DNA of 63,618 nt, counting the filler, from an uncultured Methanosarcinales archaeon (GTDB lineage: Archaea > Nanobdellota > Nanobdellia > Woesearchaeales > JACPBV01), in the NCBI GenBank assembly GCA_964492935.1. It is 7 parts of 7 records of this genome, joined end to end, with 100 filler letters (N's around TTAATTAATTAA, not from the genome) between each part and the next. Parts side by side here need not be neighbours in the genome. Positions count along the whole stretch, not along the records: positions 12,435 to 23,625 come from CAZBLF010000035.1; positions 23,726 to 32,472 come from CAZBLF010000037.1; positions 32,573 to 41,194 come from CAZBLF010000038.1; positions 41,295 to 48,818 come from CAZBLF010000039.1; positions 48,919 to 56,411 come from CAZBLF010000040.1; 2 more parts are not named here. One strand, given 5' to 3'. Positions 1-63,618 of this stretch are shown here, piece after piece. The notes beneath the pieces were generated by a model, which made no database searches, was not told the DNA's origin, and saw nothing but the letters and a program-made list of their open reading frames with translations. The translations under genes and the position numbers were made by a program. Each line of letters starts with the position of its first letter. The first letter of the stretch is position 1.

Positions 1-183
1 AGCTAGGAAGTCTTTAATTTTGATTAACGGGATGAAGTAGCCGATGTGGATCTTACCGGTGCATGCCATGCCGATGAATGCTACGGGTTGTTTTTTCTCT
101 TTGAGTAGTTTTTCTAGGGATTCCTCTGGTACAATCTCTTCGATGTTTCGTTTAAGGATGGCTAGTTTGTCTTTTATGTCCAT
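1..183 (-). CDS. tyrS: Tyrosyl-tRNA synthetase, N-terminal fragment (runs off the window start; not in the ORF track)
   Basis: Manual translation: MDIKDKLAILKRNIEEIVPEESLEKLLKEKKQPVAFIGMACTGKIHIGYFIPLIKIKDFLA. Archaeal TyrRS-type N-terminus with a HIGH-like motif (TGKIHIGY). Confidence 0.85.
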   Translation of the reverse strand, partial: MDIKDKLAILKRNIEEIVPEESLEKLLKEKKQPVAFIGMACTGKIHIGYFIPLIKIKDFLA

Positions 184-276
184 AGTGGTAGAGGCTGATG
201 GCGGTTATTTAAATTATTGGGTTTGTGATTTGGATTCATCGTGAATTTTATAAGTCGGGGCGGATTCGCTGATGTT

Positions 277-1137
277 ATGCTTCGCGTTACCGATCTTTCT
301 TCTTACCAGTACTGTGCTCGTAAATTGTATTTGGAGCGTGTTTTAGGGTTAAGGGAGCCGTATAAGCCTGCTTTAGCCAAGGGTTCTGTTCGGCATGAGA
401 CATACGAGGCGGTGGTGTTGCAGGAGGAGCTTATTGTTTCTCAGATTTCTGAGGGATTTACGCTGGCAGATGTTCAGTCGCTGTATCGGAAGGCGTGCAG
501 GGATTGTTTGCAGAAAAAGGTTGAAAGCTACAAGAGTAGGCTTGCGAAATTTGGCGTGGATGGTGAGGAGCTGTTCGTGAAGACGCTTCCTTTAGTTATT
601 GTAGAATTTGATGAACGTGCTGCGGTCGTTTATGGTTTTATGGAGCGACATGAAGTATATGGCAAGGAGTTGTGGAAGAGACTCACTCCAAAAATTCAGA
701 CCGAGATTAGGGTGGAGTCCACTTCATTGGGGATTCGAGGTATTGTGGATCAGATTGAGGTGTACGAACAGGGATATGTTCCGGTGGAATTGAAAACGGG
801 TAAGATGCCGAAGGAGGGTGTGTGGCCGGGACATGAGATTCAGATTGCTACGTATGCATTGTTGTTGCAGGAGAAGTTTCAGACAACGATTAAGGAAGGA
901 TTTGTAAAATATCTGGATACCAACGAACGAAGACACCTTGCTTTTAATCCGTTCACGCATGACGAGGTGCGAGCGTTGATTACTACAGTTACTTCGCTTC
1001 TCGATAGCTGGGAGGTTCCTGATTTTGTTGAAAATCGTAATAAATGTAGTGGTTGTGGACTGAAACAAGAGTGTTATAATCCACTCAAAATTCAGGCTCT
1101 ACTGACGGAAAAGCGCCCTAGTACCACTCAAGAATAA
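277..1137 (+). CDS. cas4: Solo Cas4-like PD-(D/E)XK nuclease with Fe-S cluster cysteines
   Basis: N-terminal YQYCARKLYL, RecB-like GIVD..ELKTG, QIATYALL and C-terminal KCSGCGLKQEC. Likely ATG at 277, after a TTTTATAA box. Confidence 0.85.
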   Translation: MLRVTDLSSYQYCARKLYLERVLGLREPYKPALAKGSVRHETYEAVVLQEELIVSQISEGFTLADVQSLYRKACRDCLQKKVESYKSRLAKFGVDGEELFVKTLPLVIVEFDERAAVVYGFMERHEVYGKELWKRLTPKIQTEIRVESTSLGIRGIVDQIEVYEQGYVPVELKTGKMPKEGVWPGHEIQIATYALLLQEKFQTTIKEGFVKYLDTNERRHLAFNPFTHDEVRALITTVTSLLDSWEVPDFVENRNKCSGCGLKQECYNPLKIQALLTEKRPSTTQE

Positions 1138-1212
1138 AAAACAAAACCTTTATATATTACTGCAGGTACCATTACTATACCATTATACGAATTTGTATCT
1201 GGGGGAATTTAC

Positions 1213-1476
1213 ATGGCAGACGATCATAAGACTTTTTCAAAGGATTTAATTGGCAAGACCGTTGTTTCAAAAACGGGAAAGCGTTTCGGTGAGGTAGGAG
1301 ATCTTATTTTCGAAAGTCGGTCTGGAGAACTTATTCACATCATCATTAAGAGTCCCACTTCTTACACTCAGAAATTAGAGCTTGAAAAGGATAAGGAAGG
1401 TAACATTTTGATTCCTTTTTCAGCTGTCATTGCGATGGGCGACTTCTTGGTTATTGCTGAAGAAGATATTATCTAA
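1213..1476 (+). CDS. Single PRC-barrel domain protein (CdpB-like candidate cell-division factor)
   Basis: 87 aa with the PRC-barrel pattern LIGKTVVSKTGKRFGEVGDLIFE...IPFSAVIAMGDFLVI. Confidence 0.85.
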   Translation: MADDHKTFSKDLIGKTVVSKTGKRFGEVGDLIFESRSGELIHIIIKSPTSYTQKLELEKDKEGNILIPFSAVIAMGDFLVIAEEDII

Positions 1477-1508
1477 ATTGATATAAACAGAGACGAATTC
1501 CTTTTCTT

Positions 1509-2465
1509 ATGGATCATGCTATCTGGACTGAAAAATATAGGCCGCACACGTTTGCCGAGGTAAGGGGCCAGAAAGGTATTGTTGAACGTGTAAGGGCATT
1601 CGTTGATCAGAGGAATATGCCTCATTTGATGTTTGCGGGTCCGCCAGGTGTTGGGAAATCTACATTGGCATTGGTTGTTGCTCGGCAGTTGTTTGGTGAT
1701 ACGTGGCAGCAGAATTTTATCGAGTTGAATGCTTCGGATGAGCGAGGTATTGATGTTATTCGGGTTAAGGTGAAGGATTTTGCTCGTACCCGTGCATTGG
1801 GCGATGTTCCCTTTAAGATTATTTTCTTGGATGAGTGTGATGCTCTAACGCGAGAGGCGCAGCAGGCTCTTAGGCGTACTATGGAGCAATATACTACGAC
1901 TACTCGTTTTATTTTATCTTGTAATTATTCTTCTAAAATCATCGATCCGGTGCAGAGTAGATGTGCTGTGTTTCGGTTTAAGCCGTTATCTGCATCAGAA
2001 CTGAAGGATGTTGTTGATAGAATTGTAAAGGATGAAGGTGTAACGATCACTCCTGGCGCGCAGGACTCGCTCATAGACATCGCTGAAGGTGATTGTAGGC
2101 GTGTTTCTACGTTGTTACAGGGTTGTGCTGCGTTGTCTTCGAAGATAGATGAGAAGATGGTGCATTCGTTTGCAGCGGTCGCTAATCCTACTGAGGTTGC
2201 GGATGTGTTGAAGCTGGCTCTCGCTAATAATTTTATTGATGCTCGCAAGAAGCTGTTGGATGTGATGCTTGCTTATGGGTTAAGTGGTATCGATATGATT
2301 AAACAGATGCAGAAGCAGGTTCTGGATTTGGAGATGGATAATCGTGCTAAGATGCAGTTGTATGCTGATTGTGGCGAGATAGAATTTAGGTTGACTGAAG
2401 GCAGTGACGAGTATGTTCAGTTAGAAAGTCTTTTGGCTCGTTTTTGTTTGGCTGGTGAGAAGTAG
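1509..2465 (+). CDS. rfcS: Replication factor C small subunit
   Basis: WTEKYRP, GPPGVGKS, ELNASDERGIDVIR, LDECD, QSRC motifs. Confidence 0.97.
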   Translation: MDHAIWTEKYRPHTFAEVRGQKGIVERVRAFVDQRNMPHLMFAGPPGVGKSTLALVVARQLFGDTWQQNFIELNASDERGIDVIRVKVKDFARTRALGDVPFKIIFLDECDALTREAQQALRRTMEQYTTTTRFILSCNYSSKIIDPVQSRCAVFRFKPLSASELKDVVDRIVKDEGVTITPGAQDSLIDIAEGDCRRVSTLLQGCAALSSKIDEKMVHSFAAVANPTEVADVLKLALANNFIDARKKLLDVMLAYGLSGIDMIKQMQKQVLDLEMDNRAKMQLYADCGEIEFRLTEGSDEYVQLESLLARFCLAGEK

Positions 2466-2470
2466 ATTGC

Positions 2471-3499
2471 TCACACTAGGATATCTTCTGGAATTCCTGC
2501 CCCTGCCCCTGCAGCAATACTAACTCCTTCTTCGATATTAATTTTCTTTTCTATTATGTGGGTGTAGCCATATCTTAACACTACTGTTACGGGCGTTTCG
2601 ATAGCTTGATGGTTGGGATTGATTTCCGTTTTCAGAAATTCACAAAAACTAACACCTTTTCCATCGATCATTTTAATGATCACTGGCCTACATACTTTGG
2701 CTTCTGCTGCACCAACTCTAAACTCTGCGAGAAAAACATTATTTAGCTCACTGAGTCTATATCCATCTTTAAATGGATTAGTCTCCAATGCGATAGAAGG
2801 GTCCACAATCTTACCTGATCCTTTGTTCTCTAAGAAAATTCGATACAAAACCTTTCCATCATTTCCACCTACTACATCTTGTTCGATGCTTGTAACTGCG
2901 ATGGGTGCCCCCTGATCGCTTAACGATATTGATTCGGTAAATTTGCAAGGCTTTTCCAACTGTCGTGTGCTCTGCGGATTTGGATCATAACAAATCGGGA
3001 CGGATGCAGTGGTTGCATACGTAAATCCAGTTGCGAATTTTATCGTAGGAGAGTATCTGGAAACTCCATCTGGTACGTTTATTGGATCTATTTCCAGGAT
3101 GAATGGTTTATAGCCCCCCTCGGAATTGTACACACTCCTGCCTTCTAATACTAAATCTGTTGCGCCATCTATCTCCAACATGTCGATCGATATTTCGCTG
3201 CTCTTGTGTTTAATAGTAAGTAGGTTTTGGTCGTAGCCTCCTGCCCAAACAGAGGCTCTCAATCGGCCTATTTCGCTGCTTTGAGGAAATGCGCCTCTAT
3301 TGTGGATTTCAAGGATCATTTCTTCTGCACCTGATCCTTCAATGAATTTAGTAGGTGTTGTAGCAGGTAGATTCAATTCTAGGCCCTGTGCTCCTGTCCT
3401 AAAGGAGGTATCATCGCTATTTGAGGAAGGAGTACTGCTACCGCAGCCCGCTACCAGGAGAAGAGTTACTATTAATGCTACTGAATGGGTGGCCTTCAT
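2471..3499 (-). CDS. Uncharacterised lipoprotein, paralog 4 of the surface cluster
   Basis: Lipobox LVAGC. Motifs FRTGAQGL, NRGAFPQ, CYDPNP..EKPC, SDQGAPIAVT, NKGSG and YGY are shared with neighbours. Confidence 0.8.
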   Translation of the reverse strand: MKATHSVALIVTLLLVAGCGSSTPSSNSDDTSFRTGAQGLELNLPATTPTKFIEGSGAEEMILEIHNRGAFPQSSEIGRLRASVWAGGYDQNLLTIKHKSSEISIDMLEIDGATDLVLEGRSVYNSEGGYKPFILEIDPINVPDGVSRYSPTIKFATGFTYATTASVPICYDPNPQSTRQLEKPCKFTESISLSDQGAPIAVTSIEQDVVGGNDGKVLYRIFLENKGSGKIVDPSIALETNPFKDGYRLSELNNVFLAEFRVGAAEAKVCRPVIIKMIDGKGVSFCEFLKTEINPNHQAIETPVTVVLRYGYTHIIEKKINIEEGVSIAAGAGAGIPEDILV

Positions 3500-3537
3500 T
3501 GTTTTTTGTGTATATTAAAAATAAAAAAGAACGCCAG

Positions 3538-4506
3538 TTAGGGCGTTGTGTGTTTCACCAAGATGCGCTGAGACTTGTGTTCTTTGTACTCGAACTCACC
3601 TTTAATAGTTACTTTCTTTTCGAAGTCGATGTTGTTTGCTACTGCATCTGATACATCTTGTGAACAGCGGATGAATCTTTTTCCACCGAATAAAGTGGTG
3701 AATCCAGCTTGGTAGCCATCAGCTTCTGTGTCTGCAGGTCCATCGGTGATTCCGGAACATTTTAGTCCAGCAAGTCCGGAGGAGATGTTCAGGAAGACTT
3801 TGTCTTCGTTCGACTGAATGTCTGCTTCATCACAGCTTGTTCCTAATTTGGAGACTGAACCGGTACCTCGATGTACTACATCAAAGTTAAAGTTAATGCG
3901 GTCGGTTCCACCAATGTTCTCTACAAAGTTTTCGATCTGCAAGGGAGAGGCTGAGCTTTCCACTCTTTTATTCTCGTCAACTTCGCAGACTTTTTCTTCG
4001 TCGTCAGTTTCTGTTACATCGGATATGACACAGATATCTGTCTGAGCGGTAAATCCATATTTGTAGCAGAGTTCTGCTCGAATGGTGAATTCGTTGTTTG
4101 CTGGTAGCGCTGCTCCGAAGTTAAATCCTTCAAAGGTCAGGAAGGTGATTCCTCCAGGCACTTGGTTACCATCTGAGTCGATAAATGTTTTCTCAAGATC
4201 GTCTTCTGTGTTTCTCGAATTCACGGGACTTCCGAAGTCTGCGGGGAAAAATCCTTGTAACGTCACATTTAGATTTTCCTTGGGCACATCGTATTCTCCT
4301 TCATTTTCGATATTTAGAGTCACTTCGAATGGGAAATTTCCCTGATCAAAGACCTCTTCGGGTGGTGCGCCTTCGACGAAGTCGAATGTCAACGCATCGG
4401 TCCCCCCTACGAATGATTTTGGGCTACTTATTGTTTCTCCGCCATCGCTACATGCTACTGCTAGCATTGAAAGTGCGACAAGGAGTGCTACTGTTTTTTG
4501 GTTCAT
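3538..4506 (-). CDS. Uncharacterised lipoprotein, paralog 3 of the surface cluster
   Basis: Lipobox LAVAC. Motifs FVGGTDALTFDF..PPEEV, LCYKY..TDICV..EKVC, SSASPLQI, HRGTG. Confidence 0.8.
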   Translation of the reverse strand: MNQKTVALLVALSMLAVACSDGGETISSPKSFVGGTDALTFDFVEGAPPEEVFDQGNFPFEVTLNIENEGEYDVPKENLNVTLQGFFPADFGSPVNSRNTEDDLEKTFIDSDGNQVPGGITFLTFEGFNFGAALPANNEFTIRAELCYKYGFTAQTDICVISDVTETDDEEKVCEVDENKRVESSASPLQIENFVENIGGTDRINFNFDVVHRGTGSVSKLGTSCDEADIQSNEDKVFLNISSGLAGLKCSGITDGPADTEADGYQAGFTTLFGGKRFIRCSQDVSDAVANNIDFEKKVTIKGEFEYKEHKSQRILVKHTTP

Positions 4507-5534
4507 GGTTCCACCTCTTCTTTGGGACTACTAAATTCTATTTCTGGTAGAAACTCGATTTGAGCTTCTACACTCTCAAAATAACTGTACTCTAAATTAA
4601 TTTCTAATGGAGCTTCAAATGTTCGCTGGATGTTGCTGCCTTTAGAAATTCTACAGAAAATGGTTGCTTCTTCGTCGATAAGTCTGAGCTTGTTATCTAC
4701 TGCTGGACGGCATTCGGACATGATTAATGTTCCTAATCGTACTTCCCCGACTCTAATCTTGTCGAGGTCGCTTTGTGAGAATCCTTCACTAAAGGGATCG
4801 AAATCTAAACCGAAATCTACAAAGTCGGGATCGATGACTCGTCCTATTCCTACATTTCTTACAAAAATCTTGTAGATGATGTCATCTTTAGTTACTGATT
4901 GTTCAACTCTTGTTACTGCAACGGGAGCTCCCTGTGTTGATAGGCCGAGAGATTCGGTAAAGTCACAGGTTTTTTCTCGAGCATTCGTGGTACGAGGGTT
5001 AGGATCTACGCAGAGGGATGGGCTCGCTATGGTTTTGTATTGGTAGAGCATGCTTGCTTTGATGTGTGGTCTGTATGAAGATACGCCTTCAGATAGTCGA
5101 CCTCCGTCAAGTGATTCAATTCTGAGATCTATTGCTTTGAAGCCGCCTTGAGCGTCATAGGGGCTTTTGCCTTCTAATTCACGATCTTGATCTCCACCAA
5201 ATCGGATAGGGTCGCTTAATACATCAAACGAGTCATCATTTGATATCCTTACGAGATTAGGGTCGTAGCCGCCGAAATAGATGAATCCTTTGCTTTCGGT
5301 TCTTTCATCTGCCTGTGGAAATGCGCCTCGATTACGAAGTTCTAGGATAATATCGACTTCTTCACCCTCTACGAGCGTATCGGGAAGGTTTTCTTGGAAT
5401 CTGAGTTCATATCCGAGACTGCCCGTACGGAAATTTATCGCATCGGGGTCCTGATCCGCTACATTTTGGCCGCTACAGGCGGATAGAATGAATAGGGTAA
5501 GCAGTAAAAAAGCGATGTTTCTTGTTTTTATCAT
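4503..5534 (-). CDS. Uncharacterised lipoprotein, paralog 2 of the surface cluster
   Basis: Lipobox LSAC. Motifs FRTGSLGY, NRGAFPQ, YQYKT..CVDPNP..EKTC, STQGAPVAVT, NVGIG. Confidence 0.8.
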   Translation of the reverse strand: MIKTRNIAFLLLTLFILSACSGQNVADQDPDAINFRTGSLGYELRFQENLPDTLVEGEEVDIILELRNRGAFPQADERTESKGFIYFGGYDPNLVRISNDDSFDVLSDPIRFGGDQDRELEGKSPYDAQGGFKAIDLRIESLDGGRLSEGVSSYRPHIKASMLYQYKTIASPSLCVDPNPRTTNAREKTCDFTESLGLSTQGAPVAVTRVEQSVTKDDIIYKIFVRNVGIGRVIDPDFVDFGLDFDPFSEGFSQSDLDKIRVGEVRLGTLIMSECRPAVDNKLRLIDEEATIFCRISKGSNIQRTFEAPLEINLEYSYFESVEAQIEFLPEIEFSSPKEEVEP

Positions 5535-5622
5535 GGTATCTCTGTATTTCTCATTTCTGTGTTTTGTATTTTATAAACTTTTCGATACGGGAACTGAGTT
5601 ACTGTCGGGAAGGAGATTCTTA

Positions 5623-6759
5623 CTAGGGAAGTCTTCTTACTCTCTTAATATTGATTTCTTCTGTTTGGGTGTCGAAGTATCCGTATTCCACCTCTATCAG
5701 TAAGGGGGTTTCATAGGTGCCTATCTCTTGGGATATTTCCTCTGCCTCACAAATAATTATCGTTTGTTGGGAGTCTCTATCCAGATGTGCCTCTATTTCG
5801 GTTTTTTGACTCCCTCTAGCACCGCATTTGAGGGGGTTCGATCTGTCTCCTCCAAGAAATGCCCTAAACGTAATGTTATTGAGGTCTTCGGTCTTTCTTA
5901 ATGTGTTAAAGGAGCATGCCCTATGAAGAGATGCAGGGGCCACCACTTTTCCAGAACCTACATTTCTTACTGTGAATTCGAAACGAGGCACCGTTTTATG
6001 CACTTGTACCGGAAGCATATCGGTTTTCATGTGCGTTACTGCGACAGGCGCTCCCTGGGTAGAAAAATCTTGGTCAAGAATGACCTCGCAGGTTTTTTCT
6101 TTCTCTTGCAAATTAAATAAGTCGGGATCGACGCAGACATCGGTGGCTATTTGTGTTTTGTATGGGTAACAAAGTCCAGCTGTAATTTGTGTCTTTACTC
6201 CTGGAATCTCTGGGTTGAGCACATTAATCCCACGAGCCTGTGCTTCGAAAATAAGCAAGCGCTCCTCTCCCTTGGTGACCGATGTTGTCCCTGCAGGCCC
6301 AGGAAGCGTATTTCTTCCTAAGAGATACATTGCAAATGCAGGATTTCCTGCTTTATCTGGTTTGTCTCCTTCCTTGGTGATGTATCGAATGGTGTCCGCC
6401 AGGTCATCATTTTGTGCCTCTGCATTTATTTCTTTCATTTTAGCATCCCAGGGAATACCAATCACTTGGTTGTCCCACGAAAGTGCAAAGAGCGCTTTTC
6501 CTTCTCGAATACACCGGTTGGGATTGGTTCCGGAGTTTACTGGTAGTAGGTCACATGCCCCTAGGTTCTGGATTTTGAAAGCTAGGGGGAGTGATTGTAA
6601 TTCCCACACTTCGCTAGCAGGAGTATTTCTGTAGAATTCAAATACTACTCCTTCGCTCCCTTCTATTGTGGTTTTTTTTGGAGCTATTTCCTTTGCTTTA
6701 TCACATCCTGCCACTAGGAGTAGTAGGAGCAGTATTAGGGCTATTCTTTTGGTTGTCAT
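5623..6759 (-). CDS. Uncharacterised lipoprotein, paralog 1 of the surface cluster
   Basis: Lipobox LVAGC. Motifs GSEGVVFEF, LCYPYKT..CVDPD..EKTC, STQGAPVAVT, NVGSG, YGY. Confidence 0.8.
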   Translation of the reverse strand: MTTKRIALILLLLLLVAGCDKAKEIAPKKTTIEGSEGVVFEFYRNTPASEVWELQSLPLAFKIQNLGACDLLPVNSGTNPNRCIREGKALFALSWDNQVIGIPWDAKMKEINAEAQNDDLADTIRYITKEGDKPDKAGNPAFAMYLLGRNTLPGPAGTTSVTKGEERLLIFEAQARGINVLNPEIPGVKTQITAGLCYPYKTQIATDVCVDPDLFNLQEKEKTCEVILDQDFSTQGAPVAVTHMKTDMLPVQVHKTVPRFEFTVRNVGSGKVVAPASLHRACSFNTLRKTEDLNNITFRAFLGGDRSNPLKCGARGSQKTEIEAHLDRDSQQTIIICEAEEISQEIGTYETPLLIEVEYGYFDTQTEEINIKRVRRLP

Positions 6760-8690
6760 GTCGTTGTTTCTTTATCGACCTTCTCGGTTTCTGCTAATTC
6801 TTCTTTTGGTACGGATGCGTCTATTTTTACATAGGTGAGGATTTGTTTTTCAACTCGGAAATCATATCTTACGTCTGCTTCAATTTGACGAGTGACCGAT
6901 CTCCCCGTTCCTAGTTGTGCAGTGGCATCTTCAGCGGAAATAGAGATAGGACATCTCCAGGAGACGTGGTTGATAATGGGTGTTTTAATAGCATCTGTTC
7001 CTCTGTTTTTGTCCCCTTCAACGAGCTTATATATATTTCTGCCTAGCCCAAATTCTTCATTAGTAGTCCTAACAAAAAGGAATTCTCCCCCGCATAATTC
7101 TCCATTTCTTTCATCCATGATGAACCCACCTGGTAGAGTTATCTCTAGACTATGTATTTTTGATATTTCTCCCGGCCAGTACCGCTCGACCGTGAATCCC
7201 GCAAAGGTTTTTGTTTTCTCTCCCGGAACAAGATTGAGCGACACGGGATCTACATTGGTTCCAATTCCTAACTTTACGGGGCCGCTTGAAGGAATAGCGA
7301 CTGGTCTTCTTTCAGAAATTCCTGCTATTATCAGAGGATCTTTTCCCTCGGACCGACTAGCACGAATGAATTCCTCATCCATAAGGTGGGTGGTGAGCGT
7401 ACTGATCGTTTCGAAATTGAAGGCTGCACTCACTTTTACGGTACTACTTCCTGACTTAAGCCCATCTGATCCCCTTCCTGCGTCAAAACCACATTCGAAG
7501 TATATTTGTTCCTTTTCCTTGAGCACTTTTCCGACTTGTTCTACGCTTACTCCTCCATCACCCAACTTTCTAGCGATATTCGATGGACTAATTGTGCCAT
7601 GGGCTATGCCTCCTTTGTCGTTTATCCCACTACATTCCATCGACACTCGAACCTCCCTTTTGTTATCTCCTAGTTCTAATTTTCTTCCAAAAAGATCTCC
7701 CCAGAATAGGGGAGCTTGTTCTGCATTAAATTGAGGTCGTTGTGCCGCAAGGTTTTCAATATACACTCCGAGGCGATTGTTGGGATCTTCATTCGGAGGG
7801 TTTTTTGACCGATAGTATCCTCCGCTTGCCTCATCTATCCCTGCAGTTACTCCCCCTCTAATTGATCCTATGCTGGTAAAAAAGAGGGCTTTGACGTTAT
7901 CATATGCTGTACCTACTCCCTCCATCGCTTCAAGCCTCTGTTGAGCGGTATCGAACTGGACTGCATTTGTTGCTAGGATGGGAAAGATAATCGCGTTAGC
8001 GACCATAAAGAGATTAAACATGAGCAGAAGCCATAAGCCTGTCCCGGCCTTTTTCTCATAGTCGCTCATAAAGTAGAAACTTCCATAGAGCCAGAGGGGA
8101 ACTACAATTCTATTCGAAAAGAGTTGTAAGACCGGACTTAATTCGGCGAAATAGTCCAGTAATCCATATCCGATGAAGTCGAAGAGAAGATAATAGATGG
8201 CTATCTCTCGAGCTTGTCGAAAGTTCATTACTTTTTCTAGGACTAGGAAATTAAAGGCAAATGCCATGAGCATGTGGGCGAAGCCAGCGGCACTGTAGAA
8301 TCCGCCGGAAAAGCCTATAAATAATACTGCTAGGACCGCTGCACCTACACGGGGAAATGATTTAATAAATGGAATGTCTGGAGAGTATTTTCTGAAGACC
8401 GCCCAGACAATCATGATACTCCAGAATTGAATTCCCCACACCATTCGTATTAGGGGATTCGCTGCTATATCGCCACCACCAATAATTCCGAAGGTGATAT
8501 TTCTCAACAGTACTTCGATACGCAGGCCATTGAACCCCGTTACATAATCCAGGAGCATGAGCATCATTGCGAGGCCGACTGCACCCCACCCTAACATGCC
8601 TGGGCCGTTTCCTACGGGGCCAGCATCTACTTGTGTTGAAGTAGAGGTACGTGTTCGATTCGCGAGTCGATTAAAATTAAAGGTAGTCAT
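6756..8690 (-). CDS. Polytopic membrane protein with a large C-terminal beta-rich (probably extracellular) domain
   Basis: About 6-7 hydrophobic segments in the first ~240 aa. The C-terminal domain has paired Cys and SSGPVKLGI / VRYDF motifs that resemble the lipoprotein paralogs. Confidence 0.7.
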   Translation of the reverse strand: MTTFNFNRLANRTRTSTSTQVDAGPVGNGPGMLGWGAVGLAMMLMLLDYVTGFNGLRIEVLLRNITFGIIGGGDIAANPLIRMVWGIQFWSIMIVWAVFRKYSPDIPFIKSFPRVGAAVLAVLFIGFSGGFYSAAGFAHMLMAFAFNFLVLEKVMNFRQAREIAIYYLLFDFIGYGLLDYFAELSPVLQLFSNRIVVPLWLYGSFYFMSDYEKKAGTGLWLLLMFNLFMVANAIIFPILATNAVQFDTAQQRLEAMEGVGTAYDNVKALFFTSIGSIRGGVTAGIDEASGGYYRSKNPPNEDPNNRLGVYIENLAAQRPQFNAEQAPLFWGDLFGRKLELGDNKREVRVSMECSGINDKGGIAHGTISPSNIARKLGDGGVSVEQVGKVLKEKEQIYFECGFDAGRGSDGLKSGSSTVKVSAAFNFETISTLTTHLMDEEFIRASRSEGKDPLIIAGISERRPVAIPSSGPVKLGIGTNVDPVSLNLVPGEKTKTFAGFTVERYWPGEISKIHSLEITLPGGFIMDERNGELCGGEFLFVRTTNEEFGLGRNIYKLVEGDKNRGTDAIKTPIINHVSWRCPISISAEDATAQLGTGRSVTRQIEADVRYDFRVEKQILTYVKIDASVPKEELAETEKVDKETTT

Positions 8691-8714
8691 TACACGCCTC
8701 TTGTATTAAGAATA

Positions 8715-9914
8715 TTAGTCATCATCCTGCTCACGCAATTCTACTATGACTTCAACAATATGGAGAATGCTGTCAGGGATAATTTTGATGAAGTTGTTAT
8801 CTTCTTCAACGAATGAGTCAATATTGCGCTCAAATACTTTTTTGGTTTGGTCGATGCGAATGAATTTGTCGTTAATGTTGAGGTCTGCTTTCTTTCGTTT
8901 GGTGTCGTCCACGAATTCTACAATGATGTATGCATCGTAGGTGTTATTGCTGATGTCGTCGAAGGTGCTTTCGTTGACTTCGAAAAAGAGTACATGTTCA
9001 GGGGTGTCGATTTCTGTGAAGAACATTTTTACCTGTTCAATTGCATAATTACCGCGTTCGGTTTTGAAAAGAACTTGGTTTTGGCCTGCTCGTAATGCTG
9101 ATACGGGTACTGCAACCTCGTAGCGGTCTGCGCATAATGGTACGGCTCCGAAAATATTTCTTCCATTGATGCTGACGTCTAGGATTCCTACATCGGCTTC
9201 AGATGCACAATATGGAATGAATCTGATTTCGGATTTTTCGATGTTCCTTAATTCGGTATCGGTTAGCGTAAAGGTGTTGCGTCCTTCCTGGCGGGTGTGA
9301 TCGGAGATGTCTCCAATGATTTGGATGGTGTTTAAGGAGTATTCATTGGTTGCCCAGAATCTTGCTCCTACCGATGAAACGCTAAAGGTTATTTCGTTGT
9401 CTTTTTTCAACAATTCTTTCCTGAGTTTAATGGGTTCTGCATTGATTGCAGGTACACGGTATTCGAAAATAGCGTTTCCATTGAGCCAGATGGTGAGGAC
9501 ACCTTTTCTAATGGGTGCCTGGAAATTGAGGATGATGTTGTCTGCATTTTCTAGGTCGTTGATTCTAAACGTGGTTTGTCTTGATTTTTTTACGAACCAG
9601 CTGTTTTGAACGGTAAACGGAGTAATGGTATCCAGCACTTTCGCATTGGTTGTTTCGAAGATGTTGATGTTCGGTAAATCAAGGTCACGCACATTATCGA
9701 CGGGATCTAAGGTTCCTACGTCTTCTTTGAGGAGTTCGACTAACTCTTGGTTTGATGATCCGGAAGAGGAACTTGAAATGGATTTTCCATCGAGTAAATC
9801 ATCTCGATCATCTTGTGGAAGAAACAGGATGTAGGTTATGAGAAATGCAGCCAAGATTGCTACTAATAATGCTGCGTTTGCCCCGCCTTGTGCTCTTTTT
9901 GTTACAATTGCCAT
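8715..9914 (-). CDS. Class III (type IV pilin-like) signal peptide protein with repeated beta-sandwich domains
   Basis: N-terminus KRAQ-GGANAALLVAILAAFLITYILFLP. Internally repeated segments: LTIWLNG..NEITF, LDVSING..NQVLF, ADLNIND..NFIKI. Confidence 0.65.
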   Translation of the reverse strand: MAIVTKRAQGGANAALLVAILAAFLITYILFLPQDDRDDLLDGKSISSSSSGSSNQELVELLKEDVGTLDPVDNVRDLDLPNINIFETTNAKVLDTITPFTVQNSWFVKKSRQTTFRINDLENADNIILNFQAPIRKGVLTIWLNGNAIFEYRVPAINAEPIKLRKELLKKDNEITFSVSSVGARFWATNEYSLNTIQIIGDISDHTRQEGRNTFTLTDTELRNIEKSEIRFIPYCASEADVGILDVSINGRNIFGAVPLCADRYEVAVPVSALRAGQNQVLFKTERGNYAIEQVKMFFTEIDTPEHVLFFEVNESTFDDISNNTYDAYIIVEFVDDTKRKKADLNINDKFIRIDQTKKVFERNIDSFVEEDNNFIKIIPDSILHIVEVIVELREQDDD

Positions 9915-9981
9915 TTTAGCGTATACACTATTACTCCTACTTTGACAATCTTTATATATAAATCTTCTCTTTCTTTGAGTT

Positions 9982-10997
9982 ATGAAATTATTATCCTTTC
10001 AGAAATCGGAAGCCAAGGTCAAGGTTGAGCACGCAGATGACGTGTATTTTCTCAGTCAGATCGTTGGGGTAGGAGATGTCGTTAGAGGGAAGACTATTCG
10101 GAAGATTAAGATTGGGGATGAGGGTGATAGAAAGCAATCTATCGTGAAGAAGCCGGTGACGTTGTCGATCACGGTGGAAAAGGTTTCTTTTAGTAAATCG
10201 GTTGATGCATTACGGGTATCGGGAATTATTACTTCGGGTACGGGAGATGTGCAGAAGGGTGAGCATCATACGTTTTCTCTGGAGCCTGGCATTACGTTTA
10301 CTCTCATAAAGACTTCTTGGTTGTCGTTTCAACGAAAGCGTTTGGAGGAGGCAGCGTCTGAGGAAGTTTCTAAGGTCTTGATTTGCGTTATGGACCGGGA
10401 CGAGGCGCAGTTTGCGTTGTTGAAGAAATATGGGTATAAGATGTTGAGTAGCATCCGAGGCAAGGTTTCGAAGAAGGGCATGGATGAGACGCAGACGGGT
10501 GGTTTTTACAAGGACATTATATCAAAGTTAGAGGATTATGATAAGCGGTTTGGTTTAGTGACCTTGGTGGTTGCGAGTCCTGCTTTTTGGAAGGAGGATC
10601 TTTTGAAAGAGGTTTCTGGGGACATTAAAAAGAAAATCATTCTGGCTACCTGTAATTCGGGAGGAGAGAACGGTATTAATGAGGTGTTGAAGCGTCCCGA
10701 AGTTACGGCTGCATTACAGCAGGATCGAGTTGCGAAAGAGGTAGCGCTGGTTGAGAAACTGCTTGTCGAAATTTCAAAACAGGCGAAGGCAGCTTATGGG
10801 ATACGAGAGACGAAACAGGCGATTGAGAGTGGGGCGGTTGAGCATTTATTGTTGACGGATAGATATATAAAGGAGCTTCACGAGAATGAGAAGTACGCTG
10901 ATTTCGAAAAATTATTGAAGATTGTGGAACAGGCAAAAGGTAATGTACACATCATCTCGGTGGATCATGACGGCGGTAAAAAGCTGCAGGGTCTTGG
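9982..10997 (+). CDS. pelA: Pelota / Dom34 ribosome rescue factor (3' end lost in scaffold gap)
   Basis: DDVYFLSQIV..GD, VRGKTIRK, GEHHT, AAYG, GAVEHLL and GKKLQGL, typical of pelota. Confidence 0.93.
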
Positions 10998-11097
10998 NNN
11001 NNNNNNNNNNNNNNNNNNNNNNNNNNNNNNNNNNNNNNNNNNNNNNNNNNNNNNNNNNNNNNNNNNNNNNNNNNNNNNNNNNNNNNNNNNNNNNNNN

Positions 11098-12334
11098 CCG
11101 TTCTTTGAATGGTATTCTGGTGGAAAACTTAATGTTTCTTACAATTGTTTGGATCGACATATTGAGGACCGTGGTGATAAGGATGCTTTGATTTGGCAGG
11201 GCGAAGGAGATAAAGAGGTTAGGAAATTTACGTATAAGCAATTGCTTGTAGAGGTGTGTCGTTTTGCTTCTGTGTTGAAGAATTTAGGTGTTCGTCGTGG
11301 CGATAGGATTGTTATCTACATGCCGATGATTCCTGAATTGGCGTTTGCAGTGTTAGCTTGTGCTCGTTTGGGTGCAATCCATTCAGTGGTGTTTGGTGGT
11401 TTTTCACCTGTGTCATTAGAGAAGCGTGTCAAGGATTGTGGGGCGAAGGTGGTGATTACGGCAGATGGTGGATTTAGGAGAGGTAAGAAAATTCATCTGA
11501 AAAAGAATGCGGATGAAGCTTTGAAGAAGCGTAAGCATGTTAAGAAAGTGTTAGTTGTTAGGCGGACTAGACAGAAGGTGACGATGAAGCGCGGTCGTGA
11601 TGTTTGGTTGCATGACGAGTTGAAGAAAAAGAATATTGCTGATTATATTGAGCCTGCAGTTATGGATGCAGAGGATCCTCTTTTTATTTTGTATACGTCC
11701 GGCACTACTGGTACGCCAAAAGGGATGGTGCATACGACGGCAGGGTATTTGGTGTATGTTACGTTGACCACTCGAAATGTGTTTGATTTGCGAGAGGATG
11801 ATATCTATTGGTGTACGGCAGATATTGGATGGATTACTGGCCATTCGTATATTGTGTATGGCTTGTTGTCGAATGGTGCAACTTCGTTGATGTTCGAGGG
11901 CACTCCTGATTATCCGCATCCAGATAGATTTTGGGAGATTGTTGAAAAGTTTAAGGTTTCGATTTTCTATACTGCGCCTACTGCGATTCGTGCTATTGAG
12001 CGATCAGGTACAAAATGGGTTACTAAACATGATTTGTCTTCACTTCGTTTGTTGGGGAGTGTTGGAGAGCCGATTAACCCTGAGGCGTGGATGTGGTATT
12101 ACAAAGTCATTGGTAAACGAAAATGTCCTATCGTTGATACATGGTGGCAGACGGAGACCGGCGGGATTATGATTACGCCGCTGCCTGGTGCAACAACACT
12201 ACGTCCTGGTTCGGCTACGTTTCCTTTCTTAGGTATTGAACCTGAAATTTTGACGGATGATGGGAAGAAGGTAAAGCCAAATGAAGGCGGGCATTTGGTG
12301 ATTAAGAAACCGTGGCCGGGTCTTGCGCGAACGG
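11098..12334 (+). CDS. acs: Acetyl-CoA synthetase (AMP-forming), internal fragment
   Basis: [42 protein letters not shown]. Truncated at both ends by N runs. Confidence 0.95.
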
Positions 12335-12434
12335 NNNNNNNNNNNNNNNNNNNNNNNNNNNNNNNNNNNNNNNNNNNNTTAATTAATTAANNNNNNNNNN
12401 NNNNNNNNNNNNNNNNNNNNNNNNNNNNNNNNNN
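12335..12434. other. Artificial contig-join linker (also at 23626-23725, 32473-32572, 41195-41294, 48819-48918, 56412-56511)
   Basis: Identical 44 N + TTAATTAATTAA (stops in all frames) + 44 N at six places. Confidence 0.98.
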
Positions 12435-12436
12435 AT

Positions 12437-12631
12437 TTTGATGCTTATTTAGGAAAGTTAGATGTAGATATGCCCTGTCGTTTTACGAAGGAGGTTGCTG
12501 GAGTAGTGGACCTTTGTCAAAATGCGCTTGCGTGTAAGTATAAGGGAGAATTATTTGCTTCTTTTTCTTCAGAACCGAAACCGGAATGTAAAAGAACACA
12601 ACTCATTAAGTTTGAAGATATTTTACGTTAG
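12437..12631 (+). CDS. C-terminal fragment of a small Cys-containing hypothetical protein
   Basis: Open frame from the contig edge: FDAYLGKLDVDMPCRFTKEVAGVVDLCQNALACKYKGELFASFSSEPKPECKRTQLIKFEDILR*. Confidence 0.5.
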   Translation, partial: FDAYLGKLDVDMPCRFTKEVAGVVDLCQNALACKYKGELFASFSSEPKPECKRTQLIKFEDILR

Positions 12632-13314
12632 AATCTCTTTTTCTTTTTTGATATTAGATATGCTGCAGGCACTATAATTCCAATTGCGATTAGAATCATG
12701 ATTACGGAGATTGCACGAGCTTTTCTTTTGGGTGTTACGGTGATCGCAGGTTCTGCTGTTTTTTCAACTCTCGGTGGTTCAATTTTGGGTTCTTCCTTCT
12801 TTTCTTCTTTCACCGGAGCAGTGGTTGATTCGTCTACGGCACATTTATTGTCTCTACATCTTCCGGAGTCGCATCCACAATCGTAGCAGCACCAGGCTTG
12901 TGTTTCTCCAGAGCAGACACCATCAAAATTACATTTTCGGTCTTCGATGACACCATAGGATAGATTTTTTGCCATGACTGGCGATATACCGGATCCGTAA
13001 AAGTAAAATGTAGCCTGGTCATTGCCGGTGTCGGCATCGGTAATGAAGACGTCCATGAGTACAATCTCTGATCCATCTTTGAATTTGAAGCTGTCTTTTA
13101 TACCGAAGGCTCGCGATTTCTCGTTATTGACTTCAAAGAGTACTTTTCCTGTTGCATCGGATACGGTAACTAATTTTACGATGTAACTTCCTAGATTGGT
13201 TTGGTAAATTCTTCCTTCACCTTCCTCTAAGGTGTCGGAGGTGAAAATGCTGATTGCTTGTGTTGTAGAAACTAGGAGGAGTGTTACTAGTACTAGAATG
13301 AACCCACGTTTCAT
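12628..13314 (-). CDS. Secreted, C-terminally anchored protein with a Cys-rich module
   Basis: Signal peptide, CNFDGVCSGETQAWCCYDCGCDSGRCRDNKC, C-terminal TM followed by KKKKRF. Confidence 0.75.
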   Translation of the reverse strand: MKRGFILVLVTLLLVSTTQAISIFTSDTLEEGEGRIYQTNLGSYIVKLVTVSDATGKVLFEVNNEKSRAFGIKDSFKFKDGSEIVLMDVFITDADTGNDQATFYFYGSGISPVMAKNLSYGVIEDRKCNFDGVCSGETQAWCCYDCGCDSGRCRDNKCAVDESTTAPVKEEKKEEPKIEPPRVEKTAEPAITVTPKRKARAISVIMILIAIGIIVPAAYLISKKKKRF

Positions 13315-13404
13315 CTCTTTTGAGTTGGTATTTGCCTTATATAAATGTTTTTGTGGCGTGTTGCTGAGCGTTATCTTTTTATAGCGTCTTAGGATTCTTT
13401 TAGT

Positions 13405-14937
13405 ATGGCCAAGAGGATTTTAATTTTTGATACTACGTTGAGAGATGGTGAACAGTCGCCGGGAGCTAGTTTAACAAGTTCCGAGAAGTTGCTTATTGCT
13501 AAGCAGCTTGCCAAATTAGGTGTCGATATTATTGAGGCAGGTTTTCCTATTACTTCTGATGGTGATTTTGAATCGGTCAAGCAAATTGCTCAAGAGGTTA
13601 GGGGTCCGGTTATTTGTGGTTTGGCTCGAGCAATGAAGGAGGATATTGATCGGGCGTGGGAGGCAGTTCAACACGCTGAACGGCCTAGGATTCATACGTT
13701 TGTTGCGACTTCACAAATTCATATTGACAAAAAATTACGAAAAAGCCAGGATGAGGTTATTGAGATGGCTTCTTCTGCAGTTAAGCATGCGAAATCTCTT
13801 TGTTCTGATGTTGAATTTAGTCCAGAGGATGCTGCTCGGACAGATATTGATTATATGTGTAGTGTGGTGGAGGCAGCGATTAAGGCAGGTGCTACTACGA
13901 TTAATATTCCTGATACGGTAGGATATGCTGAGCCTTCTGAATTTGGTAATCGTATTAAGATGGTTTTTGAGCGGCTTGGTGATTTGATAATGGAGAAAAA
14001 TGTAGTTATTTCTGTACATTGTCACGATGATCTAGGATTATCGGTTGCAAATTCTTTGGCTGGAGTTATGAATGGGGCTCTGCAGGTCGAATGTACGATT
14101 AATGGTATTGGAGAGCGTGCTGGGAATGCTTCCCTTGAAGAATTCGTTATGAATTTGAAGACGCGCTCTGATTATTTTTCTGAGTTTAGTACTAGTATCA
14201 ATACCAAAGAGATTTTTGCTACTTCGCAGATGGTTTCTAATTTGACGGGACTATCGGTGCAGCGGAATAAGGCTATTGTAGGACGAAATGCGTTCGCTCA
14301 TGAGGCTGGAATTCATCAGCACGGGATGTTGAAGGATAAAAAGACGTATGAGATTATGAATGCAGAGGATGTGGGATGGACGGGTGAGCATCTTGTTATT
14401 GGGAAGCACTCTGGTCGAGCTGCAGTTGAGAATACTCTAACGGAGAGGGGGTATGGTCTGGATACTGAGCAAATTGATTTGGTTATGGCACGTATTAAGC
14501 AGCTTGCTGACAAGGAAAAAGAGGTTGTACGAGAAGATATTATCGCGATTGCTACTGATGTTCTTGGACAGGTAACTTCGGATGAGAAGATTGTTGAGCT
14601 TGTGGATTTTACTATTACTACGGGTTGTTCAGGTGACGCTTCGGCTTCTGTGGCTTTGAAAGTAAGTGGCGAGGAGCGTAAAGGCGAGGCGACGGGCGTT
14701 GGACCGGTTGACGCTTTGGCCAAGGCCATTATTGCATTGACTCATCCGTTGAAGTTAAAGGAATACAATCTCAAAGCTATTACGGGCGGAACTAATGCTC
14801 TTGCGAATGTAATGATCCTTGTGGAGGATGATTCTGGAACTGTTTTCTCTGCAGAGGGAGTTTCCGAGGATATTGTGAAGGCATCGGCGGTTGCGTTAGT
14901 GAAAGGTTTAAATAAAGCTTTGAATTTCTCAAAATAA
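13405..14937 (+). CDS. leuA: 2-isopropylmalate synthase
   Basis: [35 protein letters not shown] and a C-terminal regulatory domain (GPVDA). Confidence 0.93.
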
Positions 14938-16061
14938 TGAGTTCATACACGTTAGCATTGATGCCGGGAGATGGTATTGGTCCTGAAATTATAGCTGAGG
15001 GTCTAAAGGTTATTGAGAAGGCTTCAGATGTCTATGGATTTTCTGTTGATTGGAAGCGCTATGATAATGGTGCTGAGAAATATCTTAAGACTCAGGAATT
15101 GATAACTGAAGATACGCTGAAGGAGATTAAGGATAGTTGTAAGGCAATCTATCTCGGTGCATTAGGCGATCCACGGGTTACTCCTGGAATTTTGGAGAAG
15201 GGGATTTTATTGAAGACTCGCTTTTATTTTGATCAATTTGTTAATTTACGTCCTATCAAGTTGCTTGAGGGTGTTGCTTGTCCTTTAGTGGGTAAGGGTC
15301 CTAGCGATATTGACTTTACGGTTGTTCGAGAGAATACTGAGGACTTTTATGTGGGTATTGGTGGTCGTGCTTCGGCTGGAACATCAAAGCAATCACTTGA
15401 GGTGTTGCGGGAGATGTACAAGGTTAAGTTTGATTTGGAGATTGAGAATACGGACGAGATCGCGTATCAGATTGGGATGATATCGAAATCGGGAGCTAAT
15501 CGTGTAATTCGGTATGGTTTTGATTTAGCGAAAAGTCAGAATGTTGACACGGCTTACTTTGTGGATAAGGCGAATGTGTTATCTGATATTTACGGTTTTT
15601 GGAGAGAGCAGGTTGAGTCGGTGGGAAAGGATTTTCCAGGGATTAAACCTGAGTATATGTTTGTTGATGCTATTACCATGTGGTTTGTTAAGAATCCTGA
15701 ATGGTTTAAGGTGGTGACTACACCGAACATGTTTGGAGATATTATTACTGATTTAGGAGCTATGATTCAGGGCGGTTTGGGATTGGCTCCGGGTGGAAAT
15801 ATTAATCCTGATGGTGTTTCGATGTTTGAACCTATTCATGGTTCCGCTCCCAAGTATGCAGGCAAGAATGTTGCTAATCCTTTAGCTACGATCTGGGCTG
15901 GTGCTATGATGTTGGATGAGCTTGGTGAGAAGAAAGCTGGTGCTGCTATTGTTGCTGGAATTAGTTCTGTGATTAAGGAAGGTAAAGTGCAGACGAAGGA
16001 TTTGGGTGGAAGTGCAAGTACTTCTGATATGGGCAGTGCGGTTGCTGAGAAATTAATGTAG
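14937..16061 (+). CDS. leuB: 3-isopropylmalate dehydrogenase (isocitrate/isopropylmalate dehydrogenase family)
   Basis: [34 protein letters not shown]. Translationally coupled to leuA. Confidence 0.88.
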
Positions 16062-17147
16062 TACTTTAATCACGTCTTCTACACTTATTGATTGCATGCA
16101 TCGGTTATTATTATTGTTGCAGGGTTTGAATTCTCCTTTGTGGACGTTAATGGTGGGAGAACAGGGGCAGGTAGCTTTGTAGAGTCCTACGCAGTCTTTT
16201 CCTAGGGGCCGGAATCTTATTGGCAGATTGGGTCCGAAGAGTCCTATTGTTTTTGTACCCATGCAGGCTGCTAGATGCATCGGTCCGGAATCGTTTCCTA
16301 TCATGGCTTTGCATTTCGTGAAGAGATAGGCTAGCTGTTTTACCGATGTTTTTCCTGCTAGGTTTATTGATTTGCTTTTCATTTGTGATTGGATGCTTTT
16401 TATTAGTGGTTTTTCGGATTCTACACCGACAAAAATTATTTGGTTTCCTTGCTTTGCTAATTCATCTGCTAGTTTTGCGTATCTTGCAGGTGGCCACATT
16501 CTCTCTTTGGAGGTTTCTGCTAATCCGGGTGCTAATGCAATTACTTTATTTGTTATTTTTTCCTTTTTTATGATGTTGGTGACGGTTTCTTTATCGGTTG
16601 TTGAGACGTCGAGTGGTAGAAGTTCTTTGATGGTTACTTTGGTGTCGATTGCACGTACGAGATCGGCAAAGGTTTCTGAGCAGTGCTGCATGTCATTGTA
16701 AGTTATGGTTTTATTGTAGCATTTCGCTCTTGACCCATGATTGTAGCCTATGGTATACTTTCCTAGTTTGAACGCTAGGATGGCTGAGATATTGAGATAT
16801 TCTTCCATGTCGATGACGAGATCGTATGTTCCGATATTCATTGTGCTGTAGAGCTCTATTTTTAGGATGTTTAGTGGGAGAATTTCTATTTTGTCTATGA
16901 AATTTTGTCCTTCGAATACTTCCTTATTTCTTTTTGTAGCAAGAACGGTAATTTTTGATTTGGGATAGTGTTGACGGAGTGCTTTGATTGTGGGAAGTGT
17001 AAGGATGGTTTCTCCGATGCCCCAGAGTTGGATGATGAGAATGTTTTCGGTTTTGAAAGTAGTCTTCTTTCTCTTGAAGGTTCCAAAGATGTTGCAGATG
17101 GTGCTTCCTAGCAACTTGTCTAGCTTTCTGATGAGGGGGACTGCCAT
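16053..17147 (-). CDS. Glycosyltransferase family 9 (heptosyltransferase-like)
   Basis: [50 protein letters not shown]. Confidence 0.9.
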
Positions 17148-17195
17148 AGGTGTTATTACTCAATCTGCTTTTATAAATCTATACTGTTATGGTAA

Positions 17196-17313
17196 CTGCT
17201 GACGGCTTCAAAACTCTTTCTCTACGAATCGATAGCTCTACGTCCCGTGGGGACAACCCCTGTGACGAGCCGATCCACGGAAAGAGAGAGTTTTGACTTT
17301 ATGCCGTTAGCAG
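17196..17313 (+). ncRNA. Structured intergenic element, copy A of a three-member family
   Basis: CTGCTGACGGC/GCCGTTAGCAG and TCAAAACTCTTTCT/AGAGAGAGTTTTGA stems (G-U pairs favour the + strand). Apex GCTC-TACG-T-CCCGTGGGGACAACCCC-TGTG-AC-GAGC. Confidence 0.7.
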
Positions 17314-18654
17314 CTATAGATTCGGTTTAGTAGAAGTCTTCACGAGATTGTCGAATTCCTTGTATGTGAGGATGTTTTTTTCTAGCACTAGTTGTTTGAG
17401 GTTTTTCTTTGTTTTTAATGACTCTTTAACGAGTTCTGCTACCTTATCGTAGCCTAATCTTGGATTGAGGATGGTTGCAAGACCTGCTGAGTGTTCTAGA
17501 TGGGATTGGCAGGTGTGTTTATTTGGGGTGATGCCGCGAATGCACTTTGCTGCGAGCATGTTGCTTGTTCTTGTAAGTATTTGGAGCATGTGGATGATAT
17601 TATTTGCTACGAGGGGCATGTGTGTGTTTAATTCTAGTTGACTTAGGGAATTTGCAAGTGTTATGGCATGGTCGAGGCCTTGGATTTGGATGCAGGCCAT
17701 GGCTGCTGCTTCACAGATGCTTGGATTGATCTTACCGGGCATGATTGAGCTTCCGGGTTCGACTGCAGGCAGATTAATCTCTCCGAATCCGGTGTTGGGT
17801 CCTGAAGAGAGTAAGCGTAAGTCGTTCGTTATTTTGAGGATGTCTGAAGCTGCGAGTTTGGTCATTGCACTTACTTCGGCAATATCCGTTAGAAACTGGG
17901 TTGCTTCGACGTTATTTACGGCAGGTTGGAACTTTGACTTGAGTTCACGGTTTAGTTCCTGGATGATTGTTTTTCTAAAGGCTTTTTTGGTGTTAACTGC
18001 GGTGCCGACAGCATTGCCACCTACGCCTAGTTCTAATAATGATTCTGAGGCTATTTGGAGACGTAGCTGTGCTTTCTCTATGGCTGCTGCATAGGCACCG
18101 AATTCTTGGCCTAGCGTGATGGGAACTGCATCCTGGAGATGGGTGCGGGCGCTTTTTGGAATATTTGAGAAGTTTTTTGCTTTCTGTGCTAGTGCCTGTT
18201 GTAATGTGGCGAGAGCTGTAGTGAGATGTAGTGTTTCTTGATAGGCTGCTATTCTTATTGCGGAAGGAAAGATGTTATTTGTGGATTGCCCACGATTTAC
18301 GTCGTCATTGGGATGGAGTTTTGCGAGATGAGCGATAACCTCATTCACATTCATATGGGTTGAGGTTCCGGAACCTGCCTGGAAGACGTCGATCTGAAAT
18401 TCTTTGTTGTGTTTGCCTTGAAGGATAGATTTTGTTGCTGCTAGGATGGCATTTGCTTTCTTTTTGTCAAGTGATTTGAGTTTGTAATTTGCTTTTGCGC
18501 ACGCTCTTTTGAGATGAACGATTGCGTAGATGAGTTCTCTCGGGAGGGCCTGTTGTGCTCCATTAAAGTTTTCTAGAGATCTGGCGGTGTGGATGCCATA
18601 GATTGCGTTAGGGGGTAGTTGTTTCTTTCCGAGGGAATCTCTTTCTGTTCTCAT
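17314..18654 (-). CDS. Class II fumarate hydratase / aspartate ammonia-lyase
   Basis: RTERDSLG, QAGSGTSTHMNVNE, RTHLQDA, signature GSSIMPGKINP. Confidence 0.9.
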   Translation of the reverse strand: MRTERDSLGKKQLPPNAIYGIHTARSLENFNGAQQALPRELIYAIVHLKRACAKANYKLKSLDKKKANAILAATKSILQGKHNKEFQIDVFQAGSGTSTHMNVNEVIAHLAKLHPNDDVNRGQSTNNIFPSAIRIAAYQETLHLTTALATLQQALAQKAKNFSNIPKSARTHLQDAVPITLGQEFGAYAAAIEKAQLRLQIASESLLELGVGGNAVGTAVNTKKAFRKTIIQELNRELKSKFQPAVNNVEATQFLTDIAEVSAMTKLAASDILKITNDLRLLSSGPNTGFGEINLPAVEPGSSIMPGKINPSICEAAAMACIQIQGLDHAITLANSLSQLELNTHMPLVANNIIHMLQILTRTSNMLAAKCIRGITPNKHTCQSHLEHSAGLATILNPRLGYDKVAELVKESLKTKKNLKQLVLEKNILTYKEFDNLVKTSTKPNL

Positions 18655-19016
18655 TGCTTTTTGTTTGGTTTATCCATTGCTACCTTGCGTACGATATTCT
18701 CAAGGCGTTTCTGGTTCTTTCTTACTAAAAGATAGGTATAGAAGATGGTTCCGATGAGAAACATAAACCCAAGGATGATGAAAAAGTCCATTGTCCGTGC
18801 CAGATTGAGGGTTTTGACCACGGGGTCGAGTAGACGTGGCATGATGGTGACGGCAAGAAAGGTAAACCATAGTACAATCCAAAAAGAGTATTCTTTGAGC
18901 GTTATCTCTTTGCGCTTGTAGTGGAGGAAGGTGTAATAGGCCATAAATGCTCCGAAGAAGCCTCCCAGTATTTGAATTCCTAGTAATGCTGCCATTATCT
19001 TTTGATCCTCCACCAC
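18651..19016 (-). CDS. DUF2304-family membrane protein
   Basis: Three TM helices and C-terminal LENIVRKVA. Located directly after a GT2 gene, which is typical for the family. Confidence 0.75.
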   Translation of the reverse strand: MVEDQKIMAALLGIQILGGFFGAFMAYYTFLHYKRKEITLKEYSFWIVLWFTFLAVTIMPRLLDPVVKTLNLARTMDFFIILGFMFLIGTIFYTYLLVRKNQKRLENIVRKVAMDKPNKKQ

Positions 19017-19642
19017 ATCAGATTAAGAACGATTTTGATGCCGTCGATAATGGTTGTTCCTTTGTAGCGGTCTGCGTAGACGGTTTCAATAGGTACTTCT
19101 CCAAAGGAAAGTTTATGTCGTCCGATATTTGCTATCATTTCTGATTCCATGCTGTAGTTTGTTGCATCCCAGCGTATTTTTTTGTAGGCTGTTGCTGTAA
19201 ATGCACGAAAGCCGCATTGCGTATCTTTAACATCGATACCGTAGAGGATTTTGGTCATGGTATTGATGACTCCATTTCCAAATCTCAGTACACTGGGCAT
19301 TGATTTTGATCGCTTTCTATACCCTAACACAACATCGTGGTTTTTAAGCGTTTGCAAAAATCTTGGAATATCTTGGGGATTGTGTTGGGTATCGGCATCT
19401 ATGACTACTATTTTAGTTGCTCCTTTTTTTATGGCGAAATCGCATCCCGTTCTGAGGGCTGCGCCTTTTCCTAAATTCGTTATATGGGTGAGCACGGTTG
19501 CATCGCTTGCTGCGGAGCCGGTGTTATCTTTGGATCCATCGTCAACCACTATAACGCTTCCAAATTTCTTTGCTTTGGTAACTACTCCATTAATGGTTGA
19601 TGACTCATTCTGTGCCGGAATAACGATGTAGGTGGATTCCAT
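18995..19642 (-). CDS. Glycosyltransferase family 2 (dolichol-phosphate sugar synthase-like)
   Basis: VIPAQNE, VVDDGSKD, NLGKGAA, DADTQH, DTQCGFRA. Confidence 0.92.
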   Translation of the reverse strand: MESTYIVIPAQNESSTINGVVTKAKKFGSVIVVDDGSKDNTGSAASDATVLTHITNLGKGAALRTGCDFAIKKGATKIVVIDADTQHNPQDIPRFLQTLKNHDVVLGYRKRSKSMPSVLRFGNGVINTMTKILYGIDVKDTQCGFRAFTATAYKKIRWDATNYSMESEMIANIGRHKLSFGEVPIETVYADRYKGTTIIDGIKIVLNLMWWRIKR

Positions 19643-19644
19643 GA

Positions 19645-22600
19645 TTATGCGGTAGCGGGTTGTGAAGTATTCGTATCTACTTCATTAGAAGGGGTATTTA
19701 TTACTTGTTGTTCTTCTCTCTGGGAGGTGTAGTATGGCACTTCATTTGTAGCGTTTCCGTCCCAGTTTACTTTCCAAACGATGATTCTGCCGCCAGTGAA
19801 ACTTGTTCTATCAGAGAATTTTTCGAAGTAGCTCGTGCCATGACCATTCATGTAGTAGAGTTTCGTAAAGAGTGCATTTGCGAGTTTTGGGTGTGCAATG
19901 ACTGCTCTGTAGCGGGAATCAGAGGTGGGGTAGAGTGTTAGGCTGATTCCGAGTTCGTTTTCATCATACTGTATGGTATCGATGGTACCATCTTCGCGTG
20001 CGATACTGATGCTGTTTGGAAACCTTGGGCCTTGAGGGGTGTTGACGCCAGCAGTTTGGAGTGTTGAGAGGTTAATATTCAGGCCGACTCCTTCTTGAAT
20101 GCTGCATGAGACGACTCCTCCCCCCTGATTTGAGCAGATGGATTCTCCTTGGTATGAGGGCCAGGGTGCAATCCACCTATTTGCCTCGGCGCTATCGGTG
20201 ATTGCCTGGATTTCGAAATAGGTATCTTCTGCTTGTTTTTGAGACATGTTGAATCGTTCTACCAGGTATGCACTGCTTGCTACAGGATCATTCTTGTATT
20301 CCTTTTTCTTGAGGGTGTTGTAGCGTAGAGCGCGCTCGAAATTCCAGGATCCGAAGTGAGCCCAGACGCCTCCTTTTCCGATCATATCGTGTGAGGTGAT
20401 AAAGTAATTTTCTGGAGGTGTGCAGTGTGAGTATTTCAAGACTTCATCGATTTGGGTGATGCCTGCATTCTCTAGGACTTTTGCTGCTTCAGCCTTATCT
20501 GTAAGTAGGATAATTTCTTTTACCACTTTGAGTGCATTTGGAATATCTTCAATTTCTTTATTAACGGTATCGAATGCCTTGTTTTGTCCACAGTCAAGCA
20601 TTCTGAGTGTGCCGCGAGCATAGTTTTCATCGTCGGTTAGTAGAACCGATCCAATCCAATGTGCGTTTGGAGTGTTTTGAGAGGTTCCATCGAAGGTGAC
20701 AGGTCTATTTCCAATCATTTTGAACCAATGGCCGAAGTCCCACCATGAATTAATGATTGCATTTTCATCTGCCTGAAGGTCAATCTGTTTTAGGGAGTCG
20801 TACCATGCATCATTCATTGAGGGTATTTCTTGACGGGAAACACTTTTTGCCCCTTGGATGGGTTGTCCAAAGAGGACTAGTAATAGGAAGATAACGACTA
20901 CTGCATTCACAAGATGTTTATTGAGGTGTAATCCTTTAGTCAGGAGTTCTGAGCTTTTTTTGTAGATGAAATTGACTGCTACTCCGGTGGCAAGAGCGAA
21001 TGCAGGTACTGCAACGAGTGTAAATCTGACTCCTTTAGTGCTTGCATACACGGTGGATGCGAACCAGAGTGTTAAAAGGAGTGATGCTTTGATGTCGATT
21101 CCTTTCTGCCGGGTTCGGATGATGTCGAAGAGCCAGAATGCGACTGGGACACCGGTTAGGATAATGAACATGATCTTTTGTGGCATGATTGCTAATAACA
21201 GGGCATACCAGATGGCTGATCCGATTGCAAGGTAGATCCCTCTTTTTGAGTGGCTTGTCTTTTTTAAGAGGCTCCAGGCTAATCCGGACAGGGCGATGAG
21301 GAACAGGAGTTTACTTCCCATCCCAATTTGGTTGATGACGCTGCTTAATGAGGCAGTATTTTGTTCGGCCACCGTGGTAAAGACATTGGGCCAGATGCTA
21401 TCGATGCCGACTTCCTTTAGTGTGATAAATGCTCTTGGTCCGATGAGGAATCCATCCATGAAGTTGCTGAATCCTGTGAAAAAAGAGGTGAAGATTGCTG
21501 AGAAGATGAGGAAGAGTCCTAGTGTGATTGGAGTTTCAAGAAATTCTTTATCTTTGATGAAGGAATCTATATTCTTGAGTTGATCGCGGTGCAGTAATAT
21601 GTAGTAGCCGATATATGCTACTGATGTAATGATGATGAAATTCATGATGTACCACCAGCCGCCCCACGCAAAGCTGAAGAGTCCTACGAAGAAGCCTGCT
21701 GCGAGTGTGTAGAGGATTATTTTCTTGTATTCTTTCGTTTCAAAGGCTTCTAGGAAGAGCCAGGTTACGATTAACGGTATGAGTACGTTGTACGCATCGG
21801 TATCGGCAAATCCGCCGGCAGTTCTTGTTAGTAATGCAGGATGAATTGCGAGAATCATCGCGGCAATGAATCCACCGAAATTTCCGGAGATGCGTCGTCC
21901 TATAAAGAAAATAGGGATGATGCTGAGTGCTATTAATAGGACGGGAGTGTAGAAGGCGGCCGTCATCAAGCCTATATCTTTATTGAAGAAGCGCATGAAT
22001 TTGAACAGAAATGCTTCGAAATAGGCATGGAATGCGTCTCGTGGAACGAATCGTCCTACGGGTGCGAACATGAATGTATCATAGGGAGCTTCTTTTCCTT
22101 GTTTATTTCTGAGTTCATCTCCTGGATGTCCGTTGTCAATGACGTTTTTTGCATGACGCATCCAAAAGTAAGGGTCAATAGCTAAGAGATAGGTCTGGCC
22201 GTTCTCATCCTGTAATCGAGATCTGAAATGATTGGCTGTTGCCTGTACTTGCGCTTCCAGTTGTGCTTTCTGTTCCTTCTGGAATTTTTCGAATTCGGTA
22301 TTGATGAGATTGTTCTTGTTGCTCTGCGGTAGATTAGGATACTGTTGATTAATTTGTGATTTAATTTGATCTTGGACTTGGTTGTAGACTGAGTCGCGGG
22401 CCCAGGTGTCTGCGATGGGCAGTTCTGCTGATGTTGAACGTAAACTTGAACTCATGAATACTGGGATGAGGATTAGTAGTAAGGCTAATAGTACCGTTTT
22501 ATGCGCAACTACGAAGCCGGTTATTTTTTTGGTGTCCACTCCGTCTTCATCGTCTTTTTCTTGTGAAAAGACTCCCTTTATTGATGATTTTATTTTTGAA

Positions 22601-23022
22601 AAGTCGAATGAGATTTCTTCGTCTTCTTTTTCGTCATCGGAGGCATCTTCTTTGTTTGAATGGTGTTCTCCAGGTTCTTCTGATTTCTTTGAGCTGAAGA
22701 TGTTCTTTATTTTTGAGAGGTCTAGGTTAATTTCTTCATCGTCCTCTTCATCAGTTTCTTCCCTTGAAGATTGTTCTTCTGCTATCTCATCCTTTTTTTC
22801 AGGTTCTTTTACTTCCTTCTGGATGTCAGGTTCGTGATGAGGTTCTGGTGAGTGGTGGGACTTTTCTTCTGAGGGTGCATCGGATGGTGTTTTTGGCTGA
22901 GTATTTTCTTCTTTGGTTTCTTCAGCTGGTTTTTCTTCTTTTGGTTTTTCTTTTTTACCGGAGAAGATATTCTTTATCTTAGAAAAATCAATGTTTATTT
23001 CGTCGTCTTCGTGTTCTTCCAT
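19645..23022 (-). CDS. aglB: Oligosaccharyltransferase AglB/STT3 with an acidic, repetitive N-terminal extension
   Basis: IDPYFW, RTAGGFADTD, TVAEQ, many TM helices and the WWDFGH motif. Confidence 0.93.
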   Translation of the reverse strand: MEEHEDDEINIDFSKIKNIFSGKKEKPKEEKPAEETKEENTQPKTPSDAPSEEKSHHSPEPHHEPDIQKEVKEPEKKDEIAEEQSSREETDEEDDEEINLDLSKIKNIFSSKKSEEPGEHHSNKEDASDDEKEDEEISFDFSKIKSSIKGVFSQEKDDEDGVDTKKITGFVVAHKTVLLALLLILIPVFMSSSLRSTSAELPIADTWARDSVYNQVQDQIKSQINQQYPNLPQSNKNNLINTEFEKFQKEQKAQLEAQVQATANHFRSRLQDENGQTYLLAIDPYFWMRHAKNVIDNGHPGDELRNKQGKEAPYDTFMFAPVGRFVPRDAFHAYFEAFLFKFMRFFNKDIGLMTAAFYTPVLLIALSIIPIFFIGRRISGNFGGFIAAMILAIHPALLTRTAGGFADTDAYNVLIPLIVTWLFLEAFETKEYKKIILYTLAAGFFVGLFSFAWGGWWYIMNFIIITSVAYIGYYILLHRDQLKNIDSFIKDKEFLETPITLGLFLIFSAIFTSFFTGFSNFMDGFLIGPRAFITLKEVGIDSIWPNVFTTVAEQNTASLSSVINQIGMGSKLLFLIALSGLAWSLLKKTSHSKRGIYLAIGSAIWYALLLAIMPQKIMFIILTGVPVAFWLFDIIRTRQKGIDIKASLLLTLWFASTVYASTKGVRFTLVAVPAFALATGVAVNFIYKKSSELLTKGLHLNKHLVNAVVVIFLLLVLFGQPIQGAKSVSRQEIPSMNDAWYDSLKQIDLQADENAIINSWWDFGHWFKMIGNRPVTFDGTSQNTPNAHWIGSVLLTDDENYARGTLRMLDCGQNKAFDTVNKEIEDIPNALKVVKEIILLTDKAEAAKVLENAGITQIDEVLKYSHCTPPENYFITSHDMIGKGGVWAHFGSWNFERALRYNTLKKKEYKNDPVASSAYLVERFNMSQKQAEDTYFEIQAITDSAEANRWIAPWPSYQGESICSNQGGGVVSCSIQEGVGLNINLSTLQTAGVNTPQGPRFPNSISIAREDGTIDTIQYDENELGISLTLYPTSDSRYRAVIAHPKLANALFTKLYYMNGHGTSYFEKFSDRTSFTGGRIIVWKVNWDGNATNEVPYYTSQREEQQVINTPSNEVDTNTSQPATA

Positions 23023-23104
23023 AGTAACTGTACTGTTTTCGTGAACTGTAGGTCTCTTAAAAAGGTTTCTATAATCACTATTTGTTGTTTATTTGTTATG
23101 CTAT

Positions 23105-23160
23105 AATGGTTATTATTATTAACCATTGAGTAATGGTTAAACTACATAATCTTTATATAT
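23105..23160. promoter_or_regulatory. Operator-like palindrome next to a TATA box, between divergent aglB and the Tat-motif gene
   Basis: Perfect TTAACCATT-N4-AATGGTTAA at 23119-23140, an extra AATGGTTA half-site at 23105-23112, and TTTATATA at 23152-23159. Confidence 0.5.
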
Positions 23161-23197
23161 TTGTTTTGATTCCTCAATGAATCATGGGGGATGGTAA

Positions 23198-23625
23198 ATG
23201 GCTACACTAGGTTCGCTAGTGCAGCATATTCGGGACAATACAACAGCAGTAGTGGGCGCTGCAGGAGATCGTTTTGGTCAGGGTGCATCGCAGGCTCGGG
23301 AGTATTTACTCAAGTGGATTGATGGTTTGGATGGTGATTCTGCTGATCCGGCCCCTTCAGTTTCTTCTTCAGTTGGTTTGAGCCGTAGGCAATTATTGGG
23401 TGTGATGGGTGCAGGTGCTGTTACGTTAACTCTTCCTGGATGTTTGTTAAGTTCTAAACAGGATGGGAGTGCTAGTGCGGCTGCAGGTCGCAATCATGAT
23501 TTTGCTAGGGATGGCGCGCTTCCGATTGATGAATATTTTGTTGAGCGTTTTAAGGATGATGCTCTTAATCTGAGTAAAAATGGAAATGTGGATGCAAGGG
23601 GGAATTTTTTTAGTAGATACGATGC
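23198..23625 (+). CDS. Hypothetical protein with an internal twin-arginine/lipobox motif (3' truncated)
   Basis: SRRQLLGVMGAGAVTLTLPGC starting near residue 62. The ORF runs into the linker. Confidence 0.65.
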
Positions 23626-23774
23626 NNNNNNNNNNNNNNNNNNNNNNNNNNNNNNNNNNNNNNNNNNNNTTAATTAATTAANNNNNNNNNNNNNNNNNNN
23701 NNNNNNNNNNNNNNNNNNNNNNNNNAAGTGATTACTTTGACGATTCCACTATGGCTTTAGCCTAGTGGTAGTTC

Positions 23775-23836
23775 AAAAAAAGAAAAAAAATGCCTTCATA
23801 CAAAAACAATTGGGGGTGGTTTCTAATGAAGGCATT
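23775..23836 (-). terminator. Putative hairpin plus U-tract terminator of ftsZ
   Basis: AATGCCTTCAT/ATGAAGGCATT inverted repeat (23789-23836), followed on the minus strand by a long T tract. Confidence 0.45.
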
Positions 23837-23869
23837 AGAACTTATCACCACAGACTTAAGGAGGTGAGC

Positions 23870-24943
23870 TTAAACCAGTTCAATGCCGAGCTCTTCCGAG
23901 ATCTGTTGGGCTTGTGGACTTGGTTGTGAATAGTCCATCTTTCCTAAGATCCAGGGGCTTTTTACACCGGTAATGATAGTCATTACGGTTACTTTGCCTT
24001 TTAGCTCTTCATCAATCCTCGCTCCCCAGATGACGTTTGCGTCAGGGTCTAGGGATTCGGTCACCAGGTCGCCGATTTTACTGATCTCATCTAAGGTCAG
24101 ATCGGGGCCACCTGATATGTGCAACAACGCTCCGGTTGCTCCTTTGTAGGAGATGTCCAGAAGTGGGTTGCTGAGTGCTCCTCGCACTGCTTCTTCCACT
24201 TTGTTGTTGGTATCTGAGGAACCTACACCGATTGCGGCTACTCCGCCATTCGTCATGATGGTCTTGACGTCTGCATAGTCAAGGTTCACTAGCGAAGGCA
24301 GTGCAATGGTTTCTACGATTCCTTTGATCATCGTTGAGACTAGCTCGTTTGCTACAGCAAATGCTTGCTGAATAGGTAGATTACCTGCAATTGCAACCAG
24401 TCTGTTGTTATCAATTACGATAACGGTGTCTGCAACTTGGCGTAGTTGTTGTAGGCCAAATTCAGCTTTATCTACACGTGCCCGTTCAATCTTGAACGGC
24501 ATGGTTACGGTTCCAATAACAATAGATCCGAGATCTTTTGCTACTTGTGCTACAATAGGTGCTGATCCGGTTCCGGTTCCGCCTCCCATTCCTGCACAGA
24601 CAAATACCATGTCTGAACCTTTGAGAACTTCCTTTATCTCTTGAAGCGATTCTTGTGCAGATTCTGCTCCCTTTTCAGGAAACCCACCACAGCCGAGGCC
24701 ACGTGTTATTGTTCTGCCTAATAGAATCTTTCTATCAGAGTTCGTCATGTCCAGGTGCTGTTTGTCAGAATTCGTTGCTATGATTTCTGCACCCTTGATT
24801 CCTTTGTCATACAGCCATCCGACCATATTACATCCTGCACCGCCAGCGCCGATTACTTTAATGTTGGCTTGTCCAACTTCACCTCCTACTTGTGCTTGTT
24901 GTTCTTCCGCCTTTTGCAAGGCATTGTTTACTAATATATCCAT
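23870..24943 (-). CDS. ftsZ: Cell division protein FtsZ
   Basis: [25 protein letters not shown]. Confidence 0.97.
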
Positions 24944-25260
24944 TTCACATCCCCCTGTGTCCTTTTTTTGTGGCTTTTAATATGCATTATATACTGGAAT
25001 ATATACTTCGGAGTACCGATGTCTTTATATTTCAGTTCCCTCACTAATGCTTTTAGAACTCAGTTTATTGCGCCAACGATGGACTGTAACAAGTATTAAC
25101 ACACACAAACAAAGATGATAAATGCTTTCGCCAAAAAGCAAAACGGTTTGATTAATTGAAGTTTTCGCCAAAAAACTTTTTCTTACTAATTTTTATAATT
25201 AAAACTGGTGGGAAGTAGTATATAAACATTTCTCAGAACTCTGTAGTAGTGAATATAGTG

Positions 25261-27318
25261 TTATTTAGATTCTAAACTCGCTTTATTGACGGTCAAATTC
25301 CCAACATGTTGTGTTTCCATTTGCTTTTTTGCCCGTATCTTGATTTTTTTGGTGAAAAGTGGACAGTCTAAAACGAGCGTTTCGAATTCTCCGCCTTCTC
25401 CCGTGAGATGAATTTTGTTGATTTTGTGCAATTTTTTTAAATTGTTTATGGTGCCTTGATTTAGTGTTTTTCCCAACCAGGATTTGTCTAAACCATCTGC
25501 TGCAATTTGTGTTATTATGATATTGAAGTTTGCTTTTATCAAGTCTTTAAGATATTCTTCTTGATTGATGTGCCATAACGGATTGAAGTTCTTCAATTGT
25601 AGAGATTCTGTTATTTTTTGAATGCGATCTCTTTGGTATGTGGAATAGAGCGCTCCAGATACTACTCCTTCGATCTGGTGTTGTTTTACAGCTTGTTTGA
25701 TTGCTTTCTTGAGGTCTTTAAGTTCCTCCTCTTTATTTCCTTTCGTTTTTACTTCAATTAAGGGCAGATTCATCGCTTTTGCTTGTAGTTTTGCTAATTC
25801 GATGGTGGGAGTATGGAACATGTAGGAATCTTTGTTTTCTGAATTGATGGTGATGAGGCACTTTATCGGGTAATTTTGTTGTTTCATGGTGTATAAAGCG
25901 AAGATACTGTCTTTTCCTGTGCTCAAGAGTGCTGCTAGTTTTGGATTCTTGTTGGGAAGAAAGGTGTTTAGGTACTCTGAGATCTTTTGGTTATTTCGTT
26001 TTGCTAGTTTTTGGAGTGCTTTTTGAAATCTGGAACCGTATTGTGCTGCCTTTTTTGGTCGTTCTGCAATTGATTTTGGCAGTTTTAGGTTGAGTGCAAC
26101 ATCTCTAAGTATCGCTTTTTCTCGTTCTTTTTGTATTTTGTATTTTTGTGGTATCTTTAATGCGTAATTTGCTAACGCTTTGTCTAGGAACGGTAATCTT
26201 AGCTCAACGGAATGGTACATGGACATGACGTCATCACGATAGAGATCTCGCTCGTAGATGTTTAATAATCCGGAAAGGCACTCTTTATTGATGTTTAATG
26301 CGTTCTTGTGTCTTTGATAGCCAGCAAACAGTTCTTCTGCGCCTAATCCTGACATGATTACTTTGCATCCGTCTTTCTTTGCCTGTTCGATTGCTTTGTG
26401 GAAGGTTAGAGCTACTGCAGATTTTACTACATTTGAATCCTCTATTAGCGGGATGATGGTTTTGAGATGTTGTTCGATGTCTTCTTGCTTTACTTTGATG
26501 ACTTTTAGCTTGAGGTTGAGCTTTTTCGCGGCTGCTTTTGCTTCTATTAGATCTTCTGGAGTTTGAATTGCGGGATCGTCATAGGCTGCAACGTAGCAGG
26601 TGAATTGTTTCTTTGCTTTTTTTAGTAACAATGCTAGTAATGATGAGTCAAGACCTCCTGAGAATAAGAGTCCTAGCTTTTTGTTGGGAATTCTTTTGTT
26701 TACTGCTTCTTCTAGCAGGGTTTTGGTGTTTTCAATGATCTGTTTCTTCGTTTGCTTGGATTCTGGCGTTATTTTTAGGAAATTTCTCTTGATTTCTTTG
26801 ATTCTTTTTGTTTTTGTGTTGTATTCGATGATTGTTCTTGGATTGAGCTCTTTTATGTTTTCTAGCTCTAATGATTCCAATGCTTTACGTTCTGAGGCGA
26901 AGGCGAAGGGTTTTTCTGTGTACCAGAGCGGCTTTACACCAAAGAGATCTCGTGCTAGGGTGATGGTTTGTTTGTTGCTGTAGGCGAAGGCAAATACTCC
27001 ATCTAGCTCGTTGGTGATGGTTTTTATCGGCGTATCGCGTTCTAGAAGCTGGAAGATGAGGTCTGCATCGTTTTTTGCTTTGATGTTGTGTTTAATTGCT
27101 AAGTTCTTCCAGTTGTAGATTTCACAGTTGCTGGTGAAGATTCCTTTGTCTTTTAGTGGTTGGGGGATGATTCCTACAACTGCATGCAGGCAGTGGCCGA
27201 ACGTTACTTTTTTTTGTGATATTATTGCCGAGTGGTCCTTTCCGCGATACTGTATTTTTTTGAGTGCTTTCGCTATCAGTTCTGATTTTATTTCAGCTGA
27301 GCCTATAATGCCGCACAT
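25261..27318 (-). CDS. Fusion of glutamine-hydrolysing asparagine synthetase and diphthine-ammonia ligase (Dph6)
   Basis: N-terminal MCGIIG Ntn domain, then FSGGLDSS, GLGAEELFAGY and ELRLPFLD. C-terminal STGKDS, SYMFH, GALYSTYQ, GEGGEFETLV. Confidence 0.88.
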   Translation of the reverse strand: MCGIIGSAEIKSELIAKALKKIQYRGKDHSAIISQKKVTFGHCLHAVVGIIPQPLKDKGIFTSNCEIYNWKNLAIKHNIKAKNDADLIFQLLERDTPIKTITNELDGVFAFAYSNKQTITLARDLFGVKPLWYTEKPFAFASERKALESLELENIKELNPRTIIEYNTKTKRIKEIKRNFLKITPESKQTKKQIIENTKTLLEEAVNKRIPNKKLGLLFSGGLDSSLLALLLKKAKKQFTCYVAAYDDPAIQTPEDLIEAKAAAKKLNLKLKVIKVKQEDIEQHLKTIIPLIEDSNVVKSAVALTFHKAIEQAKKDGCKVIMSGLGAEELFAGYQRHKNALNINKECLSGLLNIYERDLYRDDVMSMYHSVELRLPFLDKALANYALKIPQKYKIQKEREKAILRDVALNLKLPKSIAERPKKAAQYGSRFQKALQKLAKRNNQKISEYLNTFLPNKNPKLAALLSTGKDSIFALYTMKQQNYPIKCLITINSENKDSYMFHTPTIELAKLQAKAMNLPLIEVKTKGNKEEELKDLKKAIKQAVKQHQIEGVVSGALYSTYQRDRIQKITESLQLKNFNPLWHINQEEYLKDLIKANFNIIITQIAADGLDKSWLGKTLNQGTINNLKKLHKINKIHLTGEGGEFETLVLDCPLFTKKIKIRAKKQMETQHVGNLTVNKASLESK

Positions 27319-27351
27319 TTCTCTTCTTTGTGGGCGGTTCTTTAAAAACAG

Positions 27352-27993
27352 TTACTTTTTTGGTTTCTTGATTCTCTTGGCTGCAGAATTGATGTGGGTT
27401 TGTAATTGGGAGGCTGCTTCTTTCCAGGCGGTGCTTTTGAAGCCTTTGGGGTAGTCGCCGTAGCCTTTATTTCCCCAGGAGTCTACGAAGACGTTGAGAT
27501 GCATTGCTTTTCTTGATGGGGTAGCGGGTGATTCGGCTGGTTGTCCAACTGCTATTATTGCATGGCAGACTACTTTTTCTGGGAATCCAAGAATGTCTTT
27601 GATTTTATCTTCTTCAAAGGCTCCGACCCAACATGAGCCTAAACCAGCATTTTGAGCTGCTAGCAGCATGTTTTGAGCTACGGCTGCACAGGATTGTGTA
27701 GTGTAATGTGTTTCTCCGCGCTCACCGTAGAATTCATGTGCCTTGTAGGGTTCTGCTACTATGGCGATGTGGGTGGGTGCATCTTTGAGCCAGTCTTGAT
27801 CGTGACAGGCGTCTGCGATCTTATGTCTTGTTTTTTGATCTCTGATGACGATGAACTTCCAGTTTTGGAGATTTCCTGCAGAGGGAGCATACTGTCCGGC
27901 TTCTATGATAGGGATGATGTCGCTCCAGGCAGTATCTTTATCTTTGAATTTTCTTATGGATCGGCGCTGGTGGATTGCATCTAGGGTATCCAT
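27352..27993 (-). CDS. Nitroreductase family protein
   Basis: RRSIRKF, APSAGNLQNW, LAAQNAGLGSCWVG. Confidence 0.92.
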   Translation of the reverse strand: MDTLDAIHQRRSIRKFKDKDTAWSDIIPIIEAGQYAPSAGNLQNWKFIVIRDQKTRHKIADACHDQDWLKDAPTHIAIVAEPYKAHEFYGERGETHYTTQSCAAVAQNMLLAAQNAGLGSCWVGAFEEDKIKDILGFPEKVVCHAIIAVGQPAESPATPSRKAMHLNVFVDSWGNKGYGDYPKGFKSTAWKEAASQLQTHINSAAKRIKKPKK

Positions 27994-28055
27994 AGTGCTG
28001 CTTTGGGATTGGTGACTTATAAACCTTTTTATAGTATCAGGGAATAACTTGATTG

Positions 28056-29813
28056 ATGGAGTATGCTCAACTTGTTTCGGTTTATGCGGAGCTAGAGAGT
28101 ACCCCCAAGCGGCTGGCGAAGACTCGAGTGTTGGCTGATTTTCTTAGGGAGGTGCCTGTATCGGATGTTTCCCGGGTGGTGTTGTTGCTGCAGGGCAAGG
28201 TCTTTGCGAGCTGGGATGATCGAAAGGTAGGTATTGCTAGTCGTTTAGTGTTGAAGGCATTACATACGGCTACTGGTGTAACTGCATCTACTATTGAGAA
28301 CACGTGGAAGAAGACCGGAGATTTAGGTTTGGCTGCGGAGCAGTTGATCGGCAAGAAGAAGCAGGCTACGTTGTTTAGTAGTTCTTTATCTGTGGAGAAA
28401 GTGTTTTCGAATTTACAGAAGTTGGCTTCGATGGAGGGAGCAGGCACGGTTGGGAGAAAGGTGCAGATGGTTGCGGAGTTATTGACTTCGGCTACTGCGC
28501 TTGAGGCCAGGTACATTATTCGTACGGTGTTGGAAGATTTACGTGTTGGTGTCGGAGAGGGAAGTTTACGTGATGCAATTGCGTGGGCGTACTTTGGCAA
28601 GGAGTTGAATTTGTCGTATGATGCTGAGAAGAATGACATTGTTATGGAAGATCGTGAGGAATATGTAAAAAGGGTGGATGCGGTGCAGCGTGCCTACGAT
28701 CTGACGAATGATTTTGGAGTTGTGGCAAGTGAGGCTAAGAAAAATGGGATGACTGGATTGGAAAAGCTAGGTGTTACGTTATTCAAGCCGTTAAAATGCA
28801 TGTTGGCGTTGAAGGTAGCTGACGTAGAGGAAGGATTTGAGCGATGTGGGAAGCCGGTTGCGGTTGAATGTAAGTTAGATGGATTTCGGATGCAAATTCA
28901 CAAGGATGGTGACTCGGTTAAACTCTTTACGCGGCGTTTGGATGAGGTAACACCTGCGTTTCCGGATGTGGTGAAGTTGGTGCAGAAGCATGTTACTGCT
29001 CAACAAGTGATTCTTGATGCTGAGGCTGTTGGTTTTGATGTTGCGAGTGGCAAATATCTGCCGTTTCAGAGTATTGGGCAAAGGATCAGACGGAAATATG
29101 ATATTGAGAAGATGGCTACTGATTATCCTGTTGAAGTGAATGTGTTTGATTTGTTGTATCACGATGGTGAGACGTTATTATCCCATCCGTATTCTGAACG
29201 GCGGGAACGATTGGAGTCAATAGTTAAGAGTGAGAAGCGGAAGATGGTGGTGGTGCCGAGCATTGTTTCGTCTTCGAAAACTGAGATTTGGCGATTTTAC
29301 AAGAAGAGTTTGAGCGAGGGTAATGAGGGAGCGATGTTTAAGAAACTGGATGCTCCGTACAAGCCTGGCGCTCGGGTCGGGCATATGTGTAAGTTGAAGG
29401 ATGAACAGGATGCTCTTGATTTGGTTATTGTTGGCGCTGAATGGGGTGAGGGTAAACGTTCGAAATGGTTGAGTAGCTTTACGTTGGCTTGTTCAGATTC
29501 TGGTGAATTTGTTGAGATTGGTAAAGTGGGTACTGGGGTCAAGGAGAAGCCCGAAGAGGGATTGTCGTTTGGTGAGATGACTTCTGAATTAAAGCCGTTG
29601 ATTGTTTCGGAATCTGGGAAGAGTGTTGTGGTGAAGCCGAAGATTGTCGTTGAGATTGCGTATGAGGAAATTCAGAAGAGTCCTACGTACAGTTCAGGGT
29701 ATGCTTTGCGGTTTCCTCGTGTTAAACGGTTACGTAGTATGGAAAGAAGTGCTTCAGATATTACTACGCTTGCTGAGATTGAGAAATTGTATGGTAAGCA
29801 GAAGAAGAGTTGA
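28056..29813 (+). CDS. lig: ATP-dependent DNA ligase
   Basis: Motif I ECKLDGFRMQIHK, EGAMFK, LDLVIVGAEWGEGKR, ALRFPR. Confidence 0.96.
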   Translation: MEYAQLVSVYAELESTPKRLAKTRVLADFLREVPVSDVSRVVLLLQGKVFASWDDRKVGIASRLVLKALHTATGVTASTIENTWKKTGDLGLAAEQLIGKKKQATLFSSSLSVEKVFSNLQKLASMEGAGTVGRKVQMVAELLTSATALEARYIIRTVLEDLRVGVGEGSLRDAIAWAYFGKELNLSYDAEKNDIVMEDREEYVKRVDAVQRAYDLTNDFGVVASEAKKNGMTGLEKLGVTLFKPLKCMLALKVADVEEGFERCGKPVAVECKLDGFRMQIHKDGDSVKLFTRRLDEVTPAFPDVVKLVQKHVTAQQVILDAEAVGFDVASGKYLPFQSIGQRIRRKYDIEKMATDYPVEVNVFDLLYHDGETLLSHPYSERRERLESIVKSEKRKMVVVPSIVSSSKTEIWRFYKKSLSEGNEGAMFKKLDAPYKPGARVGHMCKLKDEQDALDLVIVGAEWGEGKRSKWLSSFTLACSDSGEFVEIGKVGTGVKEKPEEGLSFGEMTSELKPLIVSESGKSVVVKPKIVVEIAYEEIQKSPTYSSGYALRFPRVKRLRSMERSASDITTLAEIEKLYGKQKKS

Positions 29814-30247
29814 TTAGGATGCAGTATGCTAAAGTGAGATATTGTTTGGTATTGATTTTGTTTGTACTTCTGTTTGCTCACCAAAATGTCTGGAATCAAG
29901 ATCGAGAACGCTTTCATATTGATCGCTTTATTGAGGATCCGCTAACGTATGGTAATCACACGGGACAGCGATTTGGAAAGATTGTTGTAGTTCAGCCAGA
30001 GACGTTTGATTTTAATGATGGCGATAAGGTGATTCGGATTGAGGGTTCGGGTGTAGTTGCAAGTACTCTAGGGGAGACCGTTATTTTTCTTGACTATCGC
30101 TTAGATGGGCGTATGGTGTTGATTGATTATCATAACTATGACTATAATTATGTGTTGTACGGGTTGTCGCTTGTTGCATTTGTTTATTTTCTTTATTTGT
30201 TCTTCAGAGAGTGGATATTAACTAAGAGGGGTTTTAGAAATGCCTGA
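29810..30247 (+). CDS. Hypothetical membrane protein
   Basis: N- and C-terminal hydrophobic segments. Overlaps lig and the next gene. Confidence 0.7.
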   Translation: MIRMQYAKVRYCLVLILFVLLFAHQNVWNQDRERFHIDRFIEDPLTYGNHTGQRFGKIVVVQPETFDFNDGDKVIRIEGSGVVASTLGETVIFLDYRLDGRMVLIDYHNYDYNYVLYGLSLVAFVYFLYLFFREWILTKRGFRNA

Positions 30248-30710
30248 TTGGTTGACGCATGTGGTTATTGCTTTGTTCTTTGCTGAATTATTTAGGATTG
30301 AGAAGAAGAGTTTAGTGGTATTGGGTGCGTTGTTGCCTGATTTCCTTTCTAAATTGCATCTGATTTTCTTTTATCTTGGAATATCAGAATATCTGACGTT
30401 TTCCTTGTTACATACACCCATGATGGTGTTTTTGGTTATTCTTTTGATTGCTCCGTTGTTTAGGTATTCTCAGAAGAAGGTGGTGTTGTGGTTGGGTTTA
30501 GGCGCGGTTACTCACTTCGTGTTTGATGTTACGATGCGGCACTTTGAGGCGGGAATGCATTTGTTGTATCCCTTTACGTTTACTATGTACAGTTTGAACT
30601 GGATCTGGCCGAATGATTCGTTTTATTTGATGGGTGGATCGTTGTTGGCGTATTTCTTATTGTTGTTGTACCGGAATAACGGGAAAGCATTCAGAAACGT
30701 TTTTAAATAG
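30240..30710 (+). CDS. Membrane-bound metal-dependent hydrolase (YdjM-like)
   Basis: MPDWLTH, GALLPD, LHTP, THFVFD, LLYPF. Confidence 0.8.
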   Translation: MPDWLTHVVIALFFAELFRIEKKSLVVLGALLPDFLSKLHLIFFYLGISEYLTFSLLHTPMMVFLVILLIAPLFRYSQKKVVLWLGLGAVTHFVFDVTMRHFEAGMHLLYPFTFTMYSLNWIWPNDSFYLMGGSLLAYFLLLLYRNNGKAFRNVFK

Positions 30711-30729
30711 GGGGTTGTTTCTACGGAGT

Positions 30730-30858
30730 ATGGGTAAAAGCAAACGTTGGGGTGCATACAATACCAAACATCCGGACAACTATGAAGTTAAGGAAATTAA
30801 CTGTATTAGCAATAAGTTTAATCACACGAAGAAATTGAGACTTAAGTTGAAGAAGTGA
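30730..30858 (+). CDS. Small basic protein, candidate divergent ribosomal protein eL40
   Basis: MGKSKRWGAYNTKHPDNYEVKEINCISNKFNHTKKLRLKLKK, with TTTTAAATA about 25 nt upstream. The C-terminal NC-x3-K-x2-HT-x2-LR-x-K-x-K pattern resembles eL40. Confidence 0.45.
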   Translation: MGKSKRWGAYNTKHPDNYEVKEINCISNKFNHTKKLRLKLKK

Positions 30859-30973
30859 TTTCTACGTAATCTTTGAGGAGGAGAAATGCCCCCGCGAGCA
30901 TTGAAGTCGCGCTAAGCGTAGTCGCTTAGGATTCACTGAAGAATGTAGAGGGATGGACAAGCCACCCCTCGAA

Positions 30974-31060
30974 TGCCCCCGCCGAGAATTGAACTCGGGC
31001 TGCAAGATCCGCAATCTTGTGTCTTTTATGGGTTTTACCTATCCACTCGACTACGGGGGC
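30974..31060 (-). tRNA. tRNA-Arg(GCG) with a 15-nt non-canonical D-loop intron; CCA not encoded
   Basis: GCCCCCG/CGGGGGC acceptor, CAAGA-TTGCGGA-TCTTG anticodon arm, CCGAG-TTCAATT-CTCGG T arm. Removing 31026-31040 gives a 72-nt canonical tRNA. Confidence 0.92.
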
Positions 31061-31093
31061 TTAAGGAATTGAATTGTTTAGCTATTTAAAAAG

Positions 31094-31564
31094 CTATTCT
31101 TGAGGAAAAAAGAAATTGAGATGTTCTTTGTAGTCTCTGAAGGTATGGGGGAATGTTTGTGGCTTTCCATTAATGACTTCGATGACGGTGTGGGCGTAGA
31201 TGTCCTTTGCAATTTCTTCCTTTACTTGGTTTCTTGGTTTGAATGATGCTAGGGTTAGTTCTGAGGCAGTCAGATAGCCGGGATCGATGTTGATGGTACG
31301 TTTGTTGTTTTTGGTGAATAGTGCTTCTATTGCTGTTATTTCGTGTTTGATGGTGGCTAGTTGGTCGGTTTGTATCTCTTTTTGGAAGATAATGAACTGC
31401 TTTTTTAGGTTGGTTCCGAACTCTTCTTCGTAGTATTGTGTGTAGTCAAAGTTATAGGGTGTGTTTTCTTTTTGTATTGGGCCGTATTTGGTGGTGAGTT
31501 CTTGTTTGCACTGGTTTAGCGTCTCTTCTTGTGCATACATGATTGCCATGATAAGCTTAGTCAT
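31094..31564 (-). CDS. DUF4416-family protein
   Basis: FDYTQYYEEEFG, RTINIDPGYL, LASFK, FPHTFRDY. Confidence 0.8.
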   Translation of the reverse strand: MTKLIMAIMYAQEETLNQCKQELTTKYGPIQKENTPYNFDYTQYYEEEFGTNLKKQFIIFQKEIQTDQLATIKHEITAIEALFTKNNKRTINIDPGYLTASELTLASFKPRNQVKEEIAKDIYAHTVIEVINGKPQTFPHTFRDYKEHLNFFFPQE

Positions 31565-31618
31565 GGACTTAGAATGCTGTGGATGTTTATATGGTTACCC
31601 TTTCAAAGAATTCTTATT

Positions 31619-32472
31619 TTATTCGTTTGGAATTGTAGTTGTACCATTGTCGATAGGAGGCGCTGGGATGCAGGCTCCGTCTGCACAGCCGTTTTCGCAT
31701 CTATAAAAACCCCTTTCAACCATACCATTCTCTACACACGAAAATTCAGCGATCTCGCAAGTAGAATCAGAACCTGTACAAGAATCAACTACTTCAATGA
31801 ATCCTTTTGGTGATGAACCGCACCAATCTGTTTTGGGTTCTTTGTAATTGCAATCACTGCCAGTACACACAGTAGTACCTTGCACAGAGATATTATTACC
31901 ACCATCAGAATCGGTGCAAGTTGATTCTTTAGCAATACATTCTTCGAGTATGATTGCATTTCCTTGCTGAGTCATACACACCGTATCACTTGTTATCTCA
32001 TAGTCTTCTATATCTGTGAGCACTTCTGCTGCAATTCTAGTATCTACTTCCTCATTTCCTGCAACTAAGATTTGTAATTGACTATTATTTGTCATTCCTT
32101 TAAGCATACCTTCTCCTGCAGGTATGGCGAGATTGCAGGGATCAGGATTACCTAATAACACTGCAGTAATTGCGTTATTGCATGGACTTCCTATACTGAT
32201 TACTTTTTGAGCATACGGATCTGCAACCTCAGAGGCCAATTTTATTGGAGCTAACAGGACATTGTATCCTCGGTCAGCAAGATTTTCTACGATGGACTGA
32301 GCTGCTACGATATCTCCTGAGGGTGCGGCGTCGCCGACAACAATGATTGCATTAAGAGTTTCATCCTGATTCATTATGTTCTGAGGGTATTTTTCTAATA
32401 CCAGCTCCTTAGCCAGAGGATACTTTTCGAGATAGGCATCTAATACTATAGATTCTTCTCCTGACCCATAGA
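31619..32472 (-). CDS. S-layer-domain protein with a CTDSDGG Cys-rich module (5' truncated)
   Basis: IVVGDAAPSGDIVAA, ISIGSPCNNA and VAG...TRIAA S-layer-like motifs. The frame is open to the contig edge. Confidence 0.7.
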
Positions 32473-32574
32473 NNNNNNNNNNNNNNNNNNNNNNNNNNNN
32501 NNNNNNNNNNNNNNNNTTAATTAATTAANNNNNNNNNNNNNNNNNNNNNNNNNNNNNNNNNNNNNNNNNNNNTC

Positions 32575-32883
32575 ATCTCAGAAGCCGGAGCAAGCATCGC
32601 ACTCAAAGTAAATGCCTATAATCCTACACAAAATGACTACACGGACGCGGAACCCGATATACGGTGTAAAGAAAGTGACGCAGCAAGTACCGATATCCCC
32701 ATAACCGAGACCGCAACCCCTCGAGATATTGAAGTTGCAGAAACCGGAGCGTTCACCGTACTCGTTACAGTACCGGACAAGGATACCGGAAGCTATCTCT
32801 GTCAAGTTGTCCTAAAAGGAAAAGACGCCCTCGGGGCAGATGCTGACTTCCTACAAAAGGATATCACTCTAAGAATACAATGA
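32575..32883 (+). CDS. C-terminal Ig-like beta domain fragment (5' truncated), possibly pilin-associated
   Basis: Manual translation: ...ALKVNAYNPT...FTVLVTVPDKDTGSYLCQVVL...KDITLRIQ*. The pattern resembles the C-terminus of 33679-34365. Overlaps the next ATG. Confidence 0.6.
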   Translation: MSEAGASIALKVNAYNPTQNDYTDAEPDIRCKESDAASTDIPITETATPRDIEVAETGAFTVLVTVPDKDTGSYLCQVVLKGKDALGADADFLQKDITLRIQ

Positions 32884-33095
32884 AAAAGCGCCTATCGCCT
32901 AGCGAAGAATTCGATATTATGAAACTGGTGCTAGATAAGTTTCTCTGGCTAGGCACCGCAATCATGGCGTTTGGTGTATATAAAATCTTCACCGGCCACA
33001 ACTTCCAAACCGGAATAACACTCATCGTCTCAGGAGCAATTGTATTGTTACTTTTCCTGCTGCTTATTGTAAAAGAATATGAAATTGTGAAGTAG
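32880..33095 (+). CDS. Small two-TM hypothetical protein
   Basis: 71 aa with two hydrophobic helices, in an operon-like arrangement. Confidence 0.75.
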   Translation: MKKRLSPSEEFDIMKLVLDKFLWLGTAIMAFGVYKIFTGHNFQTGITLIVSGAIVLLLFLLLIVKEYEIVK

Positions 33096-33099
33096 TACC

Positions 33100-33666
33100 A
33101 TGGACGCTCCCGTCATGGAACTGAAGCCAGACGTAAAGAAGGCAATCACAAGCAAAATCATCCTCGTTCTCGCATTTATTGCACTCATTGTAGGGATGGG
33201 CTTCTATCTCAACAGTATTGTCGGTGTCGGCGTCTTTCTCACCGTGTTCTCCGAACTAGGCATAGAAATCAACGGAGCATCAGTAGTATATGTCCTCGCT
33301 GCAATCACCGCACTCATCGTGGTCATCATGCTCGTCAAGAGCTATGTTAACCTCCATAATGTCGCCTACACCTTGTATGCCGATAAATTAGTCTACACCC
33401 CTCCCGCCGCAGCCTTAATGCATAAAGAACCCATCCAATACCCCTATTCCAGCATCTCCGGCATCACCTTCAAAAAACAAGGTGCAATGAAACCCGATCT
33501 CATCCAAATAGCACTAACCGGACAAAAAGAAAGTTACTTAAACATCCCTTACATAGATAACCCTACCGAGGCCATGGCGAATATGCAACGTCTTATGGAT
33601 CAATGGCGTGCCCAATATTACGCCGAATTCGGCCACCAATACCGCATGCAGAACATCATGGGCTGA
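33100..33666 (+). CDS. Membrane protein with a probable bacterial PH-like domain
   Basis: Two TM segments, then YTLYADKLVY..IQYPYSSISGITF..IPYIDNP. Confidence 0.6.
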   Translation: MDAPVMELKPDVKKAITSKIILVLAFIALIVGMGFYLNSIVGVGVFLTVFSELGIEINGASVVYVLAAITALIVVIMLVKSYVNLHNVAYTLYADKLVYTPPAAALMHKEPIQYPYSSISGITFKKQGAMKPDLIQIALTGQKESYLNIPYIDNPTEAMANMQRLMDQWRAQYYAEFGHQYRMQNIMG

Positions 33667-33678
33667 TACTCACGAAGA

Positions 33679-34365
33679 ATGCGACTACACCAAATGAAAC
33701 TCAACAAAAAGGCAGCAATTGAATTATCGGTCAACTTTCTAGTAATGCTAATCATCACCCTAGTCATTTTCGGCTCATCCATGGTCATGGTCAAGAAGTT
33801 CTTTGGTGGCGCAACAGATATCAAGCGTGTCTATGACGAACGCACCGAACAAGAAATCGAAAGACTGCTAGATGACGGATCGAGAGTAGCAATCCCCTTC
33901 GACAAGAAGAAAATAGCCAATGGTGAGTTCGCAACCTTCGGAATGGGGGTGTTAAATGTCCTGGGAAAGGACCAACAGAACGATTTCCGTATCCAAATCA
34001 AGTTCAATAAAGCATTTCACAAGGACAATACTCCAATTTGTGATTCCAGCAGCATTGCAAGTCAAGCAACCTGTCAATCTCCCAATATGTGGCTCTCGTC
34101 TAGCAACACTCCTGACTCAAATCAAAATACCATCGGTCTAGTCATGCAAAAGACCATTAAAAACAACGAACAACAAAAGTTCCTCATGGGAGTAGAAGTA
34201 GATCCTGGCACCGAACCCGGCACCTACATCTTCGACATGAATGTCTGCTTCAAAGAAACCATCGGCACCTCCGCACTACCCAAAGACAGCACAAGATGTC
34301 CAGATGTAGCAGGATTTCCCATTCCATACGAACGTGTAAAGAAACTCTACGTAGAAGTTATCTAA
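33679..34365 (+). CDS. Class III signal peptide (pilin-like) protein
   Basis: NKKA-AIELSVNFLVMLIITLVIFG prepilin-type cleavage motif, followed by an Ig-like C-terminal domain. Confidence 0.75.
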   Translation: MRLHQMKLNKKAAIELSVNFLVMLIITLVIFGSSMVMVKKFFGGATDIKRVYDERTEQEIERLLDDGSRVAIPFDKKKIANGEFATFGMGVLNVLGKDQQNDFRIQIKFNKAFHKDNTPICDSSSIASQATCQSPNMWLSSSNTPDSNQNTIGLVMQKTIKNNEQQKFLMGVEVDPGTEPGTYIFDMNVCFKETIGTSALPKDSTRCPDVAGFPIPYERVKKLYVEVI

Positions 34366-34775
34366 AACCGACTTTTAATCAATTTACGAGTACCGGTAAC
34401 CATACTTTTCAAGTACGTTAAGCTACCCTCTTTCTCTAATACCGTATCAGGCTTACCCGTATCCGGACAGAACACATACAATTCAGCATAATCCTGAATC
34501 GCCTGGTTAATACGACTAGCAGGCACTTTAGCACCCACCAACAAACTACCCGATTTCTTCAATTCACCGGGTGTAGCAATAGCACGAGAAACATATTTCA
34601 GCACATGTTGCGCCTCACGATGCAAAGCATCACAAATCTGCAAGAAATTATTAATAACGGTTTTATTACCCTGAATATGACCCTTAACCTTAGGAATCAC
34701 AAACCGCTCTTTCTCAAAAACAGATTCCGGCAACTCCTTACGTGCCTTCGCGAGTAACTCTTTGTAATCAACCAT
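34362..34775 (-). CDS. eif2b: Translation initiation factor 2 subunit beta
   Basis: DYKELLAKA, ERFVIP, GNKTVINNF, YVFCPDTGKPDT. Confidence 0.92.
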   Translation of the reverse strand: MVDYKELLAKARKELPESVFEKERFVIPKVKGHIQGNKTVINNFLQICDALHREAQHVLKYVSRAIATPGELKKSGSLLVGAKVPASRINQAIQDYAELYVFCPDTGKPDTVLEKEGSLTYLKSMVTGTRKLIKSRF

Positions 34776-34810
34776 TAGAGTGAGAATAAGACCCTTCTTT
34801 TTAAAACTAA

Positions 34811-35086
34811 CTATTGAGCACCAAATCTACCAAAGAACGTATCAACGATAGCCTGTAATCCACCCGGATTCATCAACAAATACAACGCACCGCCCACAAT
34901 CAGCAACAGTAACAAAATCTTAAGAAACATTCCAAAACTAAATTTCTTTCCCGAAGGTGCCATCTGAGGTGCAGCCGGTTGAGGGGTAGGTTGGGGAGCT
35001 GCCTGCTCTGCAGCTTCCGGTGCTACATGAGAAGCTTCTGAAGAAGCTGGCTGAGAAGCCTGTCCCGAAGAGCCAGAATCACGCAT
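34811..35086 (-). CDS. Small Ala/Pro-rich protein with a C-terminal TM helix
   Basis: ATG overlaps the tpiA 3' end. Low-complexity N-terminus, then one TM segment. Confidence 0.6.
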   Translation of the reverse strand: MRDSGSSGQASQPASSEASHVAPEAAEQAAPQPTPQPAAPQMAPSGKKFSFGMFLKILLLLLIVGGALYLLMNPGGLQAIVDTFFGRFGAQ

Positions 35087-35825
35087 CTGCAACAATACTG
35101 CTAAACTGTTCAGCATCTAAACTCGCACCTCCAATTAAAGCTCCATCAATGTTCTTCTGATCAAATAATTCCTTGCAATTGGCAGCTTTAACACTACCTC
35201 CATACAAAATAGAGACAGAGTCAGCAACACCCTTGTCATATAACGAACTAACAATCTTTCGAATACTAGCATGTGCATCATCCGCTTGCGAAGGACTAGC
35301 CGTCTTGCCGGTACCAATCGCCCACACCGGCTCATATGCAATAACAACCTTCTTCATCTGCGCCTTCGTTATCGATTTCAAACCCGCAACCAATTGAGCC
35401 TTTAAAACCGCATCCACCTTACCAGCATTCCTCTCATCGGCAGTCTCGCCAACACACAATATCGGTATCAAACCACCCGAAAGAGCAGCAGTAACCTTCA
35501 TATTAATCATCTCATCACTTTCACCAAACACATGACGTCTCTCAGAGTGACCCAAAATAACATACGAGCACCCCACATCCTGTAGCTGCGAAACATTAAC
35601 CTCGCCCGTAAACGCACCCTTCAACTCGAAATGCACATTCTGAGCTCCTAGAAAGAAGCGCGCCGGCAACACAGCAGAAACCGCCGGTAACAACGTAAAA
35701 GAAGGAATCAATACAACAGTAACTTTCTTACTCTCAATCGAATTATCCAAAACCTTGACCAACGTCAAAGCATCCCGAGAAGTCAAGTTCATCTTCCAAT
35801 TAGCTGCAACAATTCGCTTACGCAT
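35079..35825 (-). CDS. tpiA: Triosephosphate isomerase, bacterial-type
   Basis: ANWKMN, GAFTGE, GHSERR, AYEPVWAIGTG, LYGGSV, GALIGGAS. 248 aa. Confidence 0.96.
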   Translation of the reverse strand: MRKRIVAANWKMNLTSRDALTLVKVLDNSIESKKVTVVLIPSFTLLPAVSAVLPARFFLGAQNVHFELKGAFTGEVNVSQLQDVGCSYVILGHSERRHVFGESDEMINMKVTAALSGGLIPILCVGETADERNAGKVDAVLKAQLVAGLKSITKAQMKKVVIAYEPVWAIGTGKTASPSQADDAHASIRKIVSSLYDKGVADSVSILYGGSVKAANCKELFDQKNIDGALIGGASLDAEQFSSIVADA

Positions 35826-35896
35826 AACAAGTTAAAGCAAATACCACTATAAATAGTTTTCTTAAACGACTATGTGCATTGCACCATAGTCCGCTC

Positions 35897-36229
35897 TTAA
35901 CCAGCAAACAGACTCACTGCCAACAGCGTCAGAATAAAAGCAATCACATACTGCAAAATCCACACTAAAATAGCCTTTCCCGTGGTCAATTTAAAAGCAA
36001 CCCGATACACCAGAGACGTAGCCAGCAACGAAGCAATACTCGCATACAAGCCCAAATACGTCAATGCAGCCAGCGAAAAGGCCGACAACAAAATACTCAG
36101 CAAGATAACTTTCATCAAACTAGCCTCGCCACCCACCAATTTAACGGCAAAATACAACGGCAACAAAGAAATCACCAAGGCTCCGCCCAAGAACAACAAA
36201 TTCCCTGTCAACAAATCTATTCCAACCAT
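35897..36229 (-). CDS. Small four-TM membrane protein
   Basis: 110 aa, almost entirely hydrophobic. Confidence 0.7.
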   Translation of the reverse strand: MVGIDLLTGNLLFLGGALVISLLPLYFAVKLVGGEASLMKVILLSILLSAFSLAALTYLGLYASIASLLATSLVYRVAFKLTTGKAILVWILQYVIAFILTLLAVSLFAG

Positions 36230-36876
36230 TTTTTCTCCAGAGCTAATAACACTCCACCTAATACTATAAAAAAGTTTGCACCCAGCAAAAACGTCTTCAT
36301 AATAGCAGTCCCCATATCAACAAAAAACGTCTGAGGATACAGTAAGATCAGATTACTAGACGAAGAAAACTGCCATGTCCCATCAGCAAAAAATAACCCA
36401 TGGAAAGCCGTAAACAATCCATCAAACCAAAACACAATCCCCGAAATAACCAAGAGCGCAAAAACCAAGTTAATAACGCCAGCATACAACAACAGCCGCC
36501 GAAGAACAACCAATCTATGAACACCAAACACCCAATACCCAGAAAAAAGCACCAAGAAGAACACAACACCACTCAACATAAACATTATCCGACCCACCGA
36601 AACAACAGCACGAACATCAGAAAGATGACTCACCTCGTCAGCAGTAAACACATCAACCAATAACTCATCTCCAGAACCAGAAACATACGCAACAACCGCA
36701 TCATTCACCAACGAAGCTGAAAATGCAGTCTTTTCCTCAACCGAATACTGAGCAAAATCATAATGCGCATCAGAAAAAGCATTCCCAAAAAAGCTAACAC
36801 CCAAAAGCAAAAAGAACGACGAAACAACAAACAACACACCAAGTAACCAACCAATCTTCATAAGAACAAGAATCAC
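36217..36876 (-). CDS. DUF1461 / TIGR01906-like integral membrane protein
   Basis: EVSHLSDVR, FDGLFTAFHGLFF..WQF, LILLYPQTFF. Confidence 0.8.
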   Translation of the reverse strand: MILVLMKIGWLLGVLFVVSSFFLLLGVSFFGNAFSDAHYDFAQYSVEEKTAFSASLVNDAVVAYVSGSGDELLVDVFTADEVSHLSDVRAVVSVGRIMFMLSGVVFFLVLFSGYWVFGVHRLVVLRRLLLYAGVINLVFALLVISGIVFWFDGLFTAFHGLFFADGTWQFSSSSNLILLYPQTFFVDMGTAIMKTFLLGANFFIVLGGVLLALEKKWLE

Positions 36877-36975
36877 TAACTACTTTTATTCTTTGCTAGA
36901 GTAAGCTAAAGATATTGCCGACGCCCATCGAGGTGAATGAGTTTGAAAAACTCATAAGTTCACCGTGCCTCGGCA

Positions 36976-37467
36976 TTATTGTATCCGCTTACTCTCAGAA
37001 TCAATAACAACTCTACGCTTCTTAAATTTCCGTTTAATAATAATTTCCTCGACCTCAACTTCCTCGATATCCATCAACACCTGCTGCTGAGCTCGCAAAA
37101 TCTCATTAACAATTTCGGTAGGCGGATGCTTCACAACAATTTCCTCCGGCTCAATCCGACCAGCACGTAACGAAGGCGAACTCGAACCCGGATCCGGCAT
37201 ACTTTCACGCGGAGTATACAATTCCAACGGCGCTCCACGAACAACCTCATCCATCTCCCGAGCGCCCTTATCATAGCCAATCTCCACCTTACTATAAACC
37301 ACCTCAGAGAACGACTCAAAATGTGAAAGTGAATAAAATCCGTGTGCATAACCTGGCAAATCAGCATTCGTATCGCTCCGTTGCGAAGCCCCTGCATCAC
37401 CGTGCTTCCCAACCTCATAACTACCTAAAATCTGCTCTCCAATAGAATAATGTCCCATGTGTCCCAT
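36976..37467 (-). CDS. Hypothetical protein
   Basis: 163-aa ORF starting immediately after the upstream gene's stop. Confidence 0.6.
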   Translation of the reverse strand: MGHMGHYSIGEQILGSYEVGKHGDAGASQRSDTNADLPGYAHGFYSLSHFESFSEVVYSKVEIGYDKGAREMDEVVRGAPLELYTPRESMPDPGSSSPSLRAGRIEPEEIVVKHPPTEIVNEILRAQQQVLMDIEEVEVEEIIIKRKFKKRRVVIDSESKRIQ

Positions 37468-37468
37468 C

Positions 37469-37879
37469 TTAGTCTAGGTGCAAGACCTCTTTTTCATCTT
37501 TAATCGCCTTGTTAATAGCATCTTCAATCGACTTTTTAGCATTTTTCTTTTCCTGTTTAGACTCAACCTGCTGCCCCTCCTGAAACACCTCGCTGGCAGC
37601 ATTGGCAACAACATCCCCTTCCTCTTCACTTTTCTCATACTTCGGATCGTCCTCAGAAAACCCTAAACTCTCCTCAATCGTCTCCGAATCATCATCCTGC
37701 TGCTTCAAATCCTCATTTTGCTCGCCAGAATCATACAACTCTCCCGGTTTCGAAGAATACACGTCATCACTACCGTCCTTGGTATGATAATCCAACGGAT
37801 TATCTTCCCCGCCCCGATGATAACTCTTATCATCTTCGTCCATGCCTAAGGGATCATGTGCTTGGTATGTCATAGTCAA
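37469..37879 (-). CDS. Acidic, probably disordered hypothetical protein
   Basis: D/E-rich 136-aa ORF with a TATA box upstream. Confidence 0.65.
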   Translation of the reverse strand: MTMTYQAHDPLGMDEDDKSYHRGGEDNPLDYHTKDGSDDVYSSKPGELYDSGEQNEDLKQQDDDSETIEESLGFSEDDPKYEKSEEEGDVVANAASEVFQEGQQVESKQEKKNAKKSIEDAINKAIKDEKEVLHLD

Positions 37880-37911
37880 TCAAGTGTTAAACTCATATAT
37901 AATAATTGGGT

Positions 37912-38277
37912 TTACAACAGCCCAAAGTAACCATTAAAATCTCCCTGACTAAATTCTGGAGTAAATCTCGGAATAGAGGGCTCATAAATCATTTCCACCC
38001 CATCCATAATCGCAATAATATCATACTGGGGCCCAGCTAGTCTATGTGCCTCCTCCAAAACATCCACTCCAGGATTAACAGAAAAGACTACCTCTCCTCG
38101 TCTAATAATTCGAGAGTCATAGCTTCTCCTAGGCTCAGAAACCTTTACATTTAGATCCTTAGCGGTATCAAGAGCAGCCACTTCAGAGCTACCCCTAGCT
38201 AATTGAGCTTTAAGCGATTCGACCGCACTTTTTTGAGCTACAGATGTACTCATAAAATTAGAAAGTCCGAAATCCAT
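37912..38277 (-). CDS. Hypothetical protein
   Basis: 121-aa ORF with no recognised motif. Confidence 0.55.
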   Translation of the reverse strand: MDFGLSNFMSTSVAQKSAVESLKAQLARGSSEVAALDTAKDLNVKVSEPRRSYDSRIIRRGEVVFSVNPGVDVLEEAHRLAGPQYDIIAIMDGVEMIYEPSIPRFTPEFSQGDFNGYFGLL

Positions 38278-38353
38278 TTATAAACGTTACTAAACGAAGT
38301 TTGGTAATGGTTTGAAAATTTGCTCAATTTTCAAAAGATACCTGAGAATACGC

Positions 38354-39274
38354 CTATAATCCTAACCCAGAAATATTCTGCCGAGTAACCTCAGCACTCT
38401 TCTTCAGCAATGCACCTGCCTCAACACTCAACTCCAGCTCAACAATCTCCTGTACCCCATCCTTGCCCAATTTCACCGGCAAACCCATGCACATATCGTT
38501 TAAACCATATTCACCAGAAACAAACACCGAACACGGCAACATCTTACCAGAATCAGAAAGAATGACAGAAACCATCTCCACAATAGAGGCAGCCGGACTA
38601 TAATATGCCGAACCCGTCTTCAAATATTTAACCACCTCGCCCCCACAGTTAGCAGTCCTTTCAACAAGCCGAGCAATCGTATCAGCATCCATCAACGAAG
38701 TAATCGGTTTCCCGTCAACAAGAGTTAATTCAGGAAGAGGCACCATCGAATCTCCATGTGCTCCCATCACCATACCCTCAACAGTAGCAGGCGAAACCTT
38801 CAATTCCGAAGCAATAAAATTACGCAACCGAGCACTGTCCAACACTCCAGCCATCCCAATAACCTTCTCCCGAGACAACCCAGACTTCTTCAAGAACAAA
38901 TACGTCATCACATCCAAAGGATTAGTAACAATAATGCAGATAGCATCAGGAGCAAATTCTTTTACAGAGGAAGCAATCGAAGACATGATAGAAGAGTTCT
39001 TCGCCAACAAATCCTCCCGTGTCATCCCCGGTTTTCGTGCCAATCCAGCCGTAATCACAATAAGACCGCAACCAGAAAGCGCTGAATAATCAATACTTCC
39101 AGAAACAACGGTATCAAACGGCACCAGAGGACTACAACACATCATATCAAGAGCTTTCCCAATAACCGCATCATCAATATCAATCATCACAATCTCTTTA
39201 ACCAAATCCTTCGAAGCCAGAATAAAAGCAGCCGTAGCCCCCACCTGTCCCGCTCCCACAAAACCAACTTTCAT
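38354..39274 (-). CDS. mdh: Malate dehydrogenase (LDH-like type)
   Basis: GAGQVG, TAGLARKPGMTREDL, VTNPLD, GVLDSAR, GAHGD, LKTGSAYY. Confidence 0.93.
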   Translation of the reverse strand: MKVGFVGAGQVGATAAFILASKDLVKEIVMIDIDDAVIGKALDMMCCSPLVPFDTVVSGSIDYSALSGCGLIVITAGLARKPGMTREDLLAKNSSIMSSIASSVKEFAPDAICIIVTNPLDVMTYLFLKKSGLSREKVIGMAGVLDSARLRNFIASELKVSPATVEGMVMGAHGDSMVPLPELTLVDGKPITSLMDADTIARLVERTANCGGEVVKYLKTGSAYYSPAASIVEMVSVILSDSGKMLPCSVFVSGEYGLNDMCMGLPVKLGKDGVQEIVELELSVEAGALLKKSAEVTRQNISGLGL

Positions 39275-39342
39275 ACAAGTTGACAACCAAAGAATTATTT
39301 AAAGCTATGGATTTATATACCGTTTAGAATTCGAGTAGAGAT

Positions 39343-39603
39343 ATGAGAAATAAAGACGATGCCCTCTACACCGCTGAAGATGTCGAGACAATGATTGGTC
39401 TAGCATCCGAACTAGAACGCAATGTAAATTACATTTTATTTACAGGTAACCCTCATGGCGATATGGATCTGTTGAAAGATAGGATAATCAAGTACCTACC
39501 CTCATTTAGATCACAACTCGTTGAACATATCAGATCATTGAGAGAAAACAATAAAGACCTCTACGGATTAGATCAGCTTCTGAATGTGAAACAAGGAGAC
39601 TAA
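39343..39603 (+). CDS. Hypothetical protein
   Basis: 86-aa ORF with TTTATATA about 25 nt upstream. Confidence 0.55.
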   Translation: MRNKDDALYTAEDVETMIGLASELERNVNYILFTGNPHGDMDLLKDRIIKYLPSFRSQLVEHIRSLRENNKDLYGLDQLLNVKQGD

Positions 39604-39810
39604 TCACCAATCAAGCCCTTCTAAGTCATCAGCCAGTGCATCAAGACCTTCATCAGTCAATTCTGAATCAAGTTCAGCAACCTCTGAAGTTTCAGCAACA
39701 ACACTATCTACTACAGCATCCCCAGAGCCAACATCCACATTTTCCTCAACTACCGGAGCACCGCAACCAACTAAAAATAGCACCATCAACACAGCTAGTA
39801 TTCGTTTCAT
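39604..39810 (-). CDS. Small acidic lipoprotein
   Basis: MKRILAVLMVLFLVGC lipobox and an acidic tail. Overlaps the upstream gene's stop. Confidence 0.7.
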   Translation of the reverse strand: MKRILAVLMVLFLVGCGAPVVEENVDVGSGDAVVDSVVAETSEVAELDSELTDEGLDALADDLEGLDW

Positions 39811-41194
39811 TCTTCATCCTCCTCTGAATCATCATCAGATTCATCTTCAATTAAATCCTCGTCTTCAGCACCCTCAAACGAAGCATCCGCTTCATGAAGG
39901 TCTTTCGCAATCTCAACAAGAATGCCGTGAGCATCCTTTAATGTAGATTGAGCATCTTTAGAAAGCCCCTTGGCCTTCTTGATCATCTCAGTTAACTGAT
40001 TACGTTCCTCATCAGTCAACAAACGCTTCTGTCTTCGAGTAACCGCAACCTCCTCAAGCAATGACTCCGACTGCTTGTGCAGATCCCGAGCTTCAGCAAT
40101 AAGAACATCAAATTTGTCCGTCAACACATCCAAATTCTCAACTTCAGCTCCCCTTTCCTCGATTTCAGCTAATAACTTCTCAAGTTTCACCTCAAGCTGC
40201 TGCGATCGCACCACAATCTCGCCTACACGCGACGTAACAACGCGTGCAGCACCTGCTTCAGCAACGTGCTTTACACGCTTCCAAATCGAAGAAATAGACT
40301 TTGCAGCACTTCGCAATTCCTCCTTCGTTGTAGCGGCCTCAGCATCCACTAATGCAGCCTCAACCTCAGCGATTGCAGCATCTAACTTACCAATAATCTC
40401 CGAAGCACGCTCGCTATCAATATTTTCATTACCCTCAATCTTGCTTTTTACTTTTTCAAGATGTGCAAGCACTCGCTCACCAGATTTAGCAATGTATTCC
40501 TTTGCCCGAGCCTGTGCCTCAGCCCTAATTTCATCACAATCATCTCCACAATCCCTTAATTTAACCTTAACCTCATCAAAAGCCCTACCCCGATCCTCAC
40601 TTTCATCCTCTAAAGTGTCGTGCTTCTTTCGAGCTGCCTCATATCGCCTCTTCGCAGCAGCCTTCTTATCTGCAGCAACAGCCCGTTTCTTGTAAAGATC
40701 TTCAGCTTTCCGAACCTTCAACCGAGCAAGCTTTTTTCGTGCAGCAACAGCATCCTCTCCGAGTACCTCATCTGCCTGATCCTTACGCAACTGAGCAATC
40801 TTTCGAAGCTCATCCTTAGTAAAATCATCCTTGTTAAATGCAAACGCTCTATGTGCCCGAGCAACATCAGACATATGTTCATCATCCATCCTGGGAGAGC
40901 ACTTTTTCCGACAATCATCCTTTTCCACACCTGCAGCAACACATCGCTCTAAACAACCATCAATTCTATCAGCAACCGCCTCTCGAATAACAACAGGCTT
41001 TGCATCAACTCTCCGAGCAATCGTATGAGTATCTATATCACACTTTTTTCTACAATCATCCTTCTCTACACCAGCATCAACACACCTATCAAGACAACTT
41101 CTTTCACGAATAAGAACAGGTTTAACCGCACGGGTCGCATCAGTTACCACCTCATCCTCCTTTTCTTCAGAAACTTCATCTGTAGCATCCTCCT
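39807..41194 (-). CDS. Long helical/coiled-coil protein with duplicated Cys motifs (5' truncated)
   Basis: Two CL(D/E)RCVxAGVEKDDCRKKC repeats and a long A/E/K-rich helical region. The frame is open to the contig edge. Confidence 0.75.
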
Positions 41195-41307
41195 NNNNNN
41201 NNNNNNNNNNNNNNNNNNNNNNNNNNNNNNNNNNNNNNTTAATTAATTAANNNNNNNNNNNNNNNNNNNNNNNNNNNNNNNNNNNNNNNNNNNNAAAAAG
41301 AAAAAAG

Positions 41308-41442
41308 TTAACAGAATTTAAAGTTAACTCCTGGAATCATGCCCTTGTTCAAGAGGTACACCAAAATCAGCGCGCCTAAAAAACCAATAACTAAAGCAAT
41401 CACAAACGGATGGTGTAAATAACCTTTCTTTGTTTTTAGCAT
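41308..41442 (-). CDS. 44-aa single-TM peptide, tandem copy 2 (not in the ORF track)
   Basis: MLKTKKGYLHHPFVIALVIGFLGALILVYLLNKGMIPGVNFKFC with a GAGGTGA RBS. Confidence 0.8.
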   Translation of the reverse strand: MLKTKKGYLHHPFVIALVIGFLGALILVYLLNKGMIPGVNFKFC

Positions 41443-41454
41443 CTTATCACCTCA

Positions 41455-41589
41455 TTAACAAAACTTGAAATTAACTCCTGGAATCATACCTTTGTTCAAC
41501 AAGAACACTAAAATCAATGCAGTCAAGAATCCAATAACTAAAGCAATCACAAACGGATGCTGTAAGTAACCTTTTTTCGATGTAAACAT
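41455..41589 (-). CDS. 44-aa single-TM peptide, tandem copy 1
   Basis: MFTSKKGYLQHPFVIALVIGFLTALILVFLLNKGMIPGVNFKFC with an AAGGTGA RBS. The true start is inferred from the paralog. Confidence 0.8.
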   Translation of the reverse strand: MFTSKKGYLQHPFVIALVIGFLTALILVFLLNKGMIPGVNFKFC

Positions 41590-41655
41590 AGTATCACCTT
41601 CTTTTTGGAATACTACCATACTGAGAAATCTACTATATAAATGTTTCCCTCCCTC

Positions 41656-41789
41656 GTATGTGCATAGCACCTTCGAAATTCTTGCTCTTGACTTCTGAAG
41701 GTGCTGCGTCCCCGGATGGGGCAACCCCGCGCAACGCACTTAATTCTGAGGTATCAATGAATTTCGACCTGGTGATGCTATGCACATAC
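41656..41789 (+). ncRNA. Structured intergenic element, copy B (14-bp perfect terminal IR, flanking direct repeat; MITE-like)
   Basis: GTATGTGCATAGCA/TGCTATGCACATAC and TCGAAATTC/GAATTTCGA stems. Apex GTGC-TGCGT-CC-CCGGATGGGGCAACCCC-GCGCA-AC-GCAC. CCCTCCCTCG lies at both 41647-41656 and 41789-41798. Confidence 0.72.
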
Positions 41790-41839
41790 CCTCCCTCGAC
41801 ACACAACAAGTTTAAATACTGTAAGATTGAAATCAAGTT

Positions 41840-42070
41840 ATGGTCGATATCTCAGCAGCAACACCTGTCATCGGACCCTGGGTAACATTAGTCGAACAAC
41901 TCGTAGGCACCGTGAAAATTCTAGTAGGAGGATTCTTCGGCCTTTATGTAGTAATGTTCGTCCACCGTATCATCAGTCACAAGAAACTTTCAAAAAGATT
42001 CGAAAAACTCTTCCACGAAATTGAGTGGATAAAAAAAGAGCTGAAACTCAAAAAGAAATCAAAATCCTAA
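41840..42070 (+). CDS. Small membrane protein with a basic C-terminal tail
   Basis: 76 aa, one TM helix, TTTAAATA upstream. Confidence 0.65.
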   Translation: MVDISAATPVIGPWVTLVEQLVGTVKILVGGFFGLYVVMFVHRIISHKKLSKRFEKLFHEIEWIKKELKLKKKSKS

Positions 42071-42649
42071 TCCTGTTCTGATAAACTGAACTGCCCACGA
42101 CAAAGTGACCAATCCAAGGACTGTGGAAATAATTTGAAGTGTGGTTTGGCCCATAATTTTCTTGAAGAAATCTGAAAAGTAAAATATAAGGGACGTAAAG
42201 GCAAGCACCAAAAAGATAGCAACCCCCGTCACAGCAGTACCAAAATCTTGCGTGGCTACAATAATTGCAGTAATGGTGGCAGGACCCGTCAAAAGAGGAG
42301 TCCCGATAATTGCAGCAATTGCTTTAGATCCACTATTTTTTATTTTTGAAATATCAGTTACAGATTGGCCCAACGCCATCTTAATCCCAAGCAGCCCAAT
42401 CACAATCCCACCTGCAACACGTAGATCGTCTAGAGTGGTGTGAAACAACGTAAGGAGCGATTCTCCAAATAGAAGTACAAGGAGAGAAAGCAAAGCAGCG
42501 ACAAAAATTGCAAGATTTGCAGTCTGGTGTCTCTCTTTTGGTTTCATCCGTTCAGTAGCAGCAACAAAGATAGAGAAACTCACAAAGGGCTCGATAATTA
42601 CGAAGAACAATACAAATAGTTGGACTACTTCGACAAGCAAATTTATCAC
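42059..42649 (-). CDS. MarC-family membrane protein
   Basis: [31 protein letters not shown]. Confidence 0.88.
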
Positions 42650-42751
42650 CTCAACAATCCTGAAATTCAGTCATTTATATATGTTTCTGCAACAGTCAGC
42701 TTTATAAATGAAACCTCACTTACACACCTTAATCAAAACAAGGTGATGAAC

Positions 42752-44371
42752 ATGAGTAAAGACGTACAACCAATATTTATCCTACCCGAAAATACACAAC
42801 GAACCGTAGGCAAGAATGCCCAGCGCACTAATATTATGGCTGCGAAGATGGTTGCCGAAACCGTTCGTACTACTCTAGGTCCTAAAGGCATGGACAAAAT
42901 GATTGTCGATTCACTAGGAGACATCACCGTAACCAATGACGGCGTCACCATTCTCGAAGAAATTCAAATTGAACATCCTTCAGCAAAAATGATTGTTGAA
43001 GTGGCAAAAACCCAGGAAAACGAAGTCGGCGATGGAACCACCACCGCAGTCGTATTAGCAGGAGAACTTCTAAAGAATGCAGAAGAACTGCTTGACAAAG
43101 ATGTCCATCCCACCGTTATCGCTCGTGGCTACCGATTAGCAGAAGCGAAAGTACAGAACATCCTAGAGTCAATTGCAGAATCCATCAACGTTGACGATAA
43201 TAGCATCCTATCAAAAATCTCCATGACCGCAATGACGGGCAAAGGAGCAGAATCCTCAAAGGAACTCTTAAGCGATATCGCCGTAAAAGCAGTTAAATTA
43301 GTCATGGAACAAGATAACGGAATCTCAATTGATAAAGAAAACATCAAACTAGAAAAGAAAGTCGGTGGCGCTGTACATGACACCGAATTAATCGAAGGCA
43401 TCGTACTAGACAAGGAACGCGTAAATTCCAATATGCCCAGACACGTTGAAAAAGCAAAAATCGCATTAATCGATTCAGCTATCGAAATAAAAAACACCGA
43501 GATGGATGCAAAAATCCAAATTACGGAACCCTCCCAGGTACAAACCTTTATCGATCAAGAGGAACAGATGTTACGTGACAAGGTAGAAAAAATTACCGCA
43601 TCCGGTGCAAATGTATTAATCTGCCAGAAAGGCATTGACGATCTCGCACAACATTTCTTTGCAAAACACGGCGTCTTTGCAGTTCGCAGAGCAAAGCAAT
43701 CCGATATGCAGGCACTAGCACGAGCATCCGGAGCACGCATCGTAAACAATCTTGACGATCTCACAAGTGATGACGTAGGTTTTGCAGGCGTTGTAGAAGA
43801 AGTCAAAGTAGGCGACGAAAACATGACCTACATCCGAGATTGTAAAAATCCAAAATCCGTTACCATTCTTATTCGTGGTGGAACCGAGCACGTCGTTGAC
43901 GAAGTTAAAAGAGCAATGGAAGACGCTCTAGGTGATATCGCAGCAGCCATCAAGAACGGAAAAGTAGTTGCAGGAGCAGGCGCAACCGAAATCGAGCTTG
44001 CAAAACAACTCAAATCATATGCAGACAGCCTTTCCGGCCGAGAGCAACTAGCAGTCCACGCATTCGCAACCGCTATTGAAATTCTACCTACAACCCTAGC
44101 AGAAAACGCAGGCCTAGATCCTATTGACGTACTAGCAGAATTAAAAAGCGCTCACGACAAGAAGAAAAAATGGGCAGGAATCAATGTCTTTACCGGCAAA
44201 GTCATGGACGCCTGGAAAGAAGGCGTAATTGAACCTGCACGCATCAAAACCCAGGCTTTCAGTTCCGCAACCGAAGTCGCAGTAATGATTCTAAGAATTG
44301 ACGACGTTATCGCAGGAGCATCCGCTCCAGCACCCCAAATGCCCCCTCCAGGAATGGATATGGGCATGTAG
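42752..44371 (+). CDS. ths: Thermosome (group II chaperonin) subunit
   Basis: [48 protein letters not shown] before the ATG at 42752. Confidence 0.97.
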
Positions 44372-44465
44372 GATTAATTCTATAAAATCAAAAGATTTAT
44401 ATACGGATTTGCTCAAAGTAATTCTAGTATCGTAGTTAGTGCAATAAAAAAAAGAGCGTGGTAGA

Positions 44466-45224
44466 ATGCCGAACGAAGAAGGCTATGAAATAATGCCTTA
44501 CAAGGAGATAGTCCAACTCAAGAAACAAATTACCGATCTGCAAAAACAGGTAGGCGATCCCAATTCTAAGGACCTCTTAGTTTCCATGGATAAATTAACG
44601 AAGACCATGGACAGCATGCTCAAGTTATTTGCCCAAGCAGCCGATGAAATGAAGCTAGAGGAAAAGACAGAATCCGAATTAACTGAAAAGATCGAGCCAT
44701 TAATGGAAAAGATAAGGGGCATGGAGCATCAAAACAAAACAATCGCCGAAGGAATGGTAGCAATTGCAGACATGGTCAACGGTCCTGGACATTTGCAAAA
44801 AAAGATCCATCACCCACAATCACATCCCAATCCAGAAGATCCGTTTAAATTTGATTTCCCCGGTATGAAAGATAATCTACCTCCACTAGAACCTCCGAAA
44901 GGAGCTCCCATGCATCCTCCACCTACGATGGAACCTCACGCTAAACCACACGCTCCACCCGAACATCCTCCCCATCATCAACCTAAAGGAATGCCACCCC
45001 CACCAGGAATGCCGCCTGCACCCGGAGCACCTCCAGGACTTCCACCTATGCCACCTATGCCTAATCAACCTAAAGGAATGCCTCCACTGCCCGGCTTACC
45101 ACCGATGCCAGGAGCACCACCACCCGGAATGCCTCCACCACCAGGAGCACCTCCAGGACTACCTCCTATGCCTGGACCTACAGAGCCGAAGAAGAAAGGC
45201 TTCATGGGCATGTTTAAGAAGTAA
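44466..45224 (+). CDS. Coiled-coil plus polyproline protein with a C-terminal amphipathic tail
   Basis: N-terminal heptad region, QPKGMPP..PGAPPGLPPMP repeats, C-terminal KKKGFMGMFKK. Confidence 0.75.
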   Translation: MPNEEGYEIMPYKEIVQLKKQITDLQKQVGDPNSKDLLVSMDKLTKTMDSMLKLFAQAADEMKLEEKTESELTEKIEPLMEKIRGMEHQNKTIAEGMVAIADMVNGPGHLQKKIHHPQSHPNPEDPFKFDFPGMKDNLPPLEPPKGAPMHPPPTMEPHAKPHAPPEHPPHHQPKGMPPPPGMPPAPGAPPGLPPMPPMPNQPKGMPPLPGLPPMPGAPPPGMPPPPGAPPGLPPMPGPTEPKKKGFMGMFKK

Positions 45225-45226
45225 CG

Positions 45227-45865
45227 ATGGACAGTCATCCAGCACAACATAAAGAGAATTCTCCTCATCCAGCACAACATAAGGGTACTGCTCCAGTGCA
45301 CCATCAAAAGATGCATCCCAACCCGCATAACGAACCCATCAGTCCAGATCGCTTTAAACGCTACGTAAAGCACATCTGCTTTATGGCAAAGAAACATCAA
45401 CAACGCGATCAATCTCATGACGAGCTAGAGGATAAAATAAAAGAACTCAAGAAAGTAGCCTCATCGAAAAAAAACATCAATAAAGAGATGAACGAACTCA
45501 AGCAAAAGATGGATACCGTTATCCTACACGAAAAGAAGATTAGTACGCCCCATCAAGATCCCAGTCAACAGCAAGAGATGGTACAACAAGCAGCCAAAAC
45601 CGTTCTAGAAATGAAAAAGCACATGGGCCACCTCCAAAAACAAGTAGATGCCCACCTCAAAGACCAGAAACAATTGCAAGAAAGCAACAAAGATCTCAAA
45701 GCAATCATCCCCCTACCAGAGAAAGATCAAAAAATTTCTGAGATGAAACAACATCTCTCAAAGCTAGAAGAAATCTATGAACTCTACAAAGATTCTGGTT
45801 CTAATAACCTAGACCGAATTAAACTCAAAATAGAAAGTCTCAGAGCAAGATTGGCAGTCGCCTAA
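45227..45865 (+). CDS. Coiled-coil protein with a His/Pro-rich N-terminus
   Basis: HPAQHK repeated twice, then K/E/Q-rich helices. Starts 2 nt after the previous gene. Confidence 0.7.
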   Translation: MDSHPAQHKENSPHPAQHKGTAPVHHQKMHPNPHNEPISPDRFKRYVKHICFMAKKHQQRDQSHDELEDKIKELKKVASSKKNINKEMNELKQKMDTVILHEKKISTPHQDPSQQQEMVQQAAKTVLEMKKHMGHLQKQVDAHLKDQKQLQESNKDLKAIIPLPEKDQKISEMKQHLSKLEEIYELYKDSGSNNLDRIKLKIESLRARLAVA

Positions 45866-46047
45866 AGATCTCTTCCCATAACCGTATTGCGTTGATTCTC
45901 CTTAGCACGTTTACAAGCATCCTTAATCAATCGAATAACCTTTTCCTGTAACCGATCAGCAAAATCACCTGCAACGAACAACGGAGTCTCATTAGCCTTA
46001 GCATACTCTCTAATGTTACTTCGAACAACCAATGTTTTCCCCGTCAT
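45862..46047 (-). CDS. Small histone-fold protein (non-HMf type, short alpha3)
   Basis: LVVRSNIREY..VAGDFADRL..ACKRAKENQRNTVMGRDL, with the histone RxTV...D motif. Confidence 0.85.
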   Translation of the reverse strand: MTGKTLVVRSNIREYAKANETPLFVAGDFADRLQEKVIRLIKDACKRAKENQRNTVMGRDL

Positions 46048-46125
46048 ACCTCCACTTCAGCAGTCCAAGTTTTTATACCTTTGCATCTACGAGCATTTTT
46101 AAAGAAAGATTCATTCTACTAAGGT

Positions 46126-46347
46126 ATGGGAGAAGAAGAACCAGTAGTGCCTAAAAAAGAATATTCTACTTTAGAGTCAATCGCAGACACGGCAGTAAGC
46201 ATTGGAGCAGGAGCATTGTTTAATTATCTTGTTCCTGGAGCATCCTTCCTGCATAGTCTTACAATGTCCGCTGCATGGGGAGCTGGGGGATTAATAAGCG
46301 ATGCCATCGGAGGGAGAAAGTCCGCTCAAGCAATGGGGGAAAGCTAG
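46126..46347 (+). CDS. Small Gly/Ala-rich hydrophobic protein
   Basis: 73-aa ORF with two weakly hydrophobic helices. Confidence 0.5.
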   Translation: MGEEEPVVPKKEYSTLESIADTAVSIGAGALFNYLVPGASFLHSLTMSAAWGAGGLISDAIGGRKSAQAMGES

Positions 46348-46396
46348 GGAACTATATGTTAGGATTCATGGGCGGAGACTACCTTCTTCCCGCGCT

Positions 46397-48070
46397 CTAT
46401 CGATGAGCAAACCAGAACGTCAACTTACTTTTACTCTTTTTATCCAATCTACAGAACCCAAATCGAACTAACTGCACCACAGCTCCTTCTTTCAAATCAG
46501 AAAGATGCTTTTCTCCAAGACCAGTAACCAAAGAACCGTCCGGCATCATAACCTCAACAGCAATATTTCCCTCTTTAGGCAACCAATGAATAATTTGCTT
46601 GCCAGTTGCCTTATACTCATCATAACTATCCGAATCAAAAATCAGCTGGCCATCCTTCTGTCTGACATTTAAACAATCCATCAACCGATACAGTTTATTT
46701 TCTGCAAAATTATCGAAATCCTCTTTCGCAATGTTAAAAGTATCTCCAACCGAGAATTTCCGACCCCCTTTCTGAGCATCTGGATGCAAATCGAGAGCAA
46801 TGTCTTTTTTATGAACACCAGCAATCCGAATCTCGACCGGATCCTGAACAAAGAAGTAACGATGCGCTACCGGATCAATAATATCTTTATTATACGCGTC
46901 AATCGTCTTAAAGAATTCATCTTTAGAAACCTTCTTGTCACTCAAACTAACGCCCACATCAAACGCATATCTCAAAAAAGTCTCAGCCTGATAACCGCGT
47001 CTGCGCAAAGCAAGTAAAAACGGAATCCGAATATCATCCCAGCCTGTATACGTGCCATCCTCTATCAACGGTCGAGTCTTCGAACAACTCACCGCCATTC
47101 CCGTAAAGTTAATTCTTCCAACAAACAATGTCTCAGGAGACTTCTTACCAAGATATTCGTAAATGTATTTTTGTCTCAACGCATTGTCGTGATGATCCTT
47201 AGCGCGAATAATATGAGTAACCTTACTTTCGATGTCATCAACCGTCACCGACATATTCATCAATGGCCACACCCGATATTTAGTTCCCTGCCGCGCATGC
47301 TTACTTTCATTAATTCTAAACAACGGAAAGTCCCGCATAGCAGGATTCTTATGTTCAATATCAGTCCTCAATCGAACAACCGCCTCGCCCATCTTATAGG
47401 TAGTAAACATCGCATCCCAGCGCGACTTCTGTTCAACCAACATCCTACACGCACAAGCCTCCTTAGCGCGAATCTTTTCTCTAAATTCTTCAGGATCACA
47501 CGTACAGACGTACACCTTTTCCAATTTCAACAACTTCTCCATGTAAGAATAATACAATTCCATACGCTCAGACTGAATCAGAACGTCTTTTATCTTCCCG
47601 TCCGTCAACCAAGCCGCATCCTCCGGAAGTAAATCATAAGCAGGCTCGTAAATATTGTCCGGGTTCGTATCCGCAATGCGTAAAATTAATTTTCCTTTGT
47701 ATTCCTTACAGTACAACGCATTTAATCCAAGAACATACGCATGCCCAATGTGCATCGGTCCACTCGGACTAGGCTCAAAGCGCATCACCACTTTCTTAGC
47801 ACCCTTCAATTTAGTTAGCGTCTTTTTCTTAACAACTTTCTTCTTCTTCAACAAATCAGGAGCAAGATTCTCAAGTTCTAATTTCTGTGCCTCTAGCGAC
47901 AACGAGTTAACATCAGCAACAATCTTCCCGATCTGCTTCCCCAGGGTAGCCATCTCACTCTTCAAAGCCGGCTTCTCCGCAAGCAACTTCCCAACTATCG
48001 CACCCGGATTAGCCTTTCCATTAAACTTCAAAGCATTCTGAAGTGCATACTTACGAATAGTATCATCCAT
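46397..48070 (-). CDS. gltX: Glutamyl-tRNA synthetase, archaeal type
   Basis: YALQNA, RFEPSPSGPMHIGH, THIIRAKDH, GWDDIR, QLVRFGFCRLD. Confidence 0.96.
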   Translation of the reverse strand: MDDTIRKYALQNALKFNGKANPGAIVGKLLAEKPALKSEMATLGKQIGKIVADVNSLSLEAQKLELENLAPDLLKKKKVVKKKTLTKLKGAKKVVMRFEPSPSGPMHIGHAYVLGLNALYCKEYKGKLILRIADTNPDNIYEPAYDLLPEDAAWLTDGKIKDVLIQSERMELYYSYMEKLLKLEKVYVCTCDPEEFREKIRAKEACACRMLVEQKSRWDAMFTTYKMGEAVVRLRTDIEHKNPAMRDFPLFRINESKHARQGTKYRVWPLMNMSVTVDDIESKVTHIIRAKDHHDNALRQKYIYEYLGKKSPETLFVGRINFTGMAVSCSKTRPLIEDGTYTGWDDIRIPFLLALRRRGYQAETFLRYAFDVGVSLSDKKVSKDEFFKTIDAYNKDIIDPVAHRYFFVQDPVEIRIAGVHKKDIALDLHPDAQKGGRKFSVGDTFNIAKEDFDNFAENKLYRLMDCLNVRQKDGQLIFDSDSYDEYKATGKQIIHWLPKEGNIAVEVMMPDGSLVTGLGEKHLSDLKEGAVVQLVRFGFCRLDKKSKSKLTFWFAHR

Positions 48071-48209
48071 AATCCCTTTGCATCAGAAAGACCTTATAAA
48101 CTTTTACCTTGAACCAAGTAAATAATCCACCCCCTAACTATCTCCATTTGATTTCTCTGAGAAAATAAAAGTAAACAATCATGTGATTGTTTAGTAAAGC
48201 TTATATTAC

Positions 48210-48818
48210 ATGTTTCCAAACAATATCAACATGCTAAACATTAAGGACAAACTAGCTCAGGATAAAGCAGACATTAAGAAATCTTGGCTGGATATTCTTA
48301 AACGTATTAAAGAAGACCTTGCTTTTGTTTGGTCAAAAGAGGTCATAGAAGACTTAGAAGTAATTGAAGATGATGTAAAGAAAATAGATCATCTCTTCAA
48401 GCATTACTATTCTGGCAAGAGGATTCACACTGACGTAGAGCGACTACTGTCTCATATTAAAAGAAAAGATTCCACAAAAGCCTGGGTGCGTGAGCTGTAC
48501 AAGGAACTGAAGCAAGTAGTCGATGACACCCGCACAGTCCAAGAGGAGAAAAGCACAAGAGAGGGCATGGAAATCCTGAAAAGGAATGGATTTCCTATCG
48601 AGAAATACTCTGAAGCTGCAAATTTCCTTGCCTACCATCCAGAGGACCTGCTCGAACTGGAACGGTTCGAGAAGAAACTCCCAGGAGGCATTTTAAGTTT
48701 TTACCTTCCTATGTTAGTAAAAATAGGAGTAATCACCAAACAATCCTGTTCCGGAATAATCAAGAATCTATCCAAACTTGCGGATGCAACCGGAAAATAT
48801 ACTTATGTTGCATTGCAG
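48210..48818 (+). CDS. Hypothetical helical protein (3' truncated)
   Basis: Long ORF that runs into the linker. Confidence 0.6.
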
Positions 48819-48918
48819 NNNNNNNNNNNNNNNNNNNNNNNNNNNNNNNNNNNNNNNNNNNNTTAATTAATTAANNNNNNNNNNNNNNNNNNNNNNNNNN
48901 NNNNNNNNNNNNNNNNNN

Positions 48919-49431
48919 ATAGCGGCTGAGGTGGTGTGGGACGCCTATTTGAAGGGGTTTATCGAGGGTAAAGTGATTGCTGACCTTGGATGTGGGCAGG
49001 GTATCCTGGGAATAGGGTGTATGTTGCTTGGAGCTGCGAAAGTGCATTTTGTGGATGTAGATCCGGAAGTATTGGAAGCTGCACGTAAAACGGTAGCATT
49101 AGTAGAAAGTGAGTGTTCTAGTGCGTTTTTCGAGGGTGATGTTAGTGCCTTCAAGATTGAGGTGGATACGGTGATTATGAATCCTCCGTTCGGAGTACAA
49201 AGTGAGCATTCAGATAGGGAGTTTTTGGATGTTGCATGTCGTCTATCGTCGGTAGTGTTCAGTTTTCATAAGACTTCTACTGCTGCTTTCGTCGAACAGT
49301 ATGCTCGCAATCTTGGTTTTGATTTGTCTGAACGGTATAATTTCTCTTTTCCCTTGAAGTCTGCAATGGCTCACCACCGACGGAACGTGCAGCATATTGA
49401 GGTTAGTTGTTTTCGTTTTGAAAAATCTTAA
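48919..49431 (+). CDS. METTL5-family RNA methyltransferase (5' truncated)
   Basis: ADLGCGQGILGIG, VDVD, MNPPFG, HSDREFL. Confidence 0.88.
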   Translation: MAAEVVWDAYLKGFIEGKVIADLGCGQGILGIGCMLLGAAKVHFVDVDPEVLEAARKTVALVESECSSAFFEGDVSAFKIEVDTVIMNPPFGVQSEHSDREFLDVACRLSSVVFSFHKTSTAAFVEQYARNLGFDLSERYNFSFPLKSAMAHHRRNVQHIEVSCFRFEKS

Positions 49432-49516
49432 TGGGTTTATCGTCGGTAGATGTTGTTTTTGAGAAGAGAGTGATTTCTTGGGTCTGACTTTTATTCATAG
49501 TAACCTTTTTAAGTAG

Positions 49517-49807
49517 ATGGATTATCCTAAGGCTATGGAAGTAGCTATCGTCGAGGAAAGTAAAAATAAACTCATCTTTGAAGTCGATGAGAACGTTGGT
49601 TTTCTAAACGCTGTTAAGACAGAATTGCTTAATGATAAGCAGGTTAAGATTGCGACATACTTTGTGAAGCATCCTCTCGTAGGTAAGCCTCGGATGATTA
49701 TTGAGACTGATGGTGCAGATCCTAAGAAGGCTCTTGCATCTGCTACATCACGATTGAAGAAAGAAAACGATTCTTTTGCAGCTAGTGTTAAGAAAGCTCT
49801 TAAGTAA
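49517..49807 (+). CDS. rpoL: DNA-directed RNA polymerase subunit L (Rpo11)
   Basis: LIFEV..GFLNAVKTELL..VKIATYFVKHPL, IIETDG.DPKKAL. The start may instead be the ATG at 49535. Confidence 0.88.
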   Translation: MDYPKAMEVAIVEESKNKLIFEVDENVGFLNAVKTELLNDKQVKIATYFVKHPLVGKPRMIIETDGADPKKALASATSRLKKENDSFAASVKKALK

Positions 49808-49981
49808 AAAAATACCTTCTCCCACTTCTTACTGAATAAGTTCTATTGTTCGGTATTTTAGACGTCAAAGTCACCCTTTAGATTGGCGACTTTGAAGTAA
49901 CTAAATTCTCTTGTTTTAGACGTTCTAAAGCTCTAATTTGAGTTCCGTAACCTATAAATATATGGTGCCTAACAGAAGAAT

Positions 49982-50542
49982 ATGGCCTATATTCGTGTTA
50001 AGAAGATTCGGACTAAGAAAGGGAGCGTGTACCAATATGCATACCTTGTTGAGAATCGATATCGTAAACGGAAGGGTGGTGCTCGGCAAAAGGTGTTGGC
50101 CTATTTAGGAAAAGTGTATACTTTTGCTGTTGATTCTCGGTTATCATTTGAGGTTCCTGAGGAGGTAGATGCGGCTGCTTTTGTTGAGCAGTTTGGGTAC
50201 AAGGGCGTGGTCAAAAAGCTGGCAGGATTTGAATTGTTGAGGCATGGTTTTGCTTTTTCGGATGGATCTTATTCCCAGGATGGGATTGACATTACCGTCG
50301 GTGATTCTGGGATTATGTTTGGGAATGAGGCTGGGAATGACAAAGTGGTGCTTGCGTTTAATGAGGGTTTTTTGTGTAAGAAAACGTATCTTGATTTGTT
50401 GAAATTTACTGCGGAGAGTGATGATCCGCATGATGTAGGAGTTGCTTTTGGGAACGCGGTTTTAGAAGCGGGCATTGGCATTCCAAAGAATGTTTTTGTT
50501 GCTTTGTTTCAGAAAGTTTCTGGGTTAGAACTTGACCACTAG
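49982..50542 (+). CDS. Hypothetical protein with an IS1634-transposase-like N-terminal basic domain and no evident DDE core
   Basis: MAYIRVKKI..YQYAYLVEN..ARQKVLAYLGK. Only 186 aa. Confidence 0.6.
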   Translation: MAYIRVKKIRTKKGSVYQYAYLVENRYRKRKGGARQKVLAYLGKVYTFAVDSRLSFEVPEEVDAAAFVEQFGYKGVVKKLAGFELLRHGFAFSDGSYSQDGIDITVGDSGIMFGNEAGNDKVVLAFNEGFLCKKTYLDLLKFTAESDDPHDVGVAFGNAVLEAGIGIPKNVFVALFQKVSGLELDH

Positions 50543-50572
50543 ATATAAAAGTAGGCTGAGACTTCTTGGAGT

Positions 50573-51250
50573 ATGGAAAACGTGCCGCGACATGTTGCTG
50601 TCATTCTAGATGGTAATCGAAGATATGCCCAGGAAAATGGGATGCCTAAACTTGAGGGTCATCGCAAGGGTATTGAAAAGATTGGTGAGATGTTGCAGTG
50701 GTGTATGGATTCCGGTGTTCGCGAGCTTACGTTATACTGTTTGAGTACCGAGAATTTTGATCGGGATCAGAAGGAGGTTGATTATTTGTTCAAGTTGTTG
50801 CGAGATAAAATTAAATCGTTTTCTTCTGACAAGCAGATTCATGATAACAAGGTTAGAATTAAGGTAGTTGGAAGATTATCTCTGTTTCCGGATGATATTC
50901 GTGGGGAGATGGAGAAGGTGATGGGGGAGACTGCTCCCTATACTGATTATACTCTGAATCTGGCGATGGCGTATGGTTCTCGTGCTGAAATTGTGGATGC
51001 GGTGAAGAATTTAGTTGAGTCGGGAGAGGAGATTACTGAAGATGCTCTCGGTGACCGTCTGTATGTTACTTCGGATGTGGATCTTCTTATTAGGCCGGGT
51101 GGTGAGAAGCGAATTAGTAACTTTTTGTTGTGGCAGAACTCATATAGTGAGATTATTTGGGTGGATGCGTTATGGCCTGCTTTTTCTAAGGAAGATTTTG
51201 ATGGTTGTTTGTCGGAATTTAAGAATAGACAGCGAAGATATGGAAAATGA
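50573..51250 (+). CDS. uppS: cis-prenyltransferase (undecaprenyl/polyprenyl diphosphate synthase)
   Basis: HVAVILDGNRRYA, STENF, DLLIRPGGEKRISNFLLWQ, RQRRYG. Confidence 0.95.
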   Translation: MENVPRHVAVILDGNRRYAQENGMPKLEGHRKGIEKIGEMLQWCMDSGVRELTLYCLSTENFDRDQKEVDYLFKLLRDKIKSFSSDKQIHDNKVRIKVVGRLSLFPDDIRGEMEKVMGETAPYTDYTLNLAMAYGSRAEIVDAVKNLVESGEEITEDALGDRLYVTSDVDLLIRPGGEKRISNFLLWQNSYSEIIWVDALWPAFSKEDFDGCLSEFKNRQRRYGK

Positions 51251-51323
51251 TTCCTTCTCTGTGATTACAAAGTTATATATAGATGCTTCATGAAAAAAAG
51301 ATTGTTGTAGATGAGGTATTATA

Positions 51324-51430
51324 AGCACCTTCGAAATCTTACGGTATCATCATAAGGCTCTGTGGCCCGATGGCACAACCCCTACGACGAGCCGGACCTT
51401 GGTTCGCAAGGATTTCGACTGGAGGGTGCT
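51324..51430 (+). ncRNA. Structured element, copy C, immediately upstream of the recJ-like gene
   Basis: AGCACCT/GGGTGCT and TCGAAATCTT/AGGATTTCGA stems. Apex GGCTC-TGTG-G-CCCGATGGCACAACCCC-TACG-AC-GAGCC. Confidence 0.7.
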
Positions 51431-51445
51431 GGAATAGGAGATTGT

Positions 51446-52861
51446 ATGGATAAGTACGCACAATTTAAGGAACACATTTCTCATTGCCTGGAACGGTTTA
51501 AGGAGATTGATAGGCGAGAGACGATTAGGTTAGTTAGTCACCTGGATGCGGATGGTATTTCGTCTTGTAGTTTGATGGTGAAGGCACTGAATACGGATAG
51601 TAGGAAGTATTCGTTGAGTATTGTTCAGAGTTTGAATGAGGATGTGATTAAAGAGCTTGCTCGAGAGCCGTATCAGTACTTTGTGTTTACGGATTTAGGA
51701 TCTGGGGTGTTAAGCTTATTGAATAAGTATCTAGCTGATCGGCAGGTCTATGTATTGGATCACCACGAGATTGAAGATTGTAAGGTGCACTCACACATCT
51801 CGCACGTGAATCCCCATCTTTTTGGTATTGATGGGGGTAAAGAGATCTCTGGAGCCGGTGTTGTGTTTCTTTTTGTTCGAAGCTTAAGTAAAAAATTAGA
51901 TGATGTTGCCCATATTGCTATGATTGGTGCTACGGGAGACATGCAGGAGGATGGTAATGGGTTCTTGACACTGAATAAGGAGATTTTGGATGTTGCTGTT
52001 GCTAGTGGAAAGTTAACGGTGTCGCGCGGATTGCGTATTTTTGGTGCACAGACGCGACCATTGCATAAAGTGTTAGAATATTGTACCGATCCATTCATTC
52101 CTGGTGTTTCTGGTAGTGAATCTGGAACGATACAGTTCTTGAATGAGATTGGTATTGGCGCTAAGAACGGTGATGGATGGAGGAAGATTGTGCATCTGGA
52201 TACTGAAGAGTTACAAAATTTGGTGAGTGGTATTATTGTTCGGCGCATGGGGGAGGATCGTCCGGAAGATGTGCTGGGTAATGTGTATATTCTGAATGAT
52301 GAGGAGAAGGAGAGTCCGTTTCGCGATATTAAGGAATTTAGTACGTTGTTGAATGCATGTGGGAGAATGGATAATGCTACATTAGGTATTGGTGCGTGTT
52401 TAGGCGATCCTAAAACTAAAGAGAAAGCGTTGAAGAATTTATTGAGCTATAAACGGTTGATTATGGAGTCGATGCGATGGTTTGAGTCGCAATCTGATGG
52501 AAGTAGCGTGAAGCGGGGAGAGGGATATATCATTATCAACGCTGAGGACCAGGTGAAAGCGAGTATTATTGGTACGATGGCCTCTATTTTGTCTAAATCT
52601 AATGATATGAAAAAGGGTACGCTGATATTGTCATTGGCCGACTTATTGGATGGCAAATATAAGGTTTCTTTACGTGTATGTGGGAGTGCAGATGTTGATT
52701 TACGTTTGCTCGCTACACAAATGGCTTCGGCTGTTGGCGGGGAGGCTGGCGGACATGAATATGCGGCTGGCGCTATTATTGATGAAGATAAAGTAACTGC
52801 TTTTTTAGAGGAAGCTGAGAAGATTTTAGTTAAAAGAGGAATGGAAGAGATTATTCGTTAG
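51446..52861 (+). CDS. RecJ/GAN-like DHH phosphoesterase (archaeal type)
   Basis: SHLDADG, TDLGSG, LDHH, GATGDMQ, LLNACGR and DHHA1 GGHEYAAG. GGAG RBS before the ATG at 51446. Confidence 0.9.
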   Translation: MDKYAQFKEHISHCLERFKEIDRRETIRLVSHLDADGISSCSLMVKALNTDSRKYSLSIVQSLNEDVIKELAREPYQYFVFTDLGSGVLSLLNKYLADRQVYVLDHHEIEDCKVHSHISHVNPHLFGIDGGKEISGAGVVFLFVRSLSKKLDDVAHIAMIGATGDMQEDGNGFLTLNKEILDVAVASGKLTVSRGLRIFGAQTRPLHKVLEYCTDPFIPGVSGSESGTIQFLNEIGIGAKNGDGWRKIVHLDTEELQNLVSGIIVRRMGEDRPEDVLGNVYILNDEEKESPFRDIKEFSTLLNACGRMDNATLGIGACLGDPKTKEKALKNLLSYKRLIMESMRWFESQSDGSSVKRGEGYIIINAEDQVKASIIGTMASILSKSNDMKKGTLILSLADLLDGKYKVSLRVCGSADVDLRLLATQMASAVGGEAGGHEYAAGAIIDEDKVTAFLEEAEKILVKRGMEEIIR

Positions 52862-52874
52862 GATTCTAGAGAAT

Positions 52875-53141
52875 TTACAAAGCGATTCTGATGCCGTCGA
52901 TGTTTTCGGCGACTTCGGTGCCTTTCTTGGTTAAGGTTAATAGTTTTAGTCTTCCTTGCTTTTCGAAGTTTACTAGGCCAGCTTTTTCCATTTGCTGTAG
53001 GATTTTGACAACGTGAGAATATGTGCAGTCGATTTCTTTTGCTAGTGAGGATGCATACATAGCATCTTTGGTATTTTTCAAATTTACTAGCATCATGGCT
53101 GGCTTTTCTCTAAAGAACACGTTAAAGACTTTGTCATTCAT
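52875..53141 (-). CDS. Winged-helix (MarR-like) DNA-binding protein
   Basis: YASSLAKEIDCTYSHVVKILQQMEKAGLV..GR...LTLTKKG. Confidence 0.88.
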   Translation of the reverse strand: MNDKVFNVFFREKPAMMLVNLKNTKDAMYASSLAKEIDCTYSHVVKILQQMEKAGLVNFEKQGRLKLLTLTKKGTEVAENIDGIRIAL

Positions 53142-53385
53142 TTTTGTTTCAACACTCTCTGAAAACCGTAGTCGCGAACAAGATTTATACTCTTGTTGTC
53201 CGCTCGTAATGAGTAAAGGACAGTTCGTATTATCGGTAATGTGTCCTTCACTATATAGTTTTGAGAATATAATTGAGATATATAAACCTTTCGCCGTGTT
53301 GTTATCTCGGGTTGTAGTAAAAATTCGATAAACTGAATTTACCTTGAAGCAAAAGTATAAAAACTAGTGACGGTTGCTTGTAATT

Positions 53386-54297
53386 ATGGCAAGTCGTAAT
53401 GTAATCATTATTGGTGGCGGAATTAGTGCTCATACTGCTGCAGTCTATACTGCTCGTGCTGACTTGAAGCCGCTAGTGTTATCTGGTCGAGGATTGGATC
53501 AGTTAAGCCAGACCTCGCTCGTTGAGAATTTCCCGGGATTTGTTGAGGGGATTCTGGGGCCGGATTTGATTGTTAATGCTAAGAAACAGGCTCAGAAGTT
53601 TGGGGCTGAATACATTGGAGAGGATGTTACTGGATTTAAGAAGGTTGCATCGGGCTATGAAATTACTACTGCGAAAGAAACGTACATTGGAAAAACGGTT
53701 ATTATCTCTTCTGGCGCTTCCGCTCGAAAATTAGGTATTCCTGGAGAGGATTCATTCTTTGGGAAAGGTGTTTCGACTTGTGCAACGTGTGATGCTCCCT
53801 TTTTCAAGGGTAAAAAGGTTGTTATTGTGGGTGGCGGAGACAGTGCCATGGAGGAAACGATGGCATTGTACAAGTTTGCGTCTGAAATTCATTTGGTGCA
53901 TAGACGAGATTCTTTTCGTGCTTCGAAGATTATGCAGAAACGGGTTTTAGATTCTACAGATAAAATTACTATTCATTATGAGACGGAAACGTTAGAAGTT
54001 TTGGGTGATAAGTTTGTTACTGGAGTTAAGATTAAAGACTCTACTGGGGAGTCTGAGATTGCGTGTGATGGTATGTTCTTAGCAATTGGACACATTCCGA
54101 ATACTGATTTCTTAAACGGTGCTGTGAAATTGGATGATCAGGGCTATATTGCTGTTGATGGGGTTAAAACTTCCCTTCCTGGAGTATATGCTGCTGGTGA
54201 TGTTATGGATCCTCACTATCGGCAGGCGATTACGTCGGCTGGGACGGGATGTATGTCTGCATTAGAGGCTGAACATTATCTTGAGACGTTAGAGTAG
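53386..54297 (+). CDS. trxB: Thioredoxin-disulfide reductase
   Basis: ENFPGF, GVSTCATCD, GGGDSA, HRRDSFRAS, AAGDV, QAITSAG. Confidence 0.95.
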   Translation: MASRNVIIIGGGISAHTAAVYTARADLKPLVLSGRGLDQLSQTSLVENFPGFVEGILGPDLIVNAKKQAQKFGAEYIGEDVTGFKKVASGYEITTAKETYIGKTVIISSGASARKLGIPGEDSFFGKGVSTCATCDAPFFKGKKVVIVGGGDSAMEETMALYKFASEIHLVHRRDSFRASKIMQKRVLDSTDKITIHYETETLEVLGDKFVTGVKIKDSTGESEIACDGMFLAIGHIPNTDFLNGAVKLDDQGYIAVDGVKTSLPGVYAAGDVMDPHYRQAITSAGTGCMSALEAEHYLETLE

Positions 54298-54337
54298 CAT
54301 TCGAAAGTTCTATAACTGAAGGAGTATTTGTATTTGT

Positions 54338-54721
54338 ATGGATGACTCCCCAAAAAGGACACATCGCAATCGGCTTAATGACTATCCTATCTGGGACTGG
54401 GATCTGGAGCAAGTAGTAGATGGGCTTGCTGAAGAGGATGCTCTTATCAGAACTGCTGAAAAAGAAAAAAAGGCGAGATCTCGATCTTTTTTTACTTATT
54501 TGGCACTTGCTGCGAGTGCTGGGGCGCTTATCATCACAGGATATTACTTTGGCCTTCGTGAAGGAAAAAACTACTCTTTCCTGGATAAAAACCTCGGTGG
54601 GCCGATGCAGGAGCTTTCAGTGGATGAACTGCCTGTAGGTGAAATACGCCCTCTGTTTCCGGCACGTAGTTTGTTAGAGCAGGATATGCTTGGTAATCAA
54701 CGAATTCTTTATGAGAGATGA
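54338..54721 (+). CDS. Hypothetical single-TM protein
   Basis: 127 aa with a central hydrophobic helix. Confidence 0.55.
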   Translation: MDDSPKRTHRNRLNDYPIWDWDLEQVVDGLAEEDALIRTAEKEKKARSRSFFTYLALAASAGALIITGYYFGLREGKNYSFLDKNLGGPMQELSVDELPVGEIRPLFPARSLLEQDMLGNQRILYER

Positions 54722-54844
54722 TTGTATCTATCGTTTTCAGAATGCATAGAAAGGCGGTTTAGCATTGCAAACACAACGTTTATATATCACATCGGTATTG
54801 TTATTTTTGTTGGGAGCGTTCTGGATTATATAGAGGTGTAGCAA

Positions 54845-56080
54845 GTGGAAGAACATAAACATACCGATGAAGATAACCATGCGCATGCTTGGCATGAACA
54901 TAGAAAGCCTGAGCATCATGAAAAGAAAGTAGAACCTCATCATCATGAAAAGTCTCATGTGCACCACCATAAGAAAGAATCAGGTATGGGATTTACGTAC
55001 CTGATGTATGGTTTCTTTGCAGTTATTGGAATTTTGCTGATTTTTAATTTTATGCAGCTGAGTGCTGTTGGTGATTTGTTGCAGGAACGGATTGGTGAGG
55101 CTAAAGAGGCTAGTGTTCCTGCTATCATTAGCTTGACAACGATTGTTGACGGTTCTTGTAGCGATTGTTTTGATGTTGCGCCTTTAATTGAGAAGATTGA
55201 GGGGGCGCATGTGAATATTACTGAACGTATTGAGATGAATGCTGATGAAGGTGCTGCGTTATTGGAACAGTATGGCATTGAGCAGCTTCCTACGATTATT
55301 ATTACAGGTGAGATTAACAAATCTGGGATTACTGGATTGGATGTGGTGGAGGATGCTTTAGTCTTAACTGCGATTGAGCCGCCGTACACGGATGTTGCTA
55401 GTGGAAATGTGTTTGGTCGGGTTACGGCGATACACATTAACGATCCTGCGTGTACTTCCTGTGTGGATTTATCAGCATCGATTACTGAATTACGGGAAAG
55501 TTTAACGATTACTCGGGTTGATACGTTTGCTCGAACGAGTGTGAATGCAAAGGCTGCTATTGCGAATTATGGTATTACGAAGCTTCCTGCTTTGATCTTG
55601 TCGTCGGAGTATGGCGTGTATGCTGTAGCTGCTGATTTAGAGGCGGTTGGAGAGGTTGCTAGCGATGGAAGTCTTGTTATCGAGACGTTGCAGCCGCCAT
55701 ATGTGAATGCGGTTTCGGGTGAGGTCGAAGGTGTTGTTGACTGGATTATGTTGACTGATGCTAGTTGTAGTACGTGTTATGATGCTACGATGCATAGGGC
55801 TATTCTTGCTCGCTTTGGTTTTGCTTTTGGCAAAGAGGAGAGTTTTGACATTTCGAGTACGCGAGGTAAGGAATTGGTTGCGCAGTATGCTATCGATTCA
55901 GTGCCTGCCATTATTGTTTCTAAAGATGCGAAGTCGTATGCTGCCTTTACCGAGGTGTGGCCCCAGGTAGGGACTGAGGAAACTGATGGGAAGTTTATCT
56001 TTAGAAATAACGAAATCTTGGGACAAACTTATAAAGATTTAACAACAAATACCATAATAGAAGGGGGTACTCAACAATGA
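54845..56080 (+). CDS. Membrane-anchored protein with a His-rich N-terminus and three thioredoxin-like CxxC repeats
   Basis: His-rich leader, one TM helix, then CSDC..YGIEQLP, CTSC..YGITKLP and CSTC..YAIDSVP. Confidence 0.8.
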   Translation: MEEHKHTDEDNHAHAWHEHRKPEHHEKKVEPHHHEKSHVHHHKKESGMGFTYLMYGFFAVIGILLIFNFMQLSAVGDLLQERIGEAKEASVPAIISLTTIVDGSCSDCFDVAPLIEKIEGAHVNITERIEMNADEGAALLEQYGIEQLPTIIITGEINKSGITGLDVVEDALVLTAIEPPYTDVASGNVFGRVTAIHINDPACTSCVDLSASITELRESLTITRVDTFARTSVNAKAAIANYGITKLPALILSSEYGVYAVAADLEAVGEVASDGSLVIETLQPPYVNAVSGEVEGVVDWIMLTDASCSTCYDATMHRAILARFGFAFGKEESFDISSTRGKELVAQYAIDSVPAIIVSKDAKSYAAFTEVWPQVGTEETDGKFIFRNNEILGQTYKDLTTNTIIEGGTQQ

Positions 56081-56268
56081 AAACGAAAACACTTGTACTT
56101 GGTCTTTTGCTTGTAGTTGGCTTGCTTATGGTAGGCTGTGCATCTGAGGGATCAGGAAGTTACCAGGCACCTAGCGGTCCTATTGGAGGCGGATGTGGAA
56201 TTCAGGCGCCTGCAGGAGATGTAGGTGTTGCTGGAGCAGTAGCTGCAATTGATGTTGTAGGAGCATAA
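56077..56268 (+). CDS. Small lipoprotein with a GGGCG motif
   Basis: LMVGC lipobox and PIGGGCG. Overlaps the upstream stop. Confidence 0.7.
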   Translation: MKTKTLVLGLLLVVGLLMVGCASEGSGSYQAPSGPIGGGCGIQAPAGDVGVAGAVAAIDVVGA

Positions 56269-56270
56269 TC

Positions 56271-56411
56271 ATGAAGCCGGTTCGGGATACGTTTTCCTTT
56301 CTTTTTTCTCGACCGTATGGTTTACTCTGTTTATTTATTCTTGATTTATTATTTTTAGGTGTGTTGCTGTTGTTTGTTCCTGTTTTCAAAGGTTTTGATG
56401 CTTACTTGTTT
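56271..56411 (+). CDS. Membrane protein, N-terminal fragment
   Basis: Hydrophobic ORF with an AGGAG RBS; runs into the linker. Confidence 0.55.
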
Positions 56412-56700
56412 NNNNNNNNNNNNNNNNNNNNNNNNNNNNNNNNNNNNNNNNNNNNTTAATTAATTAANNNNNNNNNNNNNNNNNNNNNNNNNNNNNNNNN
56501 NNNNNNNNNNNGTTATTTAGCGTTTATCACTCTGCTAAAGCAGAGTACGGAATTCTCCTTTAAATACTGGTTGATTATTCATTAGTATGTGGTTTCACAC
56601 TAATTATTTTATTCCGCCGGCTGAGTTTGATAGTACCGGTAGTAAGAGTTTGACTCGTCCTGGGAACTTTCGATGTACGGGCGAATCGAAGGAGTAGGCG

Positions 56701-57756
56701 ATGAGTAAGGATGTATTTTCTCCAGCTTCTTTTATTGGGGTTGAAGGCGCGGACATTATTTCATTTGGATCGGGACAGCCGGATTTGCCGCCTCCTCAAG
56801 AAGCTTTTTCGTGTTTGCCTACATATCGTTCTTTTAAGTATGGGTTAATAGCTGGATTGCCTAAATTACGTTCTGCATTGGCTGCTGAGAATCCTGGTTT
56901 TTCACAGGATCATTTTGTTATTACGAATGGTGGATCGGAGGCATTGGATTTGGTGTTGCGGTCTGTTGCAAAGCCGGGCGATAAGATTATGATTCATGCT
57001 CCGTATTATTACTCGTATAAACCGTTGATTGAGAAGAATCATTTGGTGCCTGTTATTGTACATACTACAAAGGGTAAGATTAACATGGATGAGTTTTTAT
57101 CTAAGATTGAGGGATGTAAGGCCGTTATCATTAATTCTCCCTCTAATCCTACTGGTCGATTGCAGGATATTGCGGATTTGAAGGTGATTGAAAAAAGGAC
57201 TCAGGAGTTGGGTATTGTTTTGCTCTCGGATGAGGTGTATAAGGATCTTATTTATGAGCGAGAGAATTATGATCTATCGGGTCCGCACGTGGTTACTATT
57301 AATTCTTTTTCTAAAACGTTTGCGATGTGTGGGTTTCGGGTAGGGTATGTTTTTTCTAATGATTTGTCGATTATTGAGAAGATTGTTGCTCTTAAAACAC
57401 ACAGTTCGATGAACACTAATATTTTGGGGCAGGAGATGGCTTATCATGCTATCTGTGCACCGAAATCATATACTTCTGAGCAGGTTTCGATATGGAAAGA
57501 AAGGCGTGATTTGATTTATACTAGGATGCAGGAGATGGGGCTTTCTGTTTGGAAACCTGAAGGTGCGTTTTACATCTTTCCTAAGATAGCTGATTCGCTT
57601 TCGTTTTCTGAAGAATTGTTTAAGAAGCATAAGGTGATTACTTATCCAGGCGATTGGTTTGGACAGCCGGGACATGTTCGGTTCTCGTATGCTCTGGATG
57701 TTGATAAGATTACTCTCGGGTTGAAGCGGGTTAGTGCTTTTCTTGAGTCGCGTTAG
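56701..57756 (+). CDS. PLP-dependent class I/II aminotransferase
   Basis: GQPD, NSPSNPTG, SDEVY, SFSKTFAMCGFRVGY, PEGAFY. Confidence 0.93.
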   Translation: MSKDVFSPASFIGVEGADIISFGSGQPDLPPPQEAFSCLPTYRSFKYGLIAGLPKLRSALAAENPGFSQDHFVITNGGSEALDLVLRSVAKPGDKIMIHAPYYYSYKPLIEKNHLVPVIVHTTKGKINMDEFLSKIEGCKAVIINSPSNPTGRLQDIADLKVIEKRTQELGIVLLSDEVYKDLIYERENYDLSGPHVVTINSFSKTFAMCGFRVGYVFSNDLSIIEKIVALKTHSSMNTNILGQEMAYHAICAPKSYTSEQVSIWKERRDLIYTRMQEMGLSVWKPEGAFYIFPKIADSLSFSEELFKKHKVITYPGDWFGQPGHVRFSYALDVDKITLGLKRVSAFLESR

Positions 57757-58687
57757 TCTTCGCGCGTCTTAATTCTACGGGGTCGATGAAGGTTACGTCT
57801 TCTTGCATTAAGGTTAATTCTTCTTTTGTGGCTCCTTTTGTGGTGAAATAGTGTGCTATCTCTTGGACTAGGGATTCTGGGGCTGAGGCTCCGGCGCTTA
57901 TGCCTACAGTTTGGATGTTTTCTAGCCAGTCTTCTTGGATTTGATTTACATCATCTACTAGGTAGGCTGGTTTTTTTGTTTTCGCGGTTTCTACCAGTCT
58001 TATGGAATTTGAGGAGTTGGTTGAACCTACTACTAACACTAGGTCTACTTTTTGTGCTAATTGTTTGATTGCGTGCTGTCTATTTGTTGTTGCATAGCAG
58101 ATGTCTTCTTTTGGTGGATCGCGGATTTGAGGGTATTTTTGCTTTAGAGCAAGAACAATTTTCTTTGTGTCGTCGATGCTTAGGGTGGTTTGGGTGAGAT
58201 AGATTAATTTTTCTGGGTTTTCGATATTTAGATTTTGTACGTCTTGGATGGTTTCTACTAAGGGGATGTCATTAGGGAGTTCGCCTAGTACGCCAATGCC
58301 TTCTACGTGACCATGATGGCCGATATAGATTATTTTGTAGCCTTGCTTTGCAAAGCGATGCACTTCGAAGTGTACCTTGGTAACTAGTGGGCAAGTCGCA
58401 TCTATTAATTTGAGATTCTTATGTTTAGCTTGCTCGTATTGTTCTGGTGGAGAGCCATGTGCTGAAAATACTACTACTGCATTGTCTGGAATTTCGTTGA
58501 TTGCTTCTATGGTAATTGCTCCTTTTTTTTCTAATGCGTCTACTACGTACTTATTATGGACGATTTGGTGTTTGACGTAGACGGGCTTTCCAAAGAGTTC
58601 TAGGCATTCTTCAACTACTTTGATTGCTCGATCTACTCCTGCGCAGAAGCCGCGAGGTGCAATAAGCATTACTTTTTGGACTGGCAT
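57731..58687 (-). CDS. ispH: 4-hydroxy-3-methylbut-2-enyl diphosphate reductase (MEP pathway)
   Basis: PRGFCAGVDRA, IVHN, SAHG, DATCPLVTKVH, QTTLS, DICYATTNRQ, SSNS, AGASAP. Confidence 0.96.
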   Translation of the reverse strand: MPVQKVMLIAPRGFCAGVDRAIKVVEECLELFGKPVYVKHQIVHNKYVVDALEKKGAITIEAINEIPDNAVVVFSAHGSPPEQYEQAKHKNLKLIDATCPLVTKVHFEVHRFAKQGYKIIYIGHHGHVEGIGVLGELPNDIPLVETIQDVQNLNIENPEKLIYLTQTTLSIDDTKKIVLALKQKYPQIRDPPKEDICYATTNRQHAIKQLAQKVDLVLVVGSTNSSNSIRLVETAKTKKPAYLVDDVNQIQEDWLENIQTVGISAGASAPESLVQEIAHYFTTKGATKEELTLMQEDVTFIDPVELRRAKTNATQEKH

Positions 58688-58761
58688 ACTTTCAGTAAGT
58701 GGTTTTCCTTTTTAATAGTTGCTCAGTAAGGTTTTTAAAACGATTTCTGTTCTTTTCGGGT

Positions 58762-59808
58762 ATGAGTTTTGAATCTCCAATATTGGCTGTGTATTCTGAA
58801 AATGGTATCCCTTCAGGTCCTGAAGATCAGGGTGCAAAAATTCTCAGATATCAAGACGAAGATACTCTTAAGTGGGCCCTTGCCCTCTGCAATATAACTT
58901 TTCATGCTGCGTCTAAAGTGAGTGTTTCTCCGCAGGGGGCTGTCACACTCAGAAAACGGAACCTTGAGGCTTTGGTTGCTTTGGAGTCGCCTGAGATGCA
59001 TCCTAGCGAAGGGAGAGGATACTTACTCACTGAAGATCGTGGATCGGATGGGATCGGTACTCGTTTTGCTTTTCCAGGGAATGTCTCTTCACTCAGTCAA
59101 GAAAGTGGTTTTCCTGTGTTGGAAAAGTATCTGATCACCTTTGATGTTTCTCGCGGCACTATCGAACGGTATGGTGTTTCTCAGGGTTCTGCTCTCACAT
59201 TTCCTAAGGATAAATTCATTTATACTAGCAGTAGCCGTGTCAGTATTCGACAGGGGAGTGGACAGGTGACTAATTTTATGCTCGATGGCTATGCTGCGAT
59301 TGCCCTCTCTGTGCTCTTGAAGAATAAAGGAGATTCATTCTCCAAAGAGGAGCTCAGGTTCATGGGTTCGCCGAGCATAGATTCATTTCGTACGATGCTC
59401 GCCCATCTTCGCCAGGCATTTGAACATTGTGAAGGTTACTCTTGGGATCGTTCTCCTGAACAAGACAGCTATCGTATTTGTAACCCGGGAGATGAGCGTC
59501 CAGCTGAAGTAAGTGGGCCCAGTTACCAGGTTCGTCGAGAGGGGTCTACTGTTACTATCATTGGTGGAAATCATGAGTATACTTGCGATCGTGATTCCCC
59601 TGAAGAGAGGATATTGATATTTTTTGTAGATAATCCGGGGAATCCTGTATCGAGAGAACGCCTTATGGAAATTTCGGGGGCTAATATTCGGATAGCTGGT
59701 AGGGCTATCAAATCTATCCGAGACTGGTGTAGAGATGAGGGTTTCAGAATAAATGACTACTCTCAGGGCCAGTATGGATTCCCCATGAAGATAGAGGATG
59801 TTTCTTAA
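58762..59808 (+). CDS. Hypothetical protein with two probable C-terminal winged-helix domains
   Basis: Repeated LSVLLKNKGDSFSKEEL and LIFFVDNPGNPVSRERL..IKSIR..GQYGF segments, resembling OmpR/PhoB-type DNA-binding domains. Confidence 0.55.
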   Translation: MSFESPILAVYSENGIPSGPEDQGAKILRYQDEDTLKWALALCNITFHAASKVSVSPQGAVTLRKRNLEALVALESPEMHPSEGRGYLLTEDRGSDGIGTRFAFPGNVSSLSQESGFPVLEKYLITFDVSRGTIERYGVSQGSALTFPKDKFIYTSSSRVSIRQGSGQVTNFMLDGYAAIALSVLLKNKGDSFSKEELRFMGSPSIDSFRTMLAHLRQAFEHCEGYSWDRSPEQDSYRICNPGDERPAEVSGPSYQVRREGSTVTIIGGNHEYTCDRDSPEERILIFFVDNPGNPVSRERLMEISGANIRIAGRAIKSIRDWCRDEGFRINDYSQGQYGFPMKIEDVS

Positions 59809-59890
59809 TTGGGATCTCATAGCATTCTTTTTTCGCTCTGCTTGTTCTGAAATAAAAGGTTTTAAGAAGATAGTTGTACTTCAGAGAGGT

Positions 59891-60643
59891 ATGGCTTACG
59901 CTGAGATTACTAGGGAGGGTGCAGTTTCTATTATAACGCTGAATCGCCCTGAGAAATTGAATAGTTTTGATACTGAGTGTATTGCTTCTTTGGAAAAAGC
60001 TATTGCTGAAATCGGGGAGAGTGATGCGCGCGTTGTGATTATTACTGGCAAGGGTAGGGCTTTTTGTGCGGGCGGAGATATTGCCTGGGAGAAGACGCTT
60101 GGTGAGATGGATGCTAGTGAGACTGAGAATGTGATGAGTGGTTTGCAGAGGCTGTTTTGCTCGATTGAGGAATTAAAGCAGCCTGTTATTGCTGCGGTTA
60201 ACGGTCACGCGGTTGGTGGGGGAGCTGAATTAGCTATGGCTTGTGATATTAGAATTGCAAATGATTCTGCTGTTTTTATCCAACCTGAAACTTCGTTAGG
60301 AGTGGTTGCACCGTTAGGTGCTACACAGCGATTGCCACGGTTGGTGGGATTGGGAAGAGCTAAATTGATGTTATACTCTGGCGGTCCGATTGATGGTACC
60401 ACTGCTGCTGAATGGGGATTGATGGATTTGTTGGTAGAGGATGTTATGAACTCTGCTTTGGAGCTTGCGCATGCTATTGCTGAGAAACCGGCTGCAGCGG
60501 TGAGTGCTACTAAGAAGCTGGTGAATAAGCATTATCTTGATGATTTACAGGATGCGGATGAATTGAGGGAGTATGTTAAGAGTGCTCATTCTGAAGAAAA
60601 TAAGAAACGTCTGCAGGCATTTCTTGATAGAAAAAAGAAATAA
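59891..60643 (+). CDS. Enoyl-CoA hydratase/isomerase (crotonase) family protein
   Basis: ITLNRPEKLN, AFCAGGD, AVNGHAVGGGAELAMACD, QPE, GATQRLPRLVG. Confidence 0.93.
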   Translation: MAYAEITREGAVSIITLNRPEKLNSFDTECIASLEKAIAEIGESDARVVIITGKGRAFCAGGDIAWEKTLGEMDASETENVMSGLQRLFCSIEELKQPVIAAVNGHAVGGGAELAMACDIRIANDSAVFIQPETSLGVVAPLGATQRLPRLVGLGRAKLMLYSGGPIDGTTAAEWGLMDLLVEDVMNSALELAHAIAEKPAAAVSATKKLVNKHYLDDLQDADELREYVKSAHSEENKKRLQAFLDRKKK

Positions 60644-60683
60644 CTTGCAAAAGGTTTAAAAGGTTGTTTCTGATTGTTGGAGT

Positions 60684-61208
60684 ATGGTTGCTGATATTGT
60701 TCTCATTGGATTTAAGGGGTCTGGAAAGACGGTTATTGGTAGGATGTTGGCTAAGCGTATGAAAAAGACATTCGTGGATGTGGACGAGGTTATTGAGATT
60801 CTGTATGAACAGCGGACTTCGCAACGGCATACGGTGAGGTCGATTTTTGAGTCAAAGGGAGAGCATTATTTTAGAGAACTTGAACATGAGGCGTTGGTGG
60901 AGGTTGCTACCGGTAAAGAGATGGTGGTGAGTACCGGTGGTGGCGCGGTCATGGATGAGCGGAATAGGGAGATTTTGAAGAAGCTCGGAAGGGTGGTGTA
61001 CTTGGATGTTGATAAAACATTATTATTGGAGAGAAGTATGCAGAAGAGTTTGGCAGCTATTTATGATAAGAAGCACCCTGAGGCGAGTTTTAAGGTGCTG
61101 TATGAACAGCGGAAAGATATTTATACTGCATTAGCGGATATTACGCTAGGCATTACAAACGAGGAAAAGAGCGCAATAGTCGATCAGATTATGGAGAAAG
61201 TGAAATGA
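60684..61208 (+). CDS. aroK: Shikimate kinase, bacterial AroK type
   Basis: IVLIGFKGSGKT, GEHYFRELE, VSTGGG. Confidence 0.9.
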   Translation: MVADIVLIGFKGSGKTVIGRMLAKRMKKTFVDVDEVIEILYEQRTSQRHTVRSIFESKGEHYFRELEHEALVEVATGKEMVVSTGGGAVMDERNREILKKLGRVVYLDVDKTLLLERSMQKSLAAIYDKKHPEASFKVLYEQRKDIYTALADITLGITNEEKSAIVDQIMEKVK

Positions 61209-62260
61209 GCAATAGTTTAGGGGAGCATTTTAGAATTACTACCTTTGGCGAGAGTCATGGCCCTGCCTTAGGGGTGGTGGTGGATGGCGTTACTCCTGGA
61301 TTGAAGATTTCTGTAAAAGAGATTCAGGATCAGCTCGATAGAAGGAAACCGGGACAGAAATTAACGAGTCCGAGGAAGGAAAGTGATCGGGTTGAGGTGT
61401 TAAGTGGGATTTTCGAGGGTAAGACTACGGGTATGCCGATTGCGTTGCTGATTCGTAACAAGGATGCTCATAGTAAGTCGTATGATCATTTGAAGGATCT
61501 TTTTCGACCGGGACATGCTGACTTTACCTATTTGAAGAAATATGGAATTCGCGATCATCGCGGTGGTGGCAGACAGAGCGCAAGAGAAACTGCAAACTGG
61601 GTTGCGGCTGGCGCGATTGCTCGGAAAATTATTGCTCAGCATAAGATTAGGATTGTTGCGTCGGTTGTGGAGATTGCAGGCGTTCATGCTACGGTATATG
61701 ACCCTAAAGAAATTTCAAAAAATGCGGTGAATTGTGGAGATAAGAAAGCTGCGGAAAACATGGTGGCTGCTATTGAAAAAGCTCGCAAGGAGGGAGATTC
61801 TGTGGGCGGTATTATTGAGGTTGTTGCTGAAAACGTGCCGATAGGATTAGGTGAACCGGTCTTTGATAAATTAGATGCGAATCTGGCGAAGGCGTTGATG
61901 AGTATTAACGCGGCGAAAGGTGTTGAAATTGGTTCAGGTTTTGAGGGTGCACGGATGCGAGGGAGTGAACATAACGATCTTTTTGTTAAGAAAGGTGGAA
62001 GAGTTGTTACGAAAACAAACCATGCCGGTGGTATTTTGGGCGGTATTTCGAATGGGATGCCGCTTGTGGCGAGAGTTGCATTTAAGCCTACTTCATCTAT
62101 TACTCAGGAGCAGAATACGGTAACGGTTGCAGGTAAAAAAGCAAAAGTTCGTGTGTTTGGACGGCACGATCCATGTGTTGCTATTAGGGCTGTTCCTATC
62201 GTTGAGGCGATGATGGCGAATGTGTTGGCGGATGCTCTTTTGAGTCAGAATGCGAATTAG
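61205..62260 (+). CDS. aroC: Chorismate synthase
   Basis: TFGESHG, RPGHAD, RGGGRQSARET, GGILGGISNG, GRHDPC. Confidence 0.97.
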   Translation: MSNSLGEHFRITTFGESHGPALGVVVDGVTPGLKISVKEIQDQLDRRKPGQKLTSPRKESDRVEVLSGIFEGKTTGMPIALLIRNKDAHSKSYDHLKDLFRPGHADFTYLKKYGIRDHRGGGRQSARETANWVAAGAIARKIIAQHKIRIVASVVEIAGVHATVYDPKEISKNAVNCGDKKAAENMVAAIEKARKEGDSVGGIIEVVAENVPIGLGEPVFDKLDANLAKALMSINAAKGVEIGSGFEGARMRGSEHNDLFVKKGGRVVTKTNHAGGILGGISNGMPLVARVAFKPTSSITQEQNTVTVAGKKAKVRVFGRHDPCVAIRAVPIVEAMMANVLADALLSQNAN

Positions 62261-62937
62261 TAGAGATATTCTTTATTGCACAGTTCTCCTAGGCGTTTCA
62301 TCATCATTCTAGTAACGTGTTGTATGGTTTCGGGGTCGTCTTTCTTTGCATAATAGCTGCTCAGATCTATGGGCTCTCCAATGTTGACCGTCATCCTATG
62401 AAATCTGGGAATGACTGAATGTTGTGGGGGAAGAATTCTTTCTGAATTGATAATCCCTGCAGGAATTACTTTTACCTTGGTGGAGAGTGCGAGACGTGCT
62501 GCTCCAGTTTTTGCTTTTAGGAGTTGTTTACGATCTTCATTTAGTAATCCCTCGGGAAAGATAATTAGGCATTGACCTTTATTCAGACTTTCAACACACT
62601 TCTCCATTGCGCCGTCTTTAAAGATAGTTATGGGCTCGAAAAAAAGTCTGCAGAAGCTGAAGAGTACCTTGTAGACTAGATTGAAGTATGCTTTCTTTCT
62701 GGAGAGAACAAATCTGACTATGACACTTGTTCGTTTGTTGATGGGGAGATTTCTCTTGAACTTTATTTGTGCCTTCGAATATATTCCGAGCGGTAGAGCC
62801 GAGCAAAAGAAATCTGCCGCGCTATTATGATTGGTCAGTAAGATATACCCTTCATTGATGGGGAAATTTTCTATTCCGGTAACTTTCTTGATGTACAGAT
62901 TCGCCAATAATTTTATTAGATGAAATCGTACTTGCAT
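62257..62937 (-). CDS. plsC: 1-acyl-sn-glycerol-3-phosphate acyltransferase family protein (copy 2)
   Basis: NHNSAAD (HX4D), IFPEG, KTGAARLA, VIPAGI. Confidence 0.85.
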   Translation of the reverse strand: MQVRFHLIKLLANLYIKKVTGIENFPINEGYILLTNHNSAADFFCSALPLGIYSKAQIKFKRNLPINKRTSVIVRFVLSRKKAYFNLVYKVLFSFCRLFFEPITIFKDGAMEKCVESLNKGQCLIIFPEGLLNEDRKQLLKAKTGAARLALSTKVKVIPAGIINSERILPPQHSVIPRFHRMTVNIGEPIDLSSYYAKKDDPETIQHVTRMMMKRLGELCNKEYLY

Positions 62938-62938
62938 T

Positions 62939-63583
62939 TTAGTGGTGCTTGGTGTAGCTATACTTCGCTCCAAGAAGATCTGCGATATGTTCCATTATGT
63001 TTGTGGTAACATGCTCTAATGTCTCGTAATCGTCCCGCTTTTTTGAGTATTTGTTGAAATTGAGTGGAGCCCCTATCTTAATGGTGATTCTCCTTCTTAA
63101 TTTGGGGAATGGTCGCTCTTTAGACCAGATTTCTCTTGTTCCCTTAATTCCTACGGGAACTACGGGAACTCGCCCATTGAGTACTAGTCGCGCTACCCCT
63201 GTTTTTCCGCGCATCAGTTTCTTTTTCCTGCTAGGGATACCTTCTGGAAAGATGCAGACCATGTGGCCCCCCTCCAATTTCCGGATTGCTGGCTTGATGT
63301 AGCTTCCTCGTACGCCTCGTTTTAGGCGTATGCTTCCTCCGAATTCACTGAAGAGGGTCGTTGTAAGGAAATCAAGAGCAAAAAACATGGCGGAAATCAC
63401 ATAGCATTTTCTTCGTTTTGCACGCCGCTTAAACGCGCTGAGAATGACAAAAATATCGATGAAACTCATATGATTGGCAGCGATGATAAAGGGTCCTTTT
63501 TTTGGGATGTTGTCTAGTCCTTCAACGCGCTTAATCAGGAGGTGGAGTAGGGGCATTACTAACGAGCCAATGTGAAAGACCAT
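62939..63583 (-). CDS. plsC: 1-acyl-sn-glycerol-3-phosphate acyltransferase family protein (copy 1)
   Basis: ANHMSFID (HX4D), IFPEG, KTGVARL, VPVVPVGI. Confidence 0.88.
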   Translation of the reverse strand: MVFHIGSLVMPLLHLLIKRVEGLDNIPKKGPFIIAANHMSFIDIFVILSAFKRRAKRRKCYVISAMFFALDFLTTTLFSEFGGSIRLKRGVRGSYIKPAIRKLEGGHMVCIFPEGIPSRKKKLMRGKTGVARLVLNGRVPVVPVGIKGTREIWSKERPFPKLRRRITIKIGAPLNFNKYSKKRDDYETLEHVTTNIMEHIADLLGAKYSYTKHH

Positions 63584-63618
63584 GGGGTTACAAGTAGATA
63601 GTTGTTTTTATGTGTTCG

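Follow-up and report, generated by a model that had tools for sequence, protein, structure and literature searches.

What do six adjacent genes, encoding predicted exported proteins that match no known family, build at the surface of a woesearchaeal cell? The cluster lies in the window, that is, the whole stretch of 63,618 nucleotides that was analysed, which is a string of contigs; the cluster's own contig covers positions 1-12334 only, and a link between the cluster and the rest of the window was dropped because the remainder consists of other contigs. The earlier note, made from the sequence alone, had described six co-oriented genes with two overlapping pairs, and this arrangement was confirmed, with all six ORFs on the minus strand and overlaps at g2/g3 and g4/g5 (Table 1).

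Table 1. Features of the cluster, in positions of the window
Feature	Position	Strand	Description
g1	8715-9914	minus	399 aa; N-terminus resembling that of a pilin (class III-like), a single TM helix (12-30) and three jelly-roll (CBM-like) beta sandwiches in a nested arrangement
g2	6756-8690	minus	644 aa; polytopic membrane protein; its C-terminal ectodomain (about 290-625) shows homology to the lipoproteins in profile comparison; no hydrolase tail
g3	5623-6759	minus	378 aa; lipobox protein, subfamily A; 4-nt overlap with g2
g4	4503-5534	minus	343 aa; lipobox protein, subfamily B; modelled as two Ig-like beta sandwiches, nested and connected by long strands
g5	3538-4506	minus	322 aa; lipobox-like protein, subfamily C; 4-nt overlap with g4
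g6	2471-3499	minus	342 aa; lipobox protein, extra subfamily B copy beyond the usual operon end
Hairpin + T-run	3520-3547	minus	end of g5; possible old operon end before g6 joined; weak
g1/pelota gap	9915-9981	.	67 bp between divergent starts; holds the AT-rich TTTATATATAA stretch

The locus and its conservation

An assembly artefact was ruled out by contigs from four further sequencing runs, each of a different study, which cover the cluster at 95-100% identity without indels or joints; one of these contigs bridges positions 2900-7028. The AT-rich stretch between g1 and the divergent pelota gene is presumably archaeal TATA-like; a promoter scan, the model of which is bacterial and the host archaeal, returned 11 sites versus 14.3 expected. 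The scan that yielded the hairpin at the end of g5 found 13 hairpins with T-runs versus 7.3 expected. A search for RNA data sets containing the stretch listed none. Searches of the six proteins against Pfam, NCBIfam and PDB gave no family match, including to the ABC and S-layer families that the note had named as alternatives, and profiles of g1, the g2 ectodomain and the lipoproteins found nothing below E 0.3 among solved structures.

The gene order g1-g2-A-B-C, where A, B and C denote lipoprotein subfamilies, is conserved: 113 of 139 loci combine g1, g2 and at least one lipoprotein, a synteny that the note had proposed to check, and in 51/116 the overlap between g2 and the following lipoprotein is exactly 4 nt long. 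In interrupted operons, the recurrent break falls between A and B (e.g., loci L029 and L120). Of 150 other genomes of the phylum, 142 have g1, nearly always as a single copy, and 131 have the B lipoprotein. The relatives bearing the operon are named Woesearchaeota or Nanoarchaeota, which, along with the conserved order and the lack of family matches, bears out the proposal of a DPANN surface cluster of uncharacterised families. The same operon was also seen in records titled 'uncultured Methanosarcinales'; these titles were judged unreliable, and no spread to Euryarchaeota is claimed. A literature search found no description of the operon.

Near-universal and single-copy, with housekeeping neighbours (the RFC small subunit adjoins 63/70 ABC-type loci, and pelota 72/80 loci of a second genome set), the operon could encode a general envelope scaffold, namely, an S-layer anchor or a shape or division structure that serves as a display site for enzymes and adhesins. 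Its retention in lineages without lytic transglycosylase (SLT) domains would fit such a role (in family f4, the operon is found in 16/16 genomes and SLT in 0/16), as would the frequency of Ig-like and jelly-roll folds in archaeal envelopes, as described in parts of one report (10.1101/2023.10.27.564410). However, the g2 ectodomain profile is nearly absent from three families of the class (1/56, 1/31 and 0/14 genomes), so that related cells live without the operon; no S-layer family was matched; and the cargo of g2, described below, consists mostly of wall-lytic families, found on g2 far more than on its neighbours. We thus consider a scaffold rather unlikely. A division role was also considered through a neighbouring PRC-barrel gene, and was rejected because this gene is on the opposite strand and no other support was found.

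A pilin-like anchor and a family of lipoproteins

The g1 protein starts with KRAQ-G followed by a hydrophobic helix, as do other pilin-like ORFs of the same genome, including those of contig C17, which bear the same signal type, and [KR][GA]Q precedes the hydrophobic helix in 81 of the 127 scored g1 orthologues. The class III N-terminus assigned earlier thus holds as to the basic residue, the Gly/Ala cleavage site and the helix, but not as to the strict FlaFind pattern, which g1 misses with Gly at +2. Both a prepilin peptidase and a T2SSE ATPase are encoded in the genome. These features would suit a module that assists a type IV pilus, with g1 as minor or tip pilin, g2 and the lipoproteins as a guide or portal through the envelope, and a hydrolase that clears the path as in other envelope machines. 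However, neither the peptidase nor the ATPase gene lies within the locus, the FlaFind mismatch speaks against this assignment, and four genomes without a g1 or lipoprotein HMM match all encode T2SSE ATPases, three of the four with a prepilin peptidase, indicating that pili in those genomes manage without the operon. A pilus module therefore appears unlikely.

In its AlphaFold2 model (pLDDT 88.9), g1 consists of three nested jelly rolls, in agreement with the repeated beta domains noted earlier. The fold matches included PNGase F (Z 11.4, rmsd 2.8, 110 aligned) and BcsB (Z 11.0, rmsd 18.8, 204 aligned), and BLASTP gave no match between g1 and any of the lipoproteins g3-g6. Among the long g1 inserts and Cys-rich lipoprotein tails searched against Pfam, 38 of 39 proteins had no family above the cut-off.

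The four lipoproteins are diverged, with 36% identity between g4 and g6 (E 3e-68), 25% between g3 and g4 (E 8e-19) and 22% between g3 and g5 (E 1e-12). Of the motifs that the earlier note ascribed to all four, Y.Y.T..C..EK.C, N/H.G.G and the terminal Y.Y are indeed common to g3, g4, g5 and g6, whereas the QGAPVAVT-type motif and a strict lipobox are confined to g3, g4 and g6; g5 has SSASPLQIE instead, and Ala at lipobox position -3, a near-match. Family-wide, the predicted lipobox is strict in 211/289 members and relaxed in 283/289. A tree of these 289 lipoproteins comprises three clades, in agreement with gene position, and the lipoprotein order is ABC in 66 of 117 loci, with three further loci being ABBC and that of the window ABCB. 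By tree and gene order, A, B and C are ancient, position-specific subfamilies, and g6 is an extra B copy. The view of the cluster as old, distinct paralogous subunits accordingly stands as regards their age, but with three lipoprotein subunits rather than four, and recent amplification of one lipoprotein is ruled out by the three old clades. With a profile built from 12 divergent lipoproteins, 5 proteins were retrieved, and those that have names come from Nanoarchaeota or unclassified archaea; the lipoprotein profile matches 4,053 representatives, with 150 of the 4,053 among the matches listed.

The g4 model (pLDDT 92.9, pTM 0.88) is almost all beta, with two nested Ig-like sandwiches and a long C-terminal strand (287-306) that crosses both domains. 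Among 48,161 chains, no fold match reached Z >=8; the best was EcpA, a donor-strand-complemented pilin (Z 7.3, rmsd 3.5, 136 aligned), within the range that the tool calls common, and SbsC (Z 5.8, rmsd 3.4, 94 aligned) shows generic Ig-like likeness only. The two sandwiches are a possible but uncertain counterpart of the double transthyretin-like fold (NTD + CTD) of type V pilins. Foldseek against PDB and viral models gave TM of only about 0.2, and high scores in the ESM Atlas were obtained solely for Woesearchaeota/Nanobdellota clusters, with TraQ, NEW3/CARDB and DUF7383 as leads below the tool's bar, the match to Bacteroides TraQ being partial (TM 0.30 by query and 0.62 by target). An ABC transporter substrate-binding lipoprotein was rejected, given the almost all-beta model, the lack of a Pfam or NCBIfam match and an operon without ABC genes.

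The lipobox, the two beta-sandwich domains, the long strand across both and, within its common range, the EcpA match recall the type V pilus to which the earlier note had likened the cluster: lipoprotein precursors would be cleaved and polymerised by strand exchange, with g2 as the anchor and g1 as the tip. This analogy found no support, as no type V pilin is among the best 50 VIA matches of g4, and the consensus of 150 sequences has no conserved (majority) basic residue after the first strand, Arg ahead of the first Gly motif occurring only in part of subfamily B and not in C. In addition, the fixed one-of-each content of A, B and C suggests a defined complex rather than a shaft, and a hydrolase on the anchor subunit would lie at the base. 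A type V-like fibre is thus highly improbable.

The polytopic paralogue and its C-terminal slot

The related outer domain that the earlier note saw in g2 was upheld by profile comparison with the lipoproteins (P 87.9%, E 3.3e-6; g1 controls, 0.3% and 1.2%), though BLASTP was not significant (best E 0.02); against subfamily A, the comparison gave P 74% over 244 columns. On this profile evidence, the g2 ectodomain is homologous to lipoproteins A, B and C. The membrane part is poorly conserved, with 1 to 9 predicted TM segments among orthologues.

Many g2 orthologues continue beyond the ectodomain. Tails above the Pfam cut-off were found in 15 of 120 orthologues of a phylum-wide set (9 SLT, 2 GH73, 2 M23, 1 M15 and 1 NlpC/P60) and in 24 of 64 of a closer-relatives set (19 SLT, 4 GH73 and 1 phage tail lysozyme), the genomes being kin and the second set chosen by a g1 motif. 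The catalytic Glu is kept in 28/28 SLT tails (PF01464 above cut-off), which are therefore predicted to be lytic transglycosylase (SLT/GH23) domains that cut peptidoglycan. An HMM of the SLT tail matches 40/188 g2 proteins, 1/440 lipoproteins and 0/1,796 other ORFs of the loci, with a bias toward g2 because it was built from g2 tails; an SLT tail also occurs on one A lipoprotein. Sister lineages differ in the tail enzyme (SLT/M23, GH73/SLT), and other g2 tails are not hydrolases (FN3, crystallin, Cys-rich or unassigned). Judged by eye, one of the M23 tails (locus L077) is without its first metal-binding motif, and the Cys is missing from the NlpC/P60 tail of locus L140. By its domain content, the g2 C-terminus is a swappable slot for cargo domains. 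The window's own g2 ends with the ectodomain, with no tail, no SLT and no Pfam match; no SLT, M23 or GH73 was found in the source genome (84.8% complete), in which a pilin-like protein bears an Amidase_3 domain that scores above the cut-off. Of the 150 genomes, 79 have SLT domains, but only 10 of these have them within the operon, suggesting that hydrolases are grafted on many surface proteins; together with the SLT-free family that retains the operon, this argues that wall cutting is not the core function.

Hydrolase tails and CBM-like jelly rolls of g1 would also suit a scavenging or uptake complex that binds and digests wall debris, or takes DNA or polymers from dead bacteria to the g2 membrane domain, with no contact with a living host. 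Lipoproteins combined with a polytopic protein resemble glycan-capture layouts. However, the variable membrane part of g2 is not transporter-like, and the operon includes no ATPase, permease or nuclease, which makes scavenging improbable.

A candidate contact complex and its relation to known systems

The explanation that we favour, to which we assign about an even chance, is that five kinds of exported, membrane-tethered proteins form one surface contact complex, in which the g2 tail is swappable and, in many relatives, is a predicted peptidoglycan hydrolase that would open a bacterial wall where the two cells touch. An apparatus for gripping and, in some lineages, breaching bacteria is suggested by the domain of a wall-cutting enzyme family that ends one subunit in many relatives, and the host-contact role proposed in the earlier note gains real support from these tails. 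In the predicted structures, g1 would be a rod that is anchored by its TM helix and made up of three jelly-roll domains, one nested in another, and the lipoproteins rigid two-domain Ig-like rods with the N- and C-termini within the same domain. The g2 ectodomain, A, B and C may pack as a pseudo-symmetric hetero-oligomer held by the lipid anchors and the TM bundle of g2, with g2-A and B-C as putative sub-modules, and g1 may bind glycans on the surface of the partner cell. As the tail is expected to follow the strand leading back to the anchored domain, its enzyme would act near the archaeal surface, which suits a contact pad rather than a pilus tip. In the source organism, the complex would function without an enzyme on g2, and the pilin-like amidase encoded elsewhere could provide wall cutting. 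Inter-protein covariation across 73 paired genomes gave no outliers, which is uninformative because the within-protein control likewise gave none.

More tentatively, and with the balance against it, the operon could encode the central machinery with which Woesearchaeales and allied orders dock onto a host and breach its wall. This would be an archaeal envelope apparatus of a new kind, combining one Ig-like family with a triple jelly-roll anchor, and its exchangeable hydrolase tail would enable the archaeon to parasitise or prey on bacteria. If so, tail type would predict which lineages have bacterial hosts. According to parts of the cited reports, the hosts of cultured DPANN archaea are all archaeal (PMC11291902), and Woesearchaeota murein hydrolases have already been tied to bacterial targets (PMC8204110, PMC9723730, PMC12352652). 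A near-universal single-copy operon whose slot has been filled repeatedly by unrelated families of peptidoglycan hydrolases is a concrete, expressible target for the question of how Woesearchaeota contact cells and bears on a second, whether bacteria serve some of these archaea as food. Its products lend themselves to enzyme assays and, as antibody targets, to imaging, and the operon could act as a marker to choose lineages for co-culture.

Among known systems, BcsB of cellulose synthase is, like g1, a TM-anchored protein with jelly-roll CBM-like domains, but the likeness is at the domain level only, g1 having no flavodoxin-like domains and the operon no synthase. Archaeal type IV minor pilins and other class III signal proteins share with g1 the basic-Gly/Ala-Gln signal and hydrophobic helix, with a prepilin peptidase and ATPase in the genome; however, the locus has no pilus genes, the body of g1 is three jelly rolls, and some genomes with pilus ATPases have no operon. 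A wall hydrolase of their own is a feature of envelope machines such as T4SS (VirB1/PrgK), T7SS (EssH) and phage tails with their lysins. There, too, a wall-lytic domain is tied to a membrane complex, with differing hydrolase families swapped in, but no ATPase, channel or tube component was found here, nor a sequence or fold match, the only hint being the g4-TraQ likeness below the bar. The type V pili of Bacteroidia (Fim/Mfa), as described in parts of PMC13655056, are likewise encoded by an operon of paralogous lipobox proteins that have two beta-sandwich domains and end in a long strand, whereas here the domain layout is nested, the operon includes a polytopic paralogue and a pilin-signal protein, and the host is archaeal. 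The Woesearchaeota SLT/GH23 hydrolases portrayed in sections of a 2021 report (PMC8204110; also PMC9723730) come from the same lineages and are likewise exported, being single proteins of up to 3,000 aa with a proposed role in attack on, or attachment to, bacterial walls; in the present case, by contrast, the hydrolase is present in some orthologues only, as a tail of a single subunit encoded in a conserved five-gene operon, with five further hydrolase families in the slot.

A conserved and undescribed surface operon

The six minus-strand ORFs, namely g1 (a pilin-like anchor), g2 (a polytopic protein) and g3 to g6 (lipobox proteins), agree in strand, length and two 4-nt overlaps with the description in the earlier note. 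The window strings together several contigs of one genome (1.15 Mb, 84.8% complete), and the operon contig accounts for positions 1-12334 only. Coverage of the operon stretch by contigs of four other runs shows no indels or joints. With two possible sources excluded, at least half of its words are present in 11 runs (10 studies), every one a marine, seawater or vent metagenome. None of the six proteins matches a Pfam or NCBIfam family above the cut-off (0/6), and profiles of g1, the lipoproteins and the C-terminal outer domain of g2 (the ectodomain) gave no match to a solved structure at an E-value under 0.3, the named relatives being hypothetical proteins of Woesearchaeota or Nanoarchaeota. 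Many records titled 'uncultured Methanosarcinales archaeon' (e.g., L198, L199 and L213) hold the operon in a Woesearchaeota gene context, and these titles are probably wrong.

Across an even sampling of the phylum (150 further genomes), 142 have a g1 match, almost always in single copy, and 131 a g4 match. Among 139 loci (the window plus loci fetched from 138 of these genomes around a g4 or g1 match), 113 combine g1 and g2 with one or more lipoproteins, and g1 stands alone in 15, several of them at contig ends. The exact 4-nt overlap between g2 and the next lipoprotein recurs in 51 of 116 loci, and of the 80 loci in a second, named set, 72 contain pelota. Class-wide, the ectodomain profile matches 159 of 301 genomes; in three families it matches only 1/56, 1/31 and 0/14, and four such genomes yielded no g1 or lipoprotein match by HMM either; none of these missing matches proves absence. 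The locus is a real, lineage-wide and undescribed surface operon, the core of which has no member of any known family. The apparent fusion of pelota to an acetyl-CoA-synthetase-like ORF was rejected as the product of an assembly gap, and the nuclease and PRC-barrel genes beside the operon keep this placement in many relatives (see the table).

Coordinates of individual features in the window and in relatives' loci
Sequence	Positions	Strand	Feature
Window	241-1476	+	Solo Cas4/PD-(D/E)XK nuclease and single PRC-barrel protein, beyond RFC-S
Window	10998-11097		100-N gap cutting pelota short and joining it in frame to the acetyl-CoA-synthetase-like ORF
Window	19645-23022	-	Oligosaccharyltransferase AglB/STT3, 1,125 aa, unusually long
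Window	36217-36876	-	Lit family (lipoprotein intramolecular transacylase, PF07314), above cut-off; contig other than that of the operon
L038	6811-10419		Subfamily A lipoprotein with Cys-rich tail
L138	4031-6760		Subfamily A lipoprotein with Cys-rich tail
L083	4991-7030		Subfamily A lipoprotein with Cys-rich tail
L185	5605-11781		Very divergent operon; g2 with one TM segment and an RGQ pilin-like signal at its start
L277 (own contig C17)	2220-3299		Amidase-fused pilin-like protein

Lipoprotein subfamilies and predicted folds

Sequence comparison bore out the proposed paralogy of g3 to g6, and the motifs reported for them are carried by all four, albeit by g5 only in variant form. A tree of 289 lipoproteins resolves three clades (99, 79 and 111 members; support 0.82, 0.91 and 0.95), and because these track gene position in the operon, the subunits are old and distinct, as had been suggested; they number three rather than four, however, with g3 assigned to subfamily A, g4 to B, g5 to C and g6 being a second, extra B. 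Of 117 loci, 66 show the order ABC, 3 show ABBC and the window shows ABCB; A is alone in 17 loci, which are split or truncated, and 15 have two C-like genes, mostly outside the regular order. The RFC small subunit is present in 63 of 70 ABC-type loci. By profile comparison, the g2 ectodomain is itself a member of the lipoprotein family (P 87.9%, E 3.3e-6, versus 0.3% and 1.2% for controls; 244 columns aligned with subfamily A), while the membrane part of g2 varies among orthologues from 1 to 9 predicted segments, most commonly 5. Some subfamily A lipoproteins, including those in the table, have long Cys-rich repeat tails (up to ~900 aa) with no Pfam family match, possibly adhesin modules. The occurrence of lipoproteins in DPANN archaea is supported by PMC12462473. 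Lit, encoded elsewhere in the window, is a bacterial-type lipoprotein-modifying enzyme in an archaeon.

The g4 model (150 sequences, pLDDT 92.9, pTM 0.88) is nearly all beta, with long strands at 138-151 and 287-306. Its fold matches span either both chain ends or residues 142-301, a pattern that suggests a nested pair of Ig-like sandwiches, the N- and C-terminus being predicted to lie within one domain; the best match is EcpA (Z 7.3, rmsd 3.5, 136 aligned), at a Z level rated common. A fibre resembling type V pili, as the earlier note envisaged, seems very improbable against the criteria taken from PMC13655056. The g1 model (69 sequences, pLDDT 88.9, pTM 0.52) combines a single TM helix with three nested jelly rolls (88-204 inside 73-304 inside 57-395), best matched by PNGase F (Z 11.4, rmsd 2.8, 110 aligned), with many CBM-type domains and BcsB also matching; g1 may bind glycans, although fold likeness alone shows no function. 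About 20 g1 orthologues (L101, L129, L143, L148, L193 and others; 545-600 aa) share a Cys-rich insert of ~150 aa, positioned identically within the membrane-proximal domain.

Peptidoglycan-hydrolase domains as g2 tails

In the phylum-wide set, 30 of 120 g2 orthologues run at least 55 residues past the ectodomain, and in 15 of these tails a peptidoglycan-hydrolase family scores above the Pfam cut-off (9 SLT, 2 GH73 glucosaminidase, 2 M23, 1 M15 and 1 NlpC/P60). The second set (76 loci after 4 duplicates were dropped; 64 with g2, 56 complete, 55 tails scanned) yielded 24 tails above the cut-off (19 SLT, 4 GH73 and 1 phage tail lysozyme) and 6 further SLT tails below it. The catalytic Glu is kept in 28/28 SLT tails, and an HMM of these SLT tails, which favours g2 because g2 tails were its training set, matches 40/188 g2 proteins, 1/440 lipoproteins and 0/1,796 other ORFs of the loci; one subfamily A lipoprotein has an SLT tail. 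In a g1+g2 tree of 116 genomes, whose weak deep nodes leave the order of tail gain and loss unresolvable, tails are scattered, with different enzymes on sister tips and none in large clades.

Hydrolysis is an optional cargo of the operon, because the window's own g2 has no tail, SLT domains, found in 79 of 150 genomes, lie inside the operon in just 10 of these 79, one family (f4) has the operon in 16/16 genomes and SLT in 0/16, and two tails (L077 and L140), judged by eye, seem catalytically degenerate. Neither SLT, M23 nor GH73 was found in the 84.8% complete own genome. These archaea graft hydrolase domains onto several surface proteins: the pilin-like protein of contig C17, with a KRGQ signal, is fused to an Amidase_3 (N-acetylmuramoyl-L-alanine amidase) domain above the Pfam cut-off, the metal ligands of which appear intact. 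This gene lies in a stretch of roughly a dozen pilin-like genes, one of which encodes a 1,385-aa protein without a Pfam match.

A putative contact complex and known systems

Collectively, these comparisons point strongly to a link with bacterial cell walls. The most likely reading, to which we give even odds, is that the five proteins form one membrane-tethered complex for host contact, in which the g2 ectodomain, A, B and C would pack as a pseudo-symmetric Ig-like assembly, g1 would form a stalk that binds glycans, and the tail of g2, where present, would cut a bacterial wall at short range. A role as a pilus accessory is unlikely: pilus genes exist in the own genome, but also in genomes without the operon. 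A general envelope scaffold appears slightly less probable still, and a scavenging complex somewhat less so again.

No description of the operon was found in literature mostly outside subscription papers, and the supplement of PMC8204110 may hold its families as anonymous clusters. For cultured DPANN archaea with archaeal hosts, surface proteins and nanotubes are described in 10.1101/2023.10.27.564410 and PMC11329633. Murein hydrolases have been reported in Woesearchaeota and Nanoarchaeota, with bacterial targets suggested (PMC8204110, PMC9723730 and PMC12352652); in the available parts of these papers they are described without an operon or scaffold, unlike the hydrolase tails here, which are carried by a conserved surface operon.

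Follow-up and report, generated by a model that had tools for sequence, protein, structure and literature searches.

The three long hairpins found at 17196-17313 (A), 41656-41789 (B) and 51324-51430 (C) of the window, the whole 63,618-nucleotide stretch of DNA analyzed here, very probably belong to one family of MITEs, mobile DNA elements with a hairpin core that insert just upstream of BRE/TATA promoters. An earlier note on this DNA had offered two readings of the hairpins, a structured mobile repeat or a new class of non-coding RNA. The former is borne out by terminal inverted repeats, 8-9-bp duplications, nine identical copies of B, transposase-linked ends and an empty site, while no positive support was obtained for the latter. 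The window was confirmed to consist of contigs chained with N spacers, and the names given to the neighboring genes (family 9 glycosyltransferase, class II fumarase and DHH/DHHA1 RecJ-like protein) were upheld.

A covariance model matched all three elements over its full length, A at 17191-17313 (94.8 bits), B with 102.6 bits and C at 51314-51435 (98.0 bits), indicating that they are real and homologous. As predicted, further copies occur throughout the genome and in other Woesearchaeota: the covariance model search returned 31 family copies in the 1.15-Mb source genome, and 20 of the 60 relatives searched carry family members, other families of the order included. Additionally, a 27-nt apical motif is present in database records titled Woesearchaeota, Nanoarchaeota or similar. 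The elements are non-coding and measure 118-164 bp without inserts; in the relative G006, nested inserts bring the length to as much as 459 bp. Their core is a conserved imperfect hairpin between short terminal inverted repeats, which leaves no space for a transposase gene, and this single core is found inside elements of two end classes.

Most of the fold first described for the hairpins was recovered, including the TTCRAAA/TTTYGAC helix with its 3′ bulge, the swap between GCTC/GAGC and GTGC/GCAC, the inner helix and an apical segment rich in C. The AC bulge, which had been called invariant, is a feature of one of two apical variants and is replaced in the other by a continuous GCTGACA/TGTCAGC helix. 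A mutual-information scan for an alternative apical hairpin or triple helix (CCCC..GGGG..CCCC) gave a signal dominated by these two variants. On the + strand, A (z -5.6) and B (z -7.2) fold far better than shuffled sequences; this does not hold for C (z -0.9 on that strand, -3.1 on the - strand). In an alignment of 75 distinct copies from several genomes, which leans towards structure because it was fitted to the covariance model, 90.9% of pairing cells are paired compared to 37-43% with slid partners, and 31 of 34 pairs have changed on both sides. Conservation of the core across end classes, together with these compensatory pairs, exceeds what is usual for MITEs. The claimed preference of G-U pairs for the + strand proved weak (235 versus 167 G-U pairs over 61 representatives, Wilcoxon p 0.002); mean folding energies of the + and - strands are -44.4 and -43.3 kcal/mol, and the + strand is the more stable in 33 of the 61. 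This modest excess leaves room for an RNA-level role.

End repeats and duplications allowed the limits of the elements to be revised, exactly for B and approximately for A and C (Table 1). The core of B is identical in nine genomic copies, and all nine carry the same end repeats and a perfect 8-bp target-site duplication that differs at each site. By automatic search, end repeats plus a duplication (≤1 mismatch) were detected in 15 of the 31 genome copies, and 20 of 40 copies fetched from relatives have a duplication with ≤1 mismatch. B also forms its own 134-bp repeat contig in two metagenome runs, at ~11x and 7x the depth of its flanks. Contigs of four DNA metagenome runs contain no joint across an empty B site; all that the same four runs show at B's locus is extra depth for the repeat and loose ends that run on into other flanking sequence.

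A and C are without perfect target duplications. The left end repeat of A starts at 17192, and an empty site was found in G001, a member of the same genus, which lacks window positions 17191-17314 and in which the flanks of A abut. The place of C is likewise unoccupied in G001. C has AGATTGT on both sides (51299-51305 and 51439-51445). Unlike typical members of the family, it lies within the 5′ leader of a gene, the RecJ-like one that starts with the ATG at 51446. Neither C nor the family member that G001 carries at this locus occupies the canonical promoter position. Thus, like MITEs, the family is short and non-coding, has terminal inverted repeats and differing duplications, has ends in common with transposase-encoding elements (discussed below), and is present or absent at orthologous sites (A and C compared with G001).

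Table 1. Elements A, B and C and the features flanking them, in window coordinates.
Feature	Position	Strand	Remark
Element A, MITE copy, GTAACTGC end class	17192..17310	+	right limit approximate (+/-3)
Decayed target duplication of A, left copy CTGTTATG	17184..17191	.	single-copy target in G001 is TTCTTAT
Target duplication of A, right copy CAGCTAT	~17311-17317		contains fumarase stop codon 17314-17316 (ORF end)
TATA box (17170-17177) and 6-nt BRE position (17178-17183)	17170..17183	-	leaderless glycosyltransferase gene
Element B, 134-bp MITE, 13-nt terminal repeats beginning GTATGTGC	41656..41789	+	
Target-site duplication of B, CCTCCCTC	left 41648..41655, right 41790-41797	.	perfect 8-bp direct repeat
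TATA-like octamer (41634-41641) and 6 nt (41642-41647)	41634..41647	-	directly outside B's duplication
Element C, older copy	51307..51438	+	approximate limits

Four contig ends carry 54-bp stubs, of two kinds, in which the end of B, GTATGTGCATAG, is found again. Both kinds match one ~1.55-kb element in the relative G002, whose 442-aa ORF is an IS66-family transposase (PF03050, 1.5e-39; NF033517, 6.3e-76, above cut-off). A search of the source bin for the interior of this IS66-type element returned only the 54-bp stubs at contig breaks. The MITEs and the IS66-type element share 12-13 terminal bases only, and their interiors are unrelated. IS66-family ends begin GTAA. IS66 has been reported to generate 8-bp duplications (PMC6778807). 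Judging from the shared terminal bases alone, the GTA-ended copies (B, and probably A and C) appear to have been moved in trans by an IS66-family transposase, with 8-bp duplications.

A second type of end, GGCTC, is common to MITEs and to stubs at four contig ends of G006. In the relative G091, a 79%-identical end of this type (one end, 81 nt) lies on a ~0.9-kb element with an IS5-family DDE ORF (PF01609, 1.2e-19); the NCBIfam score of this ORF is below the cut-off (111 versus 140) because the ORF spans only part of the profile. The IS903 group generates 9-bp duplications. The GGCTC-ended copies, with duplications of 9-11 bp, were probably moved by an IS5-family transposase.

Statistically, the family directs its integration to the DNA that adjoins the BRE/TATA core promoter on its upstream side. 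On gene maps made from our own rough ORF calls, 13 of 31 copies have the ATG of an outward-facing gene at 40-44 bp from one of their ends, compared to 2.8% of intergenic positions (binomial P ~7e-13). With a BRE/TATA promoter matrix trained on the 1.15-Mb source genome, an outward match 8 or 9 nt from the end was found for 17 of the 20 well-bounded copies of that genome and, with the matrix applied to relatives too, for 30 of 57 copies over five genomes (null, 6.7%). The genome-wide upstream profile places TATA at -30..-23 from the ATG, and the duplicated octamer stops 6 bp short of the TATA box, at -44..-37 of leaderless genes. For example, the glycosyltransferase ATG (17147, minus strand) is 44 bp from the end of A, and the promoter matrix matches the flanks of both A (score 9.0) and B (score 12.3) at offset 8. 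The usual layout has the stop codon of the upstream gene 0-16 bp from one end of the element and the BRE/TATA of the next gene at the other. A TATA-like octamer was also seen by eye 6-7 nt outside the duplication in 16 of 17 GGCTC-type copies of G006 and G011.

The flanks of the full-length IS66- and IS5-type elements themselves are suggestive only. Of the four IS66-type stubs, the one on contig C56 is flanked by a strong promoter match (offset 6) and an ATG 41 bp away, and for the remaining three the match is weak or missing; for the IS5-type copy in G091, a TATA-like octamer is followed by 6 nt and then ~10 nt before the element end. To tell a host-wide hot spot from an aim specific to the family, other insertion sequences of the source genome were compared, a small sample with one end type each; a promoter match at offset 5-12 is present at 1 of 5 and 1 of 6 ends.

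Adjacency to promoters could also arise without targeting if purifying selection in a very compact genome left only copies with a stop codon on one side and the following BRE on the other. On the rough ORF map, ~90% of the 1.15-Mb bin is coding and the median intergenic stretch measures 76 bp, and stop codons are often 0-10 bp from the other end of the element, yet we find this explanation very unlikely. The nine B copies must be recent because they are identical, and all nine have their match at offset 8. This holds where flank is ample: B copies on contigs C4 and C23 are placed precisely at the BRE although 100-460 bp is free on either side, as are the copies on contigs C14, C31 and C1, with 16-34 bp. 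Furthermore, even with a cut closer in, the BRE would be restored by the target duplication, so the 6-bp gap is probably not a selective edge.

Targeted integration would leave the promoter intact, and the duplicated octamer often carries the stop codon of the upstream gene; together these would allow both neighbors to survive in a ~90% coding genome. Insertion at sites where the 8-bp duplication spares both upstream stop and downstream promoter may be how a transposon persists in a genome of 1 Mb. The targeting most likely responds either to promoter DNA that TBP/TFB has shaped or occupies, or directly to the BRE/TATA sequence. A more specific proposal has the archaeal pre-initiation complex (TBP/TFB on BRE/TATA) as the guide for integration and the hairpin core as a portable docking module, since the core is the only part common to elements with unrelated IS66-type and IS5-type transposases that hit the same base pair. 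We regard this proposal as quite unlikely; if it is true, the elements would home by means of their core, independently of the transposase, and would be the first case of promoter-complex-guided transposition in archaea. If targeting does read DNA bound by TBP/TFB, archaea would have an equivalent of eukaryotic Pol III-directed integration and of bacterial TnGBS, and the insertion sites would provide a free, base-precise promoter map for uncultivated archaea.

Selection for base pairing maintains the hairpin core. Its fold is alike on both strands and therefore most likely works in the DNA itself, drawing the two ends together for the transposase, or blocks read-through in either orientation; the core is not an RNA gene that acts in trans. 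Were the hairpins instead independent genes for a new trans-acting structured RNA, with incidental flanking repeats, this would explain the strongly conserved pairing with its compensatory changes, the conserved non-palindromic apical segment and the weak + strand G-U excess. Such genes are nevertheless highly improbable given the transposon ends and distinct 8-bp duplications of 9/9 B copies, the empty site in the congener G001 and a fold that is about equal on both strands. Moreover, orientation relative to neighboring transcription is divided 11 to 12 by our own count, adjacent TATA boxes face away from the element towards neighboring genes (ATG at 44 bp), and internal promoter-like matches, found in 36 of 75 copies, are by our estimate no more frequent than chance for so many positions.

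The Rfam scan proposed in the earlier note produced no match at the gathering score in the window (Rfam 15). At E≤1, none of six loci gave a match inside an element, the single match being CrcZ (E 0.16) outside, and ARAGORN detected no tRNA or tmRNA gene in the window. Inspection by eye also showed that the conserved positions fit no tRNA-like, H/ACA, C/D, K-turn or bulge-helix-bulge reading. A candidate new RNA class is thereby struck off; RNA-motif screens of DPANN genomes will keep re-finding these hairpins, which should be masked as mobile DNA.

It is unlikely, though not far-fetched, that the core of these MITEs has been adopted in cis by the host, as RNA or DNA structure, to serve as an insulator, a terminator or a stabilizer of the 3′ end of the upstream mRNA. 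Host use would account for conservation of the core across genera, that is, in 20/60 relatives including other families of the order, and agrees with the frequent compensatory changes and with the usual layout between a stop codon and the next BRE/TATA; strand-independent folding would suit a device needed in either orientation. However, archaeal termination depends on T-runs, and a run of five T or A occurs in only 18 of 75 copies. In addition, the recent, identical B copies show the pattern before host selection could act.

Insertion at a fixed position beside gene starts is known from yeast Ty3 and Dictyostelium TRE5-A, which are guided by TBP/TFIIIB, and archaeal TFB has a relative in Brf1, a subunit of TFIIIB. 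The hairpin MITEs may work likewise, although Ty3 and TRE5-A are retrotransposons at Pol III genes. The MITEs resemble single-ORF IS66 elements in that the complete relative of the stub element matches NF033517, duplications are 8 bp and ends begin GTA; to our knowledge, promoter targeting is not a property of IS66. With IS5 (IS903-like) elements and their MITEs they have in common GGCTC-type ends, 9-bp-class duplications and the IS5-family DDE ORF in G091.

A parallel in placement exists with bacterial DDE transposons, the TnGBS elements and the ISLre2/ISKra4 group, whose insertions keep a constant spacing of 15-17 bp ahead of the -35 box and thereby spare genes (PMC3942029). The hairpin MITEs likewise insert at a fixed distance upstream of the core promoter and in both orientations, as do symmetric-ended elements of that group (PMC3942029). 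In contrast, TnGBS and ISLre2 combine a Mutator-like (p-MULT) transposase with sigma-A promoters rather than IS66-/IS5-type transposases with BRE/TATA, and the hairpin MITEs are an analogue, not a member, of that kind. Our literature search found no description of such promoter-adjacent insertion for archaea; archaeal ISH6 prefers an AT-rich octamer and "might" favor promoters (PMC3942029).

Similar to other prokaryotic MITEs, the elements are short, non-coding, multi-copy and mostly intergenic, with terminal inverted repeats, duplications and the ends of autonomous IS. They differ in having one hairpin core with at least two end classes and two transposase families, and in an insertion site whose distance from the promoter is constant to the base pair. 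A survey of archaeal MITEs, which gives counts only and may list the hairpin family in its supplement without description, reports "a Woesearchaea genome" at 105 MITEs/Mb (PMC11602168).

The source bin of the window comprises 57 contigs (1.15 Mb), and because the window joins several short contigs of this one genome bin, distances across its N runs are meaningless. As the earlier note described, each of the intergenic hairpins A, B and C is on a different contig and folds into a long rod; they can also be aligned with one another. Compared to dinucleotide shuffles, fold z-scores for A, B and C were −5.6, −7.2 and −0.9 on the + strand and −6.4, −3.1 and −3.1 on the − strand. The observation of three related hairpins is confirmed. 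Of the two readings proposed for them, an RNA gene is not supported, while a mobile repeat is, by end repeats, site-specific 8-bp direct repeats, multiple copies and an empty site in a congener. Across the whole window, Rfam at gathering score gave no matches and ARAGORN no genes, and a search of six family loci at E≤1 returned a single Rfam row, a chance CrcZ match outside the element.

Copies were sought first by regular expression, next by nhmmer profile and lastly by a covariance model, R1, for which 23 non-identical copies were used. The genome under study (G000) holds 31, in agreement with the expectation of further copies genome-wide. Nine copies have the core of B with zero differences. 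All nine are bounded by one and the same inverted repeat, which starts GTATGTGCATAGC and ends GCTATGCACATAC and gives a 134-bp element, and on either side of every copy is a perfect 8-bp direct repeat whose sequence differs from site to site. End repeats together with site-specific 8-bp direct repeats are the hallmark of DNA transposition, whether cut-and-paste or copy-and-paste. An automatic screen that required both end repeats and an 8–9-bp duplication (≤1 mismatch) was positive for 15 of the 31 copies in G000 and for 20 of 40 copies fetched from relatives; those that failed are apparently older. Among the runs listed, 20 DNA data sets from 18 studies contain the G000 genome. Assembled contigs from two metagenome runs include the 134-bp B as a repeat contig of its own, at a depth of 136 versus ∼12 in one run and 228 versus ∼31–36 in the other. 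Loose ends fall exactly at 41656 and 41789 and run into other flanks, including one absent from this bin. The repeats belong to an ordinary type of element and constitute a MITE family.

At the locus of A, the two flanks align to the congener G001 at 78–81% identity and abut there, the 124 nt holding A being missing. The empty site reads as a TATA box, then 6 nt, then an octamer containing the fumarase stop codon. The same octamer flanks A on both sides in G000, in decayed form, and therefore both the fumarase stop and the glycosyltransferase promoter are preserved. G001 has no element at the position of C; a different family member sits further upstream at that locus, and its 8-bp duplication again includes the stop codon of the upstream gene. 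Since the stop codon lies inside the duplicated octamer, the gene end is kept after insertion. The duplicated octamers of these two independent insertions are located in the table.

The first 12–13 bases of the ends of B also occur at four contig ends of the G000 bin, where they continue for 54 bp into two different sequences until the contig breaks. The two stub sequences are the two ends of one repeat at which assembly stopped. A single contig of a relative, G002, matches both stub types (85% and 79% identity) and carries an element of ∼1.55 kb that has these same ends and a single 442-aa ORF, an IS66-family transposase (PF03050, 1.5e-39; NF033517, 6.3e-76, above cut-off). Duplications of 8 bp have been reported for IS66 (PMC6778807). 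A full-length IS66-type element end is also clustered with a B copy in G000, 18 bp away and beside a contig break. A second end class starts GGCTC and has duplications of 9 bp in G000 and 9–11 bp in the relative G006; four G006 contig ends carry stubs with the same terminal 14 bases. In another relative, G091, a 79%-identical end is part of an element of ∼0.9 kb, the ORF of which encodes an IS5-family DDE transposase (PF01609, 1.2e-19; NCBIfam IS5 model, 111 bits, below the cut-off of 140). Judging by the shared ends, IS66-type and IS5-type enzymes would mobilise the MITEs.

The upstream profile of 1035 G000 ORFs has a TATA signal at −30..−23 and an A-rich BRE at −35..−33 from the ATG; most G000 genes are therefore leaderless. 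In 13 of the 31 copies, the ATG of an outward-pointing gene lies 40–44 bp from the element end, against an expected 2.8% from intergenic positions (P ∼7e-13). The commonest distance is exactly 44 bp, equal to 8 (duplication) + 6 (BRE) + 8 (TATA) + 22. With a promoter matrix built from −36..−23, 17 of 20 well-bounded G000 copies had an outward match that started 8 or 9 nt from the element end (null 6.7%, P ∼1e-17), as did 30 of 57 copies from five genomes (null 6.7%, P ∼2e-20); 47 of the 57 had a match within offsets 5–12. By eye, a TATA-like octamer is found 6–7 nt outside the duplication in 16 of 17 GGCTC-type copies. Two exceptions are C, which lies within the leader of the RecJ-like gene immediately before the ATG, and the G001 family member at that locus, 22 nt from a TATA box.

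Such adjacency might arise by selection alone, acting on where copies are retained. This is unlikely, because the nine identical B copies are all at offset 8, even where hundreds of bases of surrounding sequence are free, and because the duplication would restore the BRE even after closer cuts. The promoter-proximal insertion target is precise and, in archaea, apparently undescribed. Going by the ends, one core and one target would be common to two transposase families, IS66-type and IS5-type. The arrangement resembles that of the bacterial TnGBS, ISLre2 and ISKra4-group elements, which insert at a fixed distance upstream of promoters, 15–17 bp before the −35 box (PMC3942029), whereas the landmark here is the archaeal BRE/TATA. 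For archaea, the passages of that article covered here mention only that ISH6 prefers an AT-rich octamer. Our literature search, which covered its sources in part, found no published account of the present family, nor of any transposons that target the BRE/TATA boxes of archaea.

The same core is found within copies of quite different ends (GTATGTGC, GTAACTGC, GGCTCAGTAG and others in relatives). It consists of a TTCRAAAY/RTTTYGA helix, an asymmetric 3' bulge, a variable middle and an apical domain, in which a small CCCC-loop-GGGG hairpin is followed by a C-rich run. Over 75 distinct copies, 90.9% of cells are paired versus 37–43% with slid partners, and both-side changes occur in 31 of 34 pairs, values reached by 0 of 500 shuffles, although these figures are overstated, given related copies and an alignment fitted to the model. 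The reported G-U bias toward the + strand is weak (235 versus 167, p 0.002), and the structure itself is not strand-specific: mean fold energies are −44.4 (+) and −43.3 (−) kcal/mol, and the + strand folds better in 33 of 61 representatives. By our own count, neighbouring genes read into the element in + sense 11 times and in − sense 12 times. All 17 GGCTC-ended elements fetched from the relatives G006 and G011 hold the core, some with nested inserts, and an inner stem of this class is present in GTA-ended copies too; thus, the GGCTC class may have originated when a GTA-type element inserted into an IS5-type MITE. The core is unusually conserved.

Within the apical motif (C-run, loop, G-run, 3–4 nt, second C-run), there is covariation between the G-run and the first C-run. 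A tendency of the second C-run to mirror the first was not explained by any pairing scheme tried. Additionally, five copies carry an extra ∼35-nt hairpin (GCGAG..CTCGC type) inside the apical loop; because these copies are of different end classes, the insert is old or else mobile in its own right.

The covariance-model search of other genomes proposed in the earlier note yielded full-length R1 matches in at least 20 of 60 relatives: at least 11 of 13 genomes of the same family (at least 9 of 11 without the unpublished G005 and G013) and at least 9 of 47 genomes from the order's other families. A scan of all species genomes with a 27-nt apical pattern gave at least 123 matching stretches. Among the matches listed, 80 record titles were all archaeal MAGs or SAGs, named Woesearchaeota, Nanoarchaeota, Nanobdellota, Nanoarchaeia or 'archaeon', plus three Methanosarcinales. 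A MITE census places a Woesearchaea genome among the most MITE-dense archaea (PMC11602168); no description of the present family was found in the passages covered here.

Positions of the hairpins, related features and other repeats (C, contigs of G000)
Feature	Sequence	Positions
Hairpin A (approximate limits)	window	17192-17310
Hairpin B	window	41656-41789
Hairpin C (approximate limits)	window	51307-51438
Apical motif (example)	window	41707-41728
Octamer with stop	window	17311-17317
Octamers with stop	G001 L253	1284-1291 / 1419-1426
N run	window	10998-11097
N run	window	12335-12434
N run	window	23626-23725
N run	window	32473-32572
N run	window	41195-41294
N run	window	48819-48918
N run	window	56412-56511
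IS66-type end with B copy	C20	20781-20987
Extra apical hairpin	C4	32586-32745
Extra apical hairpin	C4	54408-54571
Extra apical hairpin	C25	14903-15060
Extra apical hairpin	C12	29307-29465
Extra apical hairpin	C6	33497-33655
Second family	C3	9794-9892
Second family	C6	5618-5722
Second family	C27	9756-9860
Second family	C57	84-182
Second family	C42	6079-6195
Further repeat, one	C2, C7, C15, C26, C37	contig ends
Further repeat, other	C19, C26, C41, C44, C46, C49	contig ends
ARAGORN tRNA call	C4	3226-4386
ARAGORN tRNA call	C18	10423-11830
ARAGORN tRNA call	C1	48915-49056
ARAGORN tRNA call	C46	4683-4779

G000 also contains a second repeat family of ∼100 nt with CACTTGCCA at both start and end. A TATA-like box follows four of its five copies within ∼4–11 nt, and the family may be either a further promoter-adjacent element or a common upstream control region. 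Two further insertion-sequence-like repeats interrupt the assembly, with no consistent promoter match beside them (1 of 5 and 1 of 6 ends). Lastly, with introns allowed, ARAGORN made tRNA calls in G000 that include introns of 1063 and 1316 nt, a 'tRNA-Pyl' and a 'tRNA-Stop'; such calls are probably artefacts or insert-interrupted tRNA genes.

Follow-up and report, generated by a model that had tools for sequence, protein, structure and literature searches.

The window, i.e. the whole stretch of DNA that was analysed (63,618 nucleotides), consists of seven MAG contigs concatenated via N44-TTAATTAATTAA-N44 spacers. The finding described here (57731-63583) is confined to one of them, contig C41 (window 56512-63618, 7107 bp) of genome G000 (1.15 Mb). 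The features are as follows:

50573..51250, + strand: UppS (cis-prenyltransferase), contig C40; PF01255 250 bits, TIGR00055 235 bits (cut-off 110)
56412..56511, no strand: artificial joint C40/C41, N44-TTAATTAATTAA-N44
56701..57756, + strand: class I/II PLP aminotransferase; PF00155 178 bits
57731..58687, - strand: IspH (HMBPP reductase), 318 aa, long E. coli-like type; PF02401 317 bits, TIGR00216 328.5 (cut-off 187.85)
58710..58715, - strand: TATA-like box TTAAAA, 28 nt upstream of the IspH start
58734..58739, + strand: TATA-like box TTTAAA, 28 nt upstream of ATG 58762 (unknown ORF, divergent from IspH)
58762..59808, + strand: unknown protein, 348 aa, without Pfam or NCBIfam family
59891..60643, + strand: enoyl-CoA hydratase (crotonase), short-chain type, 250 aa; PF00378 190 bits
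60655..60660, + strand: TATA-like box TTTAAA, 29 nt upstream of the AroK start
60684..61208, + strand: shikimate kinase, bacterial-type (AroK/SKI); PF01202 131 bits
61205..62260, + strand: chorismate synthase AroC; PF01264 481 bits, TIGR00033 456 bits (cut-off 212)
62257..62937, - strand: AT2 (paralog group B2), divergent GPAT/LPAAT-family, 226 aa; PF01553 57 bits, H37-x4-D42, FPEG
62939..63583, - strand: AT1 (paralog group B1), GPAT/LPAAT-fold, 214 aa; PF01553 83 bits, H38-x4-D43, FPEG 112-115

The initial annotation had named an intact IspH with three Fe-S cysteines, an enoyl-CoA hydratase and two adjacent HX4D acyltransferases, and all of these were recognized. The cluster cysteines of IspH (Cys15, Cys99 and Cys197) aligned to E. 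coli IspH (3ZGL, 325 bits), the crotonase retains both catalytic glutamates (E113 and E133, aligned to C. acetobutylicum crotonase 5Z7R, 155 bits), and AT1 and AT2 both match PF01553 and carry HX4D. The start ATG of AT2 directly follows the AT1 stop. The crotonase ORF spans 59798-60643, with ATG 59891 as the likely true start. UppS, which had been placed elsewhere in the window, is present there, but on a different contig.

AroK and AroC, which the earlier description did not name, sit between the crotonase and the acyltransferases; the AroK stop overlaps the AroC start, and the pair is also present in G007 and in G012, a genome of the same genus. The aminotransferase, whose top NCBIfam matches all fall under their cut-offs, is convergent with IspH (26-nt overlap) and is a mere neighbour outside the lipid story. 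The 348-aa protein gave only weak winged-helix (Trans_reg_C) leads. Neither this ORF nor the crotonase has a counterpart between IspH and AroK in G012, and the crotonase did not turn up in any of the 13 other genomes of the family; its nearest homologs are at 92% (an ENA contig), 57% (a Nanoarchaeota MAG) and 44-46% (Firmicutes, Archaeoglobaceae). The two genes are best explained as an insertion specific to the strain. A single functional unit of IspH, AroK/AroC, crotonase and acyltransferases was considered and rejected because the neighbours come from different pathways. The best explanation is that C41 juxtaposes genes of several pathways that entered the lineage from bacteria.

Archaeal origin of the contig

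All genes on C41 are of bacterial type, and their profile matches bore out the earlier remark that the contig carries no archaeal marker gene. Both observations speak for C41 being mis-binned bacterial DNA. This explanation was tested and rejected. The tetranucleotide correlation of C41 with the remaining MAG is 0.937, inside the range (0.89-0.95) of ten contigs of comparable size (5.6-8.7 kb), so that the composition check proposed in the initial annotation came out in favour of the binning. Across the genome, about 50% of 981 ORFs are preceded by a TATA-like hexamer whose first base lies at -31 to -27, the rate outside this interval being at most 2% per position. On C41 the strict motif precedes three of the six unit heads (IspH at -28, AroK at -29 and the unknown ORF at -28 from ATG 58762). 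The archaeal boxes reported about 25 nt before several starts do exist, but at -28/-29, i.e. at the distance characteristic of the genome, which argues against a bacterial source.

Metagenome contig L070 overlaps C41 by 4847 bp (C41 2261-7107) at 100% identity. Beyond the overlap it encodes aIF-1A (TIGR00523 109.8 vs 102.9) and a surface protein with an Ig domain, and it reaches 205 bp into the start of contig C16, where RDD and S49 are the first genes. The same gene order was found in the same-genus locus G012:C34 (S49-RDD-surface protein-aIF1A-AT-AroC-AroK-IspH). In favour of mis-binning, the AT1/aIF-1A junction was bridged by no single contig in any of the four independent runs compared with L070: the contigs of these runs end at L070 4793-4822 with 30-nt overlaps, a rival continuation is present, and depth at the junction is about twofold higher toward aIF-1A. 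The contig breaks, the competing continuation and the depth step indicate a junction that varies between strains; its support comes from L070 itself, the final 54 nt of C41 and synteny. Taking into account also that IspH occurs in 14/14 and PF01553 acyltransferases in 13/14 family genomes, where contigs as long as 95 kb carry them alongside archaeal uS15, uS2 or RadA, mis-binning is extremely improbable, and the C41 genes belong to the archaeon. From the named homologs, which indicate Nanoarchaeota/Woesearchaeota, we infer the lineage name of this archaeon, apparently a marine DPANN member; the C41 region genuinely belongs to its chromosome, as a stretch that varies between strains.

Isoprenoid precursor genes

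The search for dxs, dxr and ispD-G that had been suggested showed that every MEP step is present in G000, with C7 carrying Dxs, Dxr, IspDF and IspE next to archaeal uS15 and TFE-alpha, C26 carrying IspG and C41 IspH. HMG-CoA reductase (HMGR) was not found in G000, nor was, despite the MEP pathway and UppS, a trans-prenyl synthase (PF00348). In all three operon-type loci annotated, complete dxs-ispG-dxr-ispDF-ispE-ispH operons adjoin archaeal uS15. The C41 IspH is 71-73% identical to IspH of G006 and G007; with the operon-type enzyme of nine other family genomes it shares only 31-37% identity. It is best explained as a putative second, E. coli-like xenolog, which would have replaced the operon-type enzyme retained by most of the family. 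UppS is a likely consumer of MEP-derived IPP, and the IPP from this pathway would go into polyprenol carriers (UppS, AglB), not into membrane lipids.

A MEP clade of Woesearchaeota was described by Castelle et al. 2021 (PMC8204110; 52 genomes, MEP genes co-located, bacterial G3P dehydrogenase, fatty-acid genes) and by Huang et al. 2021 (PMC8421398; subgroup J, fused ispDF, EtfAB/Bcd, GGGPS and DGGGPS absent); these and the publications below are cited from excerpts. The present archaeon resembles this clade in being a DPANN member with a full bacterial MEP pathway, fused ispDF and GpsA, GGGPS/DGGGPS not being found, whereas the C41 IspH, as a separate xenolog, sets it apart.

Acyltransferases, GpsA and phospholipid genes

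In AT1, residues H38, D43, E114 and G115 are invariant across 47 sequences. The top fold match of its AF2 model (pLDDT 85.7) was T. maritima PlsC (5KYM; E 1.9e-10, TM 0.61), followed by GPATs, and the fold search did not separate LPAAT from GPAT, LpxM or PatA. This structurally defined bacterial LPAAT shares HX4D and FPEG and is also the best sequence match of AT1 (48 bits), but the identity is 26%, and its N-terminal two-helix membrane anchor is missing in both AT1 and AT2, the alignments beginning at 5KYM residue 66. Both proteins score below the NCBIfam LPAAT cut-off (TIGR00530: 52 and 41 bits vs 103). AT2 aligns well with T. maritima PlsC over its C-terminal half only, lacks the block-II Arg region, and has only five cluster representatives among 1.84 billion as homologs at E<=1e-30; of the seven B2-like homologs retrieved and aligned, two (P0362, P0366) have Gln in place of the catalytic His. 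AT2 may be a partner that has diverged or partly degenerated.

Strong GpsA matches (160-193 bits) were found in 13/14 family genomes. In 12/14, acyltransferase genes directly adjoin bacterial GpsA, as a tandem pair in ten and as a single gene in two more, including G000:C21. The operon in G003, G001 and G011 is thiolase-FabG-ACAD-EtfB-EtfA-AT-AT-GpsA, and G012:C4 starts, at the contig edge, with AT-AT-GpsA. In all four of these annotated loci AT-AT-GpsA abuts archaeal uS2, which is followed by RadA (G003, G011, G012) or Hjc (G001); the corresponding G000 locus abuts uS2_euk_arch (249 bits vs 211.5). B1 orthologs adjoin PgsA-type CDP-alcohol transferases in 4/4 annotated non-genus loci, and a radical SAM gene of 485-495 aa, without informative PDB or NCBIfam match, adjoins B1 acyltransferases, PgsA or CarS in the family. 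AT1 and AT2 are best explained as a putatively co-transcribed pair, paralogs of the second pair in the GpsA operon. These paralogs in the conserved operon, together with the AT1 relatives beside CDP-alcohol phosphatidyltransferases, make a role in G3P acyl-lipid metabolism the best reading, in which the C41 pair would most likely add or re-add acyl chains to lyso-phospholipids (remodelling or second specificity).

Of the lipid genes that the initial annotation had proposed to look for, GpsA was found and PlsY was not (0/14 family genomes); G000 also has CarS (NF003114 150 bits vs 148). No convincing GGGPS was found (top match 28.8 bits, partial), and neither a UbiA-type prenyltransferase nor a G1P dehydrogenase was found in G000, where two PF13685 matches were rejected as G1PDH and identified as AroB and a phosphonate-pathway Fe-ADH. 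Psd and PssA of G000 adjoin uL1/uL10, and PgsA is at a separate locus (TIGR00560 153 bits vs 109). No source of long acyl chains was seen in G000: neither ketoacyl synthase nor ACAD or ETF (tblastn) was found, PP-binding gave a single marginal match, and the AMP-binding enzyme examined is an acetate-CoA ligase. Since the completeness of G000 is only 84.8%, these absences are provisional.

A proposed chimeric route to acyl phospholipids

The best overall explanation, which we consider probable, is a bacterial-derived gene neighbourhood in a DPANN archaeon combined with a chimeric G3P phospholipid route, which CarS, PssA, Psd and PgsA would complete. From gene identities, motifs, fold, linkage and distribution we infer its enzymatic steps, acyl donor and acceptor: GpsA would produce sn-glycerol-3-phosphate, the HX4D acyltransferases would esterify it or lyso-forms with acyl thioesters to phosphatidic acid, the archaeal-type CarS would activate this with CTP, and head groups would be added via PssA/Psd and PgsA. 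The capacity for bacterial-type ester lipids suggested initially is backed by the GpsA operon, the head-group genes and the failure to find ether-lipid genes, but weakened by the acyltransferase scores and the missing anchor; nothing specific spoke for the suggested host-derived acyl chains, the one AMP-binding enzyme examined being the acetate-CoA ligase.

Cultured DPANN obtain lipids from their hosts (PMC8421398, PMC11868695), which counts against a de novo route. It is conceivable, if rather unlikely, that the archaeon makes no phospholipids de novo, the acyltransferases re-acylating lyso-lipids, or acylating other acceptors, from a bacterial or archaeal host and GpsA serving glycerol metabolism. 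The small genome, the scores under the LPAAT equivalog cut-offs and the fact that a FAS II ketoacyl synthase, ACAD/ETF, PlsY and a long-chain acyl-CoA ligase were not seen in G000 fit such scavenging. It is opposed by the operonic association of GpsA with two acyltransferases in 10/14 family genomes, by the thiolase-FabG-ACAD-ETF set in 3/4 annotated loci, and by the retained CarS-PssA-Psd-PgsA set, which is hard to explain without phosphatidate made in the cell.

The chances are about even that the crotonase, and the thiolase-FabG-ACAD-ETF set of the relatives, serve fermentation or energy conservation (butyrate-type or beta-oxidation) rather than lipids, the crotonase being a chance neighbour of the acyltransferases. 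It is closest to short-chain 5Z7R and 3-hydroxypropionyl-CoA dehydratase 5ZAI, is confined to this genome within the family, and lies on the opposite strand to the acyltransferases with AroK and AroC intervening; EtfAB/Bcd are handled as energy genes in PMC8421398. On the other hand, the thiolase-to-ETF genes of the relatives are contiguous and co-directional with AT-AT-GpsA, which suggests one transcription unit joining acyl-CoA chemistry and lipid assembly.

MEP, G3P dehydrogenase and PlsC have already been published for Woesearchaeota/DPANN (PMC8204110, PMC8421398, PMC6431249). Huang et al. concluded that these archaea may not be able to produce membrane lipids. Coleman et al. 2019 (PMC6431249), citing Villanueva et al. 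2017, interpreted the GpsA of Woesearchaeota and the PlsC of DPANN bins as transfers from Bacteria, patchy and improbable in membrane synthesis, whereas in the present family the genes occur in 13/14 genomes, operonic and linked to archaeal core genes. In Black Sea Woesearchaeia MAGs, Castillo Boukhchtaber et al. 2025 (PMC11868695) reported Mss, Ger and ElbD matches. They proposed a capacity of Woesearchaeia to produce or modify lipids of a bacterial kind, from building blocks assumed to come from a host; Mss is the enzyme with which the radical SAM gene described above may be compared. Archaeal ether-lipid genes in bacteria of the FCB group (Villanueva et al. 2021, PMC7852524), also inferred from genomes, are a mirror-image breach of the lipid divide in the reverse direction; according to PMC6431249, E. 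coli expressing these genes heterologously formed phospholipids of archaeal type and a mixed membrane.

In the excerpts, 'acyltransferase' is not mentioned in PMC8204110 nor 'PlsC' in PMC8421398, and neither mentions the AT-AT-GpsA operon or CarS/PssA/Psd/PgsA. As far as these excerpts go, the earlier publications cover neither the conserved operon of acyltransferases and GpsA nor the CarS chimera. Bacterial-style genes for isoprenoid precursors and acyl glycerol-phosphate lipids, the core of which was already reported for Woesearchaeota, are common to the whole archaeal family.

Assignment of contig C41 to the archaeal chromosome

Rather than being one molecule, the 63.6-kb window is made up of seven separate contigs (C33, C35, C37, C38, C39, C40 and C41) of the source MAG G000 (1.15 Mb in 57 contigs, 84.8% complete, 0.13% contamination), and the spacers between them (N44-TTAATTAATTAA-N44, at window positions 12335-12434, 23626-23725, 32473-32572, 41195-41294, 48819-48918 and 56412-56511) are artificial joints. 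Their order in the window implies no linkage between genes on different pieces. The whole finding is carried by the last contig, C41. In the following list, and throughout the text, bit scores are followed by the cut-off of the model.

Features of C41, and UppS from elsewhere in the window
56512-63618: contig G000:C41, 7107 bp
57731-58687, minus strand: IspH; PF02401 317 bits vs 24.5, TIGR00216 328.5 vs 187.85, NF002190 421 vs 389
59891 (most likely start, ATG): crotonase; PF00378 (ECH_1) 190 bits
62257-62937, minus strand: acyltransferase AT2, read from the ATG after the AT1 stop; PF01553 57 bits vs 23
62939-63583, minus strand: acyltransferase AT1; PF01553 83 bits vs 23
50573-51250: UppS

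The initial annotation had cautioned that this contig has no archaeal marker gene, and this was correct: the clear archaeal markers of the window (RFC, an aRF1/pelota-like protein, aIF2-beta, thermosome, STT3/AglB, an ATP-dependent ligase, diphthamide synthase and a GAN-type DHH protein) all lie on other contigs. Binning was therefore the first question to settle. The tetranucleotide composition of C41 is typical for its size (correlation 0.937, against 0.89-0.95 for ten contigs of 5.6-8.7 kb). The archaeal-style TATA boxes claimed in the same annotation hold up when quantified genome-wide: about half of the 981 ORFs of G000 have a TATA-like hexamer whose first base lies 27-31 nt ahead of the ATG, with at most 2% at other positions. 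On C41 the strict motif was found at three of six unit heads (IspH at -28, AroK at -29 and an unknown ORF, ATG 58762, at -28); the crotonase and AT1 starts are preceded by near-motifs recognized by eye, and an aminotransferase start by none.

A metagenome contig of 7541 bp (L070) is 100% identical with C41 positions 2261-7107 and extends beyond its end. It encodes aIF-1A (114 aa; TIGR00523 109.8 bits vs 102.9) 45 nt upstream of AT1, followed by a surface protein of 668 aa with an Ig domain, and its final 205 bp are identical with the start of G000:C16, a contig that begins with genes for an RDD protein and an S49 peptidase. In G012, a genome of the same genus, the order S49-RDD-surface protein-aIF1A-acyltransferase-AroC-AroK-IspH is found on one contig, and because the gene order matches, this synteny provides independent support for the C41-aIF-1A-C16 join. 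These observations (linkage through L070 to aIF-1A and C16, agreement with the G012 order, and the TATA motifs at -28/-29) show that C41 is archaeal chromosome and not mis-binned bacterial DNA, and the doubt about the binning of this locus is removed.

The AT1/aIF-1A junction was not bridged by a contig in any of four further runs compared with L070, whose pieces were all at least 99% identical to it. The run contigs end at L070 positions 4793-4822 with 30-nt overlaps, a competing continuation is present left of 4793, and in each of the four runs depth roughly doubles towards aIF-1A. A second branch zone, L070:6947-7053, is a high-depth repeat within the surface-protein gene (four independent runs). 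The two branch points suggest strain variation near the junction, which is read as coexisting strains with a common aIF-1A side, among which the C41 arrangement is present in some only. Near-identical copies of the 5.85-kb stretch occur in 20 indexed DNA runs from 17 studies, with five runs possibly being the source of this DNA; the index listed no RNA run with it. G000:C16 (L150) carries an IS200-like Y1 transposase gene (1636-2064) and an ORF with a LAGLIDADG domain (9421-10248), mobile elements near the strain-variable region. Scans of the window for tRNAs and Rfam families yielded no match.

IspH, the MEP pathway and the neighbouring genes

The intact IspH, the enoyl-CoA hydratase and the two adjacent HX4D acyltransferases described in the initial annotation are all present: the IspH gene has its three cluster cysteines, the hydratase (crotonase) keeps both catalytic glutamates, and the acyltransferases score above the PF01553 cut-off with HX4D and FPEG motifs. 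C41 IspH aligns with E. coli IspH (3ZGL) over 304 residues (325 bits), with C15, C99 and C197 falling on the three cluster-cysteine columns of 3ZGL, which we take to be the ligands of the 4Fe-4S cluster. A search for the remaining genes of the MEP pathway, the bacterial-type route to isoprenoid precursors, found every step encoded in G000. Contig C7 carries adjacent Dxs and Dxr genes as well as a fused IspDF and IspE, together with archaeal uS15 and TFE-alpha, and IspG is on C26 next to a wyosine radical-SAM gene. HMG-CoA reductase was not found in this 84.8% complete genome. Despite the complete MEP pathway and UppS, a trans-polyprenyl diphosphate synthase (PF00348) was not found in G000 either; either its gene is in the 15% of the genome not recovered, or the primer is supplied from elsewhere.

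IspH is present in all 14 genomes of the GTDB family (12/12 if G009 and G010, both unpublished, are left out) and in 47 of the 151 genomes of an order sample. In the three operon-type loci annotated (G002, G003 and G011) a full dxs-ispG-dxr-ispDF-ispE-ispH operon abuts archaeal uS15. Comparison of window 57731-58687, L013 and L015 with L008, L010-L012, L014 and L016-L019 revealed two IspH types within the family, one of about 272 aa (operon type) and one of about 318 aa (E. coli-like), the latter in G000, G006 and G007. The G000 protein shares 71-73% identity with its counterparts in G006 and G007, and 31-37% with the operon-type proteins of nine other family genomes; its closest named relatives (62-65% identity) are proteins of Nanoarchaeia, Micrarchaeota and CPR Moranbacteria. 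Judged from these identities, it looks as if in the G000 sub-lineage the operon IspH was swapped for a second, E. coli-like xenolog beside AroK/AroC.

The crotonase is below every NCBIfam equivalog cut-off (top 195 bits vs 394), and in an alignment its E113 and E133 match the catalytic glutamates of C. acetobutylicum crotonase (5Z7R). IspH and AroK have no ORF between them in G012; at this place the crotonase and the unknown ORF are an insertion. The latter (348 aa) belongs to no Pfam or NCBIfam family, and an Atlas search gave leads only (0.90-0.91 to unnamed CPR clusters, with a pLDDT of 0.45 for its own model). A 92% identical crotonase and a 92% identical IspH are apparently located on one 32.9-kb ENA contig. 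The crotonase was considered as the missing hydratase of the thiolase-FabG-acyl-CoA dehydrogenase (ACAD)-ETF cluster of relatives and rejected, since it was found in none of the 13 other family genomes and tblastn found neither ACAD nor ETF in G000. It is not assigned to a lipid route and appears to be a strain-level insertion.

Between the crotonase and the acyltransferases sit genes for bacterial-type shikimate kinase (AroK) and chorismate synthase (AroC), with stop/start overlap. At the AroC-AroK locus of G007 (L031:1301-2401, contig C14) the adjoining gene codes for an activator with a sigma-54 interaction domain (PF00158, 198 bits), an enhancer-binding protein of bacterial kind that would not be expected in an archaeal MAG.

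Acyltransferases and the GpsA-linked operon

In AT1 residues H38 and D43 of block I (HX4D) and E114 and G115 of block III (FPEG) are invariant among 47 homologs. AT2 keeps H37, D42 and FPEG, and the catalytic His is replaced by Gln in two of the seven retrieved B2-like homologs that were aligned. At the position of block II AT1 has GGSIRLKRG, and AT2 and its group have a deletion and no Arg; the block II Arg presumably binds the phosphate of the acceptor. The cut-off of TIGR00530 (1-acylglycerol-3-phosphate O-acyltransferase, 102.95 bits) was not reached by AT1 (52.3) or AT2 (40.8), nor was that of the LPAAT model NF011593 (20 bits vs 501). The N-terminal two-helix membrane anchor of the TmPlsC type is absent: alignments start at residue 66 of 5KYM, before which AT1 has only about 19 residues, and the AF2 model of AT1 (pLDDT 85.7) shows a single short N-terminal helix (residues 5-16). 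Because it failed TIGR00530 (52 vs 103) and lacks this anchor, AT1 is not a textbook PlsC. With the AT1 model as query, the first Foldseek match was T. maritima PlsC (5KYM; E 1.9e-10, TM 0.61), followed by human GPAT1 (8E4Y), the plastid GPATs (8IA1/1IUQ/1K30), LpxM and PatA; the model predicts a GPAT/LPAAT alpha-beta fold. A search of genome contigs with AT1, near relatives excluded, returned 24 loci, 23 of them bacterial (20-37% identity) and one from Woesearchaeota (29%). AT2 is a member of a rare, divergent group, with only five cluster representatives at E<=1e-30 among 1.84 billion. As AT1 is unlike a textbook PlsC and AT2 is divergent, both are filed under the AGPAT superfamily and predicted from their sequences to work "like PlsC/GPAT", with no LPAAT membership claimed.

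PF01553 acyltransferases are found in 13 of the 14 family genomes, and the same number have a strong GpsA match (160-193 bits). GpsA has a tandem acyltransferase pair as its direct neighbour in ten (G001, G002, G003, G005, G006, G007, G009, G011, G012 and G013) and a lone acyltransferase in G000 and G010; G008 has the genes on different contigs, and both are missing from G004 (83% complete). If G009 and G010 are left out, the counts are 9/12 for the tandem pair and 1/12 for the single gene. The unit reads thiolase-FabG-acyl-CoA dehydrogenase-EtfB-EtfA-AT-AT-GpsA in G003, G001 and G011, and AT-AT-GpsA opens its contig in G012. At each of the four loci archaeal uS2 is the gene on which the unit converges, and beyond uS2 lies RadA (G003, G011, G012) or Hjc (G001). 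The order in G000 (contig C21) is DUF362-thiolase-FabG-AT-GpsA-uS2, where FabG (TIGR01830 302.6 bits vs 297.75), GpsA (NF000942 393 vs 257) and uS2 of the eukaryotic/archaeal type (249 vs 211.5) all exceed their cut-offs. These data show that within one family the acyltransferase and GpsA genes are near-universal, organized as an AT-AT-GpsA operon and surrounded by core genes of archaeal type. Of the 151 genomes sampled from the order, 28 have GpsA; this GpsA is close (E<=1e-88) in 17 genomes, 16 of which also encode IspH, related genomes not being independent.

G000 has four PlsC-family paralogs. A quick maximum-likelihood (IQ-TREE) search, from which three over-long read-through ORFs (Helicobacter, Oceaniferula and Terriglobia) had been dropped, placed each of four groups behind a supported branch: the GpsA-linked A1 and A2, B1 with AT1, and B2 with AT2 (SH-aLRT 97, 95, 96 and 100, respectively). 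Jointly the four groups stand apart from eight named bacterial rows with a support of 84, the deep nodes being weak. The A2 ortholog of G000 (C1:53492-54913; L042:4493-5914, minus strand) forms one reading frame of 473 aa with an NrdG-like radical-SAM activase, immediately ahead of the anaerobic ribonucleotide reductase gene NrdD; a genuine fusion and the loss of a stop codon are both possible explanations. B1 orthologs outside the genus lie, in all four annotated loci (G002, G003, G008 and G013), beside a PgsA-type CDP-alcohol phosphatidyltransferase, a 485-aa radical-SAM protein and an M64-like gene. Near the B1 locus, G002 (L024:1495-3270) and G003 (L027:9747-11498) encode an AspRS of bacterial type that has a GAD insertion domain, another bacterial-type core gene of the family.

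Head-group genes and a possible chimeric lipid route

Of the bacterial G3P route G000 has GpsA and the PlsC-family paralogs, with CarS in the place of CdsA: a CTP_transf_1 match taken for CdsA proved to be CarS, passing the CDP-archaeol synthase equivalog NF003114 (150.4 bits vs 148). Of the archaeal ether-lipid route (MVA, G1PDH, GGGPS, DGGGPS and CarS) only CarS was found in this genome (84.8% complete). PlsY was absent from all 14 family genomes. For GGGPS there was no convincing match (best 28.8 bits, partial matches only), and UbiA-type prenyltransferases were found in 5 of 14 family genomes and not in G000. No G1PDH was detected in G000 (NF002022 best 32 and 29 bits vs 413); PF13685 matches considered as G1PDH were AroB (TIGR01357 387 bits) and a phosphonate-pathway Fe-alcohol dehydrogenase. 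PgsA is encoded on C23 (TIGR00560 153 bits vs 109).

A radical-SAM protein of 485-495 aa and an M64-like protein are encoded beside lipid head-group genes: in G000 (C3:13014-16932, L036) the pair is divergent from CarS-Psd-PssA and next to uL1/uL10, and in relatives (L024, L027, L028 and L029) it is beside the B1 acyltransferase and PgsA. The radical-SAM protein had no informative PDB match (best E 0.0039) and weak NCBIfam matches. It may be the "Mss" match reported for Woesearchaeia in the available text of PMC11868695.

On G000:C9 (76-1940, L045) a phosphonopyruvate decarboxylase gene (TIGR03297, 293 bits, under the cut-off of 312.5) adjoins one for a PsrA-like Fe-alcohol dehydrogenase, which hints at phosphonate synthesis (e.g. 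2-aminoethylphosphonate), possibly for head groups or glycans. Genes of bacterial-envelope type in the window code for a homolog of Lit, the lipoprotein intramolecular transacylase (36217-36876), a GT9 heptosyltransferase (16053-17147) and a DUF4416 protein (31094-31564).

A ketoacyl synthase was not found in G000. An AMP-binding ORF on C33, considered as a fatty-acid ligase, is an acetate-CoA ligase (NF001208 702 bits vs 657). The 802-aa ORF at 9982-12390, in which eRF1 and AMP-binding domains are recognized, is artefactual: translation across a 100-N scaffold gap (10998-11097) joins the pelota/aRF1-like gene to a 3'-truncated acetate-CoA ligase gene.

A far-reaching reading, which we regard as possible though somewhat doubtful, is that the whole DPANN family has dropped the archaeal lipid pathway and builds bacterial-type membranes by a chimeric route made up of GpsA, a lineage-specific radiation of four GPAT/LPAAT-type acyltransferases (A1, A2, B1, B2), a re-purposed CarS acting on diacyl phosphatidate, and PssA/Psd/PgsA, with MEP serving only polyprenol carriers. 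On this reading acyl-CoA may stem from an ACP-independent thiolase-FabG-ACAD/ETF cycle. In the mechanism proposed as the main reading, bacterial GpsA would supply the sn-G3P backbone, and the GpsA-linked acyltransferase pair would carry out both acylations to phosphatidate, from which CarS, an archaeal enzyme, would yield the CDP-activated lipid. Head groups would be added via PssA/Psd and PgsA, and the C41 pair might contribute an extra acylation or re-acylation specificity. MEP-derived IPP would feed UppS and AglB-dependent glycosylation, not membrane lipids. Every enzymatic step of this route is one that we infer. Among the genes found in G000 none points to a source of acyl chains, and the route is to be read against a genome that is 84.8% complete and yielded no prenyl synthase.

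Archaea have isoprenoid ethers of G1P and Bacteria fatty-acyl esters of G3P, a lipid divide that is central to ideas on early cell evolution and on eukaryogenesis. MEP genes, G3P dehydrogenase and PlsC homologs in Woesearchaeota or DPANN bins have already been published. According to the available portions of these papers, a clade of 52 Woesearchaeota genomes has the MEP pathway and "bacterial fatty acid synthesis" genes, G3P dehydrogenase among them, which are sometimes co-located (PMC8204110); subgroup J has MEP with a fused ispDF and EtfAB/Bcd, and may not make lipids, given the absence of GGGPS and DGGGPS (PMC8421398); GpsA occurs in Woesearchaeota and PlsC in DPANN bins, with doubts about function (PMC6431249); and matches to Mss, Ger and ElbD in Woesearchaeia led to the suggestion that host-derived bacterial-like lipids are modified (PMC11868695). 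In these portions the genes are presented as patchy, non-functional or host-fed, whereas in the G000 family they are near-universal, operonic and located amid archaeal core genes. No description of an AT-AT-GpsA operon or of the chimera with CarS was found in the literature searched, as far as the available text of it goes, and supplementary tables may bear on the point.

The finding is real and archaeal. What is added here is the removal of the binning doubt, the near-universal AT-AT-GpsA operon, the pairing of its genes with head-group enzymes and an archaeal CarS that has been kept, and the failure to find G1PDH, GGGPS or the MVA pathway. The family-wide operon and the chimeric pathway amount to a sharper, testable hypothesis. 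Together these genes form a short, defined set that can be expressed and assayed, and with which it can be asked whether an archaeon can make bacterial-type phospholipids.
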